Translations under genes and position numbers: made by a program | The notes under the pieces: model-generated | What the model was told of the DNA's origin: nothing | What the model saw: the letters and a program-made list of their open reading frames with translations, nothing else | Database searches by the model: none | From: Candidatus Pelethousia gallinarum | GTDB lineage: Bacteria; Bacillota; Clostridia; Christensenellales; CAG-138 | DNA: 48,497 bases | NCBI GenBank assembly: GCA_018711995.1 | Contig: DVHO01000030.1 | Coordinates: 1-48,497, forward strand | Direction: 5' to 3' | In this document: positions 1 to 48,497 of the stretch, piece after piece | How the letters are laid out: every line of letters starts with the position of its first letter | Position numbering within the stretch: the stretch's first letter is position 1

Positions 1-1
1 G

Positions 2-253
2 GTGATCCTGACGGCGGTGGAGAAGGTATCCATCAACTTCAAGAAGCCGGATCAAAAGGATCTGGATGTGATCAGCCCTGGGGAAGCCAAGGCATATATG
101 GCGGAAGGGCATTTTGCGCCAGGGTCCATGCTGCCCAAGATGGAGGCGGCGGTAAAATTCGTGGAGAGCAAGCCGGGGCGGACGGCCATCATCACGTCCC
201 TGGACAAGGCGGTGGAAGCCTTAGCAGGCCGGGCGGGCACCACCATCCGGTGA
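2..253 (+). CDS. arcC: Carbamate kinase, C-terminal fragment (gene begins left of the window)
   Basis: The frame is open to the window edge. The tail GSMLPKMEAAVKFVESKPGRTAIITSLDKAVEALAGRAGTTI resembles the conserved C-terminus of carbamate kinases (amino-acid-kinase fold). Stop TGA at 251-253. Confidence 0.7.
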   Translation: MILTAVEKVSINFKKPDQKDLDVISPGEAKAYMAEGHFAPGSMLPKMEAAVKFVESKPGRTAIITSLDKAVEALAGRAGTTIR

Positions 254-416
254 TCTGCGGGGGGCTACCCGCCCCCCTACAGTTTGCAAAGGCCGTTGCG
301 GGCGGCCGTCAAGGCGGCTCCCTTCAACGCCCTTGCCCATTGGGCTTGCCACATCAGGGGGGTGCGTCACGGGAGGGCGCGCGCCGGGGCCAGCCGGGGG
401 GGCGGCGGCGTTTGGC

Positions 417-491
417 GGCCCGGGCGCCCAAGGCGCCCGGGCCAGCCAAACCAAAGGCCGGGCCGGGGGGCCAAAGCCCCCCGGCCCGGCC
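417..491. repeat. Two perfect GC-only palindromic hairpins in a very GC-rich convergent intergenic spacer (254-594)
   Basis: Hairpin 1 is ggcccgggcgcc/caa/ggcgcccgggcc at 417-443 (12-bp stem). Hairpin 2 is ggccgggccgggggg/ccaaag/ccccccggcccggcc at 456-491 (15-bp stem). Neither has a U-tract. They lie between the convergent arcC and pucR-like genes. Confidence 0.5.
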
Positions 492-594
492 TTCCGGGCG
501 CGGAGCGCCCTGCCGCCGCCCCCCCGGCTGGCCCCGGCTCCCCTGCCGCAGAGGCTCCCAAGGGCGGCTGGCAGCGGTGGGACCCTTGCTCCCG

Positions 595-2223
595 TTAGCC
601 GGGGTTTCTGGATAGGTCCTCCTGGCCGGCGGCCTGGGGATGGAGCCGGTAGAGCTGGATGGCGGTCTCCAGGGCAAAGCGCTCCTGGGCCACCCGGGGA
701 TCCAGGCCGGTGAGCTCTTTGACCCGCTTGAGCCGGTAGACCAGGGTGTTGTAGTGGGTGAAGGTGAGCTCAGAGAGCTTCTTCAGATTGCCGCCGCATT
801 GGAAATAGGCTTCCAGCACCGGGATAAACTCCACGTTCCGGGTCTCCTTGGGGTCCAACAAGGGGCCGATGGTCTCCTGGATGTATGCCTGGATCTCCGC
901 GTCCGGGTCGTCGGCGTAGATCAGCCGGAACAGGCCGATCTGATGAAAGCCTAGGATACAGCTGGTTTCGTCCTGGGAGCTGGCGCATAGCCGCAGGGCG
1001 GTTTGCGCTTGCTTGGCGCTTTGCAGCAGGCCCTCGAAGCCAGGCCGCGGGTTGCCATAGCCTGCCTGGAACCGCAGGTCTGGGGCGTGGCGCTGTAGGC
1101 CCGCCATGATCCGCTCTAATAGCTGGGCCACCTCGCCTAGACGGTTTTTGCCTTTCGGCGCGTTTAAGAGCAGCAGATGTTCCGTCCCATCCTGGACATG
1201 GAGGCAGTTTACATCCAGGGCCCGGAACATATCTTCCACCTCTTCAAAGTGCAAGGCCCGTTCTGGAGGCCTGCTGTGGGCGTCGCCGATCTCGGAGATG
1301 CGAATGCGCACCACCATATGGACATGGTCTAAAACCAGCCAGGGACTGGGACTGCGATGGGCCTCCTTGGCAGGTTCCACCGGGGCGGTGCGAAGGAGCC
1401 GGGCAAAATAATCGTCCAGGGCTTTGGCGGAATCCCGGTTGTTACGGGTCTGGGCGATCTCCAGGGAAACGGAACGGGCGATCAGTTCCACGGTCTGCAA
1501 ATGGGCCTGGGTGATGGGGGAGTCCGTTGGGTAGACAAAGATCTGGCCATAGACCTCATCCCCCACATGGATGGGCCGGTGGGAGGGCTGGGGCAGGGAT
1601 TCCTTGCCCCGAAGGCTGGCAATGGATTGTCCCCGCTTGGTAAGGAAGCGGGCGTTGCGGCCGTTGATGGTGTCGCAGATCAGCACGGAATTCCCCACCA
1701 GCTGGGACAGCATCCGGGCAATGCCCACCAGGTCCGCCCCCCCCGCCAGCAGGGAGAGCACCACCTCGTCCAAGGCCTGGGCCTGGGCGAGATAGGCGGC
1801 CTGCTTCTCCAAGAGGGCGTCGGAAACCCCTTTGAGCACCCCGGCGAGGGTGATGCCCCGGGCCAGCTGGATCACCGGCAGGCGGAGCTGGTCGGCCTCC
1901 CGAAGAAAATCCGGGGAAAAATCCGGCAGGCTCACCGCAGGGCGCAGGCAAATGCCCGAAATGCCCAATTGACGAAGCCGGTGGATGAAATCAGAGGATA
2001 AGGCGGGCGGGGCCTCGATCCAGGTCCAGTCCACCAAAAACAACTCGCCGGGATGGGCCGGGGCGGCAATGTCCGGCGCGCCGGCCAGGGAGGCGCCGGT
2101 GACCAGATTGGATAGGCCTTGGCTGCCGGCAAGGAGCCTGGAATTTTGCAAAATGGGCAAATGCAGCAAATCCTGCAAAGATATGCCCAAAGGAAGGAGA
2201 TTGGGACGGGATTCTTGAAGCAA
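595..2223 (-). CDS. PucR-family transcriptional regulator (purine-catabolism-regulator-like)
   Basis: 542-aa ORF. It has a C-terminal PucR-type HTH (LKKLSELTFTHYNTLVYRLKRVKELTGLDP) and a PucR-like N-terminus (ISLQDLLHLPILQNSRLLAGSQGL). It is divergent from the operon starting at 2511. Confidence 0.8.
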   Translation of the reverse strand: MLQESRPNLLPLGISLQDLLHLPILQNSRLLAGSQGLSNLVTGASLAGAPDIAAPAHPGELFLVDWTWIEAPPALSSDFIHRLRQLGISGICLRPAVSLPDFSPDFLREADQLRLPVIQLARGITLAGVLKGVSDALLEKQAAYLAQAQALDEVVLSLLAGGADLVGIARMLSQLVGNSVLICDTINGRNARFLTKRGQSIASLRGKESLPQPSHRPIHVGDEVYGQIFVYPTDSPITQAHLQTVELIARSVSLEIAQTRNNRDSAKALDDYFARLLRTAPVEPAKEAHRSPSPWLVLDHVHMVVRIRISEIGDAHSRPPERALHFEEVEDMFRALDVNCLHVQDGTEHLLLLNAPKGKNRLGEVAQLLERIMAGLQRHAPDLRFQAGYGNPRPGFEGLLQSAKQAQTALRLCASSQDETSCILGFHQIGLFRLIYADDPDAEIQAYIQETIGPLLDPKETRNVEFIPVLEAYFQCGGNLKKLSELTFTHYNTLVYRLKRVKELTGLDPRVAQERFALETAIQLYRLHPQAAGQEDLSRNPG

Positions 2224-2510
2224 ATAGCAGGCCCTCCTTCAAATTGGTATCTTTCAACAAAAGAATACCATTAGATTTGTATAAAGTCAACATAGACAAC
2301 TGGCATAAGATGGCCGATAATAGTTACATAACAAAATTGTCTTGACAAAATATCAGCGCTGATCATCCAAACACAAACAACCGACCAACCAGAACCAATC
2401 CAGACCAGACAGGAACCAATTTTTTGTAGCGGCACACAAAGACTGTGTGGGTGTGCTAAATTTTCCTTTCTACATGTGCAACTCAATTATGCATCAAGGA
2501 GGCGAACGCA

Positions 2511-3170
2511 ATGGCAACGATCGACAAAATGGAACAACAACTCAGGCCGCCGACCATCGGACTAAAACCCTATGAACCCAAGGTAATTCCCCTGATCACC
2601 GGCGAAGATATGTTGGTGCGGGAAATCACCCGGGATGAGGTCCCGCTCATTTTGGAAACCATCGAGCCCCTTATGAAGCAGCCCAAGGACTTCTACGACA
2701 TCGTGGCGGCCCGTATCTATGCGGAGCTGCTGGGCATGTACCGCTATCGGGTACAGGATGAATATTTCTTCGTAGGCGCCATCGACGGCGAGATCGCCGG
2801 TATCGTCAACGGCCGCCTGGTCAATGAAAAGATCGGCATGAGCTATCACACCATGACCCTGCGCCGCGGTTTGCGGGTAGGCGCCCAGCTGTTTGCCGCT
2901 AAGATGGAATATCACTTCGACTTCATGAACCAGGACGAGGTCTGGATCGTGGCGGAGAGCCCCAACGGCTTCAAGCGTTGGATGATCGAGTACGAGCTGG
3001 AATCCCGGCCTGAGTGCCCCCACGAGCTGGGCGGCGTACCCACCTATGTGCTCACCCGGGCCCTGTGGGAGAAACATAAGGCCAACAAGAACGTGGGCAT
3101 CCGTCCTGCGTTTGAGGATGTTATCAAGGCAAACGAAGTGCTGCGCAAGCCCCCGAAGATCAGCGTCTAA
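2511..3170 (+). CDS. Hypothetical protein; possible acyltransferase (GNAT-like) fold, family not recognised
   Basis: 219-aa ORF with AAGGAGG at 2496-2502, 8 nt before the ATG. It is the first gene of the plus-strand operon. There is only a weak by-eye GNAT-like core (GAIDGEIAGIVNG...LRRGLRVGAQLF). Confidence 0.55.
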   Translation: MATIDKMEQQLRPPTIGLKPYEPKVIPLITGEDMLVREITRDEVPLILETIEPLMKQPKDFYDIVAARIYAELLGMYRYRVQDEYFFVGAIDGEIAGIVNGRLVNEKIGMSYHTMTLRRGLRVGAQLFAAKMEYHFDFMNQDEVWIVAESPNGFKRWMIEYELESRPECPHELGGVPTYVLTRALWEKHKANKNVGIRPAFEDVIKANEVLRKPPKISV

Positions 3171-3194
3171 GCGCTGGAGAAAGGAAGTGGAAAC

Positions 3195-4391
3195 ATGCGT
3201 CAGGTAGGAATCGTTGGCGTAGGGCATACCAAATTCGGCAAGCATAACGGCACCTTCTTGGAAATGATCAGCGAGGCCGCCCTGCAGGCCATGGACGATG
3301 CCGGCGCCAAAACCGGCGATAATAACGTCATCGACCAGGTATTTGTAGCCAGCATGGGCGCCGGCATGATCAACCGGATTAGCGGCTCCGCCTCTGCCCT
3401 GGTAGATACCCTGGATATCCGCCCCGCCATGGCGGAGTGCATTGAGAACGGCCCCGCCTCCGGCGCGTCCGGCATCAAGCTGGGCTATATGGCCATCGCT
3501 TCCGGCATGTGCGACTGCGTGCTGGTGGTAGGCGGCGAGCAGATGCGGGTGGTAAGCGGCTGGGAAGCCACGGACTTTGTGGCCACCATGCTCCATCCGG
3601 AAGCAGAATATAAATACGGCGCGACCTTGCCCTCCTTCGCGGGCATGTTCACCCGCCTGTGCATGGAGAAATACGGCGTTGAGAGCAGGGACCTGTCCAT
3701 CATCTCCGTAAAGAACCATGAAAACGCCATGCACAATCCCTGCGCCCATATCCACCGCAGGGCGGTGCTGGAGCGCATCACCAACCCGGCTTACATCAAC
3801 GCCACCAACCCCATCGTGGCGGACCCCCTGCGCCAGTTCGATATGTGCCCGGTGAGCGACGGCGCCGCCGCGGTGCTGCTGGTGGCCAAGGATAAGCAGG
3901 AAGAGCTGGGCTTTGGCGACAAGAAGTTCATCCGGATCGCCGGTATTTCCAGCGCGACCGATACCCACGTGGTGGCTAACCGCGCGGTACCCACGGACCT
4001 GTTGGCTGTGCGCACCGCTGCCCAAAAGGCCTACAAGATGGCGGGTATGGGCCCCGAGGATATCGACGTGGCGGAGCTGCATGACGCCTTCCTGATCCTG
4101 GAGATCGTGGAGAGCGAGGAAGTGGGCTTCTTCAAGCGGGGCGAAGGCCATATCGCCGCCCGCAACGGCGAAACCCGCATCGGCGGCAAAATGCCCATCA
4201 ACCCCTCCGGCGGCTTGAAGGCCAAGGGCCATCCCCTGGGCGCCACGGGCGTATCCCAGGTGGTGGAGCTGGTCCGGCAGCTGCGGGGCGAGGCGGACGG
4301 CCGCCAGGTGGAAGGCGCCAAGACGGGCCTGGCCGTCAACTTCGGCGGCTTTGGCAACAACGTGGTCGCCACCATTGTGACGACGGACTAA
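3195..4391 (+). CDS. Thiolase-fold protein (SCP2/archaeal-type thiolase-like), apparently lacking the canonical catalytic cysteines
   Basis: 398 aa. Thiolase-fold signatures are present: VLVVGGEQM and NPSGGLKAKGHPLGATGVSQVVELVRQLRGEA. The expected N-x-C-A-(S/T)-G nucleophile segment reads ENGPASGASG. The SCP2-thiolase HDCF motif reads HDAF. Confidence 0.8.
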   Translation: MRQVGIVGVGHTKFGKHNGTFLEMISEAALQAMDDAGAKTGDNNVIDQVFVASMGAGMINRISGSASALVDTLDIRPAMAECIENGPASGASGIKLGYMAIASGMCDCVLVVGGEQMRVVSGWEATDFVATMLHPEAEYKYGATLPSFAGMFTRLCMEKYGVESRDLSIISVKNHENAMHNPCAHIHRRAVLERITNPAYINATNPIVADPLRQFDMCPVSDGAAAVLLVAKDKQEELGFGDKKFIRIAGISSATDTHVVANRAVPTDLLAVRTAAQKAYKMAGMGPEDIDVAELHDAFLILEIVESEEVGFFKRGEGHIAARNGETRIGGKMPINPSGGLKAKGHPLGATGVSQVVELVRQLRGEADGRQVEGAKTGLAVNFGGFGNNVVATIVTTD

Positions 4392-4403
4392 GGAGGCAAG
4401 GAT

Positions 4404-4745
4404 ATGGAACAACTCTACGCATATAAATGCAATAAGTGCGGCAAGCTGCACCATCCCCATTACATTGTCTGCCAGAATCCGGCGTGCGAAAGCAGGGAGT
4501 TTACCCCCGAAGTGCTGGAGGGCAAGTGCAAGCTCCTTACCTGGACCCGGGTTTACAACCTGCCCGAAGGCTATATGAAGCCCTGGCTGAATTTCGGCAT
4601 CGTGCAGTTTGAAAACGGCGTGACCGCCATGGGTCAGATCGGCTTTGACGATATCGAAAACGGCATGGAGCTGGTCTCCACCGTGGATGTGGTCAAAGAG
4701 GGCGTGGGCCAGGATCAATACGGTTTCGTGTTCGTCAAACCATAA
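4404..4745 (+). CDS. DUF35-type zinc-ribbon/OB-fold protein (thiolase partner subunit)
   Basis: 113 aa. It has an N-terminal four-Cys ribbon (CNKCGKLHHPHYIVCQNPAC) followed by an OB-fold-like C-terminus. It sits 12 nt after the thiolase-like gene, the arrangement typical of thiolase/DUF35 pairs. Confidence 0.75.
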   Translation: MEQLYAYKCNKCGKLHHPHYIVCQNPACESREFTPEVLEGKCKLLTWTRVYNLPEGYMKPWLNFGIVQFENGVTAMGQIGFDDIENGMELVSTVDVVKEGVGQDQYGFVFVKP

Positions 4746-4872
4746 GGCGTGGAAGGGATACCCGCCTGGCAGGCGCCGGGCGGGGATTCTGCAAGGGCGG
4801 GGCTGAAAACCGCCCCCGCAGTCCAAAGCGGGCGGCCCGATCCGGCCGCCCCACCATACTGGAGGGATTTGT

Positions 4873-6432
4873 TTGATAAAACTTGAAGTTCGGAAAAATG
4901 CGTATTACGATTCCGTGACCCTGATGCTCATCTCCAAGGACGTTAAGAAGCTGGAAGGCATCGAAGAAGCCCTGGTGGGCATGGGAACGGAATTGAATCG
5001 GGAAATCGCGGCCAATCTGGGCCTGGACGCCCCGGGGTTCGAGGCGGTGGGGCCCAATGACTTTTTTGTGGCCGTCCGCTGCGGGGACGAGGCGGCGTTT
5101 ACCAACGCCATAGAAACCGTGGATACCCTCATCAATAAAAAGGCGGACAGCGAGGCCGCGGCCTACACCCCCCCCACCCTGGAGGGTGCGCTGAAGATGG
5201 ACCCCAATCTGAACATGGCGGTCATCTCCGTGCCGGGCAAGTTCGCGGCAGGGGTCGCCCAGGAGTGCCTGGATAAGAACATCCACGTGATGCTCTTTAG
5301 CGACAACGTGACCGTGGACGAAGAACGGGAACTGAAAACCTTTGCGGCGGAACGTGGTTTGCTGGTCATGGGCCCGGATTGCGGCACGGCCATCATCAAC
5401 CACGTGCCTTTGGCGTTTGCCAACGTGGTAAAGCCGGGGGGCATCGGCATCGTAGCGGCTTCCGGCACGGGCACCCAGGAGGTATCCTCCCTGGTGGACC
5501 AGCTGGGGGGCGGCGTATCCCAGGTGATCGGCACCGGCGGCCGGGACCTGAAGAAAGAGATCGGCGGCATCATGATGACCATGGGCCTGGAGTCCCTCAT
5601 CGACGACGAGGCCACCAAGGTGATCGTGTTGATCTCCAAGCCCCCGGCCAAGGAGATCGCCACCCAGATCCTTACGCTGGCCACCAAGACGGATAAGCCC
5701 GTGGTGGTGTGCTTCATCGGCGGCGACCCGGCGGAGATCCGTTCCTTTGGCCTACATGCGGCCCTGTCCCTGGAGGATGCGGCCTATAAGGCGGTGGCCC
5801 TATTGAAGGGCGAGGAGGTCAAGGACTTCGTCAGCTTCACCATGGGCCAGGCGGAGGCCGAGGCCCTGGCTAAGGAGGAGGCCGGCAAAATGGCCCCCAG
5901 CCAGCGGTATGTGCGGGGCCTGTTCACCGGCGGCACCCTTTGCGACGAGGCCATGAAGCTCCTGAAGGAAGGCCTGGGCCATATTTATTCCAACATCCCC
6001 TTGGACCCCGCGGATCTCATCGAGGAGGCCCGTACCGCCAAGAGCCGGGAGAACACCTTCCTGGATTTCGGCGACGATGCCTTTACCGTGGGCCGGCCCC
6101 ATCCCATGATCGACCCCTCCCTGCGGGCTGAGCGGGTGATCACCGAAGGGGACGATCCCGAGACGGCCGTCATCTTTACGGATTGCGTCATCGGCTATGG
6201 CTCCCATCCGGACCCGGCTGAAGACCTGTCCGAGGCCATCCGCAAGGCAAAGGCCAACGCCCAGCAGGCGGGACGGCACATTACGGCGGTGGTCTCCGTG
6301 TGCGGCACGGAAGGCGATCCCCAGGGGCTCACAGCCACCCGGGAAAAGCTGCGGGCAGCCGGCGCGCTGGTATTCCCCTCCAATGCCCAGGCAACCCGTT
6401 TCGTGCAGCTGCTGCTGGGGAATCTTGCGTAG
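4873..6432 (+). CDS. fdrA: FdrA-family protein (succinyl-CoA-synthetase-alpha-like, acyl-CoA synthetase FdrA)
   Basis: 519 aa with a TTG start and GGAGGG at 4861-4866. The N-terminus MIKLEVRKNAYYDSVTLMLISKDV matches the FdrA N-terminal pattern. It also has SCS-alpha-like MGPDCGTAII and IVAASGTGTQEV. Confidence 0.8.
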   Translation: MIKLEVRKNAYYDSVTLMLISKDVKKLEGIEEALVGMGTELNREIAANLGLDAPGFEAVGPNDFFVAVRCGDEAAFTNAIETVDTLINKKADSEAAAYTPPTLEGALKMDPNLNMAVISVPGKFAAGVAQECLDKNIHVMLFSDNVTVDEERELKTFAAERGLLVMGPDCGTAIINHVPLAFANVVKPGGIGIVAASGTGTQEVSSLVDQLGGGVSQVIGTGGRDLKKEIGGIMMTMGLESLIDDEATKVIVLISKPPAKEIATQILTLATKTDKPVVVCFIGGDPAEIRSFGLHAALSLEDAAYKAVALLKGEEVKDFVSFTMGQAEAEALAKEEAGKMAPSQRYVRGLFTGGTLCDEAMKLLKEGLGHIYSNIPLDPADLIEEARTAKSRENTFLDFGDDAFTVGRPHPMIDPSLRAERVITEGDDPETAVIFTDCVIGYGSHPDPAEDLSEAIRKAKANAQQAGRHITAVVSVCGTEGDPQGLTATREKLRAAGALVFPSNAQATRFVQLLLGNLA

Positions 6433-6441
6433 GAGGGAATT

Positions 6442-7869
6442 ATGGCGAAATTGAACGAATTATACCAAAAAGAGCTCCATGTCGTAAACTTTGGCGTGGA
6501 AGCCTTCTATCAGGACCTCCTATCCCAGAACAAAAAGGCGGTACATGTCAACTGGAAGCCCGCCGCGGGAGGCGATCCCCGGCTGGCGGCCATGCTCCGC
6601 AAGCTCCACAGCGGGGAGCTGGGTGAAAAGATCGCCGCGGCCAACGCCGAGGCCCTCACCCGGATCCTCAACGCCCAGCCTACCCTGATCGGCCTGGGCA
6701 CCGCAGGCGAGCTGCTGCCCGGCATGACCAAGAAAACCATCCTCCATGCGGGCCCGCCCATTACCTGGGACAGGATGAGCGGCCCGGTGCGGGGCGCCGT
6801 CATGGGCGGCCTGATCTACGAGGGATTGGCCAAGGACCTGAAAGAAGCGGAAGAGTTGGCGGCCTCCGGGGAGATCACCTTCGACCCCTGCCACCATCAT
6901 AACGCGGTAGGCCCCATGGCGGGCGTGGTGACCTATTCCATGCCTGTATGGCGGATGAAGAACAAGGCCTTTGGCAACGAAGCCTATTGTACCTTTAACG
7001 AGGGCTTGGGCAAGGTGCTGCGCTTCGGCGCCTGCGACCAGGAGGTCATCGACCGGCTGAACTGGCTGGCTTCCGGCCTGTATCCGGTGCTGCGGGCAGC
7101 CATGGAGCGGATCGGGGAGATCGACATCAAGACCATGATCGCCCAGATCCTCCAGATGGGCGACGAGGGCCACAACCGGAATAAGGCGGGCACCTCCCTG
7201 CTGTTCCGGGAGCTGACCTTGGGCGTGCTGGAGACGGACTTCTCCAACCAGGAGAAGGAGGCGGCCCTGCGCTTCCTCAACAACAACGACCACACCTTCC
7301 TGAACATCTCCATGCCGGCCTGTAAGTGCACCATGGACGCCATCCAGGGGATCCCCTATTCCACGGTGGTGTCCACCATGTGCCGCAACGGCACGGACTT
7401 CGGCATCCGGATCGCGGGCCTTGGGGAAAAGCAGTGGTTCACTGCCCCGGCAGAGGCGGTGGACGGCCTTTACTTCCCGGGCTACACCGAAGCGGACGCC
7501 AACCCGGACCTGGGAGACAGCTGCATCACAGAGACCACCGGCATCGGCGGCTTCTGCATGGCGGCGGCCCCGGCCATCGTCCAGTTTGTGGGCGGCAAGG
7601 TCCAGGACGCCATCAACTATTCCCTGGAGATGTACGAGATCACCACCGGCGAAGGCTCCGCATACCGGATCCCCGCCCTGGACTTCCGGGGCAGCGCCAC
7701 GGGCATCGACCTGCTGAAGGTGATCGAGACCGGCATCCGGCCCATTATCAATACGGGCATCGCCCACAAGGACTATGGCGTGGGCCAGATCGGCGCCGGC
7801 TTGGTGCGGCCCCCGGCCGCCTGCTTCACCCAGGCCCTGGAGGCCTGCGCAAAGGCCTGGCTGGAATAG
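6442..7869 (+). CDS. DUF1116 protein (YlbE / AllG-like)
   Basis: 475 aa, 9 nt after fdrA. VNFGVEAFYQDLLSQNKKAVHVNWKPAAGGDPRLAAML resembles the YlbE-family N-terminus. It has the same fdrA-ylbE adjacency as in E. coli. Confidence 0.75.
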   Translation: MAKLNELYQKELHVVNFGVEAFYQDLLSQNKKAVHVNWKPAAGGDPRLAAMLRKLHSGELGEKIAAANAEALTRILNAQPTLIGLGTAGELLPGMTKKTILHAGPPITWDRMSGPVRGAVMGGLIYEGLAKDLKEAEELAASGEITFDPCHHHNAVGPMAGVVTYSMPVWRMKNKAFGNEAYCTFNEGLGKVLRFGACDQEVIDRLNWLASGLYPVLRAAMERIGEIDIKTMIAQILQMGDEGHNRNKAGTSLLFRELTLGVLETDFSNQEKEAALRFLNNNDHTFLNISMPACKCTMDAIQGIPYSTVVSTMCRNGTDFGIRIAGLGEKQWFTAPAEAVDGLYFPGYTEADANPDLGDSCITETTGIGGFCMAAAPAIVQFVGGKVQDAINYSLEMYEITTGEGSAYRIPALDFRGSATGIDLLKVIETGIRPIINTGIAHKDYGVGQIGAGLVRPPAACFTQALEACAKAWLE

Positions 7870-8000
7870 CCGCGCTTTGAAGGGATTCCTTTTCTCCCGC
7901 CCAGCCCTGGGGGCTGGGTGGGGTTTCGGGCGGTTCGCCCCGTTATCATCCTTGCCGCAGGTTCGCCGCGGCTACTAACTACCGTAAGGAGGTTTCGCAA

Positions 8001-8801
8001 ATGAGCAAATGGTCTGATATTAAAATGTACGAACTCTCCATCCCCATTGGCATCAATACGCCCCCCTGGCCCACCTATGAGCCCTTGCAGATGAAATTCT
8101 TCAAGCGGCTGGCGCCCAACGGGGCCAACGGCCAGCTGATGACCCACTCCAACCACGTGGGCACCCACTTGGACGGCCCCCTGCATTTTGACACCGCAGG
8201 CCGGGATATGGCCTCCCTGGAGCTGACCAAGCTGTGCGCCCCCGGCGTGGTGGTAGACCTTTCCGACCAGGCTATGGACTGGGGCATTTATACCCCGGAA
8301 GATATTGAAAAGCGGGTAGAGGTGAAGGAAGGCGATATCCTGATCATCAACACCGGCTACCATAAGTATGGCTGGGATAGCCCCGAGGCGGATGAGCGCC
8401 GCTACATGCTCCGCCACCCCGGCCCCTGCCTGGACTTCGTCCGCTGGGTGCGGGAAAAGAAGCTGCGCTGGATTGGCGTGGACTGCGGCTCCGCAGACCA
8501 CCCCATGAACACCAAGATCCGCGACTGGGAACCCATGGAGGCCGAAAAGTGCGACGCCGTGTTCAAAGAGCGCTATGGTAAGGGCCTCAACGACATCTAT
8601 CCCTGGCCGGACCATTACCAGGCCATGCATATCGAGCTGTTCTGCAAGCCCTATGAAGCCATCCATGCCGAGTGCTTGGGCGGCCAGATCGACGAGCTCT
8701 CCAATAAGCGGGTCGTTATCGGCTGCTTCCCCTGGAAGCTGGTGGAAGGCGAAAGCTGTATCTCCAGAATCGTGGCCTTCGACGGCTTTGAAGACGTGTA
8801 A
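8001..8801 (+). CDS. Cyclase-family hydrolase (kynurenine formamidase / isatin hydrolase fold)
   Basis: 266 aa with AAGGAGG upstream. The family metal-binding motif HxGTHxDxPxH is present as HVGTHLDGPLHF. Confidence 0.8.
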   Translation: MSKWSDIKMYELSIPIGINTPPWPTYEPLQMKFFKRLAPNGANGQLMTHSNHVGTHLDGPLHFDTAGRDMASLELTKLCAPGVVVDLSDQAMDWGIYTPEDIEKRVEVKEGDILIINTGYHKYGWDSPEADERRYMLRHPGPCLDFVRWVREKKLRWIGVDCGSADHPMNTKIRDWEPMEAEKCDAVFKERYGKGLNDIYPWPDHYQAMHIELFCKPYEAIHAECLGGQIDELSNKRVVIGCFPWKLVEGESCISRIVAFDGFEDV

Positions 8802-8807
8802 TTTTAT

Positions 8808-8838
8808 GGGACGGCGTTTGCCGTCCCTCGTTATTTCT
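8808..8838 (+). terminator. Rho-independent terminator after the cyclase gene (copy 1 of a duplicated ~45-bp module)
   Basis: Hairpin gggacggc/gttt/gccgtccc (8808-8827) followed by tcgttatttct. Confidence 0.6.
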
Positions 8839-8933
8839 CAATAAATATCACGACTTACCAACTTACGACGAGGTGGCAGGTGCGCAATATGAGATCCAAG
8901 CGTTTTTATCAGCATACGATCCCATATCCCTAA

Positions 8934-8967
8934 GGGACGGCGCACTGCCGCCCCTCGTTATTTTTTT
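8934..8967 (+). terminator. Second terminator-like hairpin (copy 2 of the same module)
   Basis: gggacggc/gcact/gccgcccc (7 of 8 pairs) followed by tcgttattttttt. The flanks share ...ctcgttattt...atcacg with copy 1. Confidence 0.5.
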
Positions 8968-9300
8968 ACAAGAATCACGGGCTGTAGTGCCCGGGGGAAC
9001 GAGAGAGGTAGAGCAGGTGGAAGCATTATCCTACGTCATTATCCTGGCCATTATCGCAGCGTTGCTGCTCATCTATGAAAAGGGATTGCGGCCGATAAAA
9101 AAGCCTGCGACGGGTTTGCCCTGGCCTATCTCGCCCTGTATCAGGAGACGGTAGGCGGTACTGTCCCATCGGGAATACGATATATCCAGGCTGGGGAGGA
9201 AGACGGGATCCGCTTGTTGCCTATGGAAGAGCAGGACGCGGCGGTGGCCCAGGCGCTGGAACGGGCGGCCGGGCAAAAAGCCCAAGCCCATCTAGACTAG

Positions 9301-9651
9301 ATGCGGCAGGCATTGGAACGGTGTTTTGACGCCATCGGCAGCAGCGAACGATATCGGAATATGTATTTCCAGCCGTTAAATGAAATTTACGCCTTGCCCC
9401 ATTATTTTATCTTGGCGGGGCGAGAACCAGAACAAATTGTGAAGCATGCGGAGCTGGCGGACGCGGAAGGGTTTATGCATAAACATCAGCAGGTTTGCCA
9501 GCAGTTGGCCCGGCGGCTGAGCCGGGAGGGGTTAACGAAGTTTCAAGCGGCGTGCCGGCAGGGCCAGCCTGCGGCAGCCGACAGGACCCAGGACCGGGCG
9601 GGGCGCGGCGGCGCCGCCCCAGCCACAAATCAGGAGGAGGAGGACGTATGA
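9301..9651 (+). CDS. Hypothetical small protein (uncertain)
   Basis: 116-aa ORF. Its TGA overlaps the ATG of the downstream FAD-subunit gene (ATGA at 9648-9651), which suggests translational coupling. No recognisable family, and the C-terminus is low-complexity. Confidence 0.3.
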   Translation: MRQALERCFDAIGSSERYRNMYFQPLNEIYALPHYFILAGREPEQIVKHAELADAEGFMHKHQQVCQQLARRLSREGLTKFQAACRQGQPAAADRTQDRAGRGGAAPATNQEEEDV

Positions 9652-10481
9652 GAGCATTTGAGTATTTTGCGCCTGGGACCGTAGGGGAGGCGGCAAAATT
9701 CCTTCGTGAAAACGAGGGGAAGGCCGTGGTCCTCAACGGCGGTACGGATGTGGTGATCCAGCTGCGGGACCGGCTGATCAACCCGGCATACGTGGTGGAC
9801 ATCAAACGCATCCCAGGATTGAACGAACTGCGGTTTTCCAAGGAAGAGGGCCTGCATATCGGCGCTTGCGTGAACATGAACCGCTTGGGCGGGGATGAGA
9901 ACGTACGCACATATTACCCCTTCCTGGCGGAAGCCGCCCTATCGGTGGGCTCCAAGCAGGTGCGCAACCGGGCGACCTGCGCCGGCAACCTGATCAACGC
10001 TTCCCCCTTGGCGGACACCTCTACGCCCCTGCTGTGCCTGGACGCGGTGTTGGAAGTGGAAGGCCCGGACGGCAAGCGGGAGATCCCCATCAATGAGTTT
10101 TTCGTATTCGTCCGCAAGACCACCTTGCAAAAGGATGAGATCGTCACCGGGATCCGGGTCCCCTATTATGAGGGCGTCCAGGGTATTTTCACCAAGGTAT
10201 CCCGGCGCAATAAGGTGGACCTATCCACCGTGTGCAGCACGGTGATGAAGCATGAAGGCAAATACCGGGCGGCCTTTGGCTCTGTGGCGCCGACCCCCCG
10301 GCGGCTGCCCCAAACGGAAGCCTGCCTGAACGAAGGGCCGTTGGATGAAGCGCGGATCGACCGGGCGGTGGAGCTGGCCCTCAGCGAGGTATCCCCCATC
10401 GACGACGTGCGGGCAAGCAAGCAGTACAGGCTGGACGTGGTGGCCATGGCCCTGCGCCGGAGCCTGGAAAGCCTGGGCTAA
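9648..10481 (+). CDS. Molybdenum hydroxylase (xanthine dehydrogenase family), FAD-binding medium subunit (CoxM/XdhB-like)
   Basis: The start was chosen at ATG 9648, with AGGAGGAGG immediately upstream; the track ORF starts at 9495. MRAFEYFAPGTVGEAAKFL...VLNGGTDVVIQLR is the typical FAD-binding PCMH-type N-terminus. Confidence 0.85.
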   Translation: MRAFEYFAPGTVGEAAKFLRENEGKAVVLNGGTDVVIQLRDRLINPAYVVDIKRIPGLNELRFSKEEGLHIGACVNMNRLGGDENVRTYYPFLAEAALSVGSKQVRNRATCAGNLINASPLADTSTPLLCLDAVLEVEGPDGKREIPINEFFVFVRKTTLQKDEIVTGIRVPYYEGVQGIFTKVSRRNKVDLSTVCSTVMKHEGKYRAAFGSVAPTPRRLPQTEACLNEGPLDEARIDRAVELALSEVSPIDDVRASKQYRLDVVAMALRRSLESLG

Positions 10482-10494
10482 GGAGGGACGCGAG

Positions 10495-10980
10495 ATGAAA
10501 TATCATGTTCATTTTTACGTAAATGGCGATGCCTATGATTTGGATGTGCCCGCCAACAAAACCATGCTGGATGTGTTGCGGGACGAATTGTGCCTTACCG
10601 GTACCAAGGAGGGCTGCGGCGCCGGTGAGTGCGGCGCGTGCACGGTGATCGTGGACGATGTGCCCCTCAACGCTTGCCTGGTGCTGGCGCCGGAGCTGGA
10701 CGGGGTGCATATCACCACGGTGGAAGGCCTGTCCGACGGGCCGAAGCTCTCGCCGCTGCAGCAGAGCTTCATCAAGCATGGCGCCCTGCAGTGCGGGTTC
10801 TGCACGCCTGGCTTCCTCATGTCCGCCACGGCGCTGCTCAATGAAAATCCCCATCCCACCCGGGAGGAGATCATCGATAGCATCAGCGGGAACCTGTGCC
10901 GTTGTACGGGCTATAAGCGGATCGTAGAAGCCATTGAGGAGATCGCAGCCCGCGGCCAGGCGGCCGATACACAGGAATAG
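10495..10980 (+). CDS. Molybdenum hydroxylase, [2Fe-2S] small subunit (CoxS/XdhC-type iron-sulfur subunit)
   Basis: Start at ATG 10495 with AGGAGGG upstream. Both cluster motifs are present: CGAGECGACTV, and CGFCTPG...CRCTGY. Confidence 0.9.
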   Translation: MKYHVHFYVNGDAYDLDVPANKTMLDVLRDELCLTGTKEGCGAGECGACTVIVDDVPLNACLVLAPELDGVHITTVEGLSDGPKLSPLQQSFIKHGALQCGFCTPGFLMSATALLNENPHPTREEIIDSISGNLCRCTGYKRIVEAIEEIAARGQAADTQE

Positions 10981-10996
10981 AAAGGAGGCGCCCCGT

Positions 10997-13309
10997 ATGA
11001 AATATGTAGGCCAAAGCATAGAGCGTGTGGACGCGATCCGCAAGGTAACCGGGCAGGCGCAGTATGTGGGCGACTTCCATATGCCCCGCATGCTATACGC
11101 CCAGGTGAAGCGGAGCCCGTACCCCCATGCGAAGATCATCAGCATCGACGTATCCAAAGCCGAGAAGCTTCCCGGCGTGCGGGCCGTGATCACCGGCGAA
11201 TGGTATACCAAGCGTTGCGGCCTGTACCTGGAGGATAAAAACTTCCTGGCCAACAAAACGGTGAAGTATCAGGGCGAAGCCGTGGCGGCAGTTGCCGCAG
11301 AAACCGCCGAAATCGCCCAGGAAGCCTGCGATTTGATCGAGGTGGTCTATGAGGAGCTGCCGGCGGTTACCAACGCCATAGACGGCATGAAGCCGGATGC
11401 GCCCTTGATCCATCCCGACCTGCATACCTACAAAGTCGCACCGATTTTCTTCCCAAAACCCCACACAAATATCTCCCATCACTACAAATTGCGCAAAGGA
11501 GATGTTGACAAAGCCTTCAAAGAGTGCGATTATGTAGCAGAGCACACATATTACATTCCCCATGTACAACACGTCCCCTTGGAACCCCATGTAGCCATTG
11601 CGCAATATGAATACGACGGCAAGCTGACCGTTTGGGCCAGCACCCAGTCCCCCTACGCGGTGCGGCAAGCCCTGAGCGTAGCCTTTGAGATCCCCCTGAA
11701 TAAGCTGCGGGTTATTTCCCCGTACGTGGGCGGCGGCTTCGGCTCAAAAGCAGGCACCACCATCGAGGGCATCATCATCCCCCTGGCCATGCGCTGCAAG
11801 GGCCGGCCGGTGAAGCTCCAGTACAGCCGGGAGGACGAATTCCAGAATTCCTACGTACGCCAGGGCCTCCATTGCAAGATCAAGACCGGCGTCAAGAAGG
11901 ACGGCCGCATCCACGCGGTGAAGAACGAATTCGTCTGGGATGGCGGCGCCTATACAGAATACGGCGTCAACATCGTAAAGGCAGGCGGCTTCGCCTCCGC
12001 AGGCCCCTACAACATCGACAACGTGTGGACGGATAGCTACTGCGTCTACACCAACCACCCCGTGGGCGGCCCGTACCGGGGCTTCGGCATGTGCGAGATC
12101 CATTTCGCCATCGAGCAGAACATCGACATCGTGGCCAAGGAGATCGGCATGGATCCGGTGGAGATGCGCCGGATCAACGGCCTGCGGGTAGGGGATAAGA
12201 CCTGCATGGGCGAGACCATGGTGGTATCCGGGTACCATGAGTGCCTGGAGGAAGTGGTCAAGGATATCGGCTACGGGGAGAAGAGCGAGAGCCCCAACCC
12301 CCGGAAGGTACGGGGCAAGGGCATCGCGGCCGGCTGGAAATCCCCTTCCATGCCCACCAACGCAGGTTCCGCGGCCATCATCCGGATGAACGAGGACGGT
12401 ACCTTCTTCCTGATGACCAGCGGCCAGGAGATCGGCCAAGGTTCGGATACGGCCCTGACCCAGATCGCCGCCGAGACCCTGGATGTGGACCCCAAGCTGA
12501 TCACCATCCGCACCGGCGACACGGACCATACCCCCTATGAATGGCAGACCGTGGCCAGCCGTACCACCTATTGCGCAGGCAACGCGGTGAAGCTGGCCTG
12601 CGAGGACCTGAAGAAGAAGATCCTGGAGCTGGCCCAGATCAAGCTGGGGGCCTATAAGCGGGATCTGGAATTCAAGGACGGGTATGTGGTGCATAAGATC
12701 TACACCGACCGGAAGGTCCCCCTGTCGGAATTCGCATTGGGCCTGGCGTTCCCGGACGGCTCCGGCGTAGGCGGCCCCGCCATTGGCGTAGGTACCTTCA
12801 CCCTGGAGAACAACATCAACTACGACAAGGAAACCGGCATCGGCGAACATCCTGTGGCATTCTGGACCATCGGCGTGAACGGCGCGGAGGTAGAGGTGGA
12901 TCTGGACACCGGCGAGGTGAAGGTGCTTCGGATGGTATCCTGCTTCGACGCAGGTAAGGTCATCAACCCGGAAACCTTCTGCGCCCAGTCCGAAGGCGCC
13001 ATGGTGCAGGCCATGGGCACGGCCCTGTTCGAGGAACTGATCCTCAAGAACGGCCACATCCTCAATAAGAACTTCGTAGACTATAAGATCCCCACGGCGG
13101 ACGATATGCCAGAATTGACCGTTAAATACATAGAGCATGCGGAGCCCACCGGCCCCTATGGAGCCCGCGGCGTGGGCGAGCCGCTTATGGTACCCGGCGC
13201 ACCGGCTATTGCAAACGCCATTTACGACGCCATCGGCGTGCGATTCAACCGTATGCCAATTACAGCTGAGGAGGTGTTGAAGGCTCTAAAAGAAAAGGCG
13301 ACTGAATAA
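10997..13309 (+). CDS. Molybdenum hydroxylase, molybdopterin-binding large subunit
   Basis: Start at ATG 10997 with AAAGGAGG upstream, giving ~770 aa. The N-terminus VGQSIERVDAIRKVTGQAQYVGD and internal GGGFGSK are typical of aldehyde oxidase/xanthine dehydrogenase a/b hammerhead plus MoCo domains. Confidence 0.9.
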   Translation: MKYVGQSIERVDAIRKVTGQAQYVGDFHMPRMLYAQVKRSPYPHAKIISIDVSKAEKLPGVRAVITGEWYTKRCGLYLEDKNFLANKTVKYQGEAVAAVAAETAEIAQEACDLIEVVYEELPAVTNAIDGMKPDAPLIHPDLHTYKVAPIFFPKPHTNISHHYKLRKGDVDKAFKECDYVAEHTYYIPHVQHVPLEPHVAIAQYEYDGKLTVWASTQSPYAVRQALSVAFEIPLNKLRVISPYVGGGFGSKAGTTIEGIIIPLAMRCKGRPVKLQYSREDEFQNSYVRQGLHCKIKTGVKKDGRIHAVKNEFVWDGGAYTEYGVNIVKAGGFASAGPYNIDNVWTDSYCVYTNHPVGGPYRGFGMCEIHFAIEQNIDIVAKEIGMDPVEMRRINGLRVGDKTCMGETMVVSGYHECLEEVVKDIGYGEKSESPNPRKVRGKGIAAGWKSPSMPTNAGSAAIIRMNEDGTFFLMTSGQEIGQGSDTALTQIAAETLDVDPKLITIRTGDTDHTPYEWQTVASRTTYCAGNAVKLACEDLKKKILELAQIKLGAYKRDLEFKDGYVVHKIYTDRKVPLSEFALGLAFPDGSGVGGPAIGVGTFTLENNINYDKETGIGEHPVAFWTIGVNGAEVEVDLDTGEVKVLRMVSCFDAGKVINPETFCAQSEGAMVQAMGTALFEELILKNGHILNKNFVDYKIPTADDMPELTVKYIEHAEPTGPYGARGVGEPLMVPGAPAIANAIYDAIGVRFNRMPITAEEVLKALKEKATE

Positions 13310-13504
13310 CGCCGTATCCGCGGCCGCAATGGCCCAAGGATTTAAAGCAGTCACCGAAGCACTTAGGGAAGCATACTTACAAATTGGAAGTAGGCGCTAC
13401 TTTTGAGCAAGGAAAAGATCGATTACAGCCAAGGCATTTATGATGCACCAGGACAATTAGGTTGGGGTAGAACGATTGTTTTGGGCATCTAGCACGTATT
13501 CGCC

Positions 13505-14695
13505 ATGTTTGGCGCAACGGTGCTGGTCCCCATCCTTACAGGCTTGAGTATCTCCGTGACGCTGCTGTGCGCAGGCGTGGGCACATTGCTCTTCCACTTC
13601 CTGGCAAAGGGGAAAGTACCTGCATTCCTGGGATCTTCCTTCGCATTCCTTGGCGGATTTGCGGTGGTAGCCCCCATGGTGGACGGTATGCCCAACAAGG
13701 AAATGCTGCCCTATGCATGCGGCGGTATCGTGATTGCCGGTTTGCTGTACGTGGTGGTAGCGGCGCTGATCAAGGTGCTTGGTATCAAACGGGTCATGCG
13801 CTTGTTCCCGCCGGTGGTTACCGGTCCTATCATCATCCTGATCGACTTGATCCTGGCGCCCAGCGCCATCACCAACTGCCAGGCCAACTGGCTGCTGGCG
13901 GTCATCACCATGCTGCTGATCATCGGCTGCAACATCTGGGGCAAGGGCATGATCAAGATCATCCCCATCCTGATCGGTATCGTAGGCGCCTACATCATCG
14001 CCTTGATCGTCGGCTGGGTAGACTATAGCGGCCTGGCAACTGCAGCCGCCGTAGGCATCCCGCCCTTCACCATTGCCAAATTCAGCGGCAGCGCGATCCT
14101 CACCATGGCGCCCATCGCCTTGGCTACCATGATGGAGCACGTGGGCGATATCTCCGCCATCAGCGCGACCTGCGGCAGGAACTTCATCGCCAACCCCGGC
14201 CTGCATCGCACCCTGTTGGGCGACGGCTTGGCCACCTCCCTGGCTGGCTTGGTGGGCGGCCCCGCCAACACCACCTACGGCGAGAACACCGGCGTGCTGG
14301 CACTCTCCAAGGTATACGATCCCAAGGTCATCCAGATCGCGGCGGTCGTGGCCGTCATCCTCAGCTTCAGCCCCTGGTTTGACGCCCTGGTGAACACCAT
14401 CCCCACCGCCATCATCGGCGGCGCATCCTTCGTGCTCTACGGCATGATCTCCGCCATCGGCGTACGGAACGTGGTAGAAAATCAGGTAGACCTGACCAAG
14501 TCCCGTAACCTGATCATCGCGGCGGTCATCCTGGTATCCGGCTTGGGCTTCAACTCCGTAGGCGGCATCCAGATCGGCATCGTGAACCTGTCCGGCTTGG
14601 CCACCGCTGCCATCCTGGGCATCTTGCTCAATGCCATTCTGCCCGGCAAGGACTATGAGTTCCAGATGGAAGAGCCTGAGGACGCAAAGGCTTAA
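13505..14695 (+). CDS. NCS2-family nucleobase permease (uracil/xanthine permease-like); N-terminus interrupted by an in-frame TAG at 13490-13492 (possible pseudogene)
   Basis: MFGATVLVPILTG and GENTGVLALSKVYDP are NCS2 (UraA/PyrP-like) signatures. The same frame upstream reads TTG(13403)-SKEKIDYSQGIYDAPGQLGWGRTIVLGI-TAG-HVFA-MFGATV. The stop therefore sits where the family has the conserved Gln of LQH(L/V)FAMFGATV. Confidence 0.8.
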   Translation: MFGATVLVPILTGLSISVTLLCAGVGTLLFHFLAKGKVPAFLGSSFAFLGGFAVVAPMVDGMPNKEMLPYACGGIVIAGLLYVVVAALIKVLGIKRVMRLFPPVVTGPIIILIDLILAPSAITNCQANWLLAVITMLLIIGCNIWGKGMIKIIPILIGIVGAYIIALIVGWVDYSGLATAAAVGIPPFTIAKFSGSAILTMAPIALATMMEHVGDISAISATCGRNFIANPGLHRTLLGDGLATSLAGLVGGPANTTYGENTGVLALSKVYDPKVIQIAAVVAVILSFSPWFDALVNTIPTAIIGGASFVLYGMISAIGVRNVVENQVDLTKSRNLIIAAVILVSGLGFNSVGGIQIGIVNLSGLATAAILGILLNAILPGKDYEFQMEEPEDAKA

Positions 14696-14701
14696 TCTGT
14701 A

Positions 14702-14782
14702 GGAATCTTGCCGGACCCCTCCGGCAAGATTCCCCACAAGTAAAAAGGGGATGCGCCGCGCCGGTTTGGGGCGGCGCATCTT
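14702..14782 (+). terminator. Two consecutive stem-loops after the permease gene
   Basis: ggaatcttgccgg/acccct/ccggcaagattcc (14702-14733) and gatgcgccgc...gcggcgcatc (14750-14780) followed by tt. The U-tracts are weak. Confidence 0.45.
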
Positions 14783-14842
14783 AGTTCAAACTATAGGGGT
14801 AAGGGGCGCAGAATAGCGCCTGGGGGAGAGGAGGATAGGCAT

Positions 14843-15769
14843 ATGCCTAGTATCTGCATAGCAGGAACAGCCGCAGCCGCCATGCTGCAACAGGGACCCA
14901 TGGAAGGACGGGTACATAGCGTGTTCCGCCGGGTGCTGAATGTGGAAATGCCGGCATTGGCAGGGGCGGTGGATAACCTATATAGTTTGGGAAGGCAGGA
15001 TGTGCCGCCATCGCCTGCCATGCTGGTGACAGACCTACGGCGGGCATTTTTCGGGGTATCACCTGGGGATGTGATCCGGATCCATTCGGATTTAATCGAA
15101 GTGGGGGAATACCGCATCGCCATTCCGGAAGCGTTACCCCAGTGGGGACAGAGCCCCCATGTATGCGGCGACCTGGCGGATCGGGAAACCCTAGAAGGCT
15201 ATTTTTCCAATATTGCCGCCGTGCTGCTGCAACGGGTGCCATGGCCGCAACCCAGCGCATTGCTGCTTTTGGCAGGCCGGCAACCCCGGCGGGACGATCC
15301 CTATGGCAAGGCCTTCCAGGCCGGGGTAGAGGGATTGGAGGCATGGGGCGATAGAGCCTTGGAGGCTGCCTTGCCTGCGGCCCCGGTGCAGGAAACGGCA
15401 CGGCTGTTGGGCTTGGGCGCAGGACTGACCCCCTCGGGCGACGATTATATTTCCGGGGTACTGATCGGCCTTGGGCAATTTCCCAAAGCGGCAGGTTTGC
15501 TGGCCAGCTTGATCCAGGCGGTGCAGGCCAATCTGGCCCGTACCAACCGCTTGAGCCAGCACTTTTTATCCTATGCCATGGCCGGCTATTGGGGCCGCCT
15601 GGAAGATCAGCTGGTCGCCGCATTGTGCGCGGCAGACCGGCCGGGTTATCTGGCTGCGGCGGAAGCTTTAGCCGCATACGGTTCCTCCTCCGGAATAGAT
15701 GAAATGCTGGGCCTGCGCACCGGCCTGCGCCTGGGATTGATGGCTTCCAATGGGGAGAGGCTTTGCTAA
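14843..15769 (+). CDS. DUF2877 protein (YlbF / AllH-like)
   Basis: 308 aa with GAGGAGG upstream. It carries the family-typical GLGAGLTPSGDDYISGVLIGL motif. Confidence 0.7.
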   Translation: MPSICIAGTAAAAMLQQGPMEGRVHSVFRRVLNVEMPALAGAVDNLYSLGRQDVPPSPAMLVTDLRRAFFGVSPGDVIRIHSDLIEVGEYRIAIPEALPQWGQSPHVCGDLADRETLEGYFSNIAAVLLQRVPWPQPSALLLLAGRQPRRDDPYGKAFQAGVEGLEAWGDRALEAALPAAPVQETARLLGLGAGLTPSGDDYISGVLIGLGQFPKAAGLLASLIQAVQANLARTNRLSQHFLSYAMAGYWGRLEDQLVAALCAADRPGYLAAAEALAAYGSSSGIDEMLGLRTGLRLGLMASNGERLC

Positions 15770-15816
15770 GGCATTAGAAATGCTTATGGATCGATAGAAT
15801 ACTATTGGAAAACTTG

Positions 15817-15845
15817 TTGACATCCCTAGGGTTTCATGGTATCCT
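15817..15845 (+). promoter_or_regulatory. Candidate sigma-70-type promoter of the gcv operon
   Basis: TTGACA at 15817-15822, a 17-nt spacer, then an extended -10-like TGgTATCCT ending at 15845. It lies just upstream of the riboswitch. Confidence 0.4.
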
Positions 15846-15869
15846 TGGGTTAATAAAACGTATAGTCGG

Positions 15870-16062
15870 ATGATTGGCTCGGGAGAGACCGGGAACCCGG
15901 CGCCGAAGGGGCAAGCAGAAACTCTCAGGCAAAAGGATCGAGCCAGGACGACACTCCGAAAAAGTACGGCAGGACGCTTTTCTTGCCATACGCCGAAGGT
16001 GCAACCGCCTCAGCCCGCCTGAAAAGGCGGCAGGGGTGTGGAATCTCTCAGGTGCAAAAACG
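15870..16062 (+). promoter_or_regulatory. Tandem glycine riboswitch (two aptamers)
   Basis: Aptamer 1: P1 ggctcg...cgagcc (15876-15944), containing GGGAGAG...CGCCGAAGGGGCAA...CUCUCAGGCAAAAGGA. Aptamer 2: ACGCCGAAGGUGCAA...CUCUCAGGUGCAAAAACGGAG. It sits directly upstream of gcvT, the classic context. Confidence 0.85.
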
Positions 16063-16064
16063 GA

Positions 16065-16098
16065 GGCGCAAATTTCCAAGGGGAAGTTTGCGCCTTTT
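16065..16098 (+). terminator. Riboswitch expression-platform terminator
   Basis: 13-bp stem ggcgcaaatttcc/aagg/ggaagtttgcgcc (one G-U pair) followed by TTTT. Its 5' arm abuts the 3' end of aptamer 2, consistent with a glycine-ON switch. Confidence 0.75.
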
Positions 16099-16169
16099 CT
16101 CGTACCCTAAAAACCAGCACATCCAACCCCTTGCAGAATCAACAATCTATCGGGAGGAGCAACAAAACA

Positions 16170-18818
16170 ATGCAGGAATGCAAGCGCACACAACTTTACG
16201 ATGTCCATGTGGCGGCAGGGGCCAGCATGGTGGACTTTGGCGGTTGGGAAATGCCCATTCAGTATCCCACCGGCATTGTGGCGGAACACCTGTATACCCG
16301 GCATGTATGCAGCTTATTCGACGTATCCCACATGGGCCGGCTGCTGATCCAGGGGCCGGAGCGGGTGGCCTTCTTACAGCATGTGCTCACCAGCAACGTG
16401 ATGGCCCTGGACCTGAACAAGGCCCAGTATTGCATCATCCCCAACGAAAACGGCGGGGCTGTGGACGACGCCTATCTGTACAAATTCGAGGAGGATTGGT
16501 TCCTGCTGGTGGTGAACGCCGCCAATAAGGACAAGGACCTGGCCCATCTGGGGGCGCTGGTCAAGGATTTCGACTGCACCATCACGGATATTTCCCCGGA
16601 CTATGCTTCCATCGCCATCCAGGGGCCCAAGAGCAAGGAGCTGCTGCTACAAATGTCCGGCGGCCAGGCCATTACCGAGCCCATGAAGAACGCCCTGAAT
16701 ACCCTGGAGCTGGAAGGAAAGACCGTGCGGGTTGCCAAGACCGGCTATACCGGGGAACCGCTGGGGTATGAGCTGTTCATCGACAGCGCCAACGCCGCCT
16801 GGCTGTGGGACCGGCTGGTGGAGCTGGGGGCCAAGCCTGCGGGCTTGGGCGCCCGGGATACCCTGCGGCTGGAGGCGGGGCTGCCCCTTTACGGCCATGA
16901 GATGGGCCAGGCCCCCGATGGCAGCGAGATCCCCATTTTCGCTGTGCCTCTGGCCAAGTTTGCCGTGAGCTTCTCGGAGCAAAAGGGCAATTATGTGGGC
17001 CGGGCGGCCCTGGAAAAGCAGGCGGAGGCCAACAAGGCCATCCTGAATCGGGATTTCCGGGACCTGTCCGTGCTGCCCAAGCGCATCCAGCCCATCACCC
17101 TGCTGGATCGGGGCGTGATGCGGGCCGGCATGGAGGTTTACAGAGGGGACGTGTGCATCGGCTGGGTCACCAGCGGCACCATGGTGCCCTATTACCAGGC
17201 GGAGGGCGAGGGCTTGGCCACGGTGATCCTAGAGGAGACCGCCAAGCGTTCCATCGGCCTGGCCTACATTGCCAGCGACGTGCTCACGGACGATATGGTA
17301 GAGATCGATGTGCGGGGCAAGCGGCTCAAGGCTGTGGTGCCTGCCTGCCATATGCGGGCGGATGCGCCGCCTTTTGCCCGGCCCATCCTGTACCGGCCGG
17401 AGGCGGCCCCCGCCCAGGCGGACGCCGCGCCCCGGTATGAAAAGGCCGTCAACCTGATCCGGGAGGCCACGGAAAACCACGACTGGCGGCAGAACCGGTG
17501 CATCAACCTGATCCCCTCGGAAAATAGCGCCAGCCGGGCCGTACAGCTGCTGTGCGCCTCGGACCCTGCCTTCCGCTATGCGGAGCATAAAAAGGTAAAA
17601 TCCTTCTACGACGCGGATATCTTCTATTACCAGGGCACCAAGTTCATCGACCGGGTGGAGCAGCTGCTGGTGGAGCAGATGAAGGAATACTTCGGCTGCA
17701 CCGAGGTGGAGACCCGGGTCATCAGCGGCCAGATGTCCAATATGGCCACCTTCTCCGCCCTGATGGATTGGAAGAACCGGCTGGATCGCAAGCACGATCC
17801 CAAGCGCCTGGGCTATGTGATGAACAACCACATCATCAAGGGCGGCCACCTTTCCGCCCAACCCATGGGCGCCCTGCGGGACTATATCGCCATCGACCCG
17901 GTGACCGAACGCCATGCCATCGTGAACTTCCCGGTGTGCAAGGATAACATTTATAAGATCGACGTGGAGGAGACCAAAAAGCTCATCGACCAGTATAAGC
18001 CCGAGCTGATCATCTTCGGCAAGAGCATGGTGCTGCACCGGGAGCCGGTGGCCGCCATCCGCCAGTTTGTGGATCAGCAGGGGATCCCCACCACCATCAT
18101 GTACGATATGGCCCATGTGCTGGGCCTGGTGGGCCCCTACTTCCAGCAGCCCTTCCAGGAGGGCGCGGAGATCGTCACCGGGTCCACCCATAAGACTTTC
18201 TTTGGGCCCCAGCGTGGCGTCATTGCGGTGAACTACCAGAAAGAGGAATTGAAATACGGTCTCTGGGAGACCATCGAACGCCGGGCCTTCCCAGGCAGCG
18301 TATCCAACCATCACCTGGGCACCCAGTTGGGCCTGCTGATGGCTGCCTATGAGATGAACCAGTTCAAGGACGAATACCAGAAGAACATCGTGAACAACGC
18401 CAAGAGCTTCGCCAAGAGCCTCAAGGCCCACGGCCTGGAGGTGGCGGGGGATCCGGCCAACGATTACACCGAGACCCATCAGGTGATCGTGTCCGTGGGC
18501 TACGGGGAAGGCCCCGAGGTAGCGGAGCGGCTGGAGCAAAACAACATCATCGTCAACTACCAGGCCACCCCCGAGGAGGAGGGTTTCACGGCCTCCGGCG
18601 CCTTGCGGATGGGTGTGAGCGAAATGACCCGCTTCGGCTTTGGCCCGGCGGAATTCGACCGGCTGGCCGGCATCATGGCGGACTGCATCCTACGGTGCAA
18701 GGACGTGACCCAAGAGGTGGAGGCCTTCCGCAGCCAGTATACCCAGATGCATTACTGCTTCGACCAGCAGCAGATGCTGGAGGCCCTGGAGGGCTTTTCG
18801 GAAAAGATTGGCCTGTAA
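16170..18818 (+). CDS. gcvT: Fusion protein: glycine-cleavage aminomethyltransferase (T protein) + serine hydroxymethyltransferase-like PLP domain
   Basis: Start at ATG 16170 with GGGAGGAG at 16152-16159; the track ORF starts inside the riboswitch at 16038. Residues ~1-405 are GcvT-like (LYDVHVAAGASMVDFGGWEMPIQY, KTGYTGEPLGYELF). There is an Ala/Pro linker. Residues ~423-882 are SHMT-like (NLIPSENSASRAV, GGHLSAQP, GSTHKTFFGPQRG with the PLP lysine). Confidence 0.85.
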   Translation: MQECKRTQLYDVHVAAGASMVDFGGWEMPIQYPTGIVAEHLYTRHVCSLFDVSHMGRLLIQGPERVAFLQHVLTSNVMALDLNKAQYCIIPNENGGAVDDAYLYKFEEDWFLLVVNAANKDKDLAHLGALVKDFDCTITDISPDYASIAIQGPKSKELLLQMSGGQAITEPMKNALNTLELEGKTVRVAKTGYTGEPLGYELFIDSANAAWLWDRLVELGAKPAGLGARDTLRLEAGLPLYGHEMGQAPDGSEIPIFAVPLAKFAVSFSEQKGNYVGRAALEKQAEANKAILNRDFRDLSVLPKRIQPITLLDRGVMRAGMEVYRGDVCIGWVTSGTMVPYYQAEGEGLATVILEETAKRSIGLAYIASDVLTDDMVEIDVRGKRLKAVVPACHMRADAPPFARPILYRPEAAPAQADAAPRYEKAVNLIREATENHDWRQNRCINLIPSENSASRAVQLLCASDPAFRYAEHKKVKSFYDADIFYYQGTKFIDRVEQLLVEQMKEYFGCTEVETRVISGQMSNMATFSALMDWKNRLDRKHDPKRLGYVMNNHIIKGGHLSAQPMGALRDYIAIDPVTERHAIVNFPVCKDNIYKIDVEETKKLIDQYKPELIIFGKSMVLHREPVAAIRQFVDQQGIPTTIMYDMAHVLGLVGPYFQQPFQEGAEIVTGSTHKTFFGPQRGVIAVNYQKEELKYGLWETIERRAFPGSVSNHHLGTQLGLLMAAYEMNQFKDEYQKNIVNNAKSFAKSLKAHGLEVAGDPANDYTETHQVIVSVGYGEGPEVAERLEQNNIIVNYQATPEEEGFTASGALRMGVSEMTRFGFGPAEFDRLAGIMADCILRCKDVTQEVEAFRSQYTQMHYCFDQQQMLEALEGFSEKIGL

Positions 18819-18896
18819 CCCTTTTACCGTACCCGCCCCAGGGCCGGCACAGGCCCTGGGATAAAACCTGTGAATAAAAATTTGGAGGTATTGATC

Positions 18897-19274
18897 ATGA
18901 AGTATCCCGTTGAGTTGCAGTATTCCAAGTCCCACGAGTGGGTGAAGGAGGAGGACGGCGTGATGGTGATCGGCATCACGGATTTCGCCCAGGACGCCCT
19001 GGGGGACGTGGTGTTCATCAACCTGCCCCAGGAGGGGGACGATGTGACCGCTGGGGAATCCTTTGGTGATGTGGAATCCGTAAAGGCGGTCTCCGAGATC
19101 CTCAGCCCGGTGAGCGGCGTGATCTGCGCGGTGAACGAGGACCTGGCGGACAGCCCGGAATCCCTCAATTCCGACCCCTACGGCGCCTGGATCATCAAGG
19201 TGGAAAATGTGTCCGAGACCGAGGAGCTGTTGGATGCGGCCGCCTACGAGGCCTTCTGCGCCACGGAGGGCTGA
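18897..19274 (+). CDS. gcvH: Glycine cleavage system H protein
   Basis: Start at ATG 18897 with GGAGG upstream. The lipoyl-lysine motif is VESVKAVSEI, and the N-terminus is YSKSHEWV. Confidence 0.9.
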   Translation: MKYPVELQYSKSHEWVKEEDGVMVIGITDFAQDALGDVVFINLPQEGDDVTAGESFGDVESVKAVSEILSPVSGVICAVNEDLADSPESLNSDPYGAWIIKVENVSETEELLDAAAYEAFCATEG

Positions 19275-19275
19275 T

Positions 19276-20592
19276 ATGGGCAGCTACATCCCCTCCACCA
19301 AGGCCCAGCAGCAGGAAATGCTATCCCAGCTTGGGCTACAGGATTTCAAGGGGCTGTATCAGGACGTACCCGCCAGCATGTATCTGGAGCAGGGGCTCAA
19401 TATCCCTGCCGGCATGAGCGAGCTGGAGGTGCGCCGGGCGGTGTCCGCCATGGCCAAGGAAAACCGGGTGTTTTCCACCGTGCTGCGGGGCGCCGGCGCC
19501 TACGACCATTATATCCCCAGCATCGTCAAGTACATCCCCGCCAAGGAGGAATTCCTCACCGCCTATACCCCTTACCAGGCGGAAATGAGCCAGGGGATCT
19601 TGCAATCCATCTTTGAATACCAGACCATGATCTGCGAGCTGACCGGCATGGACGTGTCCAACGCCTCGGTATACGACGGGGCCACGGCAGCCGCCGAGGC
19701 GGCGGCCATGTGCCGGGACCGGAAGCGCACCGTGACGCTGGTGTCCGCCGCAGCCCATCCGGATACCATCAACACCATCCGTACCTATTGCTACGGGGCG
19801 GGGTGTGAGATGCGGCTGGTCCCCCTGCGGGAGGGCAAGACCGATCTGGAAGCCCTCAAGGACATGCTGGCAGCCGATGTGGCCAGCTTCTATGTGCAGC
19901 AGCCCAACTTCTACGGCCTCTTCGAGGACGCCCAGGCCCTGGGCCAGGCGGTGCACGAGGCCGGGGCCATGTATGTGTTGGGCTGCAACCCCATCGCCCT
20001 GGCCATCACCAAGACCCCGGCGGCTTGCGGGGCGGACGTGGCCGTGGGGGAAGGCCAGCCTTTGGGCATGCCCCTTTCCTACGGCGGCCCCTATTTAGGG
20101 TATATGGCCACCACCAAGAAGCACATGCGTAAGCTCCCCGGCCGCATCGTGGGGGAGACGGTGGACAACCGGGGGGAGCGGGCCTTTGTATTGACCCTCC
20201 AGGCCCGGGAACAGCACATCCGCCGGGAAAAGGCCAGCAGCAACATCTGCTCCAACCAGGCCCTGTGCGCCCTGACTGCCGGGGCGTATATGGCCGCCAT
20301 GGGCCCCGAGGGCATGGCGGAGGCCGCCCGGCAGAGCATGGCCAAGGCCCATTATCTGGCGGCGGAACTGTGCAAGCTCCCCGGGGTATCCCTGCGGTAT
20401 CCGGGCGCGTTCTTCCATGAATTCCTGCTGGATATGCCCCAGGCGGACGCCTTGCTTGCCGCCCTGGAGGAAGCGGATATCCTGGGCGGCCTGCCGGTGG
20501 ACGGGGGCGTGCTGTGGTGCGCCACGGAAACCGTGGAAAAGGCCAAGCTGGATCAAACCGTGGCCATTGCAAAGGAGGTGTGCGGGCAATGA
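19276..20592 (+). CDS. gcvPA: Glycine dehydrogenase (decarboxylating) subunit 1
   Basis: Start at ATG 19276, 1 nt after the gcvH stop. TAYTPYQAEMSQGILQSIFEYQTMICELTGMDVSNASVYDGATA is the typical P-protein alpha-subunit signature. Confidence 0.9.
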   Translation: MGSYIPSTKAQQQEMLSQLGLQDFKGLYQDVPASMYLEQGLNIPAGMSELEVRRAVSAMAKENRVFSTVLRGAGAYDHYIPSIVKYIPAKEEFLTAYTPYQAEMSQGILQSIFEYQTMICELTGMDVSNASVYDGATAAAEAAAMCRDRKRTVTLVSAAAHPDTINTIRTYCYGAGCEMRLVPLREGKTDLEALKDMLAADVASFYVQQPNFYGLFEDAQALGQAVHEAGAMYVLGCNPIALAITKTPAACGADVAVGEGQPLGMPLSYGGPYLGYMATTKKHMRKLPGRIVGETVDNRGERAFVLTLQAREQHIRREKASSNICSNQALCALTAGAYMAAMGPEGMAEAARQSMAKAHYLAAELCKLPGVSLRYPGAFFHEFLLDMPQADALLAALEEADILGGLPVDGGVLWCATETVEKAKLDQTVAIAKEVCGQ

Positions 20593-21989
20593 AGCTGATC
20601 TTTGAAAAGAGTGTGCCGGGCCGCAAATGCAGCCTGTTGCCCCCCTGCGACGTGGCCCCTGTCGCCCTGCCGGAAGGCATGGAGCGGGAAGCCCCGCCCC
20701 GGCTGCCAGAGCTGAGCGAGACCGACATTTCCAGGCACTATACGGAGCTGAACCAGCGGGTACACGGGGTTAATTGCGGCTTCTATCCCCTGGGCTCCTG
20801 CACCATGAAATACAACCCCCGTATTGACGAGGAGATGGCTGCCCTGCCTGGGTTCACCCAGATCCATCCCCTGGCCCCCGCCCATACCACAAAGGGCTGT
20901 CAGGCGGTGTTGGATATGGCCAAGCAATACCTATGCGAGATCACCGGCATGGACGATATGACCTTCCAGCCCGCTGCCGGCGCCCACGGGGAGTTTACCG
21001 GCGTAATGCTGATCAAGGCCTATCACGACGCCCGGGGAGACGGGAAGCGCACCAAGATCATCGTGCCGGATTCCGCCCATGGCACCAACCCGGCCACCGC
21101 CAATATGTGCGGGTACACGGTGGTGAACATCCCCTCCGCCCCCAACGGCTGCGTGGACCTGGAGGCCCTCAAAGGGGTGCTGGGAGAGGATACCGCAGGC
21201 CTGATGCTCACCAACCCCAATACCGTGGGCATCTTCGATGAAAATATCCTGGAGATCACCCGGCTGGTCCATGGGGCCGGCGGCCTGTGCTACTATGACG
21301 GGGCCAACCTGAACGCCATCATGGGGGTGGTGCGGCCCGGCGACATGGGCTTTGACTGCATCCACATGAACCTGCACAAAACCTTTGCCACCCCCCACGG
21401 CGGCGGCGGCCCAGGGGCCGGCGCAGTGGGCTGCAAGGCCCATTTGCAGGCCTATTTGCCCAAGTCCGCCGCCATGGACGGGGAAGCGGATCTGCAGGTG
21501 CGCAGCTTTGCCGGCAACTTCCTGGTGGTGGTAAAGGCCCTCACCTACATCATGACCCTGGGCCGGGAGGGAATCCCCGAGGCGGCGAAAAACGCGGTGC
21601 TCAACGCCAACTATCTGATGGCGGGTATCAAGGGCACCTTTGACGTGGCCTTCGACCGGATCTGTATGCATGAGTTTGTGCTGGATCTAAGCGAATATAA
21701 AAAGCAGACGGGGGTTTCCGCCCTGGATGTGGCCAAGTCCCTCATCGATTATGGAATGCATCCTCCCACCATGTACTTCCCCCTGATCGTCCACGAGGCC
21801 CTGATGCTGGAGCCCACCGAGACCGAAAGCAAGGAGACCCTGGATTGGGCGGCAGAGATATTCCGCCAGCTGTACCAGCTGGGGAAGGAAAACCCGGAAT
21901 ACATGCATGAAGCCCCCCACGCCGCCCAGATCGGCCGGCCGGACGAGGTGAAGGCGTCCCGGGAGCCGGTGCTGCGCTACGGGTTCTGA
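20589..21989 (+). CDS. gcvPB: Glycine dehydrogenase (decarboxylating) subunit 2
   Basis: Start at ATG 20589, overlapping the gcvPA stop (ATGA). FYPLGSCTMKYNP and HMNLHKTFATPHGGGGPG (PLP lysine) are typical of the beta subunit. Confidence 0.9.
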   Translation: MKLIFEKSVPGRKCSLLPPCDVAPVALPEGMEREAPPRLPELSETDISRHYTELNQRVHGVNCGFYPLGSCTMKYNPRIDEEMAALPGFTQIHPLAPAHTTKGCQAVLDMAKQYLCEITGMDDMTFQPAAGAHGEFTGVMLIKAYHDARGDGKRTKIIVPDSAHGTNPATANMCGYTVVNIPSAPNGCVDLEALKGVLGEDTAGLMLTNPNTVGIFDENILEITRLVHGAGGLCYYDGANLNAIMGVVRPGDMGFDCIHMNLHKTFATPHGGGGPGAGAVGCKAHLQAYLPKSAAMDGEADLQVRSFAGNFLVVVKALTYIMTLGREGIPEAAKNAVLNANYLMAGIKGTFDVAFDRICMHEFVLDLSEYKKQTGVSALDVAKSLIDYGMHPPTMYFPLIVHEALMLEPTETESKETLDWAAEIFRQLYQLGKENPEYMHEAPHAAQIGRPDEVKASREPVLRYGF

Positions 21990-22082
21990 GCCCGGGTAAA
22001 TCCATCCAACCTTACGCCATGGCATCCGGGGCCGGGCCGGCGGCCTGCCCCGGAATTTCATTTACATAAGGAGAACGGCAAT

Positions 22083-23471
22083 ATGTACGATATTTGTATC
22101 ATCGGCGGCGGCCCCGCAGGCTATGTAGGGGCGATCCGGGCAGCCCAGCTGGGCTTTACGGTGGCCCTGTGCGAGGAGCGGGATCTGGGCGGAACCTGCC
22201 TGAACCGGGGCTGCGTGCCCACCAAGGCCCTGATGCACGCGGCGGACGCTTACCGGAGCCTGTCGGCCATGGCCAGCATGGGGGTGTACCCGGGCCAGGC
22301 GTCCTTTGACTATGCCAAGATCCACGCCTATAAGCAGGCCACCGTGGATGAGCTAAGGGCGGGGATCCAGCAGCTGCTCCAGGCCAACAAGGTGCAGGTG
22401 ATCCAGGCCCGGGCCCAGGTATTGGCGCCGGGCAAGGTGCAGGCGGGGGAGGAGATCCTGGAGGCCAAGCACATCCTGGTGGCCACCGGCTCCTATCCCA
22501 GCATCCCCCCCATCCCGGGGGCCCGGGAGGATAGGGACGTATGTACCAGCGACGCCCTGCTGGAGGAACCGGACCGGTTTTACCAGCGGCTGATCATCAT
22601 CGGCGGCGGGGTGATCGGGGTGGAGATGGCCAGCGTTTATGCAGGGCTGGGATGCCAGGTGACCATCATCGAGGCCCTGGACCGGCTCTTGCCCATGATG
22701 GACCGGGAGATCAGCCAGAACCTTTCCATGATCCTGAAAAAGCGTGGGATCAGCGTCTACACCGGGGCCACGGTCACGGGCATCGCCCGGGAGGAAACGG
22801 GCTTATGCTGTAGCTTCACCACCAAAAAGGGCGAGGCAACGGCCCTTGGCGACGGGGTGCTGATCAGCGTGGGCCGCCGGCCCAATACCAACGGCTTGTT
22901 TGCCCAGGGCTGCGCCCCCGCCATGGAGCGGGGCTTCATCCAGGTGGACGCCGGGTATCAAAGCAGCATCCCCGGCATCTACGGGGTGGGGGACTGCAAC
23001 GGCAAGATGCAGCTGGCCCATGCCGCCGAGGCCCAGGCCCTGGCCTGCGTGGAGGGGATCGCCGGCAAGACGCCGGCCATCAACCCCAATGTGGTGCCTT
23101 CCTGCGTGTATACGGACCCGGAGATCGCTTGCATAGGCATCACCGCGGACGAGGCCAAGGCCCAGGGCATCCCCGCCCTTACGGGGAAATATGTGATGAA
23201 CGGCAACGCCAAGACCCGGATGGAGCAGGCGGAGCGCAGCTTTATCAAGCTGGTGTTCCATGGGGAGAGCCATGTGCTCCTGGGGGCCCAGCTCATGTGT
23301 CCCCGGGCCACGGATATGATCGGGGAGCTGGCCTGCGGGGTGGTGAACGGCCTGACGGCGGAACAACTGCTGGCCAGCCTGCGGCCCCATCCCACCTTTA
23401 TGGAGGGGGTCACCGAGGCGGTGGAGGCGGCCTTTGGCCATGCCATCCATGTAATGCCCGCCCGGAAATGA
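22083..23471 (+). CDS. lpdA: Dihydrolipoyl dehydrogenase (L protein)
   Basis: 462 aa. It has the FAD motif IIGGGPAGY, the redox-active disulfide CLNRGCVPTK, and a C-terminal HPT..E interface motif (HPTFMEGVTEA). Confidence 0.9.
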   Translation: MYDICIIGGGPAGYVGAIRAAQLGFTVALCEERDLGGTCLNRGCVPTKALMHAADAYRSLSAMASMGVYPGQASFDYAKIHAYKQATVDELRAGIQQLLQANKVQVIQARAQVLAPGKVQAGEEILEAKHILVATGSYPSIPPIPGAREDRDVCTSDALLEEPDRFYQRLIIIGGGVIGVEMASVYAGLGCQVTIIEALDRLLPMMDREISQNLSMILKKRGISVYTGATVTGIAREETGLCCSFTTKKGEATALGDGVLISVGRRPNTNGLFAQGCAPAMERGFIQVDAGYQSSIPGIYGVGDCNGKMQLAHAAEAQALACVEGIAGKTPAINPNVVPSCVYTDPEIACIGITADEAKAQGIPALTGKYVMNGNAKTRMEQAERSFIKLVFHGESHVLLGAQLMCPRATDMIGELACGVVNGLTAEQLLASLRPHPTFMEGVTEAVEAAFGHAIHVMPARK

Positions 23472-23548
23472 TCCGTCCCCGTCCGTCTCCGCCCTGGCAA
23501 CAAAACGGATAGGAGCAGGGCGCCTCGTGGCAAAGGTCAAAATATCCC

Positions 23549-23592
23549 ATATGCCGGGAGACTTGCAAACAGGCTCCCGGCATATTATATGT
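23549..23592 (+). terminator. Terminator of the gcv-lpdA operon
   Basis: 12-bp stem atatgccgggag...ctcccggcatat followed by a T-rich tatatgtt. Confidence 0.5.
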
Positions 23593-23704
23593 TGAAAGAC
23601 GGCGCCCCCTGCGCCATGCGCTTGGGCAAAGGGGGAAGATAAGCCGCCGAAAATCCCGGAACGTTGGATATGATTCTCCTACATTCTAGAAAAATAGCGG
23701 CTGG

Positions 23705-23738
23705 TTGACTTTTTTCAGCATACATGGTATTGTATAAT
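23705..23738 (+). promoter_or_regulatory. Candidate promoter for the 23767 gene
   Basis: TTGACT at 23705-23710, a 17-nt spacer, then TGgTATTGT, with an overlapping TATAAT at 23733-23738. The patch is AT-rich. Confidence 0.4.
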
Positions 23739-23766
23739 TATAAGTTATGGATAAGGATGGGCGTCT

Positions 23767-24879
23767 ATGTTCAAACAGCTCACGGTCACCTCTGCCGCTG
23801 AATATGATCGTATCCTGTATGGGCAAATGACGCCCCAAATGGCGGTTTCCTACCTGTTGGAAAACCGGCTCCCCGTCCGTACCTTCAGCGGCGTGCTCCA
23901 GCAGATGTATCCAGGCAAAGACCTGCAAATGCGTCTGGTGGATTTTTTTGTTTCCACAATGCCGGAAGCAAACCCCCAGTCCATCGTCAAAAAGATCAAG
24001 AACTGGCTTTCGGATAAAAACCTGCCCGCTACCCGGCAGGACCTGTTTCGCATTGCCTTTGCCCTGGGGTTTAGCGAAGGCCAGCTGGACTATCTGCTGA
24101 GCATGTGCACCGACTATGGCATCCAGTACCGGGATGGGCATGACGTGGTGTTCGCCTGGTTTTTGCGCAACGGTTACGGTTACCAGGAGGCGGACCGGTT
24201 TTTCCAGCAGCTGCCTCCGGCCCCCGGCCTCAACAGCTGGAGCCAGGCCCAGCAATCCCACTTGACCCGGGAGATCCAAAACGAATTCCTCATGATCCAA
24301 ACCCCGGAGGACCTGCGGCGGTGCTACCTGAAAAACCTGCATTATTTCGGCTCCCTGCATCTTCGGGCCTACTATTATTTCGACAAATTCCTCTCCCTGC
24401 TCATCCATCCGGTACCGGCTTGGCTGGATATCCCGGAGCCCTATTATTCCCTGGAGACGGTGATGCGCACCTATTTATCCATGCACATGCCCTCGGGGAA
24501 AAAACGGGAAAACTATTCCCTGGTCCAGCGGCTGATCAAGCAAAATTGGCCTAATGCCACCTCCCTGAAAAACATCCGCAGCCACAAGGAGGACGTGCCC
24601 CGCAAGCTGCTCCTGCTCTTGTATGTGATCACGGAGGATACCACCGTGGTTTCGGGCGGCCTGCTGGAAGCCCCGGAAACGGAGCTTACCATGCAGGAGC
24701 GGATCGAAGAGCATTGGTGGACCCTAAACGCCATGCTGGCGGATTGCGGCATGGCCCTGCTGGACCCTAGGAACATCAACGACTGGCTGATCCTTTACGC
24801 CATTGGCGCGGCGGGGGAAGAGGAGTCCATGAGCGAACGGCTGGAACAGGTGATCGCCCTGATGTACCAGGACCTATAA
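23767..24879 (+). CDS. Hypothetical protein, no recognised family
   Basis: 370-aa ORF with its own promoter-like region and a downstream bidirectional terminator. Codon usage looks like real coding sequence. I recognise no motif. Confidence 0.65.
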   Translation: MFKQLTVTSAAEYDRILYGQMTPQMAVSYLLENRLPVRTFSGVLQQMYPGKDLQMRLVDFFVSTMPEANPQSIVKKIKNWLSDKNLPATRQDLFRIAFALGFSEGQLDYLLSMCTDYGIQYRDGHDVVFAWFLRNGYGYQEADRFFQQLPPAPGLNSWSQAQQSHLTREIQNEFLMIQTPEDLRRCYLKNLHYFGSLHLRAYYYFDKFLSLLIHPVPAWLDIPEPYYSLETVMRTYLSMHMPSGKKRENYSLVQRLIKQNWPNATSLKNIRSHKEDVPRKLLLLLYVITEDTTVVSGGLLEAPETELTMQERIEEHWWTLNAMLADCGMALLDPRNINDWLILYAIGAAGEEESMSERLEQVIALMYQDL

Positions 24880-24898
24880 GCCCATAGGCGCAGGCAGA

Positions 24899-24930
24899 AA
24901 GCCGCCCGGGGAAGCATCCCCGGGCGGCTT
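24899..24930. terminator. Bidirectional terminator between convergent genes
   Basis: 13-bp stem aagccgcccgggg/aagcat/ccccgggcggctt, flanked by an A-run on the left and a T-run on the right. Confidence 0.6.
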
Positions 24931-24951
24931 GGCTTTCTAGGGCGGCTGGCA

Positions 24952-27900
24952 TTATTCCTGGCGGGGGGCGTTCCCAATGACGCGGTCGCTGGGCAGCGCC
25001 CGGTTGGTATATAGCTCGCCCCGGTTGTAGATGGCGGTTTCATCGCCTGCAAAGGTAATGGGCAGGAACAGGAAGAAGGACTGGTTGTTGTAGATCTGGC
25101 TGTCCTTCAATTGGGCGGAATATTCGTCCCAGCCGTTGAAAAACAGGTTGCCATCGTTACGGAGCACCGTGTTGGCGAAAACCAGGTTGCACTCCCGGAG
25201 GTTCGCGTCTGCATTTTGGGCCACGGTCAGGGAGCAGGCGTCCATGTTCATGGTCGCGCCGGAGCCAACAAGCTGGCCCTGGTTTTCCAGGGTGATGCTG
25301 GAATTCCGGAAAATGGCATAATTGTTCAACGCGATTAGAGAACTATCCGCTTCCAAGCTGACATCCGTCAGCGCCAAGGCGCCCAGATGCCCCAGCAGGC
25401 ACGCGGAGCGCCCCTCTAGGCGGAAGGCGCTTCCATCCGCAAAGAGGAAGTTGCCGGAATCCCGGACGCCGATGGCGGCCTCTTGCCGCAGCTGGATGTC
25501 TGCGCCCGGGGCGTACAACTGGCCGCCGTTGTCCAGCAGCAGGCTTCCATCCAGCAGCAGGCCGCCTCCATCGGGCAGGGATAGGGTCCCGCCCTCCAGC
25601 TGCACCACCGCGCGTTCCAGCAGGGACAGGTCCTGCGCCTCCAGCGCGCCCCCCTCGGCGAGGATGAGCTTGCAGCCGATGGCCGTCAAATGGCCCTCCC
25701 CCAGGGAGAGCTTCCCGGTGAGATACAGATCCTTCGTCAAGGTGAGATGGCCGCTATAGGCGAAATCGCTGGAAATGGCAATGGCTTCCACCTGGGGATC
25801 CGCCAGCAGGGCCGCAAGCTCCTCTGCCGTGTCGGCCTTGGGAGCGGCGGAGAGCTGCGCCATTTCCTCATCGGAGAGGATAGGGTAAATGGTGGGCTGG
25901 TCGCCGCATTGCAGGTCGATGGCGCCGCCGGTGGAGCAGTAGACGCCCTGCACCTGGTTGCCTATGCCGGACAGCTCGGCGCTTTGCGCCGCCTTTATGG
26001 TGCCGCCCTGGTTCTCCACCAGGAAGCTGTTGCGCAGGATTCCCTTTTCCTGGACATCCAGCTCGCCCTGGTTGCGCAAGATGCCGCAATTGACCAGCGC
26101 GGCGTTTTCCGCCACGGTGATGGAGCCGTAGTTATACAGGCTTGCGCCGGTTTGCAGGTAAAGCCCTTCCCCGCTAAACTCCGACGAGACTGGCTGAACC
26201 AGGATCTGCCCCAGGTTGACCAGGGCGCTGCCGCTTACGATATACATATCCGGCGTCTCCAGCGTCCCGGAGCAGGCGTTGAGGAACATTCCCTTCAAAA
26301 CCCGGGGAAGGTCGTTAAGCGCAGCCTGGCCGGCATTCCAGAACACACAAGCATTCCCCTCCCAGTCCATCCAGAGGCTGCTATCTATCGTGCCAAAGTT
26401 CAGCGCGGACGCGCCGGCGCCCATCCAAATGGAAGGCACGGACAAATCGCCATAATTGACAAGGACCGCCCGGCTGGAATACATGCATAACGCTTGATAG
26501 GAGTCCTCGCCTGGCTCCTGGGGGGCAGCGGAAAGGGTCACGCCTTCGCAAATATACACCGGGCAGGAAAAGGACAGCCCTTCATCCAGGACGATATCCC
26601 GGGTGATCTTGATGCCGCTGAGCAGCCGGCAGTCCTGGGCCGCCTTGAGCTCCTCCAGGGTGGATACCTCCTGGGCGCCGTCCAGGTCCTCCTGGAAAAT
26701 CACCACATAGGCCCCGCCTTCCCGGGCGAAGGTCAGATCCGCAGCCGACATGTTGGGCGAAGTCTCCATCCACAGGCTGCAGTTCGCCGCCTGCAAGCAG
26801 CCTGCCGCGCCGTCGGGGAAGAAGAGGCGCGTATCCTGGCCCCGCAGCCGCAGCTGGCTATAGCGGGCGTCCAGGGTGCCGTAGACCTCCAGGAAGCCCC
26901 CTTCCTCCACGATCAGTGCCTCGATCCCCAGGGTGGCTCCCTGGTCGATGCGCAGGGGCTTGGTCAGGGAAACCGGGCTGCCGTCCTTCTGGCAGGGGAG
27001 GGTTCCCTCCAGCCCCGCCGGCGCTACCAGGGCGGTAATCGACGGGTTCCCCATGAGCCGCTGGAAGCCATCGGCCGACATATCCAGGCTGGTGAGGATA
27101 TAGGCGCTTTCCCAGTCAACGGCGGCGGGGTCGATCTGGCTGGGCTGGGCCGAAACCTCTTCCACAGGTTCCACAGGTTCCACAGGTTCCACAGGCACCT
27201 GCTCCGGCGCGCCGCCGCCCAGCAGCAGCCCCGCCAGGCAGATGATGGCCGCCAGCACAAATACGCCACCCAGGGCCACATACCGGCCCTTTCCCGCCAG
27301 GTACTGCCGGAACCGGGAGGGGGTGGGGATGTCCGAGGTGATATCCGCCACGGGTTCCGGGGGTACGGGTTCCGGGGGCACAGGCTCCGGGGGAACGGGT
27401 TCCGGGGGCACAGGCTCCGGGGGCACAGGCCCCGGGGGCACAGGGTCCGGCACTACCGCCGGATACAGGGCGCCGTGGAGCTCCTCCATGGTCTGGAACC
27501 GGCCCCGGGGGGACAGGTTCAGGCCCCGTAAAATAGCCGCCTCCTGCTGGGGGGTGATCGCGATGCCCAGCTTGCTGGGCAGCATCAGGTCGGATTCGCC
27601 CCCGATCCGGTCCAGGGCCTGGGGCGGCTTTTTCCCCACCAGGCAGAAGTAGATGGTGGCGCACAGGGCGTATACGTCCGTCCAGGGACCCTGGCCCTTT
27701 TGTTGATACTGCTCGATGGGGGCATAGCCATGCTTGAGGGTGATGGTTAGGGTTTCCTCCCCGTGCTCGCTTTCCCGGGCGCAGCCAAAGTCGATGAGCC
27801 GCACCTCCCCGTTTTCCAGCATCAGGTTATCCGGGGAGATATCCCGGTGGATCAGGCCCCCCTCATGCAGGGTGGACAGGGCCCGGAACAGGGGCTCGAT

Positions 27901-28422
27901 CATGGGGAAGAGCTCCTGGGGGGAAAGCCGGCCGCCCCGCTGGGCCACCAGTTCGGTGAAGGTGGTGCCCTCGATGTATTCCATGACGATATAGGCGGTA
28001 TTGTTGGCCTCGAAGAAGTCCCGCACGCTGACGATGACCTGCTGCTTATCCATCTTGGCCATGGCCCTGGCTTCGTTGAGGAATTTCTTCTTGCCCCGCT
28101 CAAAGCCTTCCCGGGCCGGGCCTACGCTGTAGCCCGTCAGCTCCGGGGATATGGTGGCGTTGCGGCTGGCCTTGTCCACGGGATAATATTCCTTGATGGC
28201 CACCTTAAGCTCCAGCCGCAGGTCGCAGCCGATGTAGGTGATGCCAAAGCCACCTTCCCCCAGCACCCGGCCCACCAGGTAACGGTCCATCAGCACGGTG
28301 CCGGGCCGCAGATGGTGGGGGGAAGGGACATAGGTCCCGGCGGTCAGGCCGCAATTGGGGCAGCTGGCGTTGCCGGATATGGGCGTCATACAATATGGGC
28401 AATAATTCCGTTGGTTTTTCAC
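24952..28422 (-). CDS. Membrane Ser/Thr protein kinase: N-terminal zinc ribbon, Hanks kinase domain, Pro-rich repeats, one TM, ~750-aa repetitive ectodomain
   Basis: 1156 aa with a GTG start and GAGG upstream. Features: ribbon CPYCMTPISGNASCPNCG; kinase motifs GEGGFG, VAIKEY, HRDISPDN, DFGCAR, APIEQ; (PVPPE)n; TM YVALGGVFVLAAIICLAGLLLGG. The C-terminal region has Gly/Asn/Leu-rich beta-helix-like repeats. Confidence 0.85.
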   Translation of the reverse strand: MKNQRNYCPYCMTPISGNASCPNCGLTAGTYVPSPHHLRPGTVLMDRYLVGRVLGEGGFGITYIGCDLRLELKVAIKEYYPVDKASRNATISPELTGYSVGPAREGFERGKKKFLNEARAMAKMDKQQVIVSVRDFFEANNTAYIVMEYIEGTTFTELVAQRGGRLSPQELFPMIEPLFRALSTLHEGGLIHRDISPDNLMLENGEVRLIDFGCARESEHGEETLTITLKHGYAPIEQYQQKGQGPWTDVYALCATIYFCLVGKKPPQALDRIGGESDLMLPSKLGIAITPQQEAAILRGLNLSPRGRFQTMEELHGALYPAVVPDPVPPGPVPPEPVPPEPVPPEPVPPEPVPPEPVADITSDIPTPSRFRQYLAGKGRYVALGGVFVLAAIICLAGLLLGGGAPEQVPVEPVEPVEPVEEVSAQPSQIDPAAVDWESAYILTSLDMSADGFQRLMGNPSITALVAPAGLEGTLPCQKDGSPVSLTKPLRIDQGATLGIEALIVEEGGFLEVYGTLDARYSQLRLRGQDTRLFFPDGAAGCLQAANCSLWMETSPNMSAADLTFAREGGAYVVIFQEDLDGAQEVSTLEELKAAQDCRLLSGIKITRDIVLDEGLSFSCPVYICEGVTLSAAPQEPGEDSYQALCMYSSRAVLVNYGDLSVPSIWMGAGASALNFGTIDSSLWMDWEGNACVFWNAGQAALNDLPRVLKGMFLNACSGTLETPDMYIVSGSALVNLGQILVQPVSSEFSGEGLYLQTGASLYNYGSITVAENAALVNCGILRNQGELDVQEKGILRNSFLVENQGGTIKAAQSAELSGIGNQVQGVYCSTGGAIDLQCGDQPTIYPILSDEEMAQLSAAPKADTAEELAALLADPQVEAIAISSDFAYSGHLTLTKDLYLTGKLSLGEGHLTAIGCKLILAEGGALEAQDLSLLERAVVQLEGGTLSLPDGGGLLLDGSLLLDNGGQLYAPGADIQLRQEAAIGVRDSGNFLFADGSAFRLEGRSACLLGHLGALALTDVSLEADSSLIALNNYAIFRNSSITLENQGQLVGSGATMNMDACSLTVAQNADANLRECNLVFANTVLRNDGNLFFNGWDEYSAQLKDSQIYNNQSFFLFLPITFAGDETAIYNRGELYTNRALPSDRVIGNAPRQE
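27160..27195 (-). repeat. Intragenic 9-bp tandem repeat x4 (encodes PVE x4) on the extracellular side of the kinase TM
   Basis: ttccacagg repeated four times without variation. Confidence 0.9.
27351..27455 (-). repeat. Intragenic 15-bp tandem repeat, about 7 units (encodes PVPP[E/G] repeats) on the cytoplasmic side of the kinase TM
   Basis: Units of the form cgggttccgggggca/caggctccgggggca with third-position variation. Confidence 0.9.
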
Positions 28423-28452
28423 GTTCGCAGCCTCACAAATGGTCGTTGGTGG

Positions 28453-29478
28453 TTACAGGGCATGGATCAAAGCCGCCAGAAGGGCAAGCGCGCCCGCCCC
28501 GCACAGGCAAAGGATGGCAATGCCGAGGGGGGATAGCCGCTTTTTTGGGTCCGGGTCCGGGGGCAGGGGGTCGTCCTCGGAAAAGAAAGGCACCTTTTCA
28601 AGCAGGTCCAGCCACTGGGCCATGGTTTGAGGGCGCTGGCGGGCGTCTGCGGCCAGGCCCCACATGAGCAGGGACTCCAGTTCGGGAGATATCGGGACGC
28701 CTACCTTGCTGGGGGCAGGCAGGGGGTCCGGCTGGTTGTCATGGAGGGCGAAGATCCGTTCCGGCGCCTGGGGAGGCACCAGGCCGGTGATGCAATAATA
28801 GATGGTGGCGCACAGGGCGTACAGGTCGGTATAATCCCCCTGGCCCCGGGTCTGGTATTGCTCAAAGGGGGCGAAGCCGGGCTTGAGCAGCACGGACATG
28901 GAGCGGCCGTCCTCCATGGCCCGGGCGCATCCGAAATCCAGGAGCTTGAAGGAGCCGTCCGGCATCCACATGATGTTGTCCGGGGCGATGTCCCGGTGCA
29001 GCACCCCCCGCTGATGCATGGTGGAAAGATCCCGGATGAAGGAGAGCATGGGAGGCAGCAGGGTCTGGATGGGGATGGGCCCATCCCGCTCCACCATTTG
29101 GCGCAGGGTGATGCCATCCAGATATTCCATTACCATGTAGGCCGTGCCGCTTTCGGGAAAGAAATCCAAAATGTTTACCACGGAAGGGATCTCATCCAGG
29201 GCCTTAAGCATGGCGGCTTCGTTGAGGAAACTCTTTTTCCCCTTGGCATAGGCGTCCTGATGCTGGGGGCTGGGGGCGATGCCGCCATCCGGCGTCCGAA
29301 TGGGCTTGCACAGGTTGGGGAAATACTCCTTTACCGCCACGGGGACGCCCGTGGCGGTCTCCCGCCCCCGGTAGGTGATGCCGAAGCCGCCCTTGCCCAG
29401 GCAAGCGTCCAGCCGGTAACTATGGCGTGGGCCCTGAAGCAAATATCCCCCGGGCAGGTTGGTATCCAATGTCTCCAT
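28453..29478 (-). CDS. Ser/Thr protein kinase with C-terminal membrane anchor and no ectodomain
   Basis: Kinase motifs GKGGFG, VAVKEY, HRDIAPDN, DFGCAR, APFEQ. The C-terminal TM is LSPLGIAILCLCGAGALALLAALI. I prefer the ATG at 29478 (METLD), 1 nt after the upstream gene stop; the track ORF extends to 29502. Confidence 0.85.
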   Translation of the reverse strand: METLDTNLPGGYLLQGPRHSYRLDACLGKGGFGITYRGRETATGVPVAVKEYFPNLCKPIRTPDGGIAPSPQHQDAYAKGKKSFLNEAAMLKALDEIPSVVNILDFFPESGTAYMVMEYLDGITLRQMVERDGPIPIQTLLPPMLSFIRDLSTMHQRGVLHRDIAPDNIMWMPDGSFKLLDFGCARAMEDGRSMSVLLKPGFAPFEQYQTRGQGDYTDLYALCATIYYCITGLVPPQAPERIFALHDNQPDPLPAPSKVGVPISPELESLLMWGLAADARQRPQTMAQWLDLLEKVPFFSEDDPLPPDPDPKKRLSPLGIAILCLCGAGALALLAALIHAL

Positions 29479-29479
29479 G

Positions 29480-30817
29480 TCAGCTTCCCCGCTTTTCTGC
29501 AATCACAAAGGCTTCCAAGGGAGAGCCCAGGTAGAAGCTATCCCCCACCTGCAGCTCTATGGGCTGGTTGGGAAATAGTTTGGCGCCGTTTTTCAGGAAG
29601 GTGCCGTGGGTGGAGCCCAGGTCCTGCAAAAATAGTTTATCATGTTTGAACCAAACGGCACAATGCTTTCCACTTACCCCGGGGGTATTGGGGAACACCA
29701 CGTTGCACAGGTCCCGGTTGCGGCCCAGGATCAGCGGGTCCGTTTTGGGGATGAGGAACCGCTTGCCCGCCAGGGCGCCGGTGGTACCCTGGATCCGGTA
29801 GCCGGAATCCTGGGGATTCCCAACGGCCGCCGTGTCCCTCGGCTGGACGCGCTCCGGCGCGGGAAGAGTCTGCTTTTGAAGGGGCTGGGAGGCGTGCTTG
29901 CCCCGCTTGCCCTTCGTCAGCAGCACCGCCGCCACAACCACCGCCGCGCAAATTAACACGGCCCCGCCGATGATATAGGGAAGGTTGGAAGCGGAGCTGC
30001 CCGCCAGGGCGTAGGGGATGCTGTACTGATCCAGCAGATCTATGGCCTCCTGGATGTTGCAGGCGTAATAGTTTTGCTCCAGGGAATCCTCATCGGTCAC
30101 CGCCCAGGAATTGATGCCCAGCACCGCGCCTTGGTTATTGACCATGGGGCCGCCAGAATTGCCGTGCTGGATCACCATGTCGGTCTGGATGCGGCGCACG
30201 CCGGAGCCCGAGGAGGACAGCAGCCGGCTGATGGCGCCGCTGGTGACGGTCATATCCTGCAGGCCGTTTTGGGTGGCGGCGTCCATCGCCAGGTTATCCG
30301 ATAGCCCGGGGAAACCGATGCCGTAAACCTGGCTGCCGATCATATCCTCCGTGGGCGGCAGCAGGGGCAGTGCAATCCGCTGGTTCGTGGGGGTGCTCAG
30401 CCGCAGGATGGCCACGTCCGCGGTTTCGCTATAGGCCACCACCGTGGCGGGCAGGGAGGTTTCCTCATCGAAATAGATATCCACATAGGTTTTCAGGGTC
30501 ACGGAGCCGCCGTCCGTGGTGGGCAGGGTCACCCATTCGCCTTGGCCCTCTTCGATATAATTCTCCACCACATGGTGGTTGGTGATCAGGTATTCCGGAT
30601 CCTGATCCAGGGGGCCTACGAAGAACCCGCTGCCAACGGAGGCGACGCTGCCGTTGGAATCGGCGATGAGCGCGCCGTCCGCCCCCCGCATGGTGCAGTA
30701 GACCCGGGCTACGCCCTGCTTGGCGTCAATATAGGTGAAATCCTGTTTCGTACAGCCGCATAACAGCCCTATCAGAAGCAAAAGGGAGAAAAGACGGGGG
30801 AACCATTTGCGATACAT
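29480..30817 (-). CDS. Lipoprotein-type trypsin-like serine protease (S1) - TM - cytoplasmic FHA domain protein
   Basis: Start at ATG 30817 with AGGAG upstream; the track ORF extends to 30979. Signal/lipobox MYRKWFPRLFSLLLLIGLLCGC. Catalytic triad contexts ITNHHVV, TADVAILRL, GNSGGPMV. TM YIIGGAVLICAAVVVAAVLL. FHA domain LILGRNRDLCNVVFPNTPGVSGKHCAVWFKHDKLFLQDLGSTHGTFLNG-like. Confidence 0.8.
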   Translation of the reverse strand: MYRKWFPRLFSLLLLIGLLCGCTKQDFTYIDAKQGVARVYCTMRGADGALIADSNGSVASVGSGFFVGPLDQDPEYLITNHHVVENYIEEGQGEWVTLPTTDGGSVTLKTYVDIYFDEETSLPATVVAYSETADVAILRLSTPTNQRIALPLLPPTEDMIGSQVYGIGFPGLSDNLAMDAATQNGLQDMTVTSGAISRLLSSSGSGVRRIQTDMVIQHGNSGGPMVNNQGAVLGINSWAVTDEDSLEQNYYACNIQEAIDLLDQYSIPYALAGSSASNLPYIIGGAVLICAAVVVAAVLLTKGKRGKHASQPLQKQTLPAPERVQPRDTAAVGNPQDSGYRIQGTTGALAGKRFLIPKTDPLILGRNRDLCNVVFPNTPGVSGKHCAVWFKHDKLFLQDLGSTHGTFLKNGAKLFPNQPIELQVGDSFYLGSPLEAFVIAEKRGS

Positions 30818-30821
30818 TGTG

Positions 30822-31547
30822 TTAACTCCTTTCAGGTATGCGCAGCCAAATGGCCGCGGCGGAATTGTTGTCGTTGTTGGGGGGGATGCGCTGGGAAAGG
30901 ATTTGCCGCATCCGGCCGATCCAATCCTCCGGGGAGCTGGCCTGGGCAAGGGTTTGCAACATTTCCGCCTCGTACACATATTCCCAGAAGCCGTCGCTGC
31001 ACAGCAGGAAGGCGTGCTCCCCCGGCAACAGGGGGACGTTGCCCATATCCACGTTCAGGCCTCCCTCCTGGCCCAGGGCCCGGAAGATGCGGCTGCGGTC
31101 CTCGTGGAAGCGGAGCTGCTCCGGCTGGATCTGGCCCAGCAGCACGGCCACCTGGGAGGCGCTGTGGTCCCGGGTCTGGTACGCCAGGGCCCCGTTTAGA
31201 AACCGGTATAGCCGGGAATCGCCGGCATAGGCCCATTCGGCATAGCCGGGGGAAAGGGACAGGGCCACAATGGTGGATTTCATTTTGCATTCGGGGGTCT
31301 GCAGCTGCAGGATTTCCTGATGGGCTTTGAGGATGAGCCCGGATAGGCAATTGGGGAGGGAGGCCCCTTCCCAGCCGCCGCATACCGTATCCACCGCCAG
31401 GGAGGCGGCGATTTGGCCGCCGCCGTGGCCGCCCAGCCCGTCGGCCAGGACGGCCAGGACCTGGTCCTCCCCCGCTGTTTTTATCCCCACGGCGTCCTCG
31501 TTGCAGGCCCGCCCGCCGATATCGGAATAGCAAAACGTACGGATCAA
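30822..31547 (-). CDS. PP2C-family Ser/Thr phosphatase (soluble)
   Basis: 241 aa, TTG start with GGAGGG 8 nt upstream, overlapping the upstream stop (TTGA). Motifs: SDIGGRACNEDAV, LADGLGGHGGG, CSDGFWE. Confidence 0.85.
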   Translation of the reverse strand: MIRTFCYSDIGGRACNEDAVGIKTAGEDQVLAVLADGLGGHGGGQIAASLAVDTVCGGWEGASLPNCLSGLILKAHQEILQLQTPECKMKSTIVALSLSPGYAEWAYAGDSRLYRFLNGALAYQTRDHSASQVAVLLGQIQPEQLRFHEDRSRIFRALGQEGGLNVDMGNVPLLPGEHAFLLCSDGFWEYVYEAEMLQTLAQASSPEDWIGRMRQILSQRIPPNNDNNSAAAIWLRIPERS

Positions 31548-32560
31548 TGGGCTTCCCTCCTATTGGGGTTGCGCGGGCGGGGAGATTGCCCCCCCTCGCA
31601 GGCCAGGATTACGGCCGTATAGTTGTCCTGGTTTTGGTAGCCCTTTTGCAGGATGGCCGCCTCCAGGGCCTGAGGGGCGTTGGACCCCGCGCCTAGGGCC
31701 TTGAGAAGCTCCTGGTCGCTTAGGGCGTTATATACCCCGTCGGACATGAGCAGCAGCTGATCGCCGGGACGCAGGGCCAGGGGGCCGGCAGGGAGATCCA
31801 GCTGCTCCAGCGGGCCCATGCCCAGGAAGCTGACCAGCCCGTCCTTCCGCTTGTCCGTATAAACGTCCTGCAAGGGGATCTCCCCATTGACCGCCTGCAA
31901 GGCCAGGGTTTGTTTGAAATCGTGCTCCCGGGTCAGTTGGATCAGGCAGCCGTTCCGGCAAAGGCAAATGCGGCTATCCCCTATGTTGACGAAGGAAAAG
32001 ACATTGTCCTTTATCAAGCCCATGGCCAGGGTGGAGCCGCTGCTCCGGTATTGGCCGGGGCCTAGTATGCCGTTGACCTTTTGTACGGCCCATTGGGTCA
32101 GGGTCAATAGCGCCTGTTCCGGCGTGCCCTGGCCTTGGGAGTAGAGGAACCCGTCTAAAATGGTTTCCACCACCGCGGCGCTGATCTTATCCCCATGCTG
32201 GAGCCCGCCCATGCCGTCCGCCACTACGGCCAGGATGCCGTGGCTTTGCAGGCGGCTTGGGTCGGAGATCCCAAAGCTGTCCTGCTGGTAGTCCCGGGCA
32301 CCCTGGCCATGGACCTTGCCCACCGCCACGGAAACGATGGGGGCGGCGGGCTCACGAAGTCGGCGCAGGGCCAAGGCATTGCGCCTGGCCAAAACCAGCA
32401 GGGCCCCAACGCAGGCCAGCAGCCCCACAAGCAGGCACAAAACCACAGGGGGGAACCAGGGGGCCGCGCATAGGGATCGGAACCAGGTTTGCCAGGGCGA
32501 CAAGCCTTCGGCCGCATCCGCTGCAATGGCGGCGGGGGAGAGGGGGAAAGGAGGCATCAT
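31544..32560 (-). CDS. PP2C-family Ser/Thr phosphatase with N-terminal transmembrane segment
   Basis: 338 aa. TM PPVVLCLLVGLLACVGALLVLA. Motifs QDSFGI, VADGMGGLQHG, MSDGVYN. Confidence 0.85.
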   Translation of the reverse strand: MMPPFPLSPAAIAADAAEGLSPWQTWFRSLCAAPWFPPVVLCLLVGLLACVGALLVLARRNALALRRLREPAAPIVSVAVGKVHGQGARDYQQDSFGISDPSRLQSHGILAVVADGMGGLQHGDKISAAVVETILDGFLYSQGQGTPEQALLTLTQWAVQKVNGILGPGQYRSSGSTLAMGLIKDNVFSFVNIGDSRICLCRNGCLIQLTREHDFKQTLALQAVNGEIPLQDVYTDKRKDGLVSFLGMGPLEQLDLPAGPLALRPGDQLLLMSDGVYNALSDQELLKALGAGSNAPQALEAAILQKGYQNQDNYTAVILACEGGQSPRPRNPNRREAH

Positions 32561-32564
32561 AGCA

Positions 32565-33218
32565 TTACCCCTCGCTCCAGTCGAAATGCTCTCCGGATAG
32601 CCCGATAAAAATCAGGTTGGTGGAGCCGATGGTGATCCGGTCGTAGTTTTTCAATTCCGCTTCCCGGATCACCGGCTTGCCGTTGAGCAGGAGTGGGTTT
32701 TTCCCAAGCTCATGGGCGATATAGAAGCCCTTGGTCTGGGGGACATAGGTGACGCTGGAATCCCGCTCGGCGGAGATGGTGGCATCCCCGTGGATGCAGA
32801 TATCCCCCGAGACCCGGCCGATATAGTTATAGCCCACTCGAAGCCGGTAGTCGTTGCCCCGGCAGGGGCCGTTTATGGCCACCAGCCAGCCCACCACAGG
32901 GGAAGGCGCGCCTGCGGGGGTATGGGGGTCCACGGACATGGTGTCATGCATCCGGTTGGAAAGACGATGCTGGGCGGGGAAGGTGGTGGGGCCAAAGGCG
33001 GTGGGGCCGTCCGAGGGAACGTTCTGGGAAAAAGACGTCGGGTCTGTTGTGGCCGAAAAGCCGTCTTCTGTGGGCGTAGCATGGCCGGGCATCCCACCAA
33101 AGGGATCTAGGGATGGGATGAAACTCCCGCTGCTGCAATAGGGGCAGCTTTCATATCGGGATGGATCATAGGGATGCCCATTGGGGCAGGTCGTAATTTT
33201 TTTGTGGATTTCTGCCAT
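32565..33218 (-). CDS. Zinc-ribbon + FHA domain protein
   Basis: 217 aa with GGAGGG upstream. N-terminal ribbon CPNGHPYDPSRYESCPYC, a Pro/Thr-rich linker, and a C-terminal FHA domain (YIGRVSGDICIHGDATISAERDSSVTY...LLLNGKPV). Confidence 0.8.
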   Translation of the reverse strand: MAEIHKKITTCPNGHPYDPSRYESCPYCSSGSFIPSLDPFGGMPGHATPTEDGFSATTDPTSFSQNVPSDGPTAFGPTTFPAQHRLSNRMHDTMSVDPHTPAGAPSPVVGWLVAINGPCRGNDYRLRVGYNYIGRVSGDICIHGDATISAERDSSVTYVPQTKGFYIAHELGKNPLLLNGKPVIREAELKNYDRITIGSTNLIFIGLSGEHFDWSEG

Positions 33219-33248
33219 AATACAATCCCTCCGTAAAAAAAGATTTGG

Positions 33249-33938
33249 TTATAGATAAACGATTTGGCACAGGTTTTCCGGGGACCCTACGTAGAACCGG
33301 CTGCCGGGTTGCAGGCGTTCCGGGTAATTGGGCGGCAGCTTTTTCCCATCCGCCAAGGCGGTGCCGAAGCGGGAGTTTAGGTCGATGAGGATGGGCCCGC
33401 CCTGGTCTATCCGGATGCAGCAATGCTGATGGCTGACCCCGGGGGTGCCGTCGGGGAAGCGGACGCCGCAGGCGGGCGCCCGGCCCAGCACGATGCCGCT
33501 GCTGCCGATCCGGTAGGTATGGCCCCGGAGGGGGCCGGAAATGCATTTGATCCCCAGGCTGCGGCCGGCCTTGGCGGCAGGGAGGAAGGCAGGCCGCAGG
33601 GGCGGGCCAAAGGCGTTTTCCTCGGAGACCCCCGGCTGGCAAAACCAGATCACCAGCACGAGCCAGCCGAAAACCGGCACAAGGCCCATCAGCAGCCACA
33701 GGCCGCTACGGCCTATATCGTGGAGCCGGCGCACGGAAACCGACAGGCTGGGGATCAGAGTGAACAGGGAAAACAGCCCCAGCAGCAACCAGCCAAGGGC
33801 GGTAAACCTAAGCAGGGAAAAGGCGAAGAGGATGCTGTACTGAAACAGCATAAAGTACCAGAATTCCTTGCGGCCCGAGCGGCCGGAAAATTGGGCGTAG
33901 TTGCGCAGGGCCTGCTCTACAGCATTCATAAATTCCAT
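33249..33938 (-). CDS. DUF805 membrane domain fused to C-terminal FHA domain
   Basis: 229 aa with GGGAGG upstream. DUF805 signatures FSGRSGRKEFWYFMLF and RRLHDIGRSGLWLL. FHA domain IVLGRAPACGVRFPDGTPGVSHQHCCIRIDQGGPILIDLNSRFGTAL. Confidence 0.8.
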   Translation of the reverse strand: MEFMNAVEQALRNYAQFSGRSGRKEFWYFMLFQYSILFAFSLLRFTALGWLLLGLFSLFTLIPSLSVSVRRLHDIGRSGLWLLMGLVPVFGWLVLVIWFCQPGVSEENAFGPPLRPAFLPAAKAGRSLGIKCISGPLRGHTYRIGSSGIVLGRAPACGVRFPDGTPGVSHQHCCIRIDQGGPILIDLNSRFGTALADGKKLPPNYPERLQPGSRFYVGSPENLCQIVYL

Positions 33939-34076
33939 TGTTGGTCGCCTCCCTCTATGAAGAGCTAAATCATGATGCTAATTTTAGCATCCCGCCCTGC
34001 GGCTTTCGTCCAAATGCTTTCCATTTCCCCACCGGCCCGGCGAAACGCTAAAAGCCGCCCTTCAGGGCGGCTCAGC

Positions 34077-34421
34077 CTGTCGAAAAACCCTTGGGGGTTC
34101 GGGGGCCGCAATGCAGTTCGCAAAAGTCGCGCTGCGTCGGCCCGTGGGGCCTTCCTGGCGCTCCCTTGCTCACTGGGCTTCCGCCTCGCTCCTCCCGCCA
34201 CTGGCGGCGCTCGGCTTTGCCCCCCGGAGGCTATAATCGGATTTGGCGACACAAGGTGAATTGTCCCGAAGGGACAAGAGAAGGCCCCCTGGGGGGTGCG
34301 CGTCAAACCCGCAAAAAGCCTTGCGTAGCAAGGGTTTCTCTGCATAGCTCCCTGGCCGCGCCGTAGGCGCAAGGGAGCTATGAACACCTCGAAAAAGTGG
34401 CGCAAGCCACTTTTTCGACAG
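34077..34421 (+). repeat. Hairpin-rich dispersed repeat element, copy A (ends ctgtcgaaaaa...tttttcgacag)
   Basis: 34126-34421 aligns with the reverse complement of 48202-48497. By my manual alignment there are 5 substitutions outside one hairpin loop. Internal hairpins include ccgccactggcgg, tgtcccgaagggaca, agctccctggccgcgccgtaggcgcaagggagct and tcgaaaaagtggcgcaagccactttttcga. Confidence 0.85.
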
Positions 34422-34422
34422 C

Positions 34423-34456
34423 CAAAAACGCGGCGGATATCCATATCCGCCGCGTT
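34423..34456 (-). terminator. Terminator of the XRE gene (minus strand)
   Basis: Near-perfect palindrome aacgcggcggatat/cc/atatccgccgcgtt (34427-34456), followed on the minus strand by TTTTT (plus-strand aaaaa at 34424-34428). Confidence 0.7.
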
Positions 34457-34649
34457 AATCCATCCCAAGCAAGTCTTCCACGCGCACCCGCAAAACCTTT
34501 GCCAAATAGAGCAGCTCATAATCCGCCACCACCCGCTCCCCGGTCTCGATGCGGCTGATGGCCTTTTGGTTGATCGACAAGCCTTCCAATTGCAGCCAGG
34601 CCGCCAGCTGCTCCTGGGAGAGCTTCTTTCCCTCCCGGATGCGGCGCAC
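34455..34649 (-). CDS. XRE/Cro-C1-type helix-turn-helix regulator (short; start uncertain)
   Basis: 64-aa ORF from GTG. RRIREGKKLSQEQLAAWLQLEGLSINQKAISRIETGERV is a classic HTH_3 pattern. The in-frame sequence upstream (NASGENV) still looks like part of the domain but has no start codon. Confidence 0.7.
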   Translation of the reverse strand: MRRIREGKKLSQEQLAAWLQLEGLSINQKAISRIETGERVVADYELLYLAKVLRVRVEDLLGMD

Positions 34650-34864
34650 GTTTTCCCCGGATGCGTTACACCTTCCTTGGTATTTGTATATTTTCGTAAC
34701 ACATCACCTCCCTTCTTACCAATCTTTGGAATAAATTCATGTTGATTTTAGCGTATCCCTATGCTATTCTTATCCCAAAGATGACTAAACTATAACTTTA
34801 TTTTTTGACCTCGTTAAAAAAGAAATAGCTTTTATAAAAAACAAGCATTAAGGAGGAGAATTTT

Positions 34865-36856
34865 ATGAAAAAACGAGTTTCCGCCATTTTGTTGGCGCTG
34901 CTCATGGCTATGGGGTTGTTGCCAGGAGTTGCGGCGGCAAAAACATCCAATGCAACGCTGACCGTCTCAATCCGTGTACGCGCGTATAATCCAAATACCC
35001 AACAGCATGAGGTCTTTACCAATTTGCGGGTCTCTAGGACGGTAAAGGTAGAAGAAGGCACAAATCCCGAATATCCTGTTTCTTACTGGTTTGAAAAGGG
35101 GATAAAATACGGTTCCCCCTCCGACCCCTATTACGGGAAAGAAGGCTATAAGCTAATCGTAAAAATTGGCGATACGGAGCTAGACACCGCAAACGCATGG
35201 GTTTTCGATCATGACATGTCAAATGTTTCCGGCAGCGGCCAGACATTTCATCCTATATATACCCCTAGCTCCGGCCAATATCAGAATACGCTGTATATTT
35301 CAGGTGGTACGCCCCTTCCTGACCCCGGCCCCACCAAGCCAGAAGCGCCGGGGGAGAACGACCTGCCGGGCATCCTGGGAAATGACGTGGTACAGGTTGA
35401 CTGCATAAACGACAAGGTCAACCATGAAACAAAGCACTATGGCCTCAAAACCGGCAGCTACACCATCGGTGAAGTTGCGGGCGACGCCACCAGCGGCTAT
35501 ACCTGCGATATCACCATAAACGCCGCCCCCTACGTGGAGGCCTATAATGCGGATATGGGCATAGACCATACCCTTTCTCCCGCTGGCGAGCAGGCCCCCA
35601 AGACCATCACCCTCACCTGGGACGAGGAGAATGGCTGGCAAAAACCCGCCCAAGGGCTTCCCATCCTCTTCACCGTGATTTGCGAAGCGGAGGCGCCAGC
35701 GCCCGAAGCGCCTAAGCCGCCTACGGAGGACGACCTATCTAACATCCTGGGCGATGCGGTAGTCGAGGTGGAATGCGTCAACGAAGATGCCGGGCACGCC
35801 AAGCAAGCCTATGCCCTTATCGCTGACAGCTATACCATCGGCGAAGTTGCGGGCGACGCCACCAGCGGCTATACCTGCGATATCACCATAAACACCGCCC
35901 CCTACGTGGAGGCCTATAATGCGGATATGGGCATAGACCATACCCTTTCCCCCGAGGCGCAAACCCCCCAGACCATCACCCTCACCTGGGACGGGGAGAA
36001 GAGCAGTTGGACGGTGCAGCCCGACGCGCTCCCCATCCTCTTCACCGTGATTTGCGAAGCGGAGGCGCCAGCGCCCGAAGCGCCTAAGCCGCCTACGGAG
36101 GACGAGATACTAGCCCTTCTTGGGGATGCAAAGGTGGAGGTCATATGTACCCCCGGCCGTCATGGGACGCGGACCTATGCCCTACGGGCAGACTCCATCC
36201 GGTGCAGCGACGTATACGAAAGCGATGGGCAATTCTATTTGAACGTAACGCTTTCCGGCCAGCCGTACGTGCAAGCATATAGCCGGGATACCGGCAGGGC
36301 ACATACCCTTTCGGATCCGGCTGCCTATACCATTACGCTGGTATGGAGCGACGGATGGCATTTACAGGAGGAGTCTGCGCCAGTCTATGCCTTCCATGCC
36401 GCCTGCACGGCCGGCGGCGGGGATAGCGGCGGTTGGTATCCCCCCAGCACCGGCAGCCTGACGGTGACAAAAACCATGGCCGATGGGAATCGATCCAGGC
36501 AGTTCACCTTTGTGGTGACCCTGAATCGGGCGCTCAACGGCGTATATGGCGGTATGCGCTTTGAAAACGGCGTAGCCACCTTTACCCTGGGCCACGGCCA
36601 ATCCGTCCGGGCCTCCGGCCTGCCGGTGGGCACGACCTACACCGTAGAGGAAATCGGGAACGCTGGATACCAGGCCATCGCCACCGGCAACGCGGGTTCC
36701 ATCACCTGGTCAGGGGCAACCGCCAGCTTCCAGAACATCCCCCTATCCATTCCTTCCACAGGCGATATGCCTCGGGCGATCCTGGGAGCTACCCTCATTG
36801 CTCTATCCCTTTTGGGCTTAGCCGTGTATCATAGCCGGAAATCCTTCATCGGGTAA
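34865..36856 (+). CDS. Cell-wall-anchored surface protein: signal peptide, unique N-domain, three ~120-aa Cys-containing repeats, Cna-B/SpaA-like domain, LSIPSTGD sorting signal
   Basis: 663 aa with AAGGAGG upstream. Signal peptide MKKRVSAILLALLMAMGLLPGVAAA. Repeats are recognisable by LPGILG...V.C.N...GSYTIGEVAGDATSGYTCDITIN.APYVEAYNADMG..HTL...ITLTW...PILFTVIC. The prealbumin-like segment is GSLTVTKT...TFTLGHGQSVRASGLPVGTTYTVEEIGNAGYQA. The C-terminus is LSIPSTGD (36743-36766) followed by a hydrophobic stretch and HSRKSFIG. Confidence 0.85.
   Translation: MKKRVSAILLALLMAMGLLPGVAAAKTSNATLTVSIRVRAYNPNTQQHEVFTNLRVSRTVKVEEGTNPEYPVSYWFEKGIKYGSPSDPYYGKEGYKLIVKIGDTELDTANAWVFDHDMSNVSGSGQTFHPIYTPSSGQYQNTLYISGGTPLPDPGPTKPEAPGENDLPGILGNDVVQVDCINDKVNHETKHYGLKTGSYTIGEVAGDATSGYTCDITINAAPYVEAYNADMGIDHTLSPAGEQAPKTITLTWDEENGWQKPAQGLPILFTVICEAEAPAPEAPKPPTEDDLSNILGDAVVEVECVNEDAGHAKQAYALIADSYTIGEVAGDATSGYTCDITINTAPYVEAYNADMGIDHTLSPEAQTPQTITLTWDGEKSSWTVQPDALPILFTVICEAEAPAPEAPKPPTEDEILALLGDAKVEVICTPGRHGTRTYALRADSIRCSDVYESDGQFYLNVTLSGQPYVQAYSRDTGRAHTLSDPAAYTITLVWSDGWHLQEESAPVYAFHAACTAGGGDSGGWYPPSTGSLTVTKTMADGNRSRQFTFVVTLNRALNGVYGGMRFENGVATFTLGHGQSVRASGLPVGTTYTVEEIGNAGYQAIATGNAGSITWSGATASFQNIPLSIPSTGDMPRAILGATLIALSLLGLAVYHSRKSFIG
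35368..36111 (+). repeat. Intragenic tandem duplication, period 372 bp (124 codons), with near-identical blocks
   Basis: 35456-35577 matches 35828-35949 with a few mismatches. The 74-nt run cccatcctcttcaccgtgatttgcgaagcggaggcgccagcgcccgaagcgcctaagccgcctacggaggacga, starting at 35660 and at 36032, is identical in both units. Confidence 0.9.
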
Positions 36857-36873
36857 CCGCATCCGCTTTCCTA

Positions 36874-36905
36874 GGGCCTGGGCAGCGCGTCCCAGGCCCT
36901 TTTTC
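36874..36905 (+). terminator. Rho-independent terminator after the first surface-protein gene
   Basis: gggcctggg/cagcgcgt/cccaggccc followed by TTTTT. Confidence 0.7.
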
Positions 36906-37137
36906 TCCGGCCCGGCCTTCCTTTCCTTATATAGCCATTTTTCGGATGGATATGGACGGCCTTTGCTTTATCAAATTTTTAAGAATCTTTCGTTTTTTTA
37001 TTTTCTTCCTCATTATCCTTAGAGAATACCCTCCGTAGGACTTTATTTTTGCAGGCTACACTGGCTGCACCAACGGACCCATGCTTTCGCAAGAAAGGCT
37101 TCCGTTACGATCTTGTTACATTTAAGGAGGGTTTTCC

Positions 37138-38922
37138 ATGAAAAAACGGCTTGTTCCCATATTGCTTTCCCTTGTCATGGTCCTGATGCTTTTGCCAAAC
37201 CCAGCGTTGGCAGTTAACGGCGAGGGGGCATCCATTATGTTTCTGCCGCCTGCTGCTCCCGCAACGGACAAGCTTTCGGAAGTTTTAAGCGGCGAGGTGG
37301 TCCAGCTTGCATGCGCCAATGGCACCCACAGCCATGCGCCTGCTTCCTACCCGCTTAAACCTGACACCTATTCCGTCGGCATGGTAACGGCCGATGATGC
37401 GTACGGCTATATTTGTCCTGTAATTATCCAGGCAAACGCCTATATTACGGCCTATAATGACGAAACTGCCTCCAAGCATAGCCTATCCCCCCACGCTTCG
37501 GAGGCGCAAACCCTCATGTTGACCTGGGACGCGGCTGCAAAATCTTGGAAGGCGCCTAAAAATAAATTGCCCTTGGCCTTTTCCCTGACCTGCCAGGACC
37601 CGCGGCCTTCCGACCCCACGCCTCGCACATCCAATGTGCCGTCCGTCCCCACCGATAGCCAGCTGCCAGGTATCCTAGGACAATCCATCGCAAAGGTAGC
37701 TTGCGCCAATTCACAGGCCTTTCATGGGGACAAAACCTACGGCCTGCTTCCCGGCGGCTATACCATCAGCGCCGTTGCCGGCGACGCTACCATAGGTTAT
37801 TCCTGCACCGTATCCATAAACAGCGCCCCCTATGTGGCCGCCTACAATACAGAGATGGGCGCCATCCATACCCTTCAGCCTGAAGTACAGGCTTCCAAAG
37901 CCATCGTTCTGGTCTGGGAAGCGGCCAGCCAGGCCTGGGCCCTGCGGGACGTCGGGCTTCCCATCTCCTTCCCTGTCCTTTGCAAAGACGCGGCAGTACC
38001 CCCCCAAGCCCCCGCCGTTGACCAGCTTCCAGGCATCCTGGGGTCCATGGTGAAGGTAGCCTGCGCCAATTCCCGTGGCTTCCATGGGGACAAGACCTAT
38101 GCCCTGCTCCCCGGCAGCTATACCATCGGCAACGTTGCCGGGGATGGGGTAAAAGGCTATACCTGTCCCGTGACCATCCACAATGCCGCCCCCTATGTGG
38201 CCGCCTACAATACGGACATAGGCGCCATCCATGCCCTTCAGACTGATGGGCAAACCCCCAAGGCCATCACCCTGACCTGGGATGGGAAGGCTTGGCAGAA
38301 GCCTATAACCGGCCTGCCTATAACCCTTACCGTGTCCTGCCAAAAACAACCGGTCTCCCCCCTGCCTACGGCCCCCACCAAGGCTGAAACGCTTCAGCTC
38401 CTTGGCGCCGCCAGGGTACAGGTCAACTGCTCTGCCGGCCGCCATGGGGCCCGCGCCTATGTCCTGCGGGAGGATTCCATCCAGCTTAGCAGCGTGTACG
38501 AGGTAAACAACCAGCCCCGGGTGAACATTACCCTTTCCGGCAACCCCTATGTGCAGGCCTATAGCCGGGATATGGGCAAACCCCATACCCTTTCCTACCC
38601 CACCGCCTATACCATCACCCTGGTTTATCAGGATGGCTGGCGTCTACAAGAAGCCCTTGCCTCGGCCAAAACCTACGCCTTCAACGCCGCCTGCAACCAG
38701 GGGAATGTGGGCGGCGGCTGGTACCCCCGCATCAGCGGCGGCCGCAACCCTGGGGGCAATGTGCCCATTATCCAGCCCGGAACCGTCGCCAGCTTCCCCA
38801 ATCCCGCCCTGTCCATCCCCCGTACCGGCGATGCGCCCCAGATGGGCCTGGGGGCCGGTCTAGCGGTTCTGGCGCTATTGGGCTTGGCAATGTATTTCGG
38901 CCGCAGAGCCTCCGCGGACTAG
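37138..38922 (+). CDS. Paralogous cell-wall-anchored surface protein: signal peptide, four copies of the same ~120-aa repeat, LSIPRTGD sorting signal
   Basis: 594 aa with AAGGAGGG upstream. Signal peptide MKKRLVPILLSLVMVLMLLPNPALA. Repeats carry LPGILG...KVACANS..FHGDKTY.LLPG.YTI..VAGD...GY.C.V.I...PYVAAYN...GAIH.L. The last repeat is homologous to the last repeat of the 34865 protein. The C-terminus is LSIPRTGD (38809-38832) followed by a hydrophobic stretch and GRRASAD. Confidence 0.85.
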   Translation: MKKRLVPILLSLVMVLMLLPNPALAVNGEGASIMFLPPAAPATDKLSEVLSGEVVQLACANGTHSHAPASYPLKPDTYSVGMVTADDAYGYICPVIIQANAYITAYNDETASKHSLSPHASEAQTLMLTWDAAAKSWKAPKNKLPLAFSLTCQDPRPSDPTPRTSNVPSVPTDSQLPGILGQSIAKVACANSQAFHGDKTYGLLPGGYTISAVAGDATIGYSCTVSINSAPYVAAYNTEMGAIHTLQPEVQASKAIVLVWEAASQAWALRDVGLPISFPVLCKDAAVPPQAPAVDQLPGILGSMVKVACANSRGFHGDKTYALLPGSYTIGNVAGDGVKGYTCPVTIHNAAPYVAAYNTDIGAIHALQTDGQTPKAITLTWDGKAWQKPITGLPITLTVSCQKQPVSPLPTAPTKAETLQLLGAARVQVNCSAGRHGARAYVLREDSIQLSSVYEVNNQPRVNITLSGNPYVQAYSRDMGKPHTLSYPTAYTITLVYQDGWRLQEALASAKTYAFNAACNQGNVGGGWYPRISGGRNPGGNVPIIQPGTVASFPNPALSIPRTGDAPQMGLGAGLAVLALLGLAMYFGRRASAD

Positions 38923-38943
38923 CCGTCCCCAGCGTCTTTCCCC

Positions 38944-38977
38944 GGGCCGGGGGCAACGCGCCCCCGGCCCGTTTTTT
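38944..38977 (+). terminator. Rho-independent terminator after the second surface-protein gene
   Basis: gggccggggg/caacgcg/cccccggccc followed by gTTTTTT. Confidence 0.75.
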
Positions 38978-38997
38978 GTAAGAAAACCGGCTGCGAC

Positions 38998-39026
38998 TTG
39001 CTCCCTTTTGTTTTGGCGGGTATAAT
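38998..39026 (+). promoter_or_regulatory. Candidate promoter of the pth-mfd operon
   Basis: TTGCTC at 38998-39003, a 17-nt spacer, then TATAAT at 39021-39026. Confidence 0.5.
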
Positions 39027-39091
39027 AGAAACATACGCACCCCCATATCCAAGGATATGAGGGCATACTTGCGTGGAAGGAAGGTTGCGTT

Positions 39092-39724
39092 ATGTTTATC
39101 ATCGTGGGGCTGGGAAACCCCGGCCGGGAATATGCCGGCACCCGGCACAATGCAGGCTATATGGCGCTGGACATACTGGCGGACCGGTTTGGCATAGAGA
39201 TAAAGCGGCACAATTTTCAGGCCGTATTCGGGGAAGGGTTTGTGGCGGGGCAAAAGGTGGCCCTGGTCAAGCCCCTCACCTTCATGAACGAGAGCGGAAG
39301 GGCTGTGCGGGATATCATGAACTGGTACAAATGCCAGCACGATCAGCTGCTCTTGATCTACGACGACATCGACATCCCCCTGGGGGATATCCGCATCCGG
39401 GCAGGCGGCAGCGCCGGCACCCACAACGGAATGCGCAGCGTGATCTATCAGCTCCAATACGATGATTTCCCCCGGGTGCGGGTGGGCATCGGCCAGGCCC
39501 AGGGCCAGCGGGGATTGGTGGCCCATGTGCTGGGGGCGCCCCAGGGCGAGGAGCTGGAAGCCCTGCGCCATGGGCTGGCCCAGGCCGCCGACGCTGCGGA
39601 GCTGATCCTAAACGGCCAGCTTTTACAGGCCCAGGCCCAGTTTAACAAGCGGCCCAAGAAAGAAAAGCCCCCCAAGGCAGACCCCCCCGAGGGGGAAAGC
39701 CTGGGCGATCCGGAGGTGCTGTAG
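39092..39724 (+). CDS. pth: Peptidyl-tRNA hydrolase
   Basis: MFIIVGLGNPGREYAGTRHNAGYMALD is the canonical Pth N-terminus. The protein is 210 aa with a Lys/Pro-rich C-terminal tail (KRPKKEKPPKADPPEGE). Confidence 0.9.
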   Translation: MFIIVGLGNPGREYAGTRHNAGYMALDILADRFGIEIKRHNFQAVFGEGFVAGQKVALVKPLTFMNESGRAVRDIMNWYKCQHDQLLLIYDDIDIPLGDIRIRAGGSAGTHNGMRSVIYQLQYDDFPRVRVGIGQAQGQRGLVAHVLGAPQGEELEALRHGLAQAADAAELILNGQLLQAQAQFNKRPKKEKPPKADPPEGESLGDPEVL

Positions 39725-39729
39725 GAACC

Positions 39730-42700
39730 ATGGAGCAACAGCCACATCCCCTGCTAGGGGTCCTTTCCCAACATCCGGAATATCAGCGGCTCTGTGAGGC
39801 CCTCGCAAAAGGCGAGGGCCCTTGCGGCGTATTCGGCCTGGCGGAGGGGAACCGGGGCCACATGGCCGCCGCCCTGGCCAGCGCTTTGGGCCGGCCTCTT
39901 TTGGTGGTCACCGCCAATGAGAGCGCCGCGGAAAAGCGCAGCGAGGAGATCGGCCGCTTTTTGCCCTGCCAGCACTTTCCTGCCCGGGACATTCCCCTTA
40001 CCGGCGCCTTTACCAGCTCCGAGGGCTTGGAGGCCCGCCGGGTGGCCGCCCTATGCCGCCTGGCCGGCGGCCAGGGCCGGGGCGCGGTGCTTTGCGCCTC
40101 CATGGAGGCGTTGATGCAGCGGCTTGCGCCTCCGGCGGTCTTTCTACAGCTGAGCCGCCAGGTATGCGCCGGGGACGTGATAGAGCCCCGCTCCCTCCTG
40201 GCCTCCCTGGTGGAGGCGGGCTATGTGCGGGGCGAGGTCTGCGAAAGCCCCGGCCAGGTCTGCCTCCGGGGCGGGTATCTGGACGTATATCCCATCGTGG
40301 CGGAATACCCGGTGCGCATCGAGTTCTTCGACGACGAGGTGGATACCCTGCGCACCTACGACCCCCTGACCCAGCGATCCCTGGAAAACATCTCCTCCGT
40401 GTTCCTGCCCCCGGCCTGCGAAATGCCCCTCACCCCCCAGGCGCGAAGCGCGGCCTGCAAGGCCCTGGCGGGCCGCCCGGGCCTGGAGGAAACCCTGGAA
40501 GCCCTACAGGCCGGCGGCACCCCGGAGGGGGCCCTCCGGCTCATGCCCCTGTTCTATCCCCAGGCCTATTCCCTGCTGGACTATATGCAGGACGGGGTCT
40601 TTCTGCTGGATGAACCCGCCCGGCTGGAGGAGAGCGGCAAGATCCTCTTCAGCCAATATCTGGACCAGTGCGCCGCCGCCATCCAGGCGGGAGAGGCCCA
40701 GCCTGAGCAGGGGGAAATGCTGGGCTCTCCCCTGCAGACCATCAAAGCCCTGGATACCCCCAGGACCGCTATGTTTTTCGCCCTGACCCGCAGCTATGGC
40801 CTCATTGGTATGAAGGCCCCCTTCCGCTTTGAGACCCGGCCCATCTCCCGGTATGTGGGGGATGAATCCCTCCTGTGCGAAGACCTTGCCGCCTGGCGCA
40901 AAAGCGGGGAAACCGTAGTAATCTATGCCGGCCCCCATGGGGAACGGCTGCGGCAGCGGTTGGCGGATCTGGATATGCAGCTGCCCTGCGTAGAGAGCTT
41001 GGACCGGGCCTTTGTCAAGGGGGAACAGATCATCCTGTGCCAGAGCCTGGAGCGAGGCTTTGCCTACAGCGAGCTGGGGCTTTCGGTGATCAGCGAGCGG
41101 GAGCTTTACGGGGACGTGGCCCGCCCGCCGAAAAAAGCCCGGCGCAAACGCCCCCAATTGGTCTTTTCCGAATTGAACGTGGGGGATCTGGTGGTCCATG
41201 AGCTCCACGGCATCGGCCGCTTTGTGGGGGTGGTGACCCTGACGGTGGACGGCGCCCCCCGGGATTACCTGCACCTGGTCTATGCCGGCGGGGATAAGCT
41301 CTACATCCCCACGGACCAGTTGGACCGGGTGCAAAAATACATCGGCGGCAAGGAGGACGACGGGGCCGCCGCCAAGCTCTCCAAGCTGGGCAGCGGCGAG
41401 TGGCAGCGCACCGTCTCCCGGACCCGGGAGGGGGTGAAAAAGCTGGCCTTCGACCTGGTGCGCCTATATGGGGAGCGCCAGCGGCGCAAGGGGTTCGCCT
41501 TTGCCCCGGACAACGCCTGGCAGCGCCGGCTGGAGGAGAGCTTCCCCTACGAGGAAACCCCGGACCAGCTCACCAGCATCCAGGAGATCAAAACGGATAT
41601 GGAAAGCGAACGGGTCATGGACCGGCTATTGTGCGGGGACGTGGGCTACGGCAAAACCGAGGTAGCCCTGCGGGCCGCCTTTAAGGCGGTGCTCTCCGGC
41701 AAGCAGGTGGCCATGCTGGTGCCCACCACCATCCTGGCCCAGCAGCACTATAATACCATCGCCGCCCGCTTTGCCGGCTTCCCGGTAAACGTGGCCCTCC
41801 TCTCCCGCTTCAAGACCCCCAAGCAGCAGGCGGAGATCCTGGAAGGGCTCAAGGCGGGCCGGGTGGATATGGTCATCGGCACCCACAAGCTGCTGGCCCC
41901 CGGGGTGCAGTTTAAGGACCTGGGCCTTTTGATCATCGACGAGGAGCAGCGCTTCGGGGTGGGCCACAAGGAGCAGATCAAAAACCTCAAGCGCAGCGTG
42001 GATGTGCTCACCCTGTCCGCTACCCCTATCCCCCGCACGCTGCATATGTCCATGTCCGGCATCCGGGATATGTCCGTCATCGAAACGCCCCCTGCCCAGC
42101 GCTATCCGGTGCAGACCTATGTGATGGAATACAGCGACGGGGTGGTGCGGGAGGCCATCCGCAAGGAGTTGGGCCGGGGCGGCCAGGTTTATTTCCTATA
42201 TAATCATGTGCGCACCATGGAATACTTTGCCGAATACCTCCGGGAGCTGGTCCCCGAGGCCCGCATCGCCTATGCCCACGGCCAGATGGGAGAACGAACC
42301 CTGGAAAAAACCATGCTGGATTTCCTGGAGCGGCAATACGATGTGCTGCTATGCTCCACCATCATCGAAAACGGGCTGGATATGCCCAACGTGAATACCA
42401 TCCTCATCTACGACGCGGATAAGATGGGTCTCTCCCAGCTCTACCAGCTCCGGGGCCGGGTGGGCCGCAGCGTGCGGCTGGGGTATGCATACCTGTTTTT
42501 CAAGCGGGATAAGGCCCTTTCCGAGGTGGCGGAAAAGCGGCTGATGGCCATACGGGAGTTTACCCAGTTTGGCTCGGGTTTCCGCATCGCCATGCGGGAT
42601 CTGGAGATCCGGGGCGCGGGCAACCTGCTGGGGCCGGAGCAAAGCGGCCACATGGAGGCGGTGGGCTACGACCTGTATTGCAAGATCATCAACGGCGCCC

Positions 42701-43194
42701 TGCGGGAAGCACGGGGCGAAAAGCCCCAAAAGGACATCGATACGGTCATGGAGCTGCCCCTGGCGGCCAGCATCCCCCATTCCTATATCCGCCGGGAGAC
42801 CGACCGGCTGGCCATGTACAAGCGCATCGCCCATATCTCCACCCAGGAGGAGCTCTACGACGTGCAGGATGAGCTGATCGACCGCTATGGGGAGATCCCT
42901 AAGCCGGTAGAAAATTTGCTGTTTATCGGCAAGCTCAAGTCGGACGCCCAGCGGGCCTATATCACCCGGATCCAGGTGCGGGACGGGGAGGCCAAGCTGC
43001 TCCTGGACCCCGAGGCGCCCATGGACGGCGCCAAGCTCTTCCAGGCCATCCAAGGGGTGGAAGGCGTCCAGTTCCGCCCCGGCGAACAGCCTGTTTTGCT
43101 CCTGCATAGGCCCAAACAGGACGCCGCCGCCATTTGCCGGAGCCTGCCACAGATTGTTTACATGCTGGGCGATTGCATTCAGCCGGAGACATGA
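39730..43194 (+). CDS. mfd: Transcription-repair coupling factor
   Basis: 1154 aa. It has a CarD-like segment (VGDLVVHELHGIGRFVG) and superfamily-2 helicase motifs (LLCGDVGYGKTEVALRAAF, IIDEEQRFGV, LTLSATPIPRTL, QLRGRVGR). It sits immediately after pth, as in Firmicutes. Confidence 0.95.
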   Translation: MEQQPHPLLGVLSQHPEYQRLCEALAKGEGPCGVFGLAEGNRGHMAAALASALGRPLLVVTANESAAEKRSEEIGRFLPCQHFPARDIPLTGAFTSSEGLEARRVAALCRLAGGQGRGAVLCASMEALMQRLAPPAVFLQLSRQVCAGDVIEPRSLLASLVEAGYVRGEVCESPGQVCLRGGYLDVYPIVAEYPVRIEFFDDEVDTLRTYDPLTQRSLENISSVFLPPACEMPLTPQARSAACKALAGRPGLEETLEALQAGGTPEGALRLMPLFYPQAYSLLDYMQDGVFLLDEPARLEESGKILFSQYLDQCAAAIQAGEAQPEQGEMLGSPLQTIKALDTPRTAMFFALTRSYGLIGMKAPFRFETRPISRYVGDESLLCEDLAAWRKSGETVVIYAGPHGERLRQRLADLDMQLPCVESLDRAFVKGEQIILCQSLERGFAYSELGLSVISERELYGDVARPPKKARRKRPQLVFSELNVGDLVVHELHGIGRFVGVVTLTVDGAPRDYLHLVYAGGDKLYIPTDQLDRVQKYIGGKEDDGAAAKLSKLGSGEWQRTVSRTREGVKKLAFDLVRLYGERQRRKGFAFAPDNAWQRRLEESFPYEETPDQLTSIQEIKTDMESERVMDRLLCGDVGYGKTEVALRAAFKAVLSGKQVAMLVPTTILAQQHYNTIAARFAGFPVNVALLSRFKTPKQQAEILEGLKAGRVDMVIGTHKLLAPGVQFKDLGLLIIDEEQRFGVGHKEQIKNLKRSVDVLTLSATPIPRTLHMSMSGIRDMSVIETPPAQRYPVQTYVMEYSDGVVREAIRKELGRGGQVYFLYNHVRTMEYFAEYLRELVPEARIAYAHGQMGERTLEKTMLDFLERQYDVLLCSTIIENGLDMPNVNTILIYDADKMGLSQLYQLRGRVGRSVRLGYAYLFFKRDKALSEVAEKRLMAIREFTQFGSGFRIAMRDLEIRGAGNLLGPEQSGHMEAVGYDLYCKIINGALREARGEKPQKDIDTVMELPLAASIPHSYIRRETDRLAMYKRIAHISTQEELYDVQDELIDRYGEIPKPVENLLFIGKLKSDAQRAYITRIQVRDGEAKLLLDPEAPMDGAKLFQAIQGVEGVQFRPGEQPVLLLHRPKQDAAAICRSLPQIVYMLGDCIQPET

Positions 43195-43251
43195 TATAAT
43201 GAAAAAGTATGTGGCTTTGCCCATACCCAATACGTTAAAATGGAGAAAAGC

Positions 43252-44661
43252 ATGAAAAAGATTTTTGCCCTGACCCTTGCGGCCCTGCTGCTCGTCAGCA
43301 TCTTCGCGGGCTGCTCCCTTTCCCCCCAGACCAGCGAGAGCCAAGTGAATGTGCCGGTGGTAACGGACATCGACCGGGAAGCGGTGGTGGCCACCGTAGG
43401 GGACAAGACCGTCACCATGGGAGACTATATCGACCTGTTTGACAGCTATGCTTCCTACTACACCAGCTATGGCTACGACCTGTATTCCGATCCTGCCGCT
43501 TTGGAGGAATTCCAGGATTTCGTCATCGACATCCTGGTGGAGGAGCAGGTCATCGCCTATCAGGCGGAGCAGTCCGGCTTTAGCGAGCTGAGCGCTGAAA
43601 AGCTAGAAGAGGTGGAGTCCAAAGTCAACGAGGAGCTGGAATATCTAATGAGCACCTACCGGCCCCAGGCGGAAGAGGAAGCTGCGGCGGATCCTTCCAT
43701 TGATGTGGAAGCCCGCACCAAGGAGCTGGTGGAAGCCGAAAGCGAATTTTACACCGGCAAGGCCATGAGCTACGATGAGTTTGTAGAATGGATCCGGGAA
43801 TACTATACCGAGACCGCCATCAGCGAAATGTTCCGGGAGGACGCCCTCAAGGATATCACCGTAAGCGACGAGGCCATCCAGGAGTGGTATGACAGCAACC
43901 TGGAATCCCAGACCACCACCTATACGGAAAACGGCGGCGCCTACAAGGATGACCAGGAGAGCTACGAAAAATACGGCGGTACCCCGGTGCTGTACGTGCC
44001 GGAAGGCTATAGCCGGGTGCTGCATATCCTCATCGCGCCGGAAGAGCTGCCCAGCGACGAATATCAGACCAAGATCACCGATATGGATACCTTAGCCGCA
44101 GAATATGGCGAGCTGGCCTTTGACGCCGCCCTCAGCGGCCAGGAGAACCCCCGCCTGGCGGAGATCCTTTCCCAGTACCGGACGCTGGAATCCGAGGCCA
44201 ACGCCCTAGAAACCGCACGGATGGCAGACTCCCTGGCTACCGCCAACGACCTGTACAGCCAGCTGGAAGCCGGGGCGGATTTCGCCACCCTGATGATGGA
44301 AAATACCCAGGACAACGCCATCCTGAGCTTTGATGCCATCGCCTCCAAGGGGCTTTTGATCAGCAACCAGTACGAGAGCGAGGTGGATTGGTCCAAGGAG
44401 GTCAAGACCGCTTTCGCTACCCTGCAAATGGGCCAGTACAGCCAGGTGATCCAGGACGACGAAGGCTGCCATATCCTCTACTACCTGTCGGATGAGCCCG
44501 CCGGCGCGGTGGCCCTGGACGACGTCAAGGACGGCATTTCCGCCCTGCTGTTGGCGGATCTGGAAAACCAGGAGTGGACCGCCATGCTGGATACCTGGAA
44601 GAACGACGGCACGGTGGAGATCGACGAGGAACTGGTGCGCTCCTATGGCGCCGCCGCCTGA
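43252..44661 (+). CDS. PrsA/SurA-like lipoprotein (putative peptidyl-prolyl isomerase/foldase)
   Basis: I prefer the ATG at 43252 (GGAG 5 nt upstream); the track ORF starts at 43240. Lipobox LLLVSIFAGC. The C-terminal parvulin-like segment is LEAGADFATLMMENTQD...GQYSQVIQDDEGCHILYY. The position after mfd is typical for Clostridia. Confidence 0.65.
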   Translation: MKKIFALTLAALLLVSIFAGCSLSPQTSESQVNVPVVTDIDREAVVATVGDKTVTMGDYIDLFDSYASYYTSYGYDLYSDPAALEEFQDFVIDILVEEQVIAYQAEQSGFSELSAEKLEEVESKVNEELEYLMSTYRPQAEEEAAADPSIDVEARTKELVEAESEFYTGKAMSYDEFVEWIREYYTETAISEMFREDALKDITVSDEAIQEWYDSNLESQTTTYTENGGAYKDDQESYEKYGGTPVLYVPEGYSRVLHILIAPEELPSDEYQTKITDMDTLAAEYGELAFDAALSGQENPRLAEILSQYRTLESEANALETARMADSLATANDLYSQLEAGADFATLMMENTQDNAILSFDAIASKGLLISNQYESEVDWSKEVKTAFATLQMGQYSQVIQDDEGCHILYYLSDEPAGAVALDDVKDGISALLLADLENQEWTAMLDTWKNDGTVEIDEELVRSYGAAA

Positions 44662-44689
44662 TGTCCGCCAGCTTACACGGATTCCCCAA

Positions 44690-44716
44690 GGGAAGGCAAC
44701 CTGCCTTCCCTTTTTC
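44690..44716 (+). terminator. Rho-independent terminator
   Basis: gggaaggca/acc/tgccttccc followed by TTTTT. Confidence 0.75.
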
Positions 44717-44925
44717 GTTGGCCGCCATAGAGGCTGGATGCCGTCTTCCCCGGGTCAGCAAATGGCTTCGGCAGCGGTTCCTCATCCGGCTGGCTGTGTA
44801 ACTGGCCTGTTTCCCCGCCCATTGCTCCAGTTCTTAGACCGCCCTCGTTTTTTCCTGGGAAATATGGTATGATTACTTTCAGCATAGGCATTGCCTACAT
44901 CATTTTTAGAGCAAAGGAGGCCCAT

Positions 44926-45177
44926 ATGCGGCTGGATAAATATTTAAAGGTTTCCCGGGTCATCAAACGGCGCACTGTGGCCAACGAGGCCTGCGACCTG
45001 GGCCGAGTCCAGATCAACGGCAAGGTGGCCAAGGCTTCCGCCGAGGTGAAGGAAGGGGATGTGCTCACGGTGCTGCTGGGGGGCAAGCAATTGCGGTTGC
45101 AGGTGCTGTCCGTACAGGAGCACGCCCTCAAGGCGGATGCCGCGGGTATGTACAAGATCCTGGAGGGCGAAGGGTGA
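44926..45177 (+). CDS. yabO: S4-domain RNA-binding protein (YabO-like)
   Basis: Start at ATG 44926 with AAAGGAGG upstream. MRLDKYLKVSRVIKRRTVANEACDLGRVQINGKVAKASAEVKEGD closely follows the B. subtilis YabO pattern. Confidence 0.8.
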   Translation: MRLDKYLKVSRVIKRRTVANEACDLGRVQINGKVAKASAEVKEGDVLTVLLGGKQLRLQVLSVQEHALKADAAGMYKILEGEG

Positions 45178-46316
45178 AAGATACCTCTGTGATCCTGCTG
45201 GCCGCCGGCGCTTCCAGCCGGATGGGCCAGCCGAAGCTGGCCTTGCCCTTCGGCGGCCGCACCGCCTTGGAGCACGCCCTGCTGGCCTTTTTGCAGGTGG
45301 AAGATTCCCCCGTGCTGGAGATCATCCTGGCGGTTTCCCCCCAGACCCAGGACCTGGCTGCTGGGCTAGCCAACCAGTACGGCGCCCTGCTGCCCATCCG
45401 GGTCTGTATGGGGGGCGCCACCCGGGGGGATTCGGTGTTCCAGGCCCTACAGCTGGCCCGGGGGGATGTGGTATGCATCCACGATGGGGCCCGGTGCCTG
45501 GTGAGCTGGTCGGTGATCCAAGCCAGCATCCAGGCCGCCCGCGCCCAAGGTAGCGGCGTGGCCGCCATCCCCTGTCGGGATACCCTATGGCAAGCGGACG
45601 GGGCCGCTACCCTCCCCCGGGAGGGGTTCTGTGCGGCCCAGACCCCCCAGTCCTTTTCCCGGGCCCGGCTTGTAGCCGCCTACGAAGATGCCCAAAAAGC
45701 AGGGGTTGCCGCCACCGACGACGCGGCCATCTACAGCCGGTTATACGGCCCCGTGACCTTCAGCGCCGGGGACTTGGCCAATCAAAAGCTCACCGTCCCC
45801 GAGGATATCCCCCTGTTTGCCACCCTGCTCTCCCCCCCCGCCCCTCGTCTGGGCTATGGGGAGGATACCCACCGGCTGGTGGCAGGCCGGCCCCTGGTGC
45901 TGGGCGGGGTGACCATCCCCTTTCACCTGGGGCTGCTGGGACATTCCGATGCGGACGCCCTGGCCCATGCCGCCATGGACGCCATGTTGGGGGCCTGCGC
46001 CCTGGGGGATATCGGCAAGCTGTTCCCGGATACGGACCCCCAATACGCCGGGATTTGTTCCTTGACCTTGCTAACCCAGGTCCTGCGCCGCACCCTGGCC
46101 CAGGGGTATGCCCTTAGCAACCTGGACGCCACCATCGTGGCCCAGCAGCCCAAGCTGGCCCCCCACATTCCCGCCATGCGGGCCAAGCTGGCCGCCGCTA
46201 TGGCCTGCGGCCAGGAGCGGATCAGCATCAAAGCCACCACCCCGGAAGGCTGCGGGCCGGAAGGGGCGCTGGAATCCATCACCGTGCGCTGCGTGTGCAG
46301 CATGGAGGCAATATGA
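45174..46316 (+). CDS. ispDF: Bifunctional IspD/IspF (MEP cytidylyltransferase / MEcPP synthase)
   Basis: 380 aa with a GTG start overlapping the yabO stop (GTGA). IspD motif LLAAGASSRMGQPK. IspF motifs GYGEDTHRL and GHSDADALAHAAMDAMLGA. Confidence 0.9.
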   Translation: MKDTSVILLAAGASSRMGQPKLALPFGGRTALEHALLAFLQVEDSPVLEIILAVSPQTQDLAAGLANQYGALLPIRVCMGGATRGDSVFQALQLARGDVVCIHDGARCLVSWSVIQASIQAARAQGSGVAAIPCRDTLWQADGAATLPREGFCAAQTPQSFSRARLVAAYEDAQKAGVAATDDAAIYSRLYGPVTFSAGDLANQKLTVPEDIPLFATLLSPPAPRLGYGEDTHRLVAGRPLVLGGVTIPFHLGLLGHSDADALAHAAMDAMLGACALGDIGKLFPDTDPQYAGICSLTLLTQVLRRTLAQGYALSNLDATIVAQQPKLAPHIPAMRAKLAAAMACGQERISIKATTPEGCGPEGALESITVRCVCSMEAI

Positions 46317-47770
46317 CAAACCATCCCACCATCACCATCGCTCCCCTATCCATCCCCGGGGCCATGAGCCAGGCCGCCTGGCGCTGCATCCAGCAGGCGG
46401 ACGCCCTGTTTTTGCAGACCGACCAAAGCCCCTGCGCCCGGCCTGTGCTGGATGCGGGGCTGGCCTACCGCTCCATGGACGACCTGTACGCTTCCGCCCA
46501 GGACTTCGATCAGCTGAACCAAGCCATCGCCCGGCGGCTGTGTGAAGCCGGAGACGGGGCGGTGTACGCGGTATGCGGCGGCGGCATGGGAGACGGGGCC
46601 CTGCAAGCCCTATTGGCAGCCGCCCAGGCGGAGGGATTGTCCGTTCGCCAGCTGCCCGGCGCGGGCTTTGGGGCAAGCGCCCTTTGCGCCCTGCCGCAAG
46701 CCCTGCCGGTTTCCGGCATGACCCTTTGCACGGCCTATGACCTGCCTGCCAGTTTGGACCCCTACCATACCCTGTGCATCGAGGATGTGGATACCCCCCT
46801 CACCGCTGGGGATGTAAAGCTGGCCCTGGGGGAATATTATCCCGACGAATACCTTCTGTGGTTCTGCGTCTTGGGCGAGGACGGCTACCATTGCCGCCAA
46901 CTGCCCCTGTTGGAGCTGGACCGGCAGCGGGATTATGCAGCCGGGGCCTGCGCCATCCTGCCCCCGGCCCAACCCAGCCAACTGACCCGCAAAAGCGTGG
47001 ACGACCTGATGGCGGTAATGACCCGCCTCCGGGGCCCCGGCGGCTGCCCCTGGGATGCGGAACAGACCCATCTCTCCCTCCGGGGCTCCCTCATTGAGGA
47101 AGCTTATGAGGTGCTGGACGCCCTGGAGCGGGAGGACGACGACGCCCTTTGCGAGGAGCTGGGGGACCTGCTGCTGCAAATCGCCTTCCATGCCCTCATT
47201 GCCCAGGAGCAGGGCGCCTTTACCCTGCGGGATGTGAGCACCGGCATCGTAAACAAGCTGATTTTCCGGCATCCCCATGTTTTTGGTTCCGTGCATGTAA
47301 ACTCCAGCAATGAGGTAAAATACAACTGGGAGCAGCTAAAGCGCCAGGAAAAGCATCAGGCCACCGTGGCCCAGGCCATGGATGCCGTACCCCGTGCTTT
47401 CCCCGCCCTGATGCGCAGCGCCAAGGTGCAAAAAAAGGCGGCGCAGGTGGGGTTTGATTGGTCGGACCCCAGGGACGCCATGAAAAAGCTGCCCGAGGAA
47501 ACCGCGGAGCTGCTGGAGGCTATGGAGCGCCAGGACCCCGCCGCCATGGACGAGGAGATGGGCGACCTGCTCTTTGCGGCGGTCAACGTGATACGGCTGC
47601 TGGGCCGTGACCCGGAGGCCATGCTCCACAAGGCTACGGATAAGTTTATGACCCGTTTTTCCGCCATGGAAGCCCTGGTCTTGGCGGATGGAAAGGCGCT
47701 TTCCAACATGACGTTGGAAGAAATGGACGCCTATTGGGACAGCGTTAAGGCAAAACTGCAAAAAATTTAG
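46313..47770 (+). CDS. mazG: MazG-family NTP pyrophosphohydrolase with N-terminal methylase-like domain (YabN-type)
   Basis: I prefer the ATG at 46313 (GGAGG upstream, ATGA overlap with the ispDF stop). MazG repeats: CPWDAEQTHLSLRGSLIEEAYEVLDALE...ELGDLLLQIAF, and a second EEMGDLLFAAVNVIR. Confidence 0.85.
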   Translation: MTNHPTITIAPLSIPGAMSQAAWRCIQQADALFLQTDQSPCARPVLDAGLAYRSMDDLYASAQDFDQLNQAIARRLCEAGDGAVYAVCGGGMGDGALQALLAAAQAEGLSVRQLPGAGFGASALCALPQALPVSGMTLCTAYDLPASLDPYHTLCIEDVDTPLTAGDVKLALGEYYPDEYLLWFCVLGEDGYHCRQLPLLELDRQRDYAAGACAILPPAQPSQLTRKSVDDLMAVMTRLRGPGGCPWDAEQTHLSLRGSLIEEAYEVLDALEREDDDALCEELGDLLLQIAFHALIAQEQGAFTLRDVSTGIVNKLIFRHPHVFGSVHVNSSNEVKYNWEQLKRQEKHQATVAQAMDAVPRAFPALMRSAKVQKKAAQVGFDWSDPRDAMKKLPEETAELLEAMERQDPAAMDEEMGDLLFAAVNVIRLLGRDPEAMLHKATDKFMTRFSAMEALVLADGKALSNMTLEEMDAYWDSVKAKLQKI

Positions 47771-47878
47771 GTGTACAGGGCTTTTTTTCTAAAAAAGGGC
47801 TTGCCCTGCTGGGTAAACCTTGATACAATAGACGAGGATTTTGACCCGATTTACTTTGATTTTACTAGGAGGTATACC

Positions 47879-48151
47879 ATGAACAAAACCGAACTGATCG
47901 CGGCCGTTGCCGAAAAGAGCGCCCTCTCCAAGAAGGATGCCGAAAAGGCCGTATCCGCTGTTCTTTCTACCATCACCGAGACCCTCAAGGCTGGCGAAAA
48001 GGTTCAGCTGGTGGGCTTTGGCATGTTTGAAGTGCGGGAGCGTCCCGCCCATAAGGGCCATAACCCCATGACCGGCGCCGAGATCCAGATCGCTGCCAGC
48101 AAGGCCCCCGCTTTCAAGGCCGGTAAGGCTTTCAAAGAGGCCCTAAACTAA
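47879..48151 (+). CDS. hup: HU-family DNA-binding protein
   Basis: Start at ATG 47879 with AGGAGG upstream. [13 protein letters not shown]...[48 protein letters not shown] is canonical HU. Confidence 0.9.
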
Positions 48152-48169
48152 TTTCCCTACAACCCGTTT

Positions 48170-48198
48170 AAACCGCCTACCCTTGGGTAGGCGGTTTC
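48170..48198 (+). terminator. Rho-independent terminator after hup
   Basis: aaaccgcctac/ccttgg/gtaggcggttt followed by c. Confidence 0.7.
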
Positions 48199-48201
48199 AG
48201 T

Positions 48202-48497
48202 CTGTCGAAAAAGTGGCGCAAGCCACTTTTTCGAGGTTTTTATAGCTCCCTTGCGCCTACGGCGCGGCCAGGGAGCTATGCAGGGAAACCCTTGCTACGC
48301 AAGGCTTTTTGCGGATTTGACGCGCACCCCCCAGGGGGCCTTCTCTTGTCCCTTCGGGACAATTCACCTTGTGTCGCCAAATCCGATTATAGCCTCCGGG
48401 GGGCAAAGCCGAGCGCCGCCAGTGGCGGGAGAAGCGAGGCGGAAGCCCAGTGAGCAAGGGAGCGCCAGGAAGGCCCCACGGGCCGACGCAGCGCGAC
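48202..48497 (-). repeat. Hairpin-rich dispersed repeat element, copy B (inverted relative to copy A, truncated by the window end)
   Basis: Its reverse complement aligns base-for-base with 34126-34421. Confidence 0.85.

Follow-up and report, generated by a model that had tools for sequence, protein, structure and literature searches.

The window, by which we mean the whole analysed stretch of 48,497 nucleotides from Candidatus Pelethousia gallinarum, carries a gene island in its first 15,769 positions. All of the features described below lie on the forward strand, except where stated otherwise. The gene content and coordinates given for the island in the initial annotation are real, since Pfam or NCBIfam profiles assigned families for its gene list, but four corrections were needed: they concern the transcarbamylase, a 219-aa protein of unknown type, the "thiolase" and the NCS2 permease. 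Every enzyme gene in the window is intact, and the products of these genes show little or no difference across many contigs.

At the left edge lie the last 83 codons of a carbamate kinase gene (2..253; AA_kinase match) that runs on to the left of the window. The fragment shares 49% identity with E. coli YahI and 37% with AllK; in the same species (L094) the gene is complete, encodes 312 aa and differs by one residue over the fragment. A divergently transcribed gene for a PucR-family regulator (595..2223, reverse strand; PucR, GGDEF_2 and HTH_30 domains) sits between the kinase and the operon. This regulator would control the island genes, and its gene adjoins the core in L001, L003, L090 and L100. 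One strain has no kinase beside PucR. To the left of the window, DNA of the same species holds the kinase gene along with genes for an NCS1 permease, a regulator of the LacI type and a PreA-like protein, and no allantoin genes were found in this flank.

The next three genes form a trio. The 219-aa protein (2511..3170) has no Pfam or NCBIfam match. Its AlphaFold2 model (pLDDT 88) retrieved only GNAT N-acyltransferases in a Foldseek search against the PDB (E about 1e-7, TM 0.5-0.57), and the protein is thus predicted to have a GNAT fold. Its gene is always accompanied by the thiolase-fold and DUF35 genes. The thiolase-fold protein (3195..4391; Thiolase_N, Thiolase_C) is of the archaeal DUF35-associated type, with 7YVY and 6ESQ as the best PDB matches, and its partner is a DUF35/zf-ChsH2 zinc-ribbon protein (4404..4745; PF12172) with four cysteines at positions 9, 12, 23 and 28. 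Both the fold and the partner had been recognised in the initial annotation. However, the catalytic cysteine is missing: the query motif IENGPASG aligns to IEAACASG with Pro87 at the Cys position, and Pro87 is invariant in 33 thiolase-fold orthologues, while His346 is retained. Judged by its sequence, the protein cannot be a canonical thiolase, because a proline replaces the nucleophile.

Three further genes encode a putative three-component carbamoyltransferase, which had initially been assigned to the FdrA/DUF1116/DUF2877 set proposed as oxamate carbamoyltransferase. That activity has since been shown experimentally for E. coli AllFGH, an oxamic transcarbamylase that interconverts oxalurate with oxamate and carbamoyl phosphate (Kim & Kim 2024, PMC11326118), but the window's copy is of the YahEFG type. 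The AllF/FdrA-family subunit (4873..6432) scores 487 bits with the NCBIfam FdrA model NF004760, above the cut-off of 433, and shares 44.5% identity with YahF and 37.5% with AllF. The AllG/DUF1116 subunit (6442..7869; PF06545, 1.4e-96) has 51.7% identity with YahG and 47.5% with AllG; homology shows that its first ~56 residues correspond to a small stand-alone ORF in other lineages. The AllH/DUF2877 subunit (14843..15769; PF11392, 1.3e-18) has 29% identity with AllH and 26% with YahE, and no AllH was found nearby in a Lachnospiraceae variant. The window set is closer to the uncharacterised paralogue YahEFG than to AllFGH, which fits a different acyl-urea substrate.

Directly after AllG comes a cyclase-family metal hydrolase (8001..8801; PF04199, 9e-34) with the motif HVGTHLDGPLH, the proposed opener of the barbiturate ring. 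H52, H56, D58 and H62 are invariant, so that the metal-binding motif is intact, and orthologues across phyla are 66-91% identical. Anaerobes provide a precedent: dihydrophloroglucinol cyclohydrolase, a member of the same family, opens a six-membered ring of the 1,3-dicarbonyl type (PMC10470551). Together with the intact motif, this supports ring opening by the window's enzyme. Between the cyclase and the Mo-enzyme genes sit a strong terminator-like hairpin with a T-run (8808..8838), a degenerate second copy of it (8931-8979), and what is left of a small membrane-protein gene (~182 aa; 9018..9500), now degenerate. The remnant was recognised by a weak tblastn match (E 1e-4) that spans a frameshift and a stop codon, and an intact version follows the cyclase in 12 loci.

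The three Mo-hydroxylase subunits, whose starts were corrected to 9649, 10495 and 10997, comprise a FAD-binding subunit of 277 aa (9649..10481; FAD_binding_5, CO_deh_flav_C), a 2Fe-2S subunit of 161 aa (10495..10980; Fer2, Fer2_2; length from the same species) and a molybdopterin subunit of 770 aa (10997..13309; Ald_Xan_dh_C, MoCoBD), a proposed uracil-type C6 hydroxylase. The FAD subunit has an ATG start with a ribosome-binding site, and the 277-aa call is also made in the same species. The molybdopterin subunit, with the motifs GGGFGSKA, YRGFG and GVGEP, falls below the XdhA and PucD equivalog cut-offs (595 bits against 780 for XdhA) and shares ~32% identity with E. coli XdhA and XdhD, but 42-64% with cluster-linked orthologues; it is therefore not an ordinary xanthine dehydrogenase. 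By a motif-based mapping, it has Ala at the position of bovine Glu802 and keeps the equivalents of Arg880 and Glu1261. Given that its closest solved relative is a dehydroxylating 4-hydroxybenzoyl-CoA reductase, the direction of its reaction is not certain. One assembly carries a split Mo gene.

The permease gene that follows (13404..14695; PF00860) encodes an NCS2 protein that, among NCBIfam models, matches UraA and RutG best and that has the motif ENTGVLALSK, which is of the uracil-type E-N-x-G rather than the Q-N type. This suggests a pyrimidine rather than a purine, as do the Ala at the Glu802 position of the Mo subunit and the NCS1 permease and PreA-like genes of the left flank. The gene starts at ~13404 and is interrupted by an in-frame TAG at 13490-13492 in place of a conserved Gln. 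Of five independent assemblies, four share this TAG, and the remaining one carries a 2-bp frameshift at that site. Thus, the uracil/xanthine-type importer inferred in the initial annotation belongs to the expected family, but in the window's species it is broken and likely a pseudogene.

The island is conserved in hundreds of anaerobic bacterial species, and a close cyclase orthologue occurs in at least 591 species-representative genomes. The neighbourhood was analysed in 49 cyclase-containing loci of at least 18 kb from such genomes. In all 49, AllF and AllG are found no further than 10 kb from the cyclase, mostly directly upstream, while the Mo enzyme is within this distance in at least 28 and absent in ~40%; an NCS2 permease was found in 36. 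The co-conserved gene set is shared by Bacillota, Synergistota and Chloroflexota; in Clostridium sp. MT-14 (L100) the whole of it forms one operon, and it is likewise clustered in L001 and L003. The adjacency is thus not due to chance. The initial description of the genes as one block holds for their co-conservation, although in the window itself the terminator splits the set and the PucR gene parts the kinase from the operon. A literature search found no paper assigning a function to an orthologous cluster.

In other lineages, the same core shares its gene string with an MdcA equivalog, a Na+-pumping decarboxylase of the MmdA/OadG/BCCP/OadB type, amidases and a family III CoA-transferase. In L088, genes for MdcA, an MmdA-like protein, OadG, BCCP, OadB, an amidase, AllF, AllG, the cyclase, three Mo-enzyme subunits and NCS2 are all co-directional, and MdcA, at 799 bits, exceeds the equivalog cut-off of 789. 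The order in L090 is CoA-transferase III, MmdA-like, PucR, AllH, AllF, AllG, cyclase. The MmdA-like carboxyltransferase most resembles methylmalonyl-CoA decarboxylase, and the CoA-transferase, among named families, matches CoA:oxalate CoA-transferase best (360 bits, under the cut-off of 522). A CN-hydrolase or amidase-signature amidase is present in 18 loci. The GNAT trio (21 loci), the CoA-transferase (16) and MdcA (4) never overlap. Read from gene neighbourhoods, this linkage to malonate, and not to oxamate, handling points to ureidomalonate (malonyl-urea) as the substrate, and is the decisive new evidence that supports the pathway model.

Taken together, we favour, with moderate confidence, the interpretation that the island encodes an anaerobic oxidative route for uracil-type pyrimidines via barbiturate, with ATP gained from carbamoyl phosphate. 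Each step is inferred from genomics, and there are no biochemical or expression data for any island protein. The three-subunit Mo-hydroxylase would hydroxylate uracil at C6 to barbiturate, and thymine may go the same way. The metal-dependent cyclase-family hydrolase would then open the ring to ureidomalonate (N-carbamoylmalonamate), an acyl-urea like oxalurate, which the YahEFG-type AllF/AllG/AllH would phosphorolyse to malonamate and carbamoyl phosphate. Carbamate kinase would convert the latter, with ADP, to ATP, CO2 and NH3; in E. coli, the linked kinase has a catabolic role (PMC9843812). Uptake in the window's species may fall to the NCS1 permease beside the kinase. The initial model, which ran from uracil through barbiturate and ureidomalonate to carbamoyl phosphate and ATP, is strengthened by the malonate genes, while its substrate assignment is still a genomic inference. 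The pseudogene permease and the terminator splitting the gene set in the window itself speak against it. So do the Lachnospiraceae variant without a nearby AllH, the ~40% of long loci with no Mo enzyme close by, the dehydroxylating reductase as closest solved relative of the Mo subunit, and the oxalate-type best match of the CoA-transferase, though that match is sub-threshold. No description of such an anaerobic, ATP-yielding route from uracil to malonate was found in a literature search, nor was any report of barbiturate as an intermediate in anaerobes found in the searchable literature.

The C3 amide would pass to one of several modules, which differ between lineages. Outside the window's lineage, an amidase would release malonate, MdcA or the family III CoA-transferase would form malonyl-CoA, and the biotin-dependent Na+-pumping decarboxylase would yield acetyl-CoA. 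In the window's lineage, the GNAT-fold, Cys-less thiolase-fold and DUF35 proteins may substitute for these modules. The earlier suggestion that the trio handles the remaining carbon skeleton as a CoA ester fits this genomic inference, since malonate modules never co-occur with it. The GNAT-fold protein would bind CoA and act on malonamate or malonyl-CoA. It is tempting to speculate that the three proteins form a DUF35-scaffolded complex in which the GNAT protein swaps the amide for a CoA thioester (malonamate + CoA -> malonyl-CoA + NH3), and the thiolase-fold subunit decarboxylates malonyl-CoA, pulling the unfavourable first step. This chemistry has no direct support and, by our own estimate, is thermodynamically only marginal.

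The same sequence of reactions, from cyclic ureide through acyl-urea to amide and carbamoyl phosphate, could also serve thymine, 4-hydroxypyrimidine, a 5-substituted uracil or imported barbiturate-like compounds, an option that is unlikely yet deserves to be kept in mind. The core may also have other feeders, because ~40% of the long loci have no Mo enzyme within 10 kb; amidohydrolases, a nitroreductase or an OMP-decarboxylase-like protein are found instead, and one type of locus (L021) has two amidohydrolases and a Q-N type permease. For thymine, a carboxyltransferase close to methylmalonyl-CoA decarboxylase would be suitable. On the other hand, the MdcA equivalog points to malonate itself, and most loci have the uracil-type permease motif. 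A purine pathway, in which the Mo enzyme is a xanthine/hypoxanthine dehydrogenase, PucR the usual purine regulator and the remaining proteins degrade a purine-derived ureide, is quite improbable. The regulator family and the best NCBIfam name of the Mo subunit (XdhA) would agree with it; the sub-threshold XdhA score and 32% identity to E. coli XdhA, the Ala at the site of the xanthine-binding Glu802 (by the same motif mapping), the E-N permease motif, and the fact that malonate is not a purine product do not. The YgeW/YgeX/YgeY/SsnA/HyuA families, noted as absent in the initial annotation, were indeed not found among the scanned island proteins or the annotated genes of related loci.

Little credence can be given to a true oxamic transcarbamylase acting on oxalurate from a parabanate or allantoin-like source, with oxamate hydrolysed to oxalate, which the CoA-transferase would activate. 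AllFGH has been characterised with oxalurate and oxamate only (PMC11326118), and the sub-threshold match to CoA:oxalate CoA-transferase would be in keeping. However, the window set is nearer YahEFG, the linked decarboxylases are of the biotin and MdcA types, for malonyl/methylmalonyl rather than oxalyl units, and no AllC, AllD, AllE or GlxK homologues were found in the window or ~95 related loci. With the left flank free of allantoin genes, this also bears out the initial view that the island is not the classical allantoin route. Signs of decay in this species (the permease pseudogene, the degenerate small gene, the terminator, the split Mo gene in one assembly and the missing kinase in one strain) could be taken to mean that the genes adjoin by chance or no longer function here; this is very doubtful, given the gene set kept across phyla, the single operon of L100 and the intact enzyme genes with their near-identical products.

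Oxidative pyrimidine degradation is known from aerobic Rhodococcus and Mycobacterium, which utilise uracil/thymine dehydrogenase, barbiturase and ureidomalonase. This pathway, summarised in PMC3758960 and PMC4051656, has the same proposed intermediates (uracil, barbiturate, ureidomalonate) and malonate as its carbon product. In contrast, the host of the island is a strict anaerobe, ring opening is proposed for a cyclase fold and not the barbiturase/cyanuric-acid-hydrolase fold, the ureido group would be released as carbamoyl phosphate (ATP) instead of urea, and malonate would be processed by a Na+-pumping decarboxylase, CoA-transferase or GNAT/thiolase-like modules. The metal-dependent dihydrophloroglucinol cyclohydrolase (PF04199) of anaerobic phloroglucinol degradation opens its ring hydrolytically in fermenting Clostridia (PMC10470551). 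It cuts a C-C bond in a carbocycle, whereas the window's enzyme would cut a C-N bond in a diaza ring.

The reductive uric acid pathway (XdhD/YgfK/SsnA/HyuA/YgeW/YqeA/YgeY/YgeX; PMC12507026; bioRxiv 10.1101/2025.05.19.654654) is another anaerobic nucleobase route with a xanthine-dehydrogenase-family enzyme, ring-opening hydrolases, a carbamoyltransferase and carbamate kinase. It differs in that it begins by reduction rather than oxidation, ends with diaminopropionate going to pyruvate, and has a carbamoyltransferase, YgeW, of the ATCase/OTCase fold; only its xanthine-dehydrogenase-family enzyme and carbamate kinase have family members among the scanned island proteins. For the trio, the best structural and sequence relatives of the thiolase-fold protein are archaeal DUF35-associated thiolases. 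DUF35-scaffolded complexes include archaeal thiolase/HMG-CoA synthase/DUF35 (PDB 6ESQ/6ET9), the Ltp2-ChsH2 aldolase and PhlABC. As in these, a zinc-ribbon DUF35 partner and a third protein are encoded alongside, but the window has an invariant Pro for Cys, and its third partner is GNAT-fold, not HMG-CoA synthase.

The anaerobic allantoin branch of E. coli (AllFGH and AllK; PMC11326118, PMC9843812) combines the same three families with a linked catabolic kinase and follows the same logic, in which acyl-urea phosphorolysis gives carbamoyl phosphate and then ATP. It differs in its lower identity to the window proteins than the Yah paralogues, in the domain split, with the window's AllG having an N-terminal extension like that of YahG, and in its allB/C/D/E neighbours, which the island lacks. 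The closest E. coli homologues are encoded by yahE-yahF-yahG-yahI(-yahJ), a cluster of unknown function without a cyclase-family hydrolase, Mo-hydroxylase or malonate module. YahG shares the long architecture of the window's AllG, and the yah order of DUF2877, FdrA-like and DUF1116 genes is that seen in L085, L001 and L100.

All three components of an AllFGH-type transcarbamylase are encoded on the forward strand of the island (1-15769): AllF/FdrA at 4873-6432, AllG/DUF1116 at 6442-7869 and AllH/DUF2877 at 14843-15769. They were identified by profile searches (PF02629/PF00549, that is, CoA_binding and Ligase_CoA, PF06545 and PF11392, respectively), AllF scores 487 bits with the FdrA model NF004760 (cut-off 433), and Pfam now calls DUF1116 AllG and DUF2877 AllH. 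The other protein families named in the initial annotation were likewise borne out by the ORF listing and by Pfam and NCBIfam profile searches. In E. coli, purified AllF-AllG-AllH is an oxamic transcarbamylase, which reversibly converts oxalurate and phosphate to oxamate and carbamoyl phosphate (Kim and Kim, PMC11326118), and the gene downstream, ybcF (allK), was shown by the same authors to code for the catabolic carbamate kinase (PMC11326118, PMC9843812). The oxamate carbamoyltransferase role of the FdrA set, until then regarded as a proposal, is now established in that organism. For the complex of the island, phosphorolysis of an acyl-urea to an amide and carbamoyl phosphate is inferred by analogy, without an assay. 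The linked carbamate kinase is represented in the window by a C-terminal fragment (2-253, forward strand, profile search); the full gene is found in another assembly of the same species (L094) and, in Clostridium sp. MT-14, inside the operon. In 11 of 80 loci, a carbamate kinase gene lies within 10 kb.

E. coli has a second, paralogous set, Yah, and the proteins of the island resemble it more. AllF is 44.5% identical to YahF versus 37.5% to AllF, AllG is 51.7% identical to YahG versus 47.5% to AllG, and the carbamate kinase fragment is 49% identical to YahI versus 37% to AllK. AllG also shares the long architecture of YahG. AllH does not discriminate between All and Yah (29% versus 26% identity) and is uninformative. 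Judged by these identities, the orthology of the transcarbamylase appears closer to the side of the Yah paralogues than to the characterised AllF/G/H. The first ~56 residues of AllG in the window (6442-6610) correspond in many lineages to a separate ORF of 55-62 aa between AllF and AllG, as at 8477-8647 of a related locus (L001). The same segment also matches the C-terminal tail of E. coli AllF, and is mobile between subunits.

The activity of AllFGH has been demonstrated only for the E. coli enzyme with oxalurate and oxamate (PMC11326118), a point in favour of an allantoin/oxalurate reading of the island. This reading was rejected: AllC, AllD, AllE and GlxK gave no tblastn match at E 1e-5 or better at any locus (the window and ~95 related loci), and the AllFGH set is of the Yah type. 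Nor were allantoin-branch genes found among the gene calls in the left flank of the island in the same species; a full carbamate kinase, an NCS1 cytosine/uracil-family permease, a LacI regulator and a PreA-like dihydropyrimidine-dehydrogenase-family protein are encoded there instead. Given the Yah-type identity, the lack of all genes and the gene content of the left flank, a different acyl-urea substrate is expected. A further candidate reading, an ordinary xanthine dehydrogenase, concerns the Mo-hydroxylase (FAD subunit, 9649-10481; 2Fe-2S subunit, 10495-10980; molybdopterin subunit, 10997-13309; all forward strand). Profile searches show the same three-subunit FAD/2Fe-2S/molybdopterin architecture as in XdhABC and PucCDE, the gene starts having been set from the sequence and same-species gene calls. 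However, the Mo subunit fails the curated XdhA and PucD equivalog thresholds (594.6 vs 780, 567.7 vs 916 and 448 vs 784), shares ~32% identity with XdhA and XdhD of E. coli, and has 4-hydroxybenzoyl-CoA reductase as its closest solved relative in the PDB. Its GGGFGSK-A motif has Ala in 97% of 35 orthologues, while the Arg of YRGFG and the Glu of GVGEP are kept. Without an alignment, we take this Ala to stand at the position of the xanthine-binding Glu802 of the bovine enzyme, and the Arg and Glu to be Arg880 and the catalytic Glu1261. An ordinary xanthine dehydrogenase was rejected on these grounds. Cluster-linked orthologues in other phyla are 42-64% identical to the Mo subunit.

Two observations on strain variation were made in passing. 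The region left of 595, where the PucR regulator ends (595-2223, reverse strand, profile search), differs between two assemblies of the species (L093 and L094): one has the carbamate kinase, the NCS1 permease, LacI and the PreA-like gene, while in the other a glycyl-radical enzyme, its activase and a ROK protein lie next to PucR and there is no kinase. In another same-species assembly, the Mo large-subunit gene is split into pieces of 63 aa and 707 aa (L099, 156-2467), by a frameshift or an assembly error.

Cyclase orthologues with 66-91% identity occur in Bacillota, Synergistota, Chloroflexota, Thermotogota and further groups. With one genome taken per species, such an orthologue is encoded in at least 591 species-representative genomes, and the exact cyclase sequence of the window occurs on at least 1000 contigs. 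For the 49 retrieved loci that are 18 kb or longer, tblastn with defined queries was used to count the other genes up to 10 kb from the cyclase. AllF and AllG are present in 49 of 49, mostly as its immediate upstream neighbours; the NCS2 permease is found in 36, the Mo-hydroxylase in at least 28 and AllH, whose divergence makes tblastn detection unreliable, in 30. The complete gene set of the window forms one tight co-directional operon in Clostridium sp. MT-14, in the order PucR, AllH, AllF, AllG, cyclase, GNAT (the 219-aa protein), thiolase-like protein, DUF35, the three Mo-enzyme subunits, NCS2 and carbamate kinase. In Alkaliphilus metalliredigens and one Synergistota genome, the core is the same and the accessory gene differs. 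With the core kept across phyla and the whole set united in one operon, the gene neighbourhood is conserved, and chance adjacency of the island genes is excluded.

The MT-14 operon ends with the carbamate kinase, and directly 3' of it lies a 3-hydroxyacyl-CoA dehydrogenase gene (L100, 18410-19339), which hints that 3-oxoacyl-CoA could be a product. This Hbd-like dehydrogenase is present at no other locus, and was rejected as a general member of the pathway.

Which ureide the core acts on is suggested by the genes that accompany it in other lineages. In Lachnospiraceae (L088 and three species-representative loci), six genes precede the core in one co-directional string: MdcA, an MmdA-like carboxyltransferase, OadG, a biotin carrier, the Na+-pumping OadB and an amidase-signature amidase. 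The malonate decarboxylase alpha subunit in this string passes the MdcA equivalog (799 bits vs 789). An abundant Oscillospiraceae lineage and Anaerotruncus have a family III CoA-transferase and an MmdA-like carboxyltransferase adjoining PucR, AllH, AllF, AllG and the cyclase, and in Alkaliphilus, Tissierellia and Anaerolineae a CoA-transferase follows the cyclase, often with a CN-hydrolase or amidase. Across the 49 long loci, the trio of GNAT, thiolase-fold and DUF35 proteins occurs in 21, the CoA-transferase in 16 and MdcA in 4, with no overlap. Since the ureide would have to yield carbamoyl phosphate and an amide, with an amidase and malonate genes needed afterwards, the ureide is read as ureidomalonate. 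Ureidomalonate is ring-opened barbiturate, and barbiturate is 6-hydroxyuracil. The ureidomalonate model of the initial annotation thus gains support from malonate genes linked to the core in relatives, but the window has none of these genes and there are no metabolite data, so that malonate as the carbon end product is supported by gene linkage in relatives only. Identification of the amidase as malonamidase E2 has no specific support, that enzyme being only a distant relative (68 bits) and peptide amidase the best match. In the Lachnospiraceae locus (L088, 1-17229), AllF, the small ORF and AllG are present, but an AllH cannot be recognised within 10 kb. The 350-aa protein encoded after the permease was considered as a divergent AllH and rejected, since it has no family and no similarity was found.

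Opening of the ring would fall to the cyclase-family hydrolase (8001-8801, forward strand), which matches PF04199 with 117 bits in profile searches. Its metal-binding motif, HVGTHLDGPLH (HxGTHxDxPxH), is present, with H52, H56, D58 and H62 invariant. The protein fails the arylformamidase equivalog TIGR03035 (47.9 bits vs a cut-off of 223), and its PDB relatives are remote (E 1e-11 or weaker). Among the members of the cyclase family is dihydrophloroglucinol cyclohydrolase, an enzyme of anaerobes that opens a six-membered 1,3-dicarbonyl ring (PMC10470551). No island protein matches the families of the known alternatives, the barbiturase of the cyanuric-acid-hydrolase family and the urea-releasing ureidomalonase, in Pfam or NCBIfam. 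A strong terminator-like hairpin lies 3' of the cyclase gene. Two copies of a hairpin element of this kind (8805-8852 and 8931-8979) are found in the 850-bp gap (8802-9648) before the Mo-enzyme genes. This gap holds the frameshifted, stop-containing remnant of a gene for a predicted membrane protein of ~182 aa, which has no Pfam family and is intact directly 3' of the cyclase in 12 related loci.

The permease gene (13404-14695, forward strand) is of the NCS2 family (profile search; PF00860, 281 bits), and scores higher with UraA (313 bits) and RutG (283 bits) than with PbuX (184 bits). Its NAT signature is ENTGVLALSK, and the E-N-x-G form is common to most of the linked permeases. An E at the start of this motif is typical of uracil transporters, and a Q of xanthine and urate transporters. 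The proposed uracil/xanthine-type permease is therefore upheld as to its family and its E-type motif, but its reading frame is broken in this species. An in-frame TAG (13490-13492) replaces a conserved Gln in four of five independent same-species assemblies; the fifth (L096) has a 2-bp insertion at the TAG site, and further downstream lesions occur in L096 and in L098, where the gene is split further. The gene is decaying in this species, leaving no functional permease; the enzyme genes on either side are intact. A pyrimidine rather than a purine route is inferred, from sequence comparison alone, on the basis of the permease type, the left-flank genes and the non-xanthine Mo subunit.

Three proteins are proposed to take the place of the malonate genes in the island. 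The 219-aa protein (2511-3170, forward strand) has no sequence-profile match in Pfam, NCBIfam or PDB, and its fold was identified only by structure prediction: in the AlphaFold2 model (pLDDT 88.4) it is predicted to fold as a GNAT acyl-CoA N-acyltransferase, and every one of the top 50 Foldseek matches in the PDB is a GNAT protein (E 3e-7 to 1e-5, TM ~0.45-0.57). Because there is no malonyl-CoA decarboxylase among these top 50 matches, a specific decarboxylase role for it is unsupported. The thiolase-fold protein (3195-4391, forward strand, profile search) matches PF00108 and PF22691 with its N- and C-terminal domains, and PDB 7YVY with E 4e-77; it aligns best with archaeal DUF35-associated thiolases. 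The fold assigned to it earlier is therefore correct, but the active-site Cys is absent. Pro87 stands at the Cys position of IEAACASG in 7YVY and does not vary among 33 orthologues; Cys82, close by, lacks such conservation. As Pro87 replaces the acyl-accepting Cys, the protein cannot be a canonical thiolase. Its partner is a DUF35 zinc-ribbon protein (4404-4745, forward strand, profile search).

Speculatively, the trio might stand in for the amidase, CoA-transferase or MdcA, and decarboxylase steps in the lineage of the window. The GNAT protein would exchange the amide of malonamate for a CoA thioester, and the Cys-less thiolase-fold protein would decarboxylate malonyl-CoA, in analogy to ketosynthase domains without the cysteine, which act as decarboxylases. 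DUF35 might serve as a scaffold, the part that it plays in the archaeal thiolase/HMG-CoA synthase complex. By a rough estimate, the net reaction of the trio is near equilibrium at standard conditions and feasible only with product removal.

In the pathway proposed here, uracil or thymine would be hydroxylated at C6 by the Mo-hydroxylase, for which the direction of the reaction is assumed, and barbiturate would be opened to ureidomalonate by the cyclase-fold enzyme. Ureidomalonate and phosphate would give malonamate and carbamoyl phosphate, and the latter would yield ATP. In other lineages, malonamate might be processed by an amidase, a CoA-transferase or MdcA, and then a decarboxylase. The homologous E. 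coli system shows acyl-urea phosphorolysis and ATP formation by the kinase; every other step is inferred and has no experimental evidence. On this reading, the island would join a barbiturate route with AllFGH/carbamate-kinase chemistry; its proposed hydroxylation and ring-opening enzymes are non-homologous to those of the known route, and the trio module is unexplained. It is possible, and no more than a tentative reading, that these parts together make up an undescribed, fourth type of pyrimidine pathway in anaerobes, combining a Mo-hydroxylase, a cyclase-fold barbiturase, YahEFG-type ATP-yielding phosphorolysis and conversion of malonamate to acetyl-CoA by the trio. The operon would then be widespread in strict anaerobes, including abundant gut Clostridia, uracil dehydrogenase would have its first gene assignment, and the trio would take an amide directly to a thioester without an amidase or a CoA-transferase.

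No assignment of the cluster was found in the literature on AllFGH, barbiturase, ureidomalonate, yahEFG and related terms, subscription-only papers being outside the scope, and within the same scope yahEFG is still without characterisation. The related systems found, in papers on AllFGH, AllK and the reductive urate pathway, do not include an assignment of the cluster, and a 2025 paper from a group active in the field gives only PYD, the aerobic oxidative pathway, Rut and URC as pyrimidine routes. If confirmed, the pathway would be a new route of pyrimidine degradation beside these reductive, aerobic oxidative, Rut and URC pathways, by which fermenting bacteria earn ATP from the ureido group, while in some lineages the malonyl part gives a sodium gradient or acetyl-CoA. 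It would provide genes for orphan or poorly assigned activities, those of uracil/thymine dehydrogenase and of a barbiturase of non-homologous type. The AllFGH transcarbamylase family would gain a second class of substrates, and there would be a lead for E. coli yahEFGI, which has no known function, and a testable function for the very conserved GNAT/thiolase-like/DUF35 trio. Given the numbers of genomes and contigs with the cyclase, it could affect how pyrimidines are turned over in gut and sediment communities, and it might bear on the fate of uracil analogues and barbiturate-type drugs.

The core itself may serve several substrates, since ~40% of loci have no Mo enzyme nearby and some have other feeder enzymes. 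A core variant with neither Mo enzyme nor malonate module is found in Lacrimispora indolis (L021, 3677-19072) and three Clostridium/Lachnospiraceae genomes. Its order is nitroreductase, PucR, AllH, AllF, AllG, cyclase, two amidohydrolases, DUF6198, short-chain fatty acid transporter and carbamate kinase; a Q-N type NCS2 permease and an OMP-decarboxylase-family protein come last. Variants of this type probably feed a different substrate into the same cyclase/transcarbamylase core.

Glycine-cleavage genes follow 3' of the island (16170-23471), and then unrelated housekeeping and signalling genes. The former were rejected as members of the pathway, as no related locus outside this species has them adjoining the core. 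At 16170-18818, one frame fuses the GCV_T glycine-cleavage T protein to a serine hydroxymethyltransferase domain (882 aa from the likely start), followed by GcvH, GcvPA, GcvPB and Lpd. Four independent assemblies give the same call for this unusual fusion, which has no linkage to the core outside this species. Further on, at 24952-34702 on the reverse strand, and unrelated to the island, is a gene cluster that encodes two Ser/Thr protein kinases, one of them 1156 aa long, together with a trypsin-like protease that carries an FHA domain, two PP2C phosphatases and a DUF805-FHA protein.

Follow-up and report, generated by a model that had tools for sequence, protein, structure and literature searches.

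The stretch of DNA analysed here (the window, 48,497 nt) carries a module of three genes, encoding a GNAT-fold protein, a thiolase-like protein and a DUF35 protein, whose most likely role is to complete the degradation of a uracil-like nitrogen ring. The middle gene encodes P0001 (398 residues; 3195..4391, + strand), a thiolase-fold protein of the SCP2/archaeal type. Its ancestry lies with the archaeal-type acetoacetyl-CoA thiolases, and neither of their catalytic cysteines survives in it. It is preceded by the GNAT-fold protein P0003 (219 residues; 2511..3170, + strand) and followed by the DUF35 protein P0002 (113 residues; 4404..4745, + strand). The P0001 and P0002 reading frames are as the original prediction described them, each with an AGGAGG-type ribosome-binding site ahead of it. 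For both chemistry and substrate we tentatively infer that P0001 stabilises an enolate without covalent attachment of its substrate, possibly as a malonyl-type decarboxylase, and would act once carbamoyl phosphate has been released.

The thiolase superfamily fold of P0001 was assigned from Pfam (Thiolase_N, E = 7e-21; Thiolase_C_1, E = 3e-44), NCBIfam, PDB alignments and AF2/Foldseek. Its AF2 model superposes on the archaeal thiolases 7yvy and 6esq with TM-scores of 0.85–0.87. A proline had been placed by eye at the position of the nucleophilic cysteine, and a formal HMM alignment (phmmer) to these two solved thiolases bears this out. The alignment has no gaps near the site and sets E-N-G-P87-A-S-G over E-A-A-C-A-S-G; in the model, Pro87 (codon 3453..3455, + strand) lies between strand 79–83 and helix 89–102, at the thiolase nucleophile elbow. 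The acid/base cysteine is also missing, as originally read: the HDCF motif of SCP2 thiolases is H296-D-A298-F in P0001 (4080..4091, + strand). Retained are His296 and Asp297 of HDxF, His346 of the G345-H346-P347 motif (4227..4235, + strand), and the NxSGG, SDG and C-terminal GG loops, and both histidines of the first oxyanion hole, H296 and H346, are invariant. The model falls below a pLDDT of 50 at residues 121–143, 204–218 and 257–261, loops that hold several family-specific residues.

We compared P0001 with 79 relatives from public genomes (family set, n = 80), whose identities remain at 60–98% across phyla. NGPASG, HDAF and GHP are read in 80/80 members, which supports the earlier view that P0001 is not an ordinary thiolase. 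The alanine of HDAF is by itself not unusual, because 22 of 84 Cys-bearing relatives share it, among them the solved Pyrococcus furiosus thiolase 7yvy; the decisive change is loss of the nucleophile. Thirty-six invariant positions are specific to the family, and many hold polar residues (H134, Y139, N205, H258, H319, N388 and N389 among others), while those common to the family and its Cys-bearing relatives include D222, G223, H296, D297, F299, N336, G339, G340, G345, H346, P347, G384 and G385. Two other cysteines were considered as nucleophiles. Cys82, in AMAECIENG, had been named as a residue that might occupy the nucleophile position; the alignment puts Pro87 there, and Cys82 is rejected as a substitute, being Thr in 68 of the 80 members. 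C218 is the only cysteine invariant across the family and is unlikely to be newly recruited: among the 84 Cys-bearing relatives, 40 have Cys and 35 have Ser in its column, and as these have a normal nucleophile, the position is ancestral.

The nucleophilic cysteine is absent in 45 of the 130 nearest full-length 50%-cluster representatives of P0001, and within this set His296 is kept in all 20 Ser-type, 9 Pro-type and 6 Asp-type proteins, and His346 in 19/20, 9/9 and 6/6, respectively. The Pro- and Ser-type proteins form one clade of 41 (support 0.998). P0001 scores 263 bits to 7yvy, 218 to 6esq, 232 to 4yzo and 99.6 to Ltp2. The 4yzo structure is ST0096 of Sulfolobus tokodaii, an uncharacterised archaeal protein of the same Cys-less sister group, which has HDMA for HDCF but Ser rather than Pro at the nucleophile position. 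Our searches found no functional papers on PDB entries 7yvy and 4yzo. Two Pro-type relatives have uninformative contexts, P0127 on a methanogen-like contig with a 94-aa ORF downstream and P0139 on a short contig.

The next gene had been taken to encode a four-Cys DUF35 protein, and this holds. P0002 matches PF12172 (zf-ChsH2, E = 1.3e-5), and C9, C12, C23 and C28 (4428..4487, + strand), which make up a four-Cys rubredoxin-like zinc ribbon, are invariant in 30/30 sequences. Residues 4–79 give a weak match to BbsA (NCBIfam); the C-terminal OB fold is presumed, with no match to a Pfam OB domain. Wherever a locus extends far enough, the DUF35 gene lies directly 3′ of the thiolase-like gene.

P0003 is the third partner, overlooked by the original prediction, which had left the upstream 219-aa protein unknown. 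Fold search alone places it: no family in Pfam or NCBIfam matches, and a profile search against PDB sequences returned only a chance match (MnmA, E = 1.4). Its AF2 model (pLDDT 89) has PDB matches in Foldseek that are all GNATs with probability 1.0, and VIA-align superposes it on 8gxj_A with a Z-score of 14.4 (RMSD 2.6 Å over 160 residues), so that the GNAT fold, although predicted, is secure. The segment R119-G-L-R-V-G-A125 resembles the Q/R-x-x-G-x-G/A pyrophosphate-binding motif, with an invariant Arg replacing the central Gly. Sixty-eight columns are invariant among 27 sequences, including the blocks S111-Y112-H113-T114 and E133-Y134-H135. With few exceptions, the gene lies directly 5′ of the thiolase-like gene. 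Complex prediction as a three-chain job with P0003 as the partner gave an ipSAE of 0.41, against 0.00 for the best of three controls; contacts agree by at least 90% between runs, and the partner has a pLDDT of at least 85. In the calibration, which is only rough for a three-chain job, 58 of 80 solved complexes and 2 of 110 mismatched pairs attained this ipSAE mark; the passing cases with values of 0.60 or below comprised just 7 of the 80 solved complexes and both mismatches. The prediction thus hints that P0003 may bind its thiolase-fold and DUF35 partners.

About 150 loci, spread over at least six phyla, show the gene order GNAT-fold, thiolase-like, DUF35, with hosts in Bacillota, Coriobacteriia, Spirochaetota, Verrucomicrobia, Kiritimatiellia, Desulfovibrionaceae and Caldiserica. 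The P0001 family is present in at least 552 species genomes, including the human-gut genera Flavonifractor and Lawsonibacter and relatives of Christensenella. The module is usually accompanied by genes for AllH, FdrA and AllG, a cyclase-fold hydrolase, XDH subunits, a permease and carbamate kinase, and this recurrence supports the original placement of the thiolase-like/DUF35 pair inside a conserved nitrogen-heterocycle catabolic cluster. In the window, on the + strand throughout, the module is followed by an FdrA/AllF-like gene (4873–6432; NCBIfam FdrA, 485 bits), an AllG-like gene (6442–7869; Pfam AllG, E = 1e-96), a cyclase-fold, kynurenine-formamidase-like metal hydrolase (8001..8801; PF04199, E = 9e-34, and PDB matches), a three-subunit molybdenum hydroxylase of the XDH family (FAD, 2Fe-2S and Moco subunits; 9495..13309), an NCS2 permease (13505..14695) and an AllH-like gene (DUF2877, PF11392; 14843..15769). 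The AllH-like gene is displaced here; most relatives, such as those at L014 and L050, have it between the DUF35 gene and fdrA. Upstream lie the C-terminal end of a carbamate kinase (AA_kinase match; 2..253, + strand), a full-length copy of which is found within the L050 cluster, and a PucR-family regulator (595..2223, − strand) divergent from the three-gene module.

A second context shows that the three genes are a separable module, which the original prediction had also overlooked. At L061, L084 and L147 (three genomes from two phyla), they occur with an ActP/MctC-type monocarboxylate symporter and a nitrilase-branch C-N hydrolase. Neither FdrA nor the cyclase was found in any of these three genomes, nor AllG in the two that were queried for it; from a Verrucomicrobia genome, these queries retrieved all three genes. 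The symporter and nitrilase point to a small carboxylate with an amide or nitrile-derived group as the input of the module. The thiolase-like/DUF35 pair also occurs on its own: five genomes with the Cys-less pair yielded neither a GNAT-fold gene nor AllG, in searches where the GNAT query found its target in 5/5 control genomes. The DUF35 gene is the sole common neighbour of seven GNAT-less thiolase-like genes, whose surroundings (AIM24, cupin, amidohydrolase, fumarase) follow no pattern. At L079, the neighbours are NfnAB-like genes, SHMT, an aminotransferase and glutamate dehydrogenase, with no clear link.

The closest known relatives of P0001 are the archaeal thiolases of Methanothermococcus thermolithotrophicus (6esq/6et9) and P. 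furiosus (PFC_04095, 7yvy), at 37–39% identity. The archaeal thiolase/HMG-CoA synthase/DUF35 complex resembles the module in its HDxF histidine, its GHP motif and the adjoining gene for a small zinc-ribbon DUF35 protein, as well as in an arrangement of three proteins with DUF35 as the bridge between two subunits that use CoA; 7yvy also shares HDAF. However, the archaeal enzyme has the nucleophilic Cys where P0001 has Pro87, its third partner is HMG-CoA synthase rather than a 219-residue GNAT-fold protein, and it serves mevalonate synthesis, whereas the window holds a catabolic cluster of the ureide/pyrimidine type. No HMG-CoA synthase gene was found in the window or in the roughly 150 related loci.

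What remains of the active site bears on the chemistry. In thiolase enzymology, the backbone NH of the nucleophilic cysteine belongs to the second oxyanion hole, and proline has no backbone NH. P0001 would be unable to form an acyl-enzyme. Its first oxyanion hole, the histidine-lined one that polarises the carbonyl of a thioester and stabilises an enolate, is intact, and this makes non-covalent enolate chemistry, not thiolysis, most likely. KS-Q/CLF subunits carry Gln in place of the active-site Cys and decarboxylate malonyl thioesters through a retained oxyanion hole; like the GNAT-fold malonyl-CoA decarboxylases, they are precedents for decarboxylation. A further precedent is TbSLP, the SCP2-thiolase-like protein of Trypanosoma brucei, which has YDCF where SCP2 thiolases have HDCF, was solved with malonyl-CoA (5ab7) and slowly decarboxylates it (PMC12329534). 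In TbSLP, as in KS-Q/CLF, the reaction relies on the retained oxyanion hole, and we propose that P0001 works by this mechanism. These proteins share altered thiolase motifs with P0001, a comparison of how they work and not of membership: they belong to other subfamilies, lack a DUF35 or GNAT-fold partner and have Gln or YDCF instead of Pro with HDAF. P0001 has both oxyanion histidines of the KS-Q/CLF site, but its family has Pro where KS-Q has Gln, which counts against a KS-Q-like mechanism.

In our proposed route, the module would act downstream of the remaining cluster enzymes. A uracil-like base would be imported and then hydroxylated by the molybdenum enzyme, and the cyclase-fold hydrolase would open the ring. 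The resulting acyl-urea would be phosphorolysed by the AllFGH homologues to carbamoyl phosphate, from which carbamate kinase could generate ATP, leaving a small amide or dicarboxylate of the malonamate/malonate type. As a more specific guess, the GNAT-fold subunit might transfer this acyl group to CoA, and the Cys-less thiolase-fold subunit, clamped by DUF35, might convert the malonyl-type thioester to an acetyl thioester in the manner of KS-Q/CLF. The AllFGH enzyme of E. coli splits oxalurate, an acyl-urea, into carbamoyl phosphate and oxamate (PMC11326118). Homologues of its three subunits and of the carbamate kinase AllK all occur in the cluster of the module, where by analogy the AllFGH homologues probably release carbamoyl phosphate from an acyl-urea. 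E. coli allFGH differs in having no thiolase-like, DUF35 or GNAT-fold genes alongside, and its oxamate is not reported to be processed further. Gene content suggests a pyrimidine/barbiturate route, as does the permease, which scores highest as a uracil permease with all values under the curated cut-offs (UraA 313, RutG 283 and PbuX 184 bits). Glycine-cleavage genes lie just downstream in the window and would fit a purine-to-glycine route instead.

We consider the thiolase-like/DUF35 pair to be, rather probably, a catalytically active and non-thiolytic part of this catabolic module. That malonyl-type decarboxylation is its actual reaction is more doubtful: there is no established step that would activate malonamate or malonate with CoA, which counts against a decarboxylase. 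We also know of no precedent for a GNAT-fold amide-to-thioester transfer, which would be uphill alone. The pair might instead be a pseudoenzyme, a scaffold that holds the GNAT-fold enzyme or the AllFGH homologues, or offers a CoA-binding surface, much as the inactive HMGS-like PhlA and MucA do in the PhlACB and MucABC complexes. The absence of both catalytic cysteines would agree with this, as would the predicted, weakly scored GNAT-fold contact and the documented assembly-only inactive subunits of thiolase/HMGS/DUF35 complexes (PMC12960953). A mere scaffold would, however, hardly account for the invariance of His296, Asp297, His346 and the NxSGG, SDG and GG loops, for the 36 family-specific invariant positions or for the identity maintained across phyla. 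The pair also persists in the five genomes where the control-backed searches detected no GNAT-fold gene or AllG, which argues for more than a scaffold, and we regard the non-catalytic explanation as unlikely. Those same genomes would leave the pair unexplained if the GNAT-fold subunit were the decarboxylase, similar to malonyl-CoA decarboxylase or the CurA loading GNAT, and the pair carried out another step such as CoA or acyl transfer or acceptor binding. GNAT decarboxylases use His plus Ser/Thr pairs, and the two invariant blocks of P0003, on a secure GNAT fold, offer such residues. Neither malonyl-CoA decarboxylase nor CurA-type GNATs are among its best 50 structural matches (Foldseek, VIA-align), a result that carries no weight against the idea. 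Overall, we judge this assignment to be quite improbable.

The original prediction drew on the steroid aldolase Ltp2-ChsH2(DUF35) in suggesting aldol-type chemistry on a CoA ester, an analogy that closer comparison does not support. Like Ltp2-ChsH2(DUF35) and Sal-Shy(DUF35), which carry out non-thiolytic C-C chemistry, P0001 is a nucleophile-less thiolase fold of the SCP2 type with a DUF35 partner, and Ltp2 (6ok1) is a detectable relative (TM-score 0.77). Retro-aldol or other C-C cleavage of a hydroxyacyl-CoA in their manner would nonetheless require the tyrosine of the YDHF (Ltp2) or YDCY (Sal) motif, which is the catalytic base (PMC12329534) and is replaced by the invariant His of HDAF. As second catalytic residue, Ltp2 has Tyr344 and Sal has the Cys of the motif (PMC12329534); this Cys corresponds to Ala298. 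Their DUF35 domain is fused to a MaoC hydratase subunit, whereas P0002 stands alone, and their substrates are steroid CoA esters (PMC12329534). No MaoC hydratase or acyl-CoA dehydrogenase gene that could supply a beta-hydroxyacyl-CoA was found in the loci examined, and by bit score P0001 lies much closer to the archaeal thiolases than to Ltp2. With the catalytic Tyr missing, an Ltp2/Sal-type aldolase identity is rejected, and C-C lyase activity of this kind is very improbable. Least probable of all is an acyl-transferring thiolase or a Friedel-Crafts-type C-acyltransferase with another nucleophile, acting for example on the active methylene of a barbiturate-like ring. PhlACB (PpATase) and MucABC (SmaATase) are bacterial thiolase/HMGS/DUF35 derivatives with rewired catalytic residues (PMC12960953), PhlC and MucB share the fold and DUF35 partner of P0001, and C218 is there as an invariant cysteine. 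PhlACB and MucABC, however, keep Cys88/Cys87, seen acetylated, and have lost the HDxF His (PMC12960953), the opposite of the P0001 family, and their third subunit is HMGS-like rather than a GNAT fold. The variability of Cys82 and the Cys/Ser column of C218 in relatives with a normal nucleophile speak against either as a replacement, and Pro87 would remove the backbone NH that serves the oxyanion hole of an acyl intermediate.

Returning to the enolate-stabilising reading, an unlikely but consequential extension is that the GNAT-fold/Cys-less-thiolase/DUF35 complex is an ATP-independent, energy-conserving channel. Uphill acyl transfer from an amide such as malonamate to CoA would be pulled by decarboxylation of the bound malonyl thioester in the adjoining thiolase-fold pocket, with a shared CoA site, mirroring the coupling of an uphill to a downhill step in the archaeal thiolase/HMGCS/DUF35 complex. 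If so, an anaerobe would gain acetyl-CoA and a second ATP from the pyrimidine carbon skeleton, beyond the ATP from carbamoyl phosphate.

Thiolase/DUF35 assemblies increasingly illustrate how a single scaffold can be rewired for new chemistry, with known uses in mevalonate synthesis, benzoylsuccinyl-CoA thiolysis, steroid retro-aldol cleavage and Friedel-Crafts acylation. The P0001 family, the inverse of PhlC/MucB in its catalytic residues, recruits a GNAT-fold partner that sequence models do not recognise. Our literature searches found no description of the GNAT-fold/thiolase-like/DUF35 module or its route. The module seems to provide the final, missing step in a not yet described anaerobic route for uracil-like bases, and such a route would give candidate genes for reactions that now have none. 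Cultured hosts include Clostridium magnum DSM 2767, C. ragsdalei P11, C. bowmanii, Anaerocolumna aminovalerica, Flavonifractor hominis and Lawsonibacter hominis.

The thiolase-like gene is the middle one of three closely spaced plus-strand genes, each with an AGGAGG-type ribosome-binding site: a GNAT-fold gene (2511–3170, P0003, 219 aa), the thiolase-like gene itself (3195–4391, P0001, 398 aa) and a DUF35 gene (4404–4745, P0002, 113 aa). We refer to all three as the module and to the latter two as the pair. The thiolase-like protein matches Thiolase_N and Thiolase_C_1 in Pfam, and its matches to NCBIfam "thiolase domain-containing protein" models each fall under the curated cut-off. Apart from a weak match to BbsA, the DUF35 protein hits only the ChsH2-type zinc-ribbon model in Pfam/NCBIfam, and its four zinc-ribbon cysteines are invariant (30 of 30 sequences), as the original prediction of a four-Cys DUF35 partner had it. 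The GNAT-fold protein has no match in Pfam or NCBIfam. A GC-rich spacer of 128 nt (4746–4872) separates the DUF35 gene from fdrA and contains the complementary runs GGCGCCGGGCGGGG ... CCGCCCCCGC; most relatives have the AllH gene at this position, and here it lies about 10 kb downstream (14843–15769).

Among all PDB sequences, phmmer matches the thiolase-like protein best to the P. furiosus thiolase 7yvy (263 bits), followed by the S. tokodaii thiolase-like protein 4yzo (232 bits) and by 6esq, the M. thermolithotrophicus thiolase from the HMGCS/DUF35 complex (218 bits), with BbsB, SCP2 thiolases, Ltp2 (99.6 bits) and PhlC lower. The alignments have no gaps around the active-site elbow and set E-N-G-P87-A-S-G opposite E-A-A-C-A-S-G; H296-D-A298-F corresponds to the HDCF acid/base motif of 6esq, and the second histidine motif, GHP, is retained. 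An AF2 model from 30 family sequences (pTM 0.85, mean pLDDT 79) superposes on 7yvy and 6esq with TM 0.85–0.87 and places Pro87 between strand 79–83 and helix 89–102, at the thiolase nucleophile site. These results confirm the original observation on the two proteins, including a proline at the nucleophile position and HDAF in place of HDCF. NGPASG, HDAF and GHP are invariant in the window protein and 79 homologues from one-genome-per-species contigs. Among the 84 relatives with the nucleophile in place, 22 (7yvy included) likewise have alanine at the acid/base site, which makes HDAF less of an oddity. Cys82, in AMAECIENG, had been named as a possible nucleophile and is discounted, its column being Thr in 68 of 80 family members. 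C218 is the only invariant cysteine of the family; its column holds Cys in 40 and Ser in 35 of the 84 Cys-bearing relatives, and it looks ancestral rather than recruited. The family and these relatives have H296, D297, F299, N336, G339, G340, G345, H346, P347, G384, G385, D222 and G223 in common, and the family has a further 36 invariant positions that are rarely matched in canonical relatives, among them K95, D127, H134, Y139, N205, H258, D268, H319, N388 and N389, which together argues for a pocket that was remodelled rather than decayed. Several family-specific residues lie in a loop domain that is modelled poorly (pLDDT <50 at 121–143, 204–218 and 257–261).

Identity to the thiolase-like protein falls sharply across 1.84 billion scanned cluster representatives, from one at 56% to the next at 45%. 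The nucleophile is Cys in 84 of the 130 nearest full-length representatives and absent in 45 (Ser 20, Pro 9, Asp 6, Gly 5, others 5), with one gap at the column. The HDCF cysteine survives in only one of the 45. Every Ser, Pro and Asp type has His296, and of these just one, a Ser type, lacks His346. A FastTree phylogeny groups the family with other Pro-type sequences, and the Pro and Ser types form a clade of 41 (support 0.998) to which the type of the solved 4yzo, Ser, belongs. Counts, retained histidines and clade point to a cysteine loss that is old and stable, with the remaining catalytic apparatus retained. Roughly one in three of the closest thiolase-like cluster representatives (P0125–P0274) is without the nucleophilic cysteine, and most of these keep both histidines. 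A literature search found no functional study of 4yzo (ST0096). A methanogen-like contig with DUF1890, DUF1894, DUF169 and a trp operon also carries a Pro-type (NGPASG/HDAF) gene, and the variant therefore extends to Archaea; the 94-aa ORF that follows this gene (L081, 7563–9015 for the two) has no Pfam match.

The GNAT-fold protein is very strongly conserved: an alignment of 27 sequences shows 68 invariant columns and blocks such as GMSYHT, FAAKMEYH, VAESP and HELGGVP. Strong Foldseek matches of its AF2 model (pLDDT 89) are GNAT acyltransferases without exception, and VIA-align to PA3270 (8gxj_A) gives Z 14.4 and an rmsd of 2.6 Å over 160 residues, with similar values for several CoA complexes. 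R119-G-L-R-V-G-A resembles the GNAT pyrophosphate-binding motif, an invariant Arg replacing the central Gly. As partner in a three-chain complex prediction, the protein reached an ipSAE of 0.41 (runs 0.36, 0.41 and 0.46; at least 90% of contacts agreeing, partner pLDDT at least 85); the best of three controls scored 0.00. Of 80 solved complexes, 58 pass the ipSAE mark, as do 2 of 110 mismatched pairs; both of these mismatches, but just 7 of the 80 complexes, pass with a score of 0.60 or lower. The prediction lends weak support to binding of the pair by the GNAT-fold protein, on a calibration only rough for a three-chain job.

In the window, the 3′ end of a carbamate kinase gene and a minus-strand PucR regulator precede the module, which is followed by FdrA/AllF, AllG, a cyclase-fold hydrolase, three XDH-family subunits, an NCS2 permease, AllH and a glycine-cleavage operon. 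We surveyed 80 loci via the thiolase-like protein and 75 more via a distant GNAT-fold homologue. The DUF35 gene is an obligatory neighbour of the thiolase-like gene and the GNAT-fold gene a usual one, and module genes stand together in constant order, seven loci having the pair alone. AllH, FdrA, AllG and the cyclase-fold hydrolase are usual neighbours, and a Mo-hydroxylase, permease and carbamate kinase frequent ones. Hosts include Bacillota, Coriobacteriia, Spirochaetota, Verrucomicrobia, Kiritimatiellia, Desulfovibrionaceae and Caldiserica; the feature is real, strongly conserved and widespread. The NCS2 permease scores highest as a uracil permease (UraA 313, RutG 283, PbuX 184 bits, all under cut-offs). 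In E. coli, AllFGH splits the acyl-urea oxalurate by phosphorolysis, giving carbamoyl phosphate and oxamate (PMC11326118). An analogous pathway in the cluster would start with hydroxylation of a uracil-like ring, which the cyclase-fold hydrolase would then open; carbamoyl phosphate would be released to yield ATP via carbamate kinase, leaving a small malonamate-type amide acid. We found no literature description of the module or of an anaerobic barbiturate-type route.

Three genomes from two phyla place the module in another context: Coriobacteriia L061 (10084–12984) and L084, and Desulfovibrionaceae L147 (3798–6917). Here its partners are a DUF485/ActP-MctC-type monocarboxylate symporter and a nitrilase-branch C-N hydrolase (411 aa, Nit6803-like, 232 bits, 66-aa N-terminal extension), with a PucR regulator in L061. 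Queries found neither FdrA nor the cyclase-fold hydrolase in any of the three genomes, nor AllG in the two in which it was looked for; in a Verrucomicrobia genome with a stand-alone module, these queries recover all three genes elsewhere in the genome. The module is therefore separable, and two alternative upstream routes can feed it. This fits a small carboxylate with an amide or nitrile-derived group as module input.

The thiolase-like protein has neither the nucleophilic nor the acid/base cysteine and keeps two histidines and the glycine loops. In thiolases, the acyl-enzyme intermediate is stabilised by an oxyanion hole, one half of which is the backbone NH of the cysteine; proline lacks that NH. 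Acyl transfer would be doubly disabled, because both the cysteine and this NH are gone. The His-lined oxyanion hole, which stabilises the thioester enolate, is predicted to be intact. KS-Q and CLF are thiolase-superfamily proteins in a comparable state that decarboxylate malonyl thioesters. TbSLP, whose structure with malonyl-CoA is 5ab7 (among the structure matches), slowly decarboxylates malonyl thioesters (PMC12329534). Because acyl transfer is disabled, the enolate hole kept and decarboxylating precedents known, we propose that the pair probably carries out non-covalent enolate chemistry. More tentatively, this may be malonyl-type decarboxylation: the GNAT-fold subunit would load a malonyl-type acyl group onto CoA, the thiolase-fold subunit would decarboxylate the thioester and DUF35 would shape the CoA site, as in solved complexes. 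The converse, with the GNAT fold as decarboxylase and another role for the pair, seems unlikely.

A pure scaffold role for the pair is doubtful. At seven loci (L052, L063, L072, L074, L075, L077 and L078) a Pro-type pair has no adjacent GNAT-fold gene and no common neighbour besides DUF35, and neither a GNAT-fold gene nor AllG was found in the five genomes searched, which are drafts in which absence is unproven; in a control set of five other genomes the GNAT query recovered its target every time. Because these five keep the pair, it is argued to be more than a scaffold for the GNAT-fold enzyme. The thiolase-like protein falls within the archaeal-type thiolase branch in both sequence and fold but lacks the cysteine that defines thiolases, so the original prediction is partly supported, in that the protein is not an ordinary thiolase. 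An Ltp2/Sal-type aldolase, in line with the Ltp2 precedent that it cited, is improbable, as the catalytic Tyr position is His in the family and the DUF35 protein is not MaoC-fused. PhlC and MucB acyltransferases retain the cysteine and have lost the HDxF histidine (PMC12960953), the reverse of the state here, and a covalent acyltransferase with a different nucleophile is very improbable. Thiolase/DUF35 assemblies are already known, and the Cys-less type with a GNAT-fold partner is a variation on them: no HMGS-like subunit accompanies the module, and no counterpart of the GNAT-fold protein was found among described thiolase/DUF35 systems.

Directly downstream of the catabolic cluster in the window, a GcvT aminomethyltransferase is fused to an SHMT-like domain in one ORF (16038–18818), and GcvPA, GcvPB and Lpd are also encoded there; glycine could be a pathway product, or the adjacency could be coincidence. 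Directly downstream of the stand-alone module in the Verrucomicrobia genome lie two tandem BURPS668_1122-family toxin-deaminase genes (L149, 9512–10981).

Follow-up and report, generated by a model that had tools for sequence, protein, structure and literature searches.

We identified a gene cluster, conserved across gut Clostridia, that we regard with moderate confidence as encoding a chromosomal membrane phospho-threonine signaling complex, in which activated receptor kinases would serve as docking partners for an extracytoplasmic protease and further membrane proteins. The cluster lies within a window of 48,497 nucleotides (the whole stretch of DNA analyzed, from contig DVHO01000030.1 of Candidatus Pelethousia gallinarum).

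Gene Content and Layout of the Cluster

An earlier note had described seven tightly packed genes on the minus strand, and both their coordinates and their gaps and overlaps agree with the ORFs as we measured them, the intergenic distances from g1 to g7 being 30, 4, −4, 4, 1 (or a 23-nt overlap), and 30 nt. The features are as follows.

34050–34071: terminator hairpin; the operon 5′ leader sits just downstream of it
33939–34023, minus strand: 5′ leader with putative promoter, ending with the Shine–Dalgarno sequence GAGGGAGG ahead of the g1 ATG
33938 to 24952, minus strand: seven-gene operon, co-directional ORFs g1–g7
33249–33938, minus strand: g1, 229 aa, DUF805 membrane domain and C-terminal FHA (Pfam DUF805 E 4e-29, FHA E 8e-12)
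32565–33218, minus strand: g2, 217 aa, soluble adaptor with N-terminal zinc-ribbon-like motif, disordered linker, and divergent FHA
31544–32560, minus strand: g3, 338 aa, membrane-anchored PP2C (Pfam PP2C_2 E 3e-13)
30822–31547, minus strand: g4, 241 aa, soluble PP2C (Pfam PP2C_2 E 7e-8)
29480–30817, minus strand: g5, 445 aa, lipoprotein S1 (trypsin-like) protease, one TM helix, and FHA (Pfam Trypsin_2 E 6e-24, FHA E 4e-14)
28453–29502, minus strand: g6, 349 aa, tail-anchored Hanks Ser/Thr kinase (Pfam Pkinase E 9e-32)
24952–28422, minus strand: g7, 1156 aa, receptor Ser/Thr kinase (Pfam Pkinase E 3e-31)
about 27418–28422, minus strand: g7 zinc ribbon (CPYC...CPNC) and kinase domain
27349–27450, minus strand: g7 (PEPVP)n linker repeat, from tandem-repeat analysis
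27223–27279, minus strand: g7 TM helix, residues 382–400
27160–27195, minus strand: g7 (VEP)n repeat, from tandem-repeat analysis
24955–27135, minus strand: g7 beta-helix ectodomain, about 730 aa, from the AF2 model
24900–24929, no strand assigned: bidirectional terminator hairpin between the convergent g7 and g8, read from sequence
23767–24879, plus strand: g8, 370 aa, cytoplasmic, all-alpha, convergent with g7

Judging by the tight spacing and the hairpin terminators on either side, g1–g7 form one transcription unit. The hairpin at 24900–24929 consists of a 12-bp perfect GC-rich stem and a 6-nt loop, and nucleotide homology to the UMGS474 locus (L001) begins exactly at 34023 and ends at 24900. 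Pfam and NCBIfam searches bore out the domain inventory of the earlier note: three FHA proteins, two PP2Cs, and two active-looking Hanks kinases, with FHA domains on both the protease and the DUF805 protein (Pfam hits in g5 and g1) and neither PASTA domains nor rodA or pbpA among the operon proteins. The catalytic motifs, which in the note appeared intact for the kinases, are all present in both kinases, both PP2Cs, and the protease. Both g6 and g7 carry GxGxFG, VAIK/VAVK, HRDxxPxN, DFG, and AP[IF]E, and both PP2Cs carry DG[ML]GG, SDG, and DN (QQDS, DGMGG, SDG, and QDN in g3; NEDA, DGLGG, SDG, and NDN in g4).

Five of the seven operon proteins have predicted TM segments, and the positive residues predict that the kinase, PP2C, and FHA domains are cytoplasmic. 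The single N-terminal TM helix of g3 (residues 39–57) is followed by RRNALALRRLR, with the catalytic domain predicted to be in the cytoplasm; at least two TM helices are predicted in g1, and the C-terminal TM helix of g6 covers residues 328–346 of 349. Both g4 and g6 have TTG starts, the former overlapping the g3 stop by 4 nt and the latter having an alternative ATG at 29478. The mechanical ORF of g5 extends over 29480–30979, and the ATG at 30817 (MYRKWF..., opening a signal peptide with lipobox LLCGC) is almost certainly where translation begins. Its protease has the catalytic triad H82/D134/S221 and the motifs TNHHV, DVAIL, and GNSGGP, and is separated from the FHA domain by a TM helix at residues 282–300, followed by KGKRGK. 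Signal peptide, lipobox, and TM prediction thus agree with the topology proposed earlier, in which the protease is predicted to lie outside the cell and the FHA domain inside.

The FHA domain of g1 shows the motifs GR, VSHQH, and FGT in translation. The previous description of g2 as a zinc-ribbon-FHA protein held in part: the FHA assignment is backed by orthologs with recorded Pfam FHA hits, but the window protein itself falls under the Pfam threshold (E 0.01, 16.7 bits; Yop-YscD_cpl is similarly weak at E ~0.01) and its FHA domain is divergent, the His of SxxH being replaced, while the “zinc ribbon” drew no Pfam hit and consists of a conserved C-x3-H...C-P-x-C motif. In an alignment of 13 orthologs the Zn ligands, IGR, IS[AR]E, and NG are conserved.

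Conservation of the Cluster and an Eighth Gene

We defined the core as Zn-FHA, PP2C, protease-FHA, and at least one kinase, and found it in 11 of 13 distinct related loci; of the remaining pair, one is reduced and one truncated. Several loci have the identical seven-gene order between unrelated flanks, and the recurrence of this order at 35–80% protein identity amid such flanks is more than chance would give. The earlier note had made its reading hinge on conservation in relatives, and the cluster is indeed kept as a unit in Oscillospiraceae, Lachnospiraceae, and Flavonifractor-like genomes, the evidence for Lachnospiraceae consisting of a Blautia locus and of g8 homologs labeled Roseburia. 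The triad of g5 and its FHA residues G365, R366, S382, and H385 are invariant across 23 homologs, and among the 120 matches listed nearly all database proteins share the architecture of g5. The protease-TM-FHA gene is accompanied by PP2C, FHA, and kinase genes in almost all contexts that we examined; in L007, the kinase alone of these companions is kept.

The membrane protein carrying the first FHA domain is more variable. Orthologs of g1 were found in L001, L003, L006, L089, and L093 but not in L092, and in a second cluster type (L004, L005, and L008) RDD-FHA and vWA-FHA proteins replace DUF805-FHA. By its distribution, DUF805-FHA is an optional accessory of the cluster, and a constant core with a varying membrane-FHA accessory (DUF805, RDD, or vWA) fits a role of FHA modules as interchangeable docking handles.

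All seven genes listed by the earlier note are real, but the list missed the conserved opposite-strand gene at 23767–24879, g8, which sits in a transcription unit separate from g1–g7. Proteins 58–81% identical to g8 are encoded in L002, L003, L006, L007, and L089–L093, and in nine of the nine loci having g8 it lies on the strand opposite to the last receptor kinase and next to it, the two being separated in L092 by a small DUF559 gene. Judged by this gene context, g8 is an eighth member of the conserved neighborhood; since it is as conserved beside the receptor kinase as the operon genes, the notion of a self-contained seven-gene system is doubtful. The g8 family has 454 homologues and 992 clusters at 50% identity. 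Its AF2 model (pLDDT 78) shows helices throughout, and searches of Pfam, NCBIfam, PHROGs, PADLOC, PDB sequences, and PDB and BFVD folds returned zero matches.

A Fast-Diverging Beta-Helix Ectodomain

The g7 ectodomain was confidently modeled as a parallel beta-helix (AF2, pLDDT 91.7, pTM 0.90). In Foldseek searches it matched Antigen 43 (4kh3, E 2e-5, prob 0.99) and also PL6 alginate lyases, TibA, and tailspikes, the PL6 and tailspike matches being almost equal to that of Antigen 43; with TM-scores to the PDB hits as low as ~0.15–0.2, the likeness of fold does not go beyond class level. Beta-helices are put to many uses, by lyases, adhesins, and tailspikes among others, and together with the low TM-scores this makes any assignment of a ligand class only a lean.

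Whereas the fold is kept, the sequence diverges very fast. Identity to the Blautia locus is 73% for the kinase domain, 61% for g4, 58% for g8, and 51% for the protease domain, as against 26% for the ectodomain. Some relatives carry tandem arrays of two to four receptor-kinase paralogs with differing ectodomains; within a locus, the kinase domains are 47–78% identical and the ectodomains ~30–35% over the aligning stretches. The g7 alleles are diverse, their repeat linkers vary between strains, and sequence comparison suggests that this gene passed between species at a later time than the other operon genes did.

Rapid divergence, paralog arrays, apparent exchange, and variable linkers would also fit a surveillance or conflict system, in which polymorphic beta-helix receptor kinases sense adsorbing phage, a surface polymer of foreign origin, or attack on the envelope, and the FHA-tethered protease and membrane proteins act as effectors, for example by receptor shedding or surface remodeling. 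The swappable FHA-fused accessories, the unrelated flanks between genomes, and the resemblance of the beta-helix to tailspikes and adhesins point the same way. We nevertheless consider this explanation improbable: the PADLOC matches concern generic kinase, PP2C, and protease domains, with none for g1, g2, or g8; the cluster encodes no toxin-type effector (nuclease, pore former, or NADase); and the cytoplasmic parts are strongly conserved, as is typical of housekeeping signaling. Furthermore, the neighbors of the operon in the window are housekeeping genes (glycine cleavage, mfd), its GC content is native, and no integrase or other mobility gene adjoins it there.

The structures that matched best, Antigen 43 and TibA, are autotransporter passengers that self-associate, and self-association is by analogy a candidate property of the g7 ectodomain. 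Beta-helices associating in trans could serve cell–cell contact or kin recognition, with kinase activation reporting neighbors of the same allele. The allele diversity and interspecies exchange of g7 agree with such a function, but given the class-level fold match and the nearly equal matches of PL6 lyases and tailspikes we regard it as very unlikely.

Comparison with Known Systems

The earlier note did not recognize the cluster as a characterized system, and our literature search found no published characterization of it. The resemblance in gene order that it saw to the actinobacterial operon fhaA-fhaB(fipA)-pstP-rodA-pbpA-pknA-pknB (Mycobacterium, Corynebacterium) holds: the gene types follow one another in identical order (FHA, FHA, PP2C, two inserted genes, kinase, kinase). 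Both operons encode a pair of FHA proteins, of which one contains a disordered linker and the other is anchored in the membrane, together with a membrane PP2C and two kinases of the Hanks type, the last bearing a sensor ectodomain. Our proposed mechanism is modeled on the docking of actinobacterial FHA proteins on kinase pThr. The cluster differs in having a second PP2C and the protease-TM-FHA gene in place of rodA and pbpA, a beta-helix instead of PASTA repeats, and, in addition, a third FHA domain on the DUF805 protein, N-terminal zinc ribbons, and g8.

The cluster might accordingly be a regulator of envelope growth and division, a counterpart of this operon or of PrkC/PrpC, whose ectodomain senses the cell's own wall polymers and whose protease processes wall hydrolases, much as MarP processes RipA. 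The best NCBIfam hits of the FHA regions of g1 and g5 are FhaB/FipA, the g5 match covering TM, linker, and FHA; g5 matches MarP- and HtrA-family models; and there is one cluster copy per genome context, kept across families. This too appears unlikely to us, as RodA/FtsW, PBP, and PASTA domains are absent (ORF list and Pfam), all NCBIfam scores are far under the equivalog cutoffs, actinobacterial models included (33–36 vs. 125; 132 vs. 450; 98–128 vs. 230, with g4 reaching 128 bits against the 230 of the Stp1-like model), and fast ectodomain turnover and paralog arrays are unexpected for the sensor of an invariant self polymer.

PrkC/PrpC (Stk1/Stp1, IreK/IreP) of Firmicutes is similar in that a Hanks kinase, equipped with a sensor ectodomain and a single TM helix, shares its operon with a PP2C. 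The cluster departs from it in the absence of PASTA repeats (132 bits against a cutoff of 450), in its two kinases and two PP2Cs, and in its three FHA proteins, PrkC operons having none. The threonine-phosphorylation pathway PpkA-PppA-Fha1 of type VI secretion (T6SS) likewise uses a receptor Hanks kinase, PP2C, and FHA scaffold as a membrane-localized posttranslational switch, but the cluster has no T6SS genes and a Gram-positive host; the TagH model scored 19–23 bits, against a cutoff of 120.

In Sulfolobus, ArnA is a zinc finger-FHA protein and ArnB a vWA protein, and the architecture of g2 is ArnA-like. Anantharaman et al. reportedly described in 2012 a module of vWA, Ser-Thr kinase, FHA, and PP2C as the “TerY-P triad.” Such a module is formed by Deinococcus DRA0331-0334 (bioRxiv 10.64898/2026.01.23.701218). 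As in our cluster, kinase, PP2C, and FHA in one operon make up a push-pull unit in these modules, and a vWA-FHA protein occurs in the second cluster type. By Pfam, the cluster in the window encodes no vWA protein, and the vWA modules have no counterpart of the beta-helix receptor kinase, DUF805-FHA, g8, or the fusion of FHA to an extracytoplasmic protease.

In plants, single-pass receptor kinases with variable ectodomains are read by FHA, and a membrane-anchored PP2C resets them. The working logic of these receptor-like kinases and KAPP (membrane anchor, KI-FHA, and PP2C) is the same as in the cluster, where FHA and PP2C are on separate, bacterial proteins and homology is limited to the domains. 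The KAPP logic is also cited in the Deinococcus preprint (bioRxiv 10.64898/2026.01.23.701218).

Proposed Mechanism

In the membrane signaling complex that we favor, at least one receptor kinase (g7) would present its fast-evolving beta-helix outside the cell, most likely for glycan or surface-polymer binding or for surface contact. Ligand would activate g7 and g6, leading to Thr phosphorylation on the kinases themselves and on partners, the Thr/Pro/Ser-rich, disordered linker of g2 being the most obvious candidate substrate. The marks would be read by the three FHA proteins, the soluble adaptor g2, the DUF805 membrane protein g1, and the cytoplasmic FHA tail of g5, which is tethered via one TM helix to the extracytoplasmic S1 protease. 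FHA docking may place this protease beside the activated receptor, and proteolysis outside the cell, whether its target is the receptor ectodomain, the ligand of the receptor, or a wall protein close by, could thereby be controlled from inside. The membrane PP2C g3 and the soluble PP2C g4 would remove the marks and reset the system, and g8 may be an additional partner as substrate, scaffold, or output. The docking sites that the earlier note placed in Pro/Thr-rich juxtamembrane regions did not hold up: the g7 linker is a (PEPVP)n repeat rich in Pro, Glu, and Val that contains few Thr residues, and it is g2 that has the disordered, Thr-rich stretch. The lack of Thr in the g6 activation loop and its scarcity in the g7 linker count against the docking model, and the FHA ligands are candidates only.

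What is new for the gut Clostridia is a phosphorylation cluster conserved across them, with an eighth gene, g8, beside its receptor kinase and a fast-diverging beta-helix as the ectodomain of that kinase.

Organization of the operon

Our ORF listing placed seven co-directional minus-strand reading frames between 33938 and 24952, with spacings, from g1 through g7, of 30, 4, -4, 4, 1, and 30 nt. Together with Pfam, NCBIfam, and a motif script, it confirmed the seven-gene FHA/PP2C/kinase architecture that an earlier note had read from the sequence.

Genes of the operon, from g1 to g7
g1, 33249-33938, minus strand: DUF805 and FHA domains (Pfam, NCBIfam)
g2, 32565-33218, minus strand: zinc-ribbon-like motif and an FHA domain below the Pfam cut-off
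g3, 31544-32560, minus strand: PP2C (Pfam, NCBIfam) with a transmembrane (TM) segment
g4, 30822-31547, minus strand: PP2C (Pfam, NCBIfam)
g5, 29480-30817, minus strand: Trypsin_2 and FHA domains; the mechanical ORF reaches 30979
g6, 28453-29502, minus strand: Pkinase domain; alternative ATG at 29478
g7, 24952-28422, minus strand: Pkinase domain and a 730-aa C-terminal region predicted to be extracellular

The start of g5 was placed at the ATG at 30817 because a signal peptide with a lipobox begins there. By eye, a perfect 12-bp hairpin lies at 24900-24929, between g7 and the convergent gene g8, and a hairpin with a T-run at 34050-34071, ahead of the g1 leader; consensus scans for promoters and terminators gave counts at background level. 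Nucleotide homology to the closest public relative, the UMGS474 locus (L001), spans 34023 to 24900, and the conserved block thus coincides with the operon.

The surroundings of the operon hold several further features. Upstream of g1, a 245-aa mechanical ORF (33965-34702, minus strand) lies in a 900-bp intergenic region; its translation is Arg/Pro-rich and of low complexity, it has no counterpart in L001, and it is probably not a gene. Two surface-protein genes run divergently from the operon. The product of the first (34865-36856, plus strand) has internal repeats of ~130 aa, a DUF7601 domain like that of pilus ancillary proteins, and a C-terminal segment resembling an anchor, and that of the second (37138-38922, plus strand) has a weak LPXTG-like C terminus; this neighborhood (34865-38922) is not conserved in relatives. 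Elsewhere in the window, a glycine riboswitch (15870-15950, plus strand; 69.7 bits) precedes a 926-aa ORF (16038-18818, plus strand) that holds a GCV_T aminomethyltransferase and a complete serine hydroxymethyltransferase domain in a single reading frame, with GcvP subunits and a lipoamide-dehydrogenase-like gene encoded downstream.

Predicted activities and topology

By domain criteria, the parts of the operon fall into the Hanks kinase, PP2C, FHA, and S1 protease superfamilies. Both g6 and g7 match Pfam Pkinase above the gathering score (E ~1e-31), contain the Gly-rich loop, VAIK Lys, HRDxxxxN, DFG, and APE motifs, and are predicted to be Hanks-type (eukaryotic-like) Ser/Thr kinases. The matches of g3 and g4 to Pfam PP2C_2 reach 50.4 and 32.8 bits against a gathering score of 24, and both carry the metal-binding Asp motifs ([ED]D, DGxGG, DG, DN) of putative PP2C (PPM) phosphatases.

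Pfam FHA is matched at 45.9 bits by g1 and 53.4 bits by g5 (cut-off 20.7), and the g5 FHA residues G365, R366, S382, and H385 are invariant among 23 diverse members. On its own, the FHA region of g2 scores 16.7 bits, below the same cut-off; its orthologues have recorded Pfam FHA hits, and it retains GR, S, and NG. An alignment of 13 g2 sequences showed conserved C-x3-H...CPxC, IGR, IS[AR]E, and NG motifs and a variable Thr/Pro-rich linker. FHA domains are recognized by their fold and by GR, SxxH, and NG motifs, and the operon is predicted to encode such phosphothreonine (pThr)-binding domains. The protease domain of g5 matches Trypsin_2 at 85.9 bits (cut-off 27.6), its triad H82, D134, and S221 is invariant across 23 homologues, and it appears to be an S1 (chymotrypsin/HtrA-like) serine protease; it scores 70.9 bits against TIGR02037 (cut-off 416) and, as the PDZ domain is absent, is not a canonical HtrA/DegP.

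The motif and hydropathy script located every kinase, PP2C, and protease catalytic motif and gave a coherent predicted TM topology: the kinase, PP2C, and FHA domains would be cytoplasmic, the g5 protease and the C-terminal region of g7 extracellular, and g6 tail-anchored.

Conservation of the cluster

The protease-TM-FHA family of g5 comprises at least 161 clusters at 90% identity, and the architecture is common to nearly all of the 120 family members listed. Gene contexts obtained from exact-protein look-ups and phmmer mapping gave 13 distinct loci, L005 being a duplicate of L004 and L011 of L010; L091 is truncated where the fetched locus ends, and L007 is a reduced locus. The core found in 11 of the 13, with differing flanks, comprises Zn-FHA, TM-PP2C (mostly joined by another PP2C), protease-FHA, and one or more kinases. 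The cluster is therefore conserved as a unit, the point on which the earlier note had made its proposal depend. As the flanking genes vary from genome to genome and the synteny persists among unrelated flanks, chance adjacency was rejected. A prophage or island origin in the window is unsupported, given the native GC content and housekeeping neighbors.

Gene order as in the window (type A) was seen in L001, L002 (Candidatus Faecousia), L003 (Blautia), L006, L089 (Lachnospiraceae), L090, L092, and L093, with one to three large receptor kinases and, in most type A loci, the DUF805-FHA gene. In type B (L004/L005 and L008), the genes run in the order kinase, FHA, PP2C, protease-FHA, PP2C, and vWA-FHA, with an additional RDD-FHA gene in L004/L005. 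Four tandem kinases are found in L010/L011, and in L007 g8 remains together with the protease-FHA, one kinase, and a receptor-kinase N-terminal remnant. The genome scan with a single protein query returned two close relatives only, and the metagenome scan with the protease-FHA alignment keyed on the generic trypsin motifs GNSGGP and TNHH, such that 77 of its 80 loci were unrelated HtrA-like genes and only L009-L011 were useful. Two extra genes of 324 and 334 aa separate the small and large kinases of L006 (11504-13479). Neither has a recorded Pfam hit, but phmmer relates both to the kinase domain of g7 (173-228 bits), and they may be pseudokinases.

A diversifying receptor kinase

The g7 ectodomain had no sequence match in PDB and only 13 detectable homologues. 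Its AF2 model (pLDDT 91.7, pTM 0.90) shows a regular short-strand pattern, and the best Foldseek match was Antigen 43 (4kh3; E 2e-5, prob 0.99), with further matches to other Ag43 homologues, TibA, two-domain PL6 alginate lyases, Hap, and phage tailspikes; Pfam gave a faint Pectate_lyase_5 match. The model indicates a right-handed parallel beta-helix, the fold of stacked three-strand coils known from pectate-lyase-like proteins and autotransporter passengers; this is an assignment of fold class only since the TM-scores were low (0.15-0.2). On account of this predicted fold, we lean toward a glycan, a surface polymer, or contact as the ligand. The fold match is also the sole basis for proposing that the receptor senses homotypic contact in the manner of Ag43, which we consider very unlikely.

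No part of the system evolves faster than the ectodomain: between g7 and the Blautia protein it is 26% identical, against 73% for the kinase domain. In paralogous kinases of one locus (pairs from L091, L009, and L090), the kinase domains are 47-78% identical and the ectodomains about 30-35% over aligning stretches. Tandem arrays of three or four receptor-kinase paralogues occupy L010 1606-9640, L011 1524-9642, and L091 11171-21119. Measured against L001 3539-12708, nucleotide identity steps from about 77-86% in g1-g6 (window 28400-34023) to 92-98% in g7 (window 24952-28094), which suggests a later exchange between lineages for the receptor gene than for the remainder of the operon.

The g7 TM helix is flanked by in-frame tandem repeats, (PEPVP)n on the cytoplasmic side (27349-27450) and (VEP)n on the outer side (27160-27195). 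The FHA docking sites that the earlier note had proposed in Pro/Thr-rich juxtamembrane sequence of the kinases do not hold: in g7 the region consists of the (PEPVP)n repeat and is not Thr-rich. Among alleles that are 95-97% identical (P0241-P0245), PEPVP is present in 1 to about 8 copies, and the length of the spacer between kinase and membrane varies accordingly.

Sensor diversification, paralogue arrays, and swappable accessories speak for a conflict or surveillance system, an explanation that is weakened by the lack of a defense-specific component in PADLOC and that we hold to be unlikely. In PADLOC-DB v2, the kinases match mad6 and PD-T4-6 over the kinase domain only (E ~1e-47; no cut-offs supplied), the PP2Cs and the protease have weak generic matches, g1, g2, and g8 have none, and no multi-gene architecture corresponds to the cluster.

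A conserved eighth gene

The description of the system as self-contained has to be revised, as a conserved eighth gene, g8 (23767-24879, plus strand; 370 aa), adjoins the receptor kinase. It is 58-81% identical to its positional counterparts in L002, L003, L006, L007, and L089-L093, and in each of the nine loci carrying it, g8 sits beside the final receptor kinase but on the other strand, with a small DUF559 gene intervening in L092. Homologues number 454 in the 90% database and form 992 clusters at 50% identity. No significant match was found for g8 in Pfam, NCBIfam, PHROGs, PADLOC, or PDB sequence profiles, and Pfam scans of its homologues (35 close, 10 distant or longer) were likewise negative. 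The AF2 model (pLDDT 78) is all-alpha and has no significant Foldseek neighbor in PDB or BFVD, and the hydropathy script found no TM segment.

Xre-type regulators have a five-helix cro/C1 HTH domain, and residues about 40-115 of g8 show a non-significant resemblance to it. HTH_31 matches one of the 35 homologues (E 0.18), hhalign against a small, approximate Xre alignment covers residues 78-106 (E 0.14), the HppE N-terminal domain is matched locally by Foldseek over 69 columns (prob 0.44, E 5), and the non-significant BFVD matches include several CI and HTH phage proteins.

In L003 (17776-19808) and L089 (7851-9842), genes for an RVT_1 reverse transcriptase (412-418 aa) and a 157-aa protein adjoin g8. 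A diversity-generating retroelement was rejected: searching L003 for repeats gave only the paralogy of the two kinase domains and no template/variable repeat pair.

Comparison with known systems

Operons of Hanks kinases, PP2Cs, and FHA proteins are known mainly from Actinobacteria, and in Firmicutes, signaling of the Hanks/PP2C type is commonly taken to mean one PASTA kinase pair. The actinobacterial fhaA-fhaB-pstP-rodA-pbpA-pknA-pknB operon shares with the window a co-directional set of two FHA proteins, a membrane PP2C, and two Hanks kinases. However, it contains SEDS and class B PBP genes, both missing from the window operon: the seven products have no FTSW_RODA_SPOVE or transpeptidase domains (Pfam, NCBIfam), and no SEDS (RodA/FtsW) or class B PBP gene lies within 22000-37000. 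Actinobacterial PknB has extracellular PASTA repeats, whereas the window kinases have none, and the absence of PASTA, rodA, and pbpA reported in the earlier note stands. PknB_PASTA_kin scores 132 bits (cut-off 450) with the alignment confined to the kinase domain, and FhaB_Rv0019c 33 bits in g1 and 36 bits in g5 (cut-off 125). Judged by SEDS, PBP, PASTA, and equivalog cut-offs, the cluster falls outside the definition of the actinobacterial division operon. The gene order and the FipA-like and MarP-like matches support a role in envelope growth control akin to that operon, the missing rodA, pbpA, and PASTA weaken it, and we consider it unlikely.

The PrkC/PrpC (Stk1/Stp1) pair is defined by a PASTA ectodomain and an Stp1-equivalog PP2C, and the window operon has neither: no Pfam match to PASTA was found in its products, and Stp1_PP2C_phos reaches 98 and 128 bits (cut-off 230). 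The cluster also falls outside the definition of the T6SS threonine-phosphorylation pathway. The vWA-kinase-PP2C(-FHA) modules (TerY-P triad, Deinococcus DRA0331-0334, Sulfolobus Arn) are defined by a co-encoded vWA protein, whereas none of the seven window proteins has a Pfam match to VWA; a VWA_2-FHA protein occurs only in the related type B clusters L004, L005, and L008.

An operon-encoded Hanks/PP2C/FHA switch is a known kind of system. As far as could be established, the apparently new elements are the FHA-tethered extracytoplasmic protease, the diversifying beta-helix receptor kinases, and the conserved partner g8. We know of no FHA-tethered extracytoplasmic enzyme described in bacteria. 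Full-text literature searches turned up no description of the cluster architecture, in agreement with its uncharacterized status in the earlier note, and nothing pairing DUF805 with FHA; the only FHA-trypsin fusion mentioned (FHA-FHA-Tryp, Bacteroides) differs from g5.

Proposed mechanism and implications

Established for the cluster are mostly membrane-anchored pThr writers, erasers, and readers (kinases, PP2Cs, and FHA proteins) with coherent predicted topology and intact active-site residues, together with strong co-inheritance and a diversifying beta-helix sensor. By analogy with the way FHA proteins are known to act in mycobacterial PknB/FhaA/FipA, plant KAPP, and the Deinococcus DRA0331-0334 module (bioRxiv 10.64898/2026.01.23.701218), we infer FHA docking as the best-supported mechanism. 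Activated g7 and g6 would phosphorylate threonines in themselves or in the Thr-rich linker of g2, and these pThr marks would draw in g2, g1, and, by its cytoplasmic tail, g5; the g5 protease outside the cell would thereby be positioned beside the engaged receptor, and g3 and g4 would reset the system.

The competing explanations differ mainly in the biological input. One further possibility, speculative and with the odds clearly against it, is a receptor-kinase recognition system in which the pThr-recruited FHA tail licenses a surface protease from the cytoplasm and g8 is a dedicated cytoplasmic output. The polymorphic ectodomains, horizontally exchanged and duplicated in some genomes, would then bind self or non-self surface structures, the candidate targets being phage, competitors, kin, and host or dietary glycans. 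If true, the logic would parallel plant receptor-kinase immunity.

The cluster represents a second, much richer pThr system found widely among abundant gut Clostridia (Oscillospiraceae, Lachnospiraceae). In g5, an FHA domain is linked through the membrane to a protease predicted to lie outside the cell, which may allow surface proteolysis to be steered from inside. The sensor domains of the beta-helix receptor kinases diversify, are duplicated, and seem to pass from species to species, and g8 is a strongly conserved partner without recognizable fold relatives. Each of these three novelties could help reveal what gut anaerobes sense at their surface.
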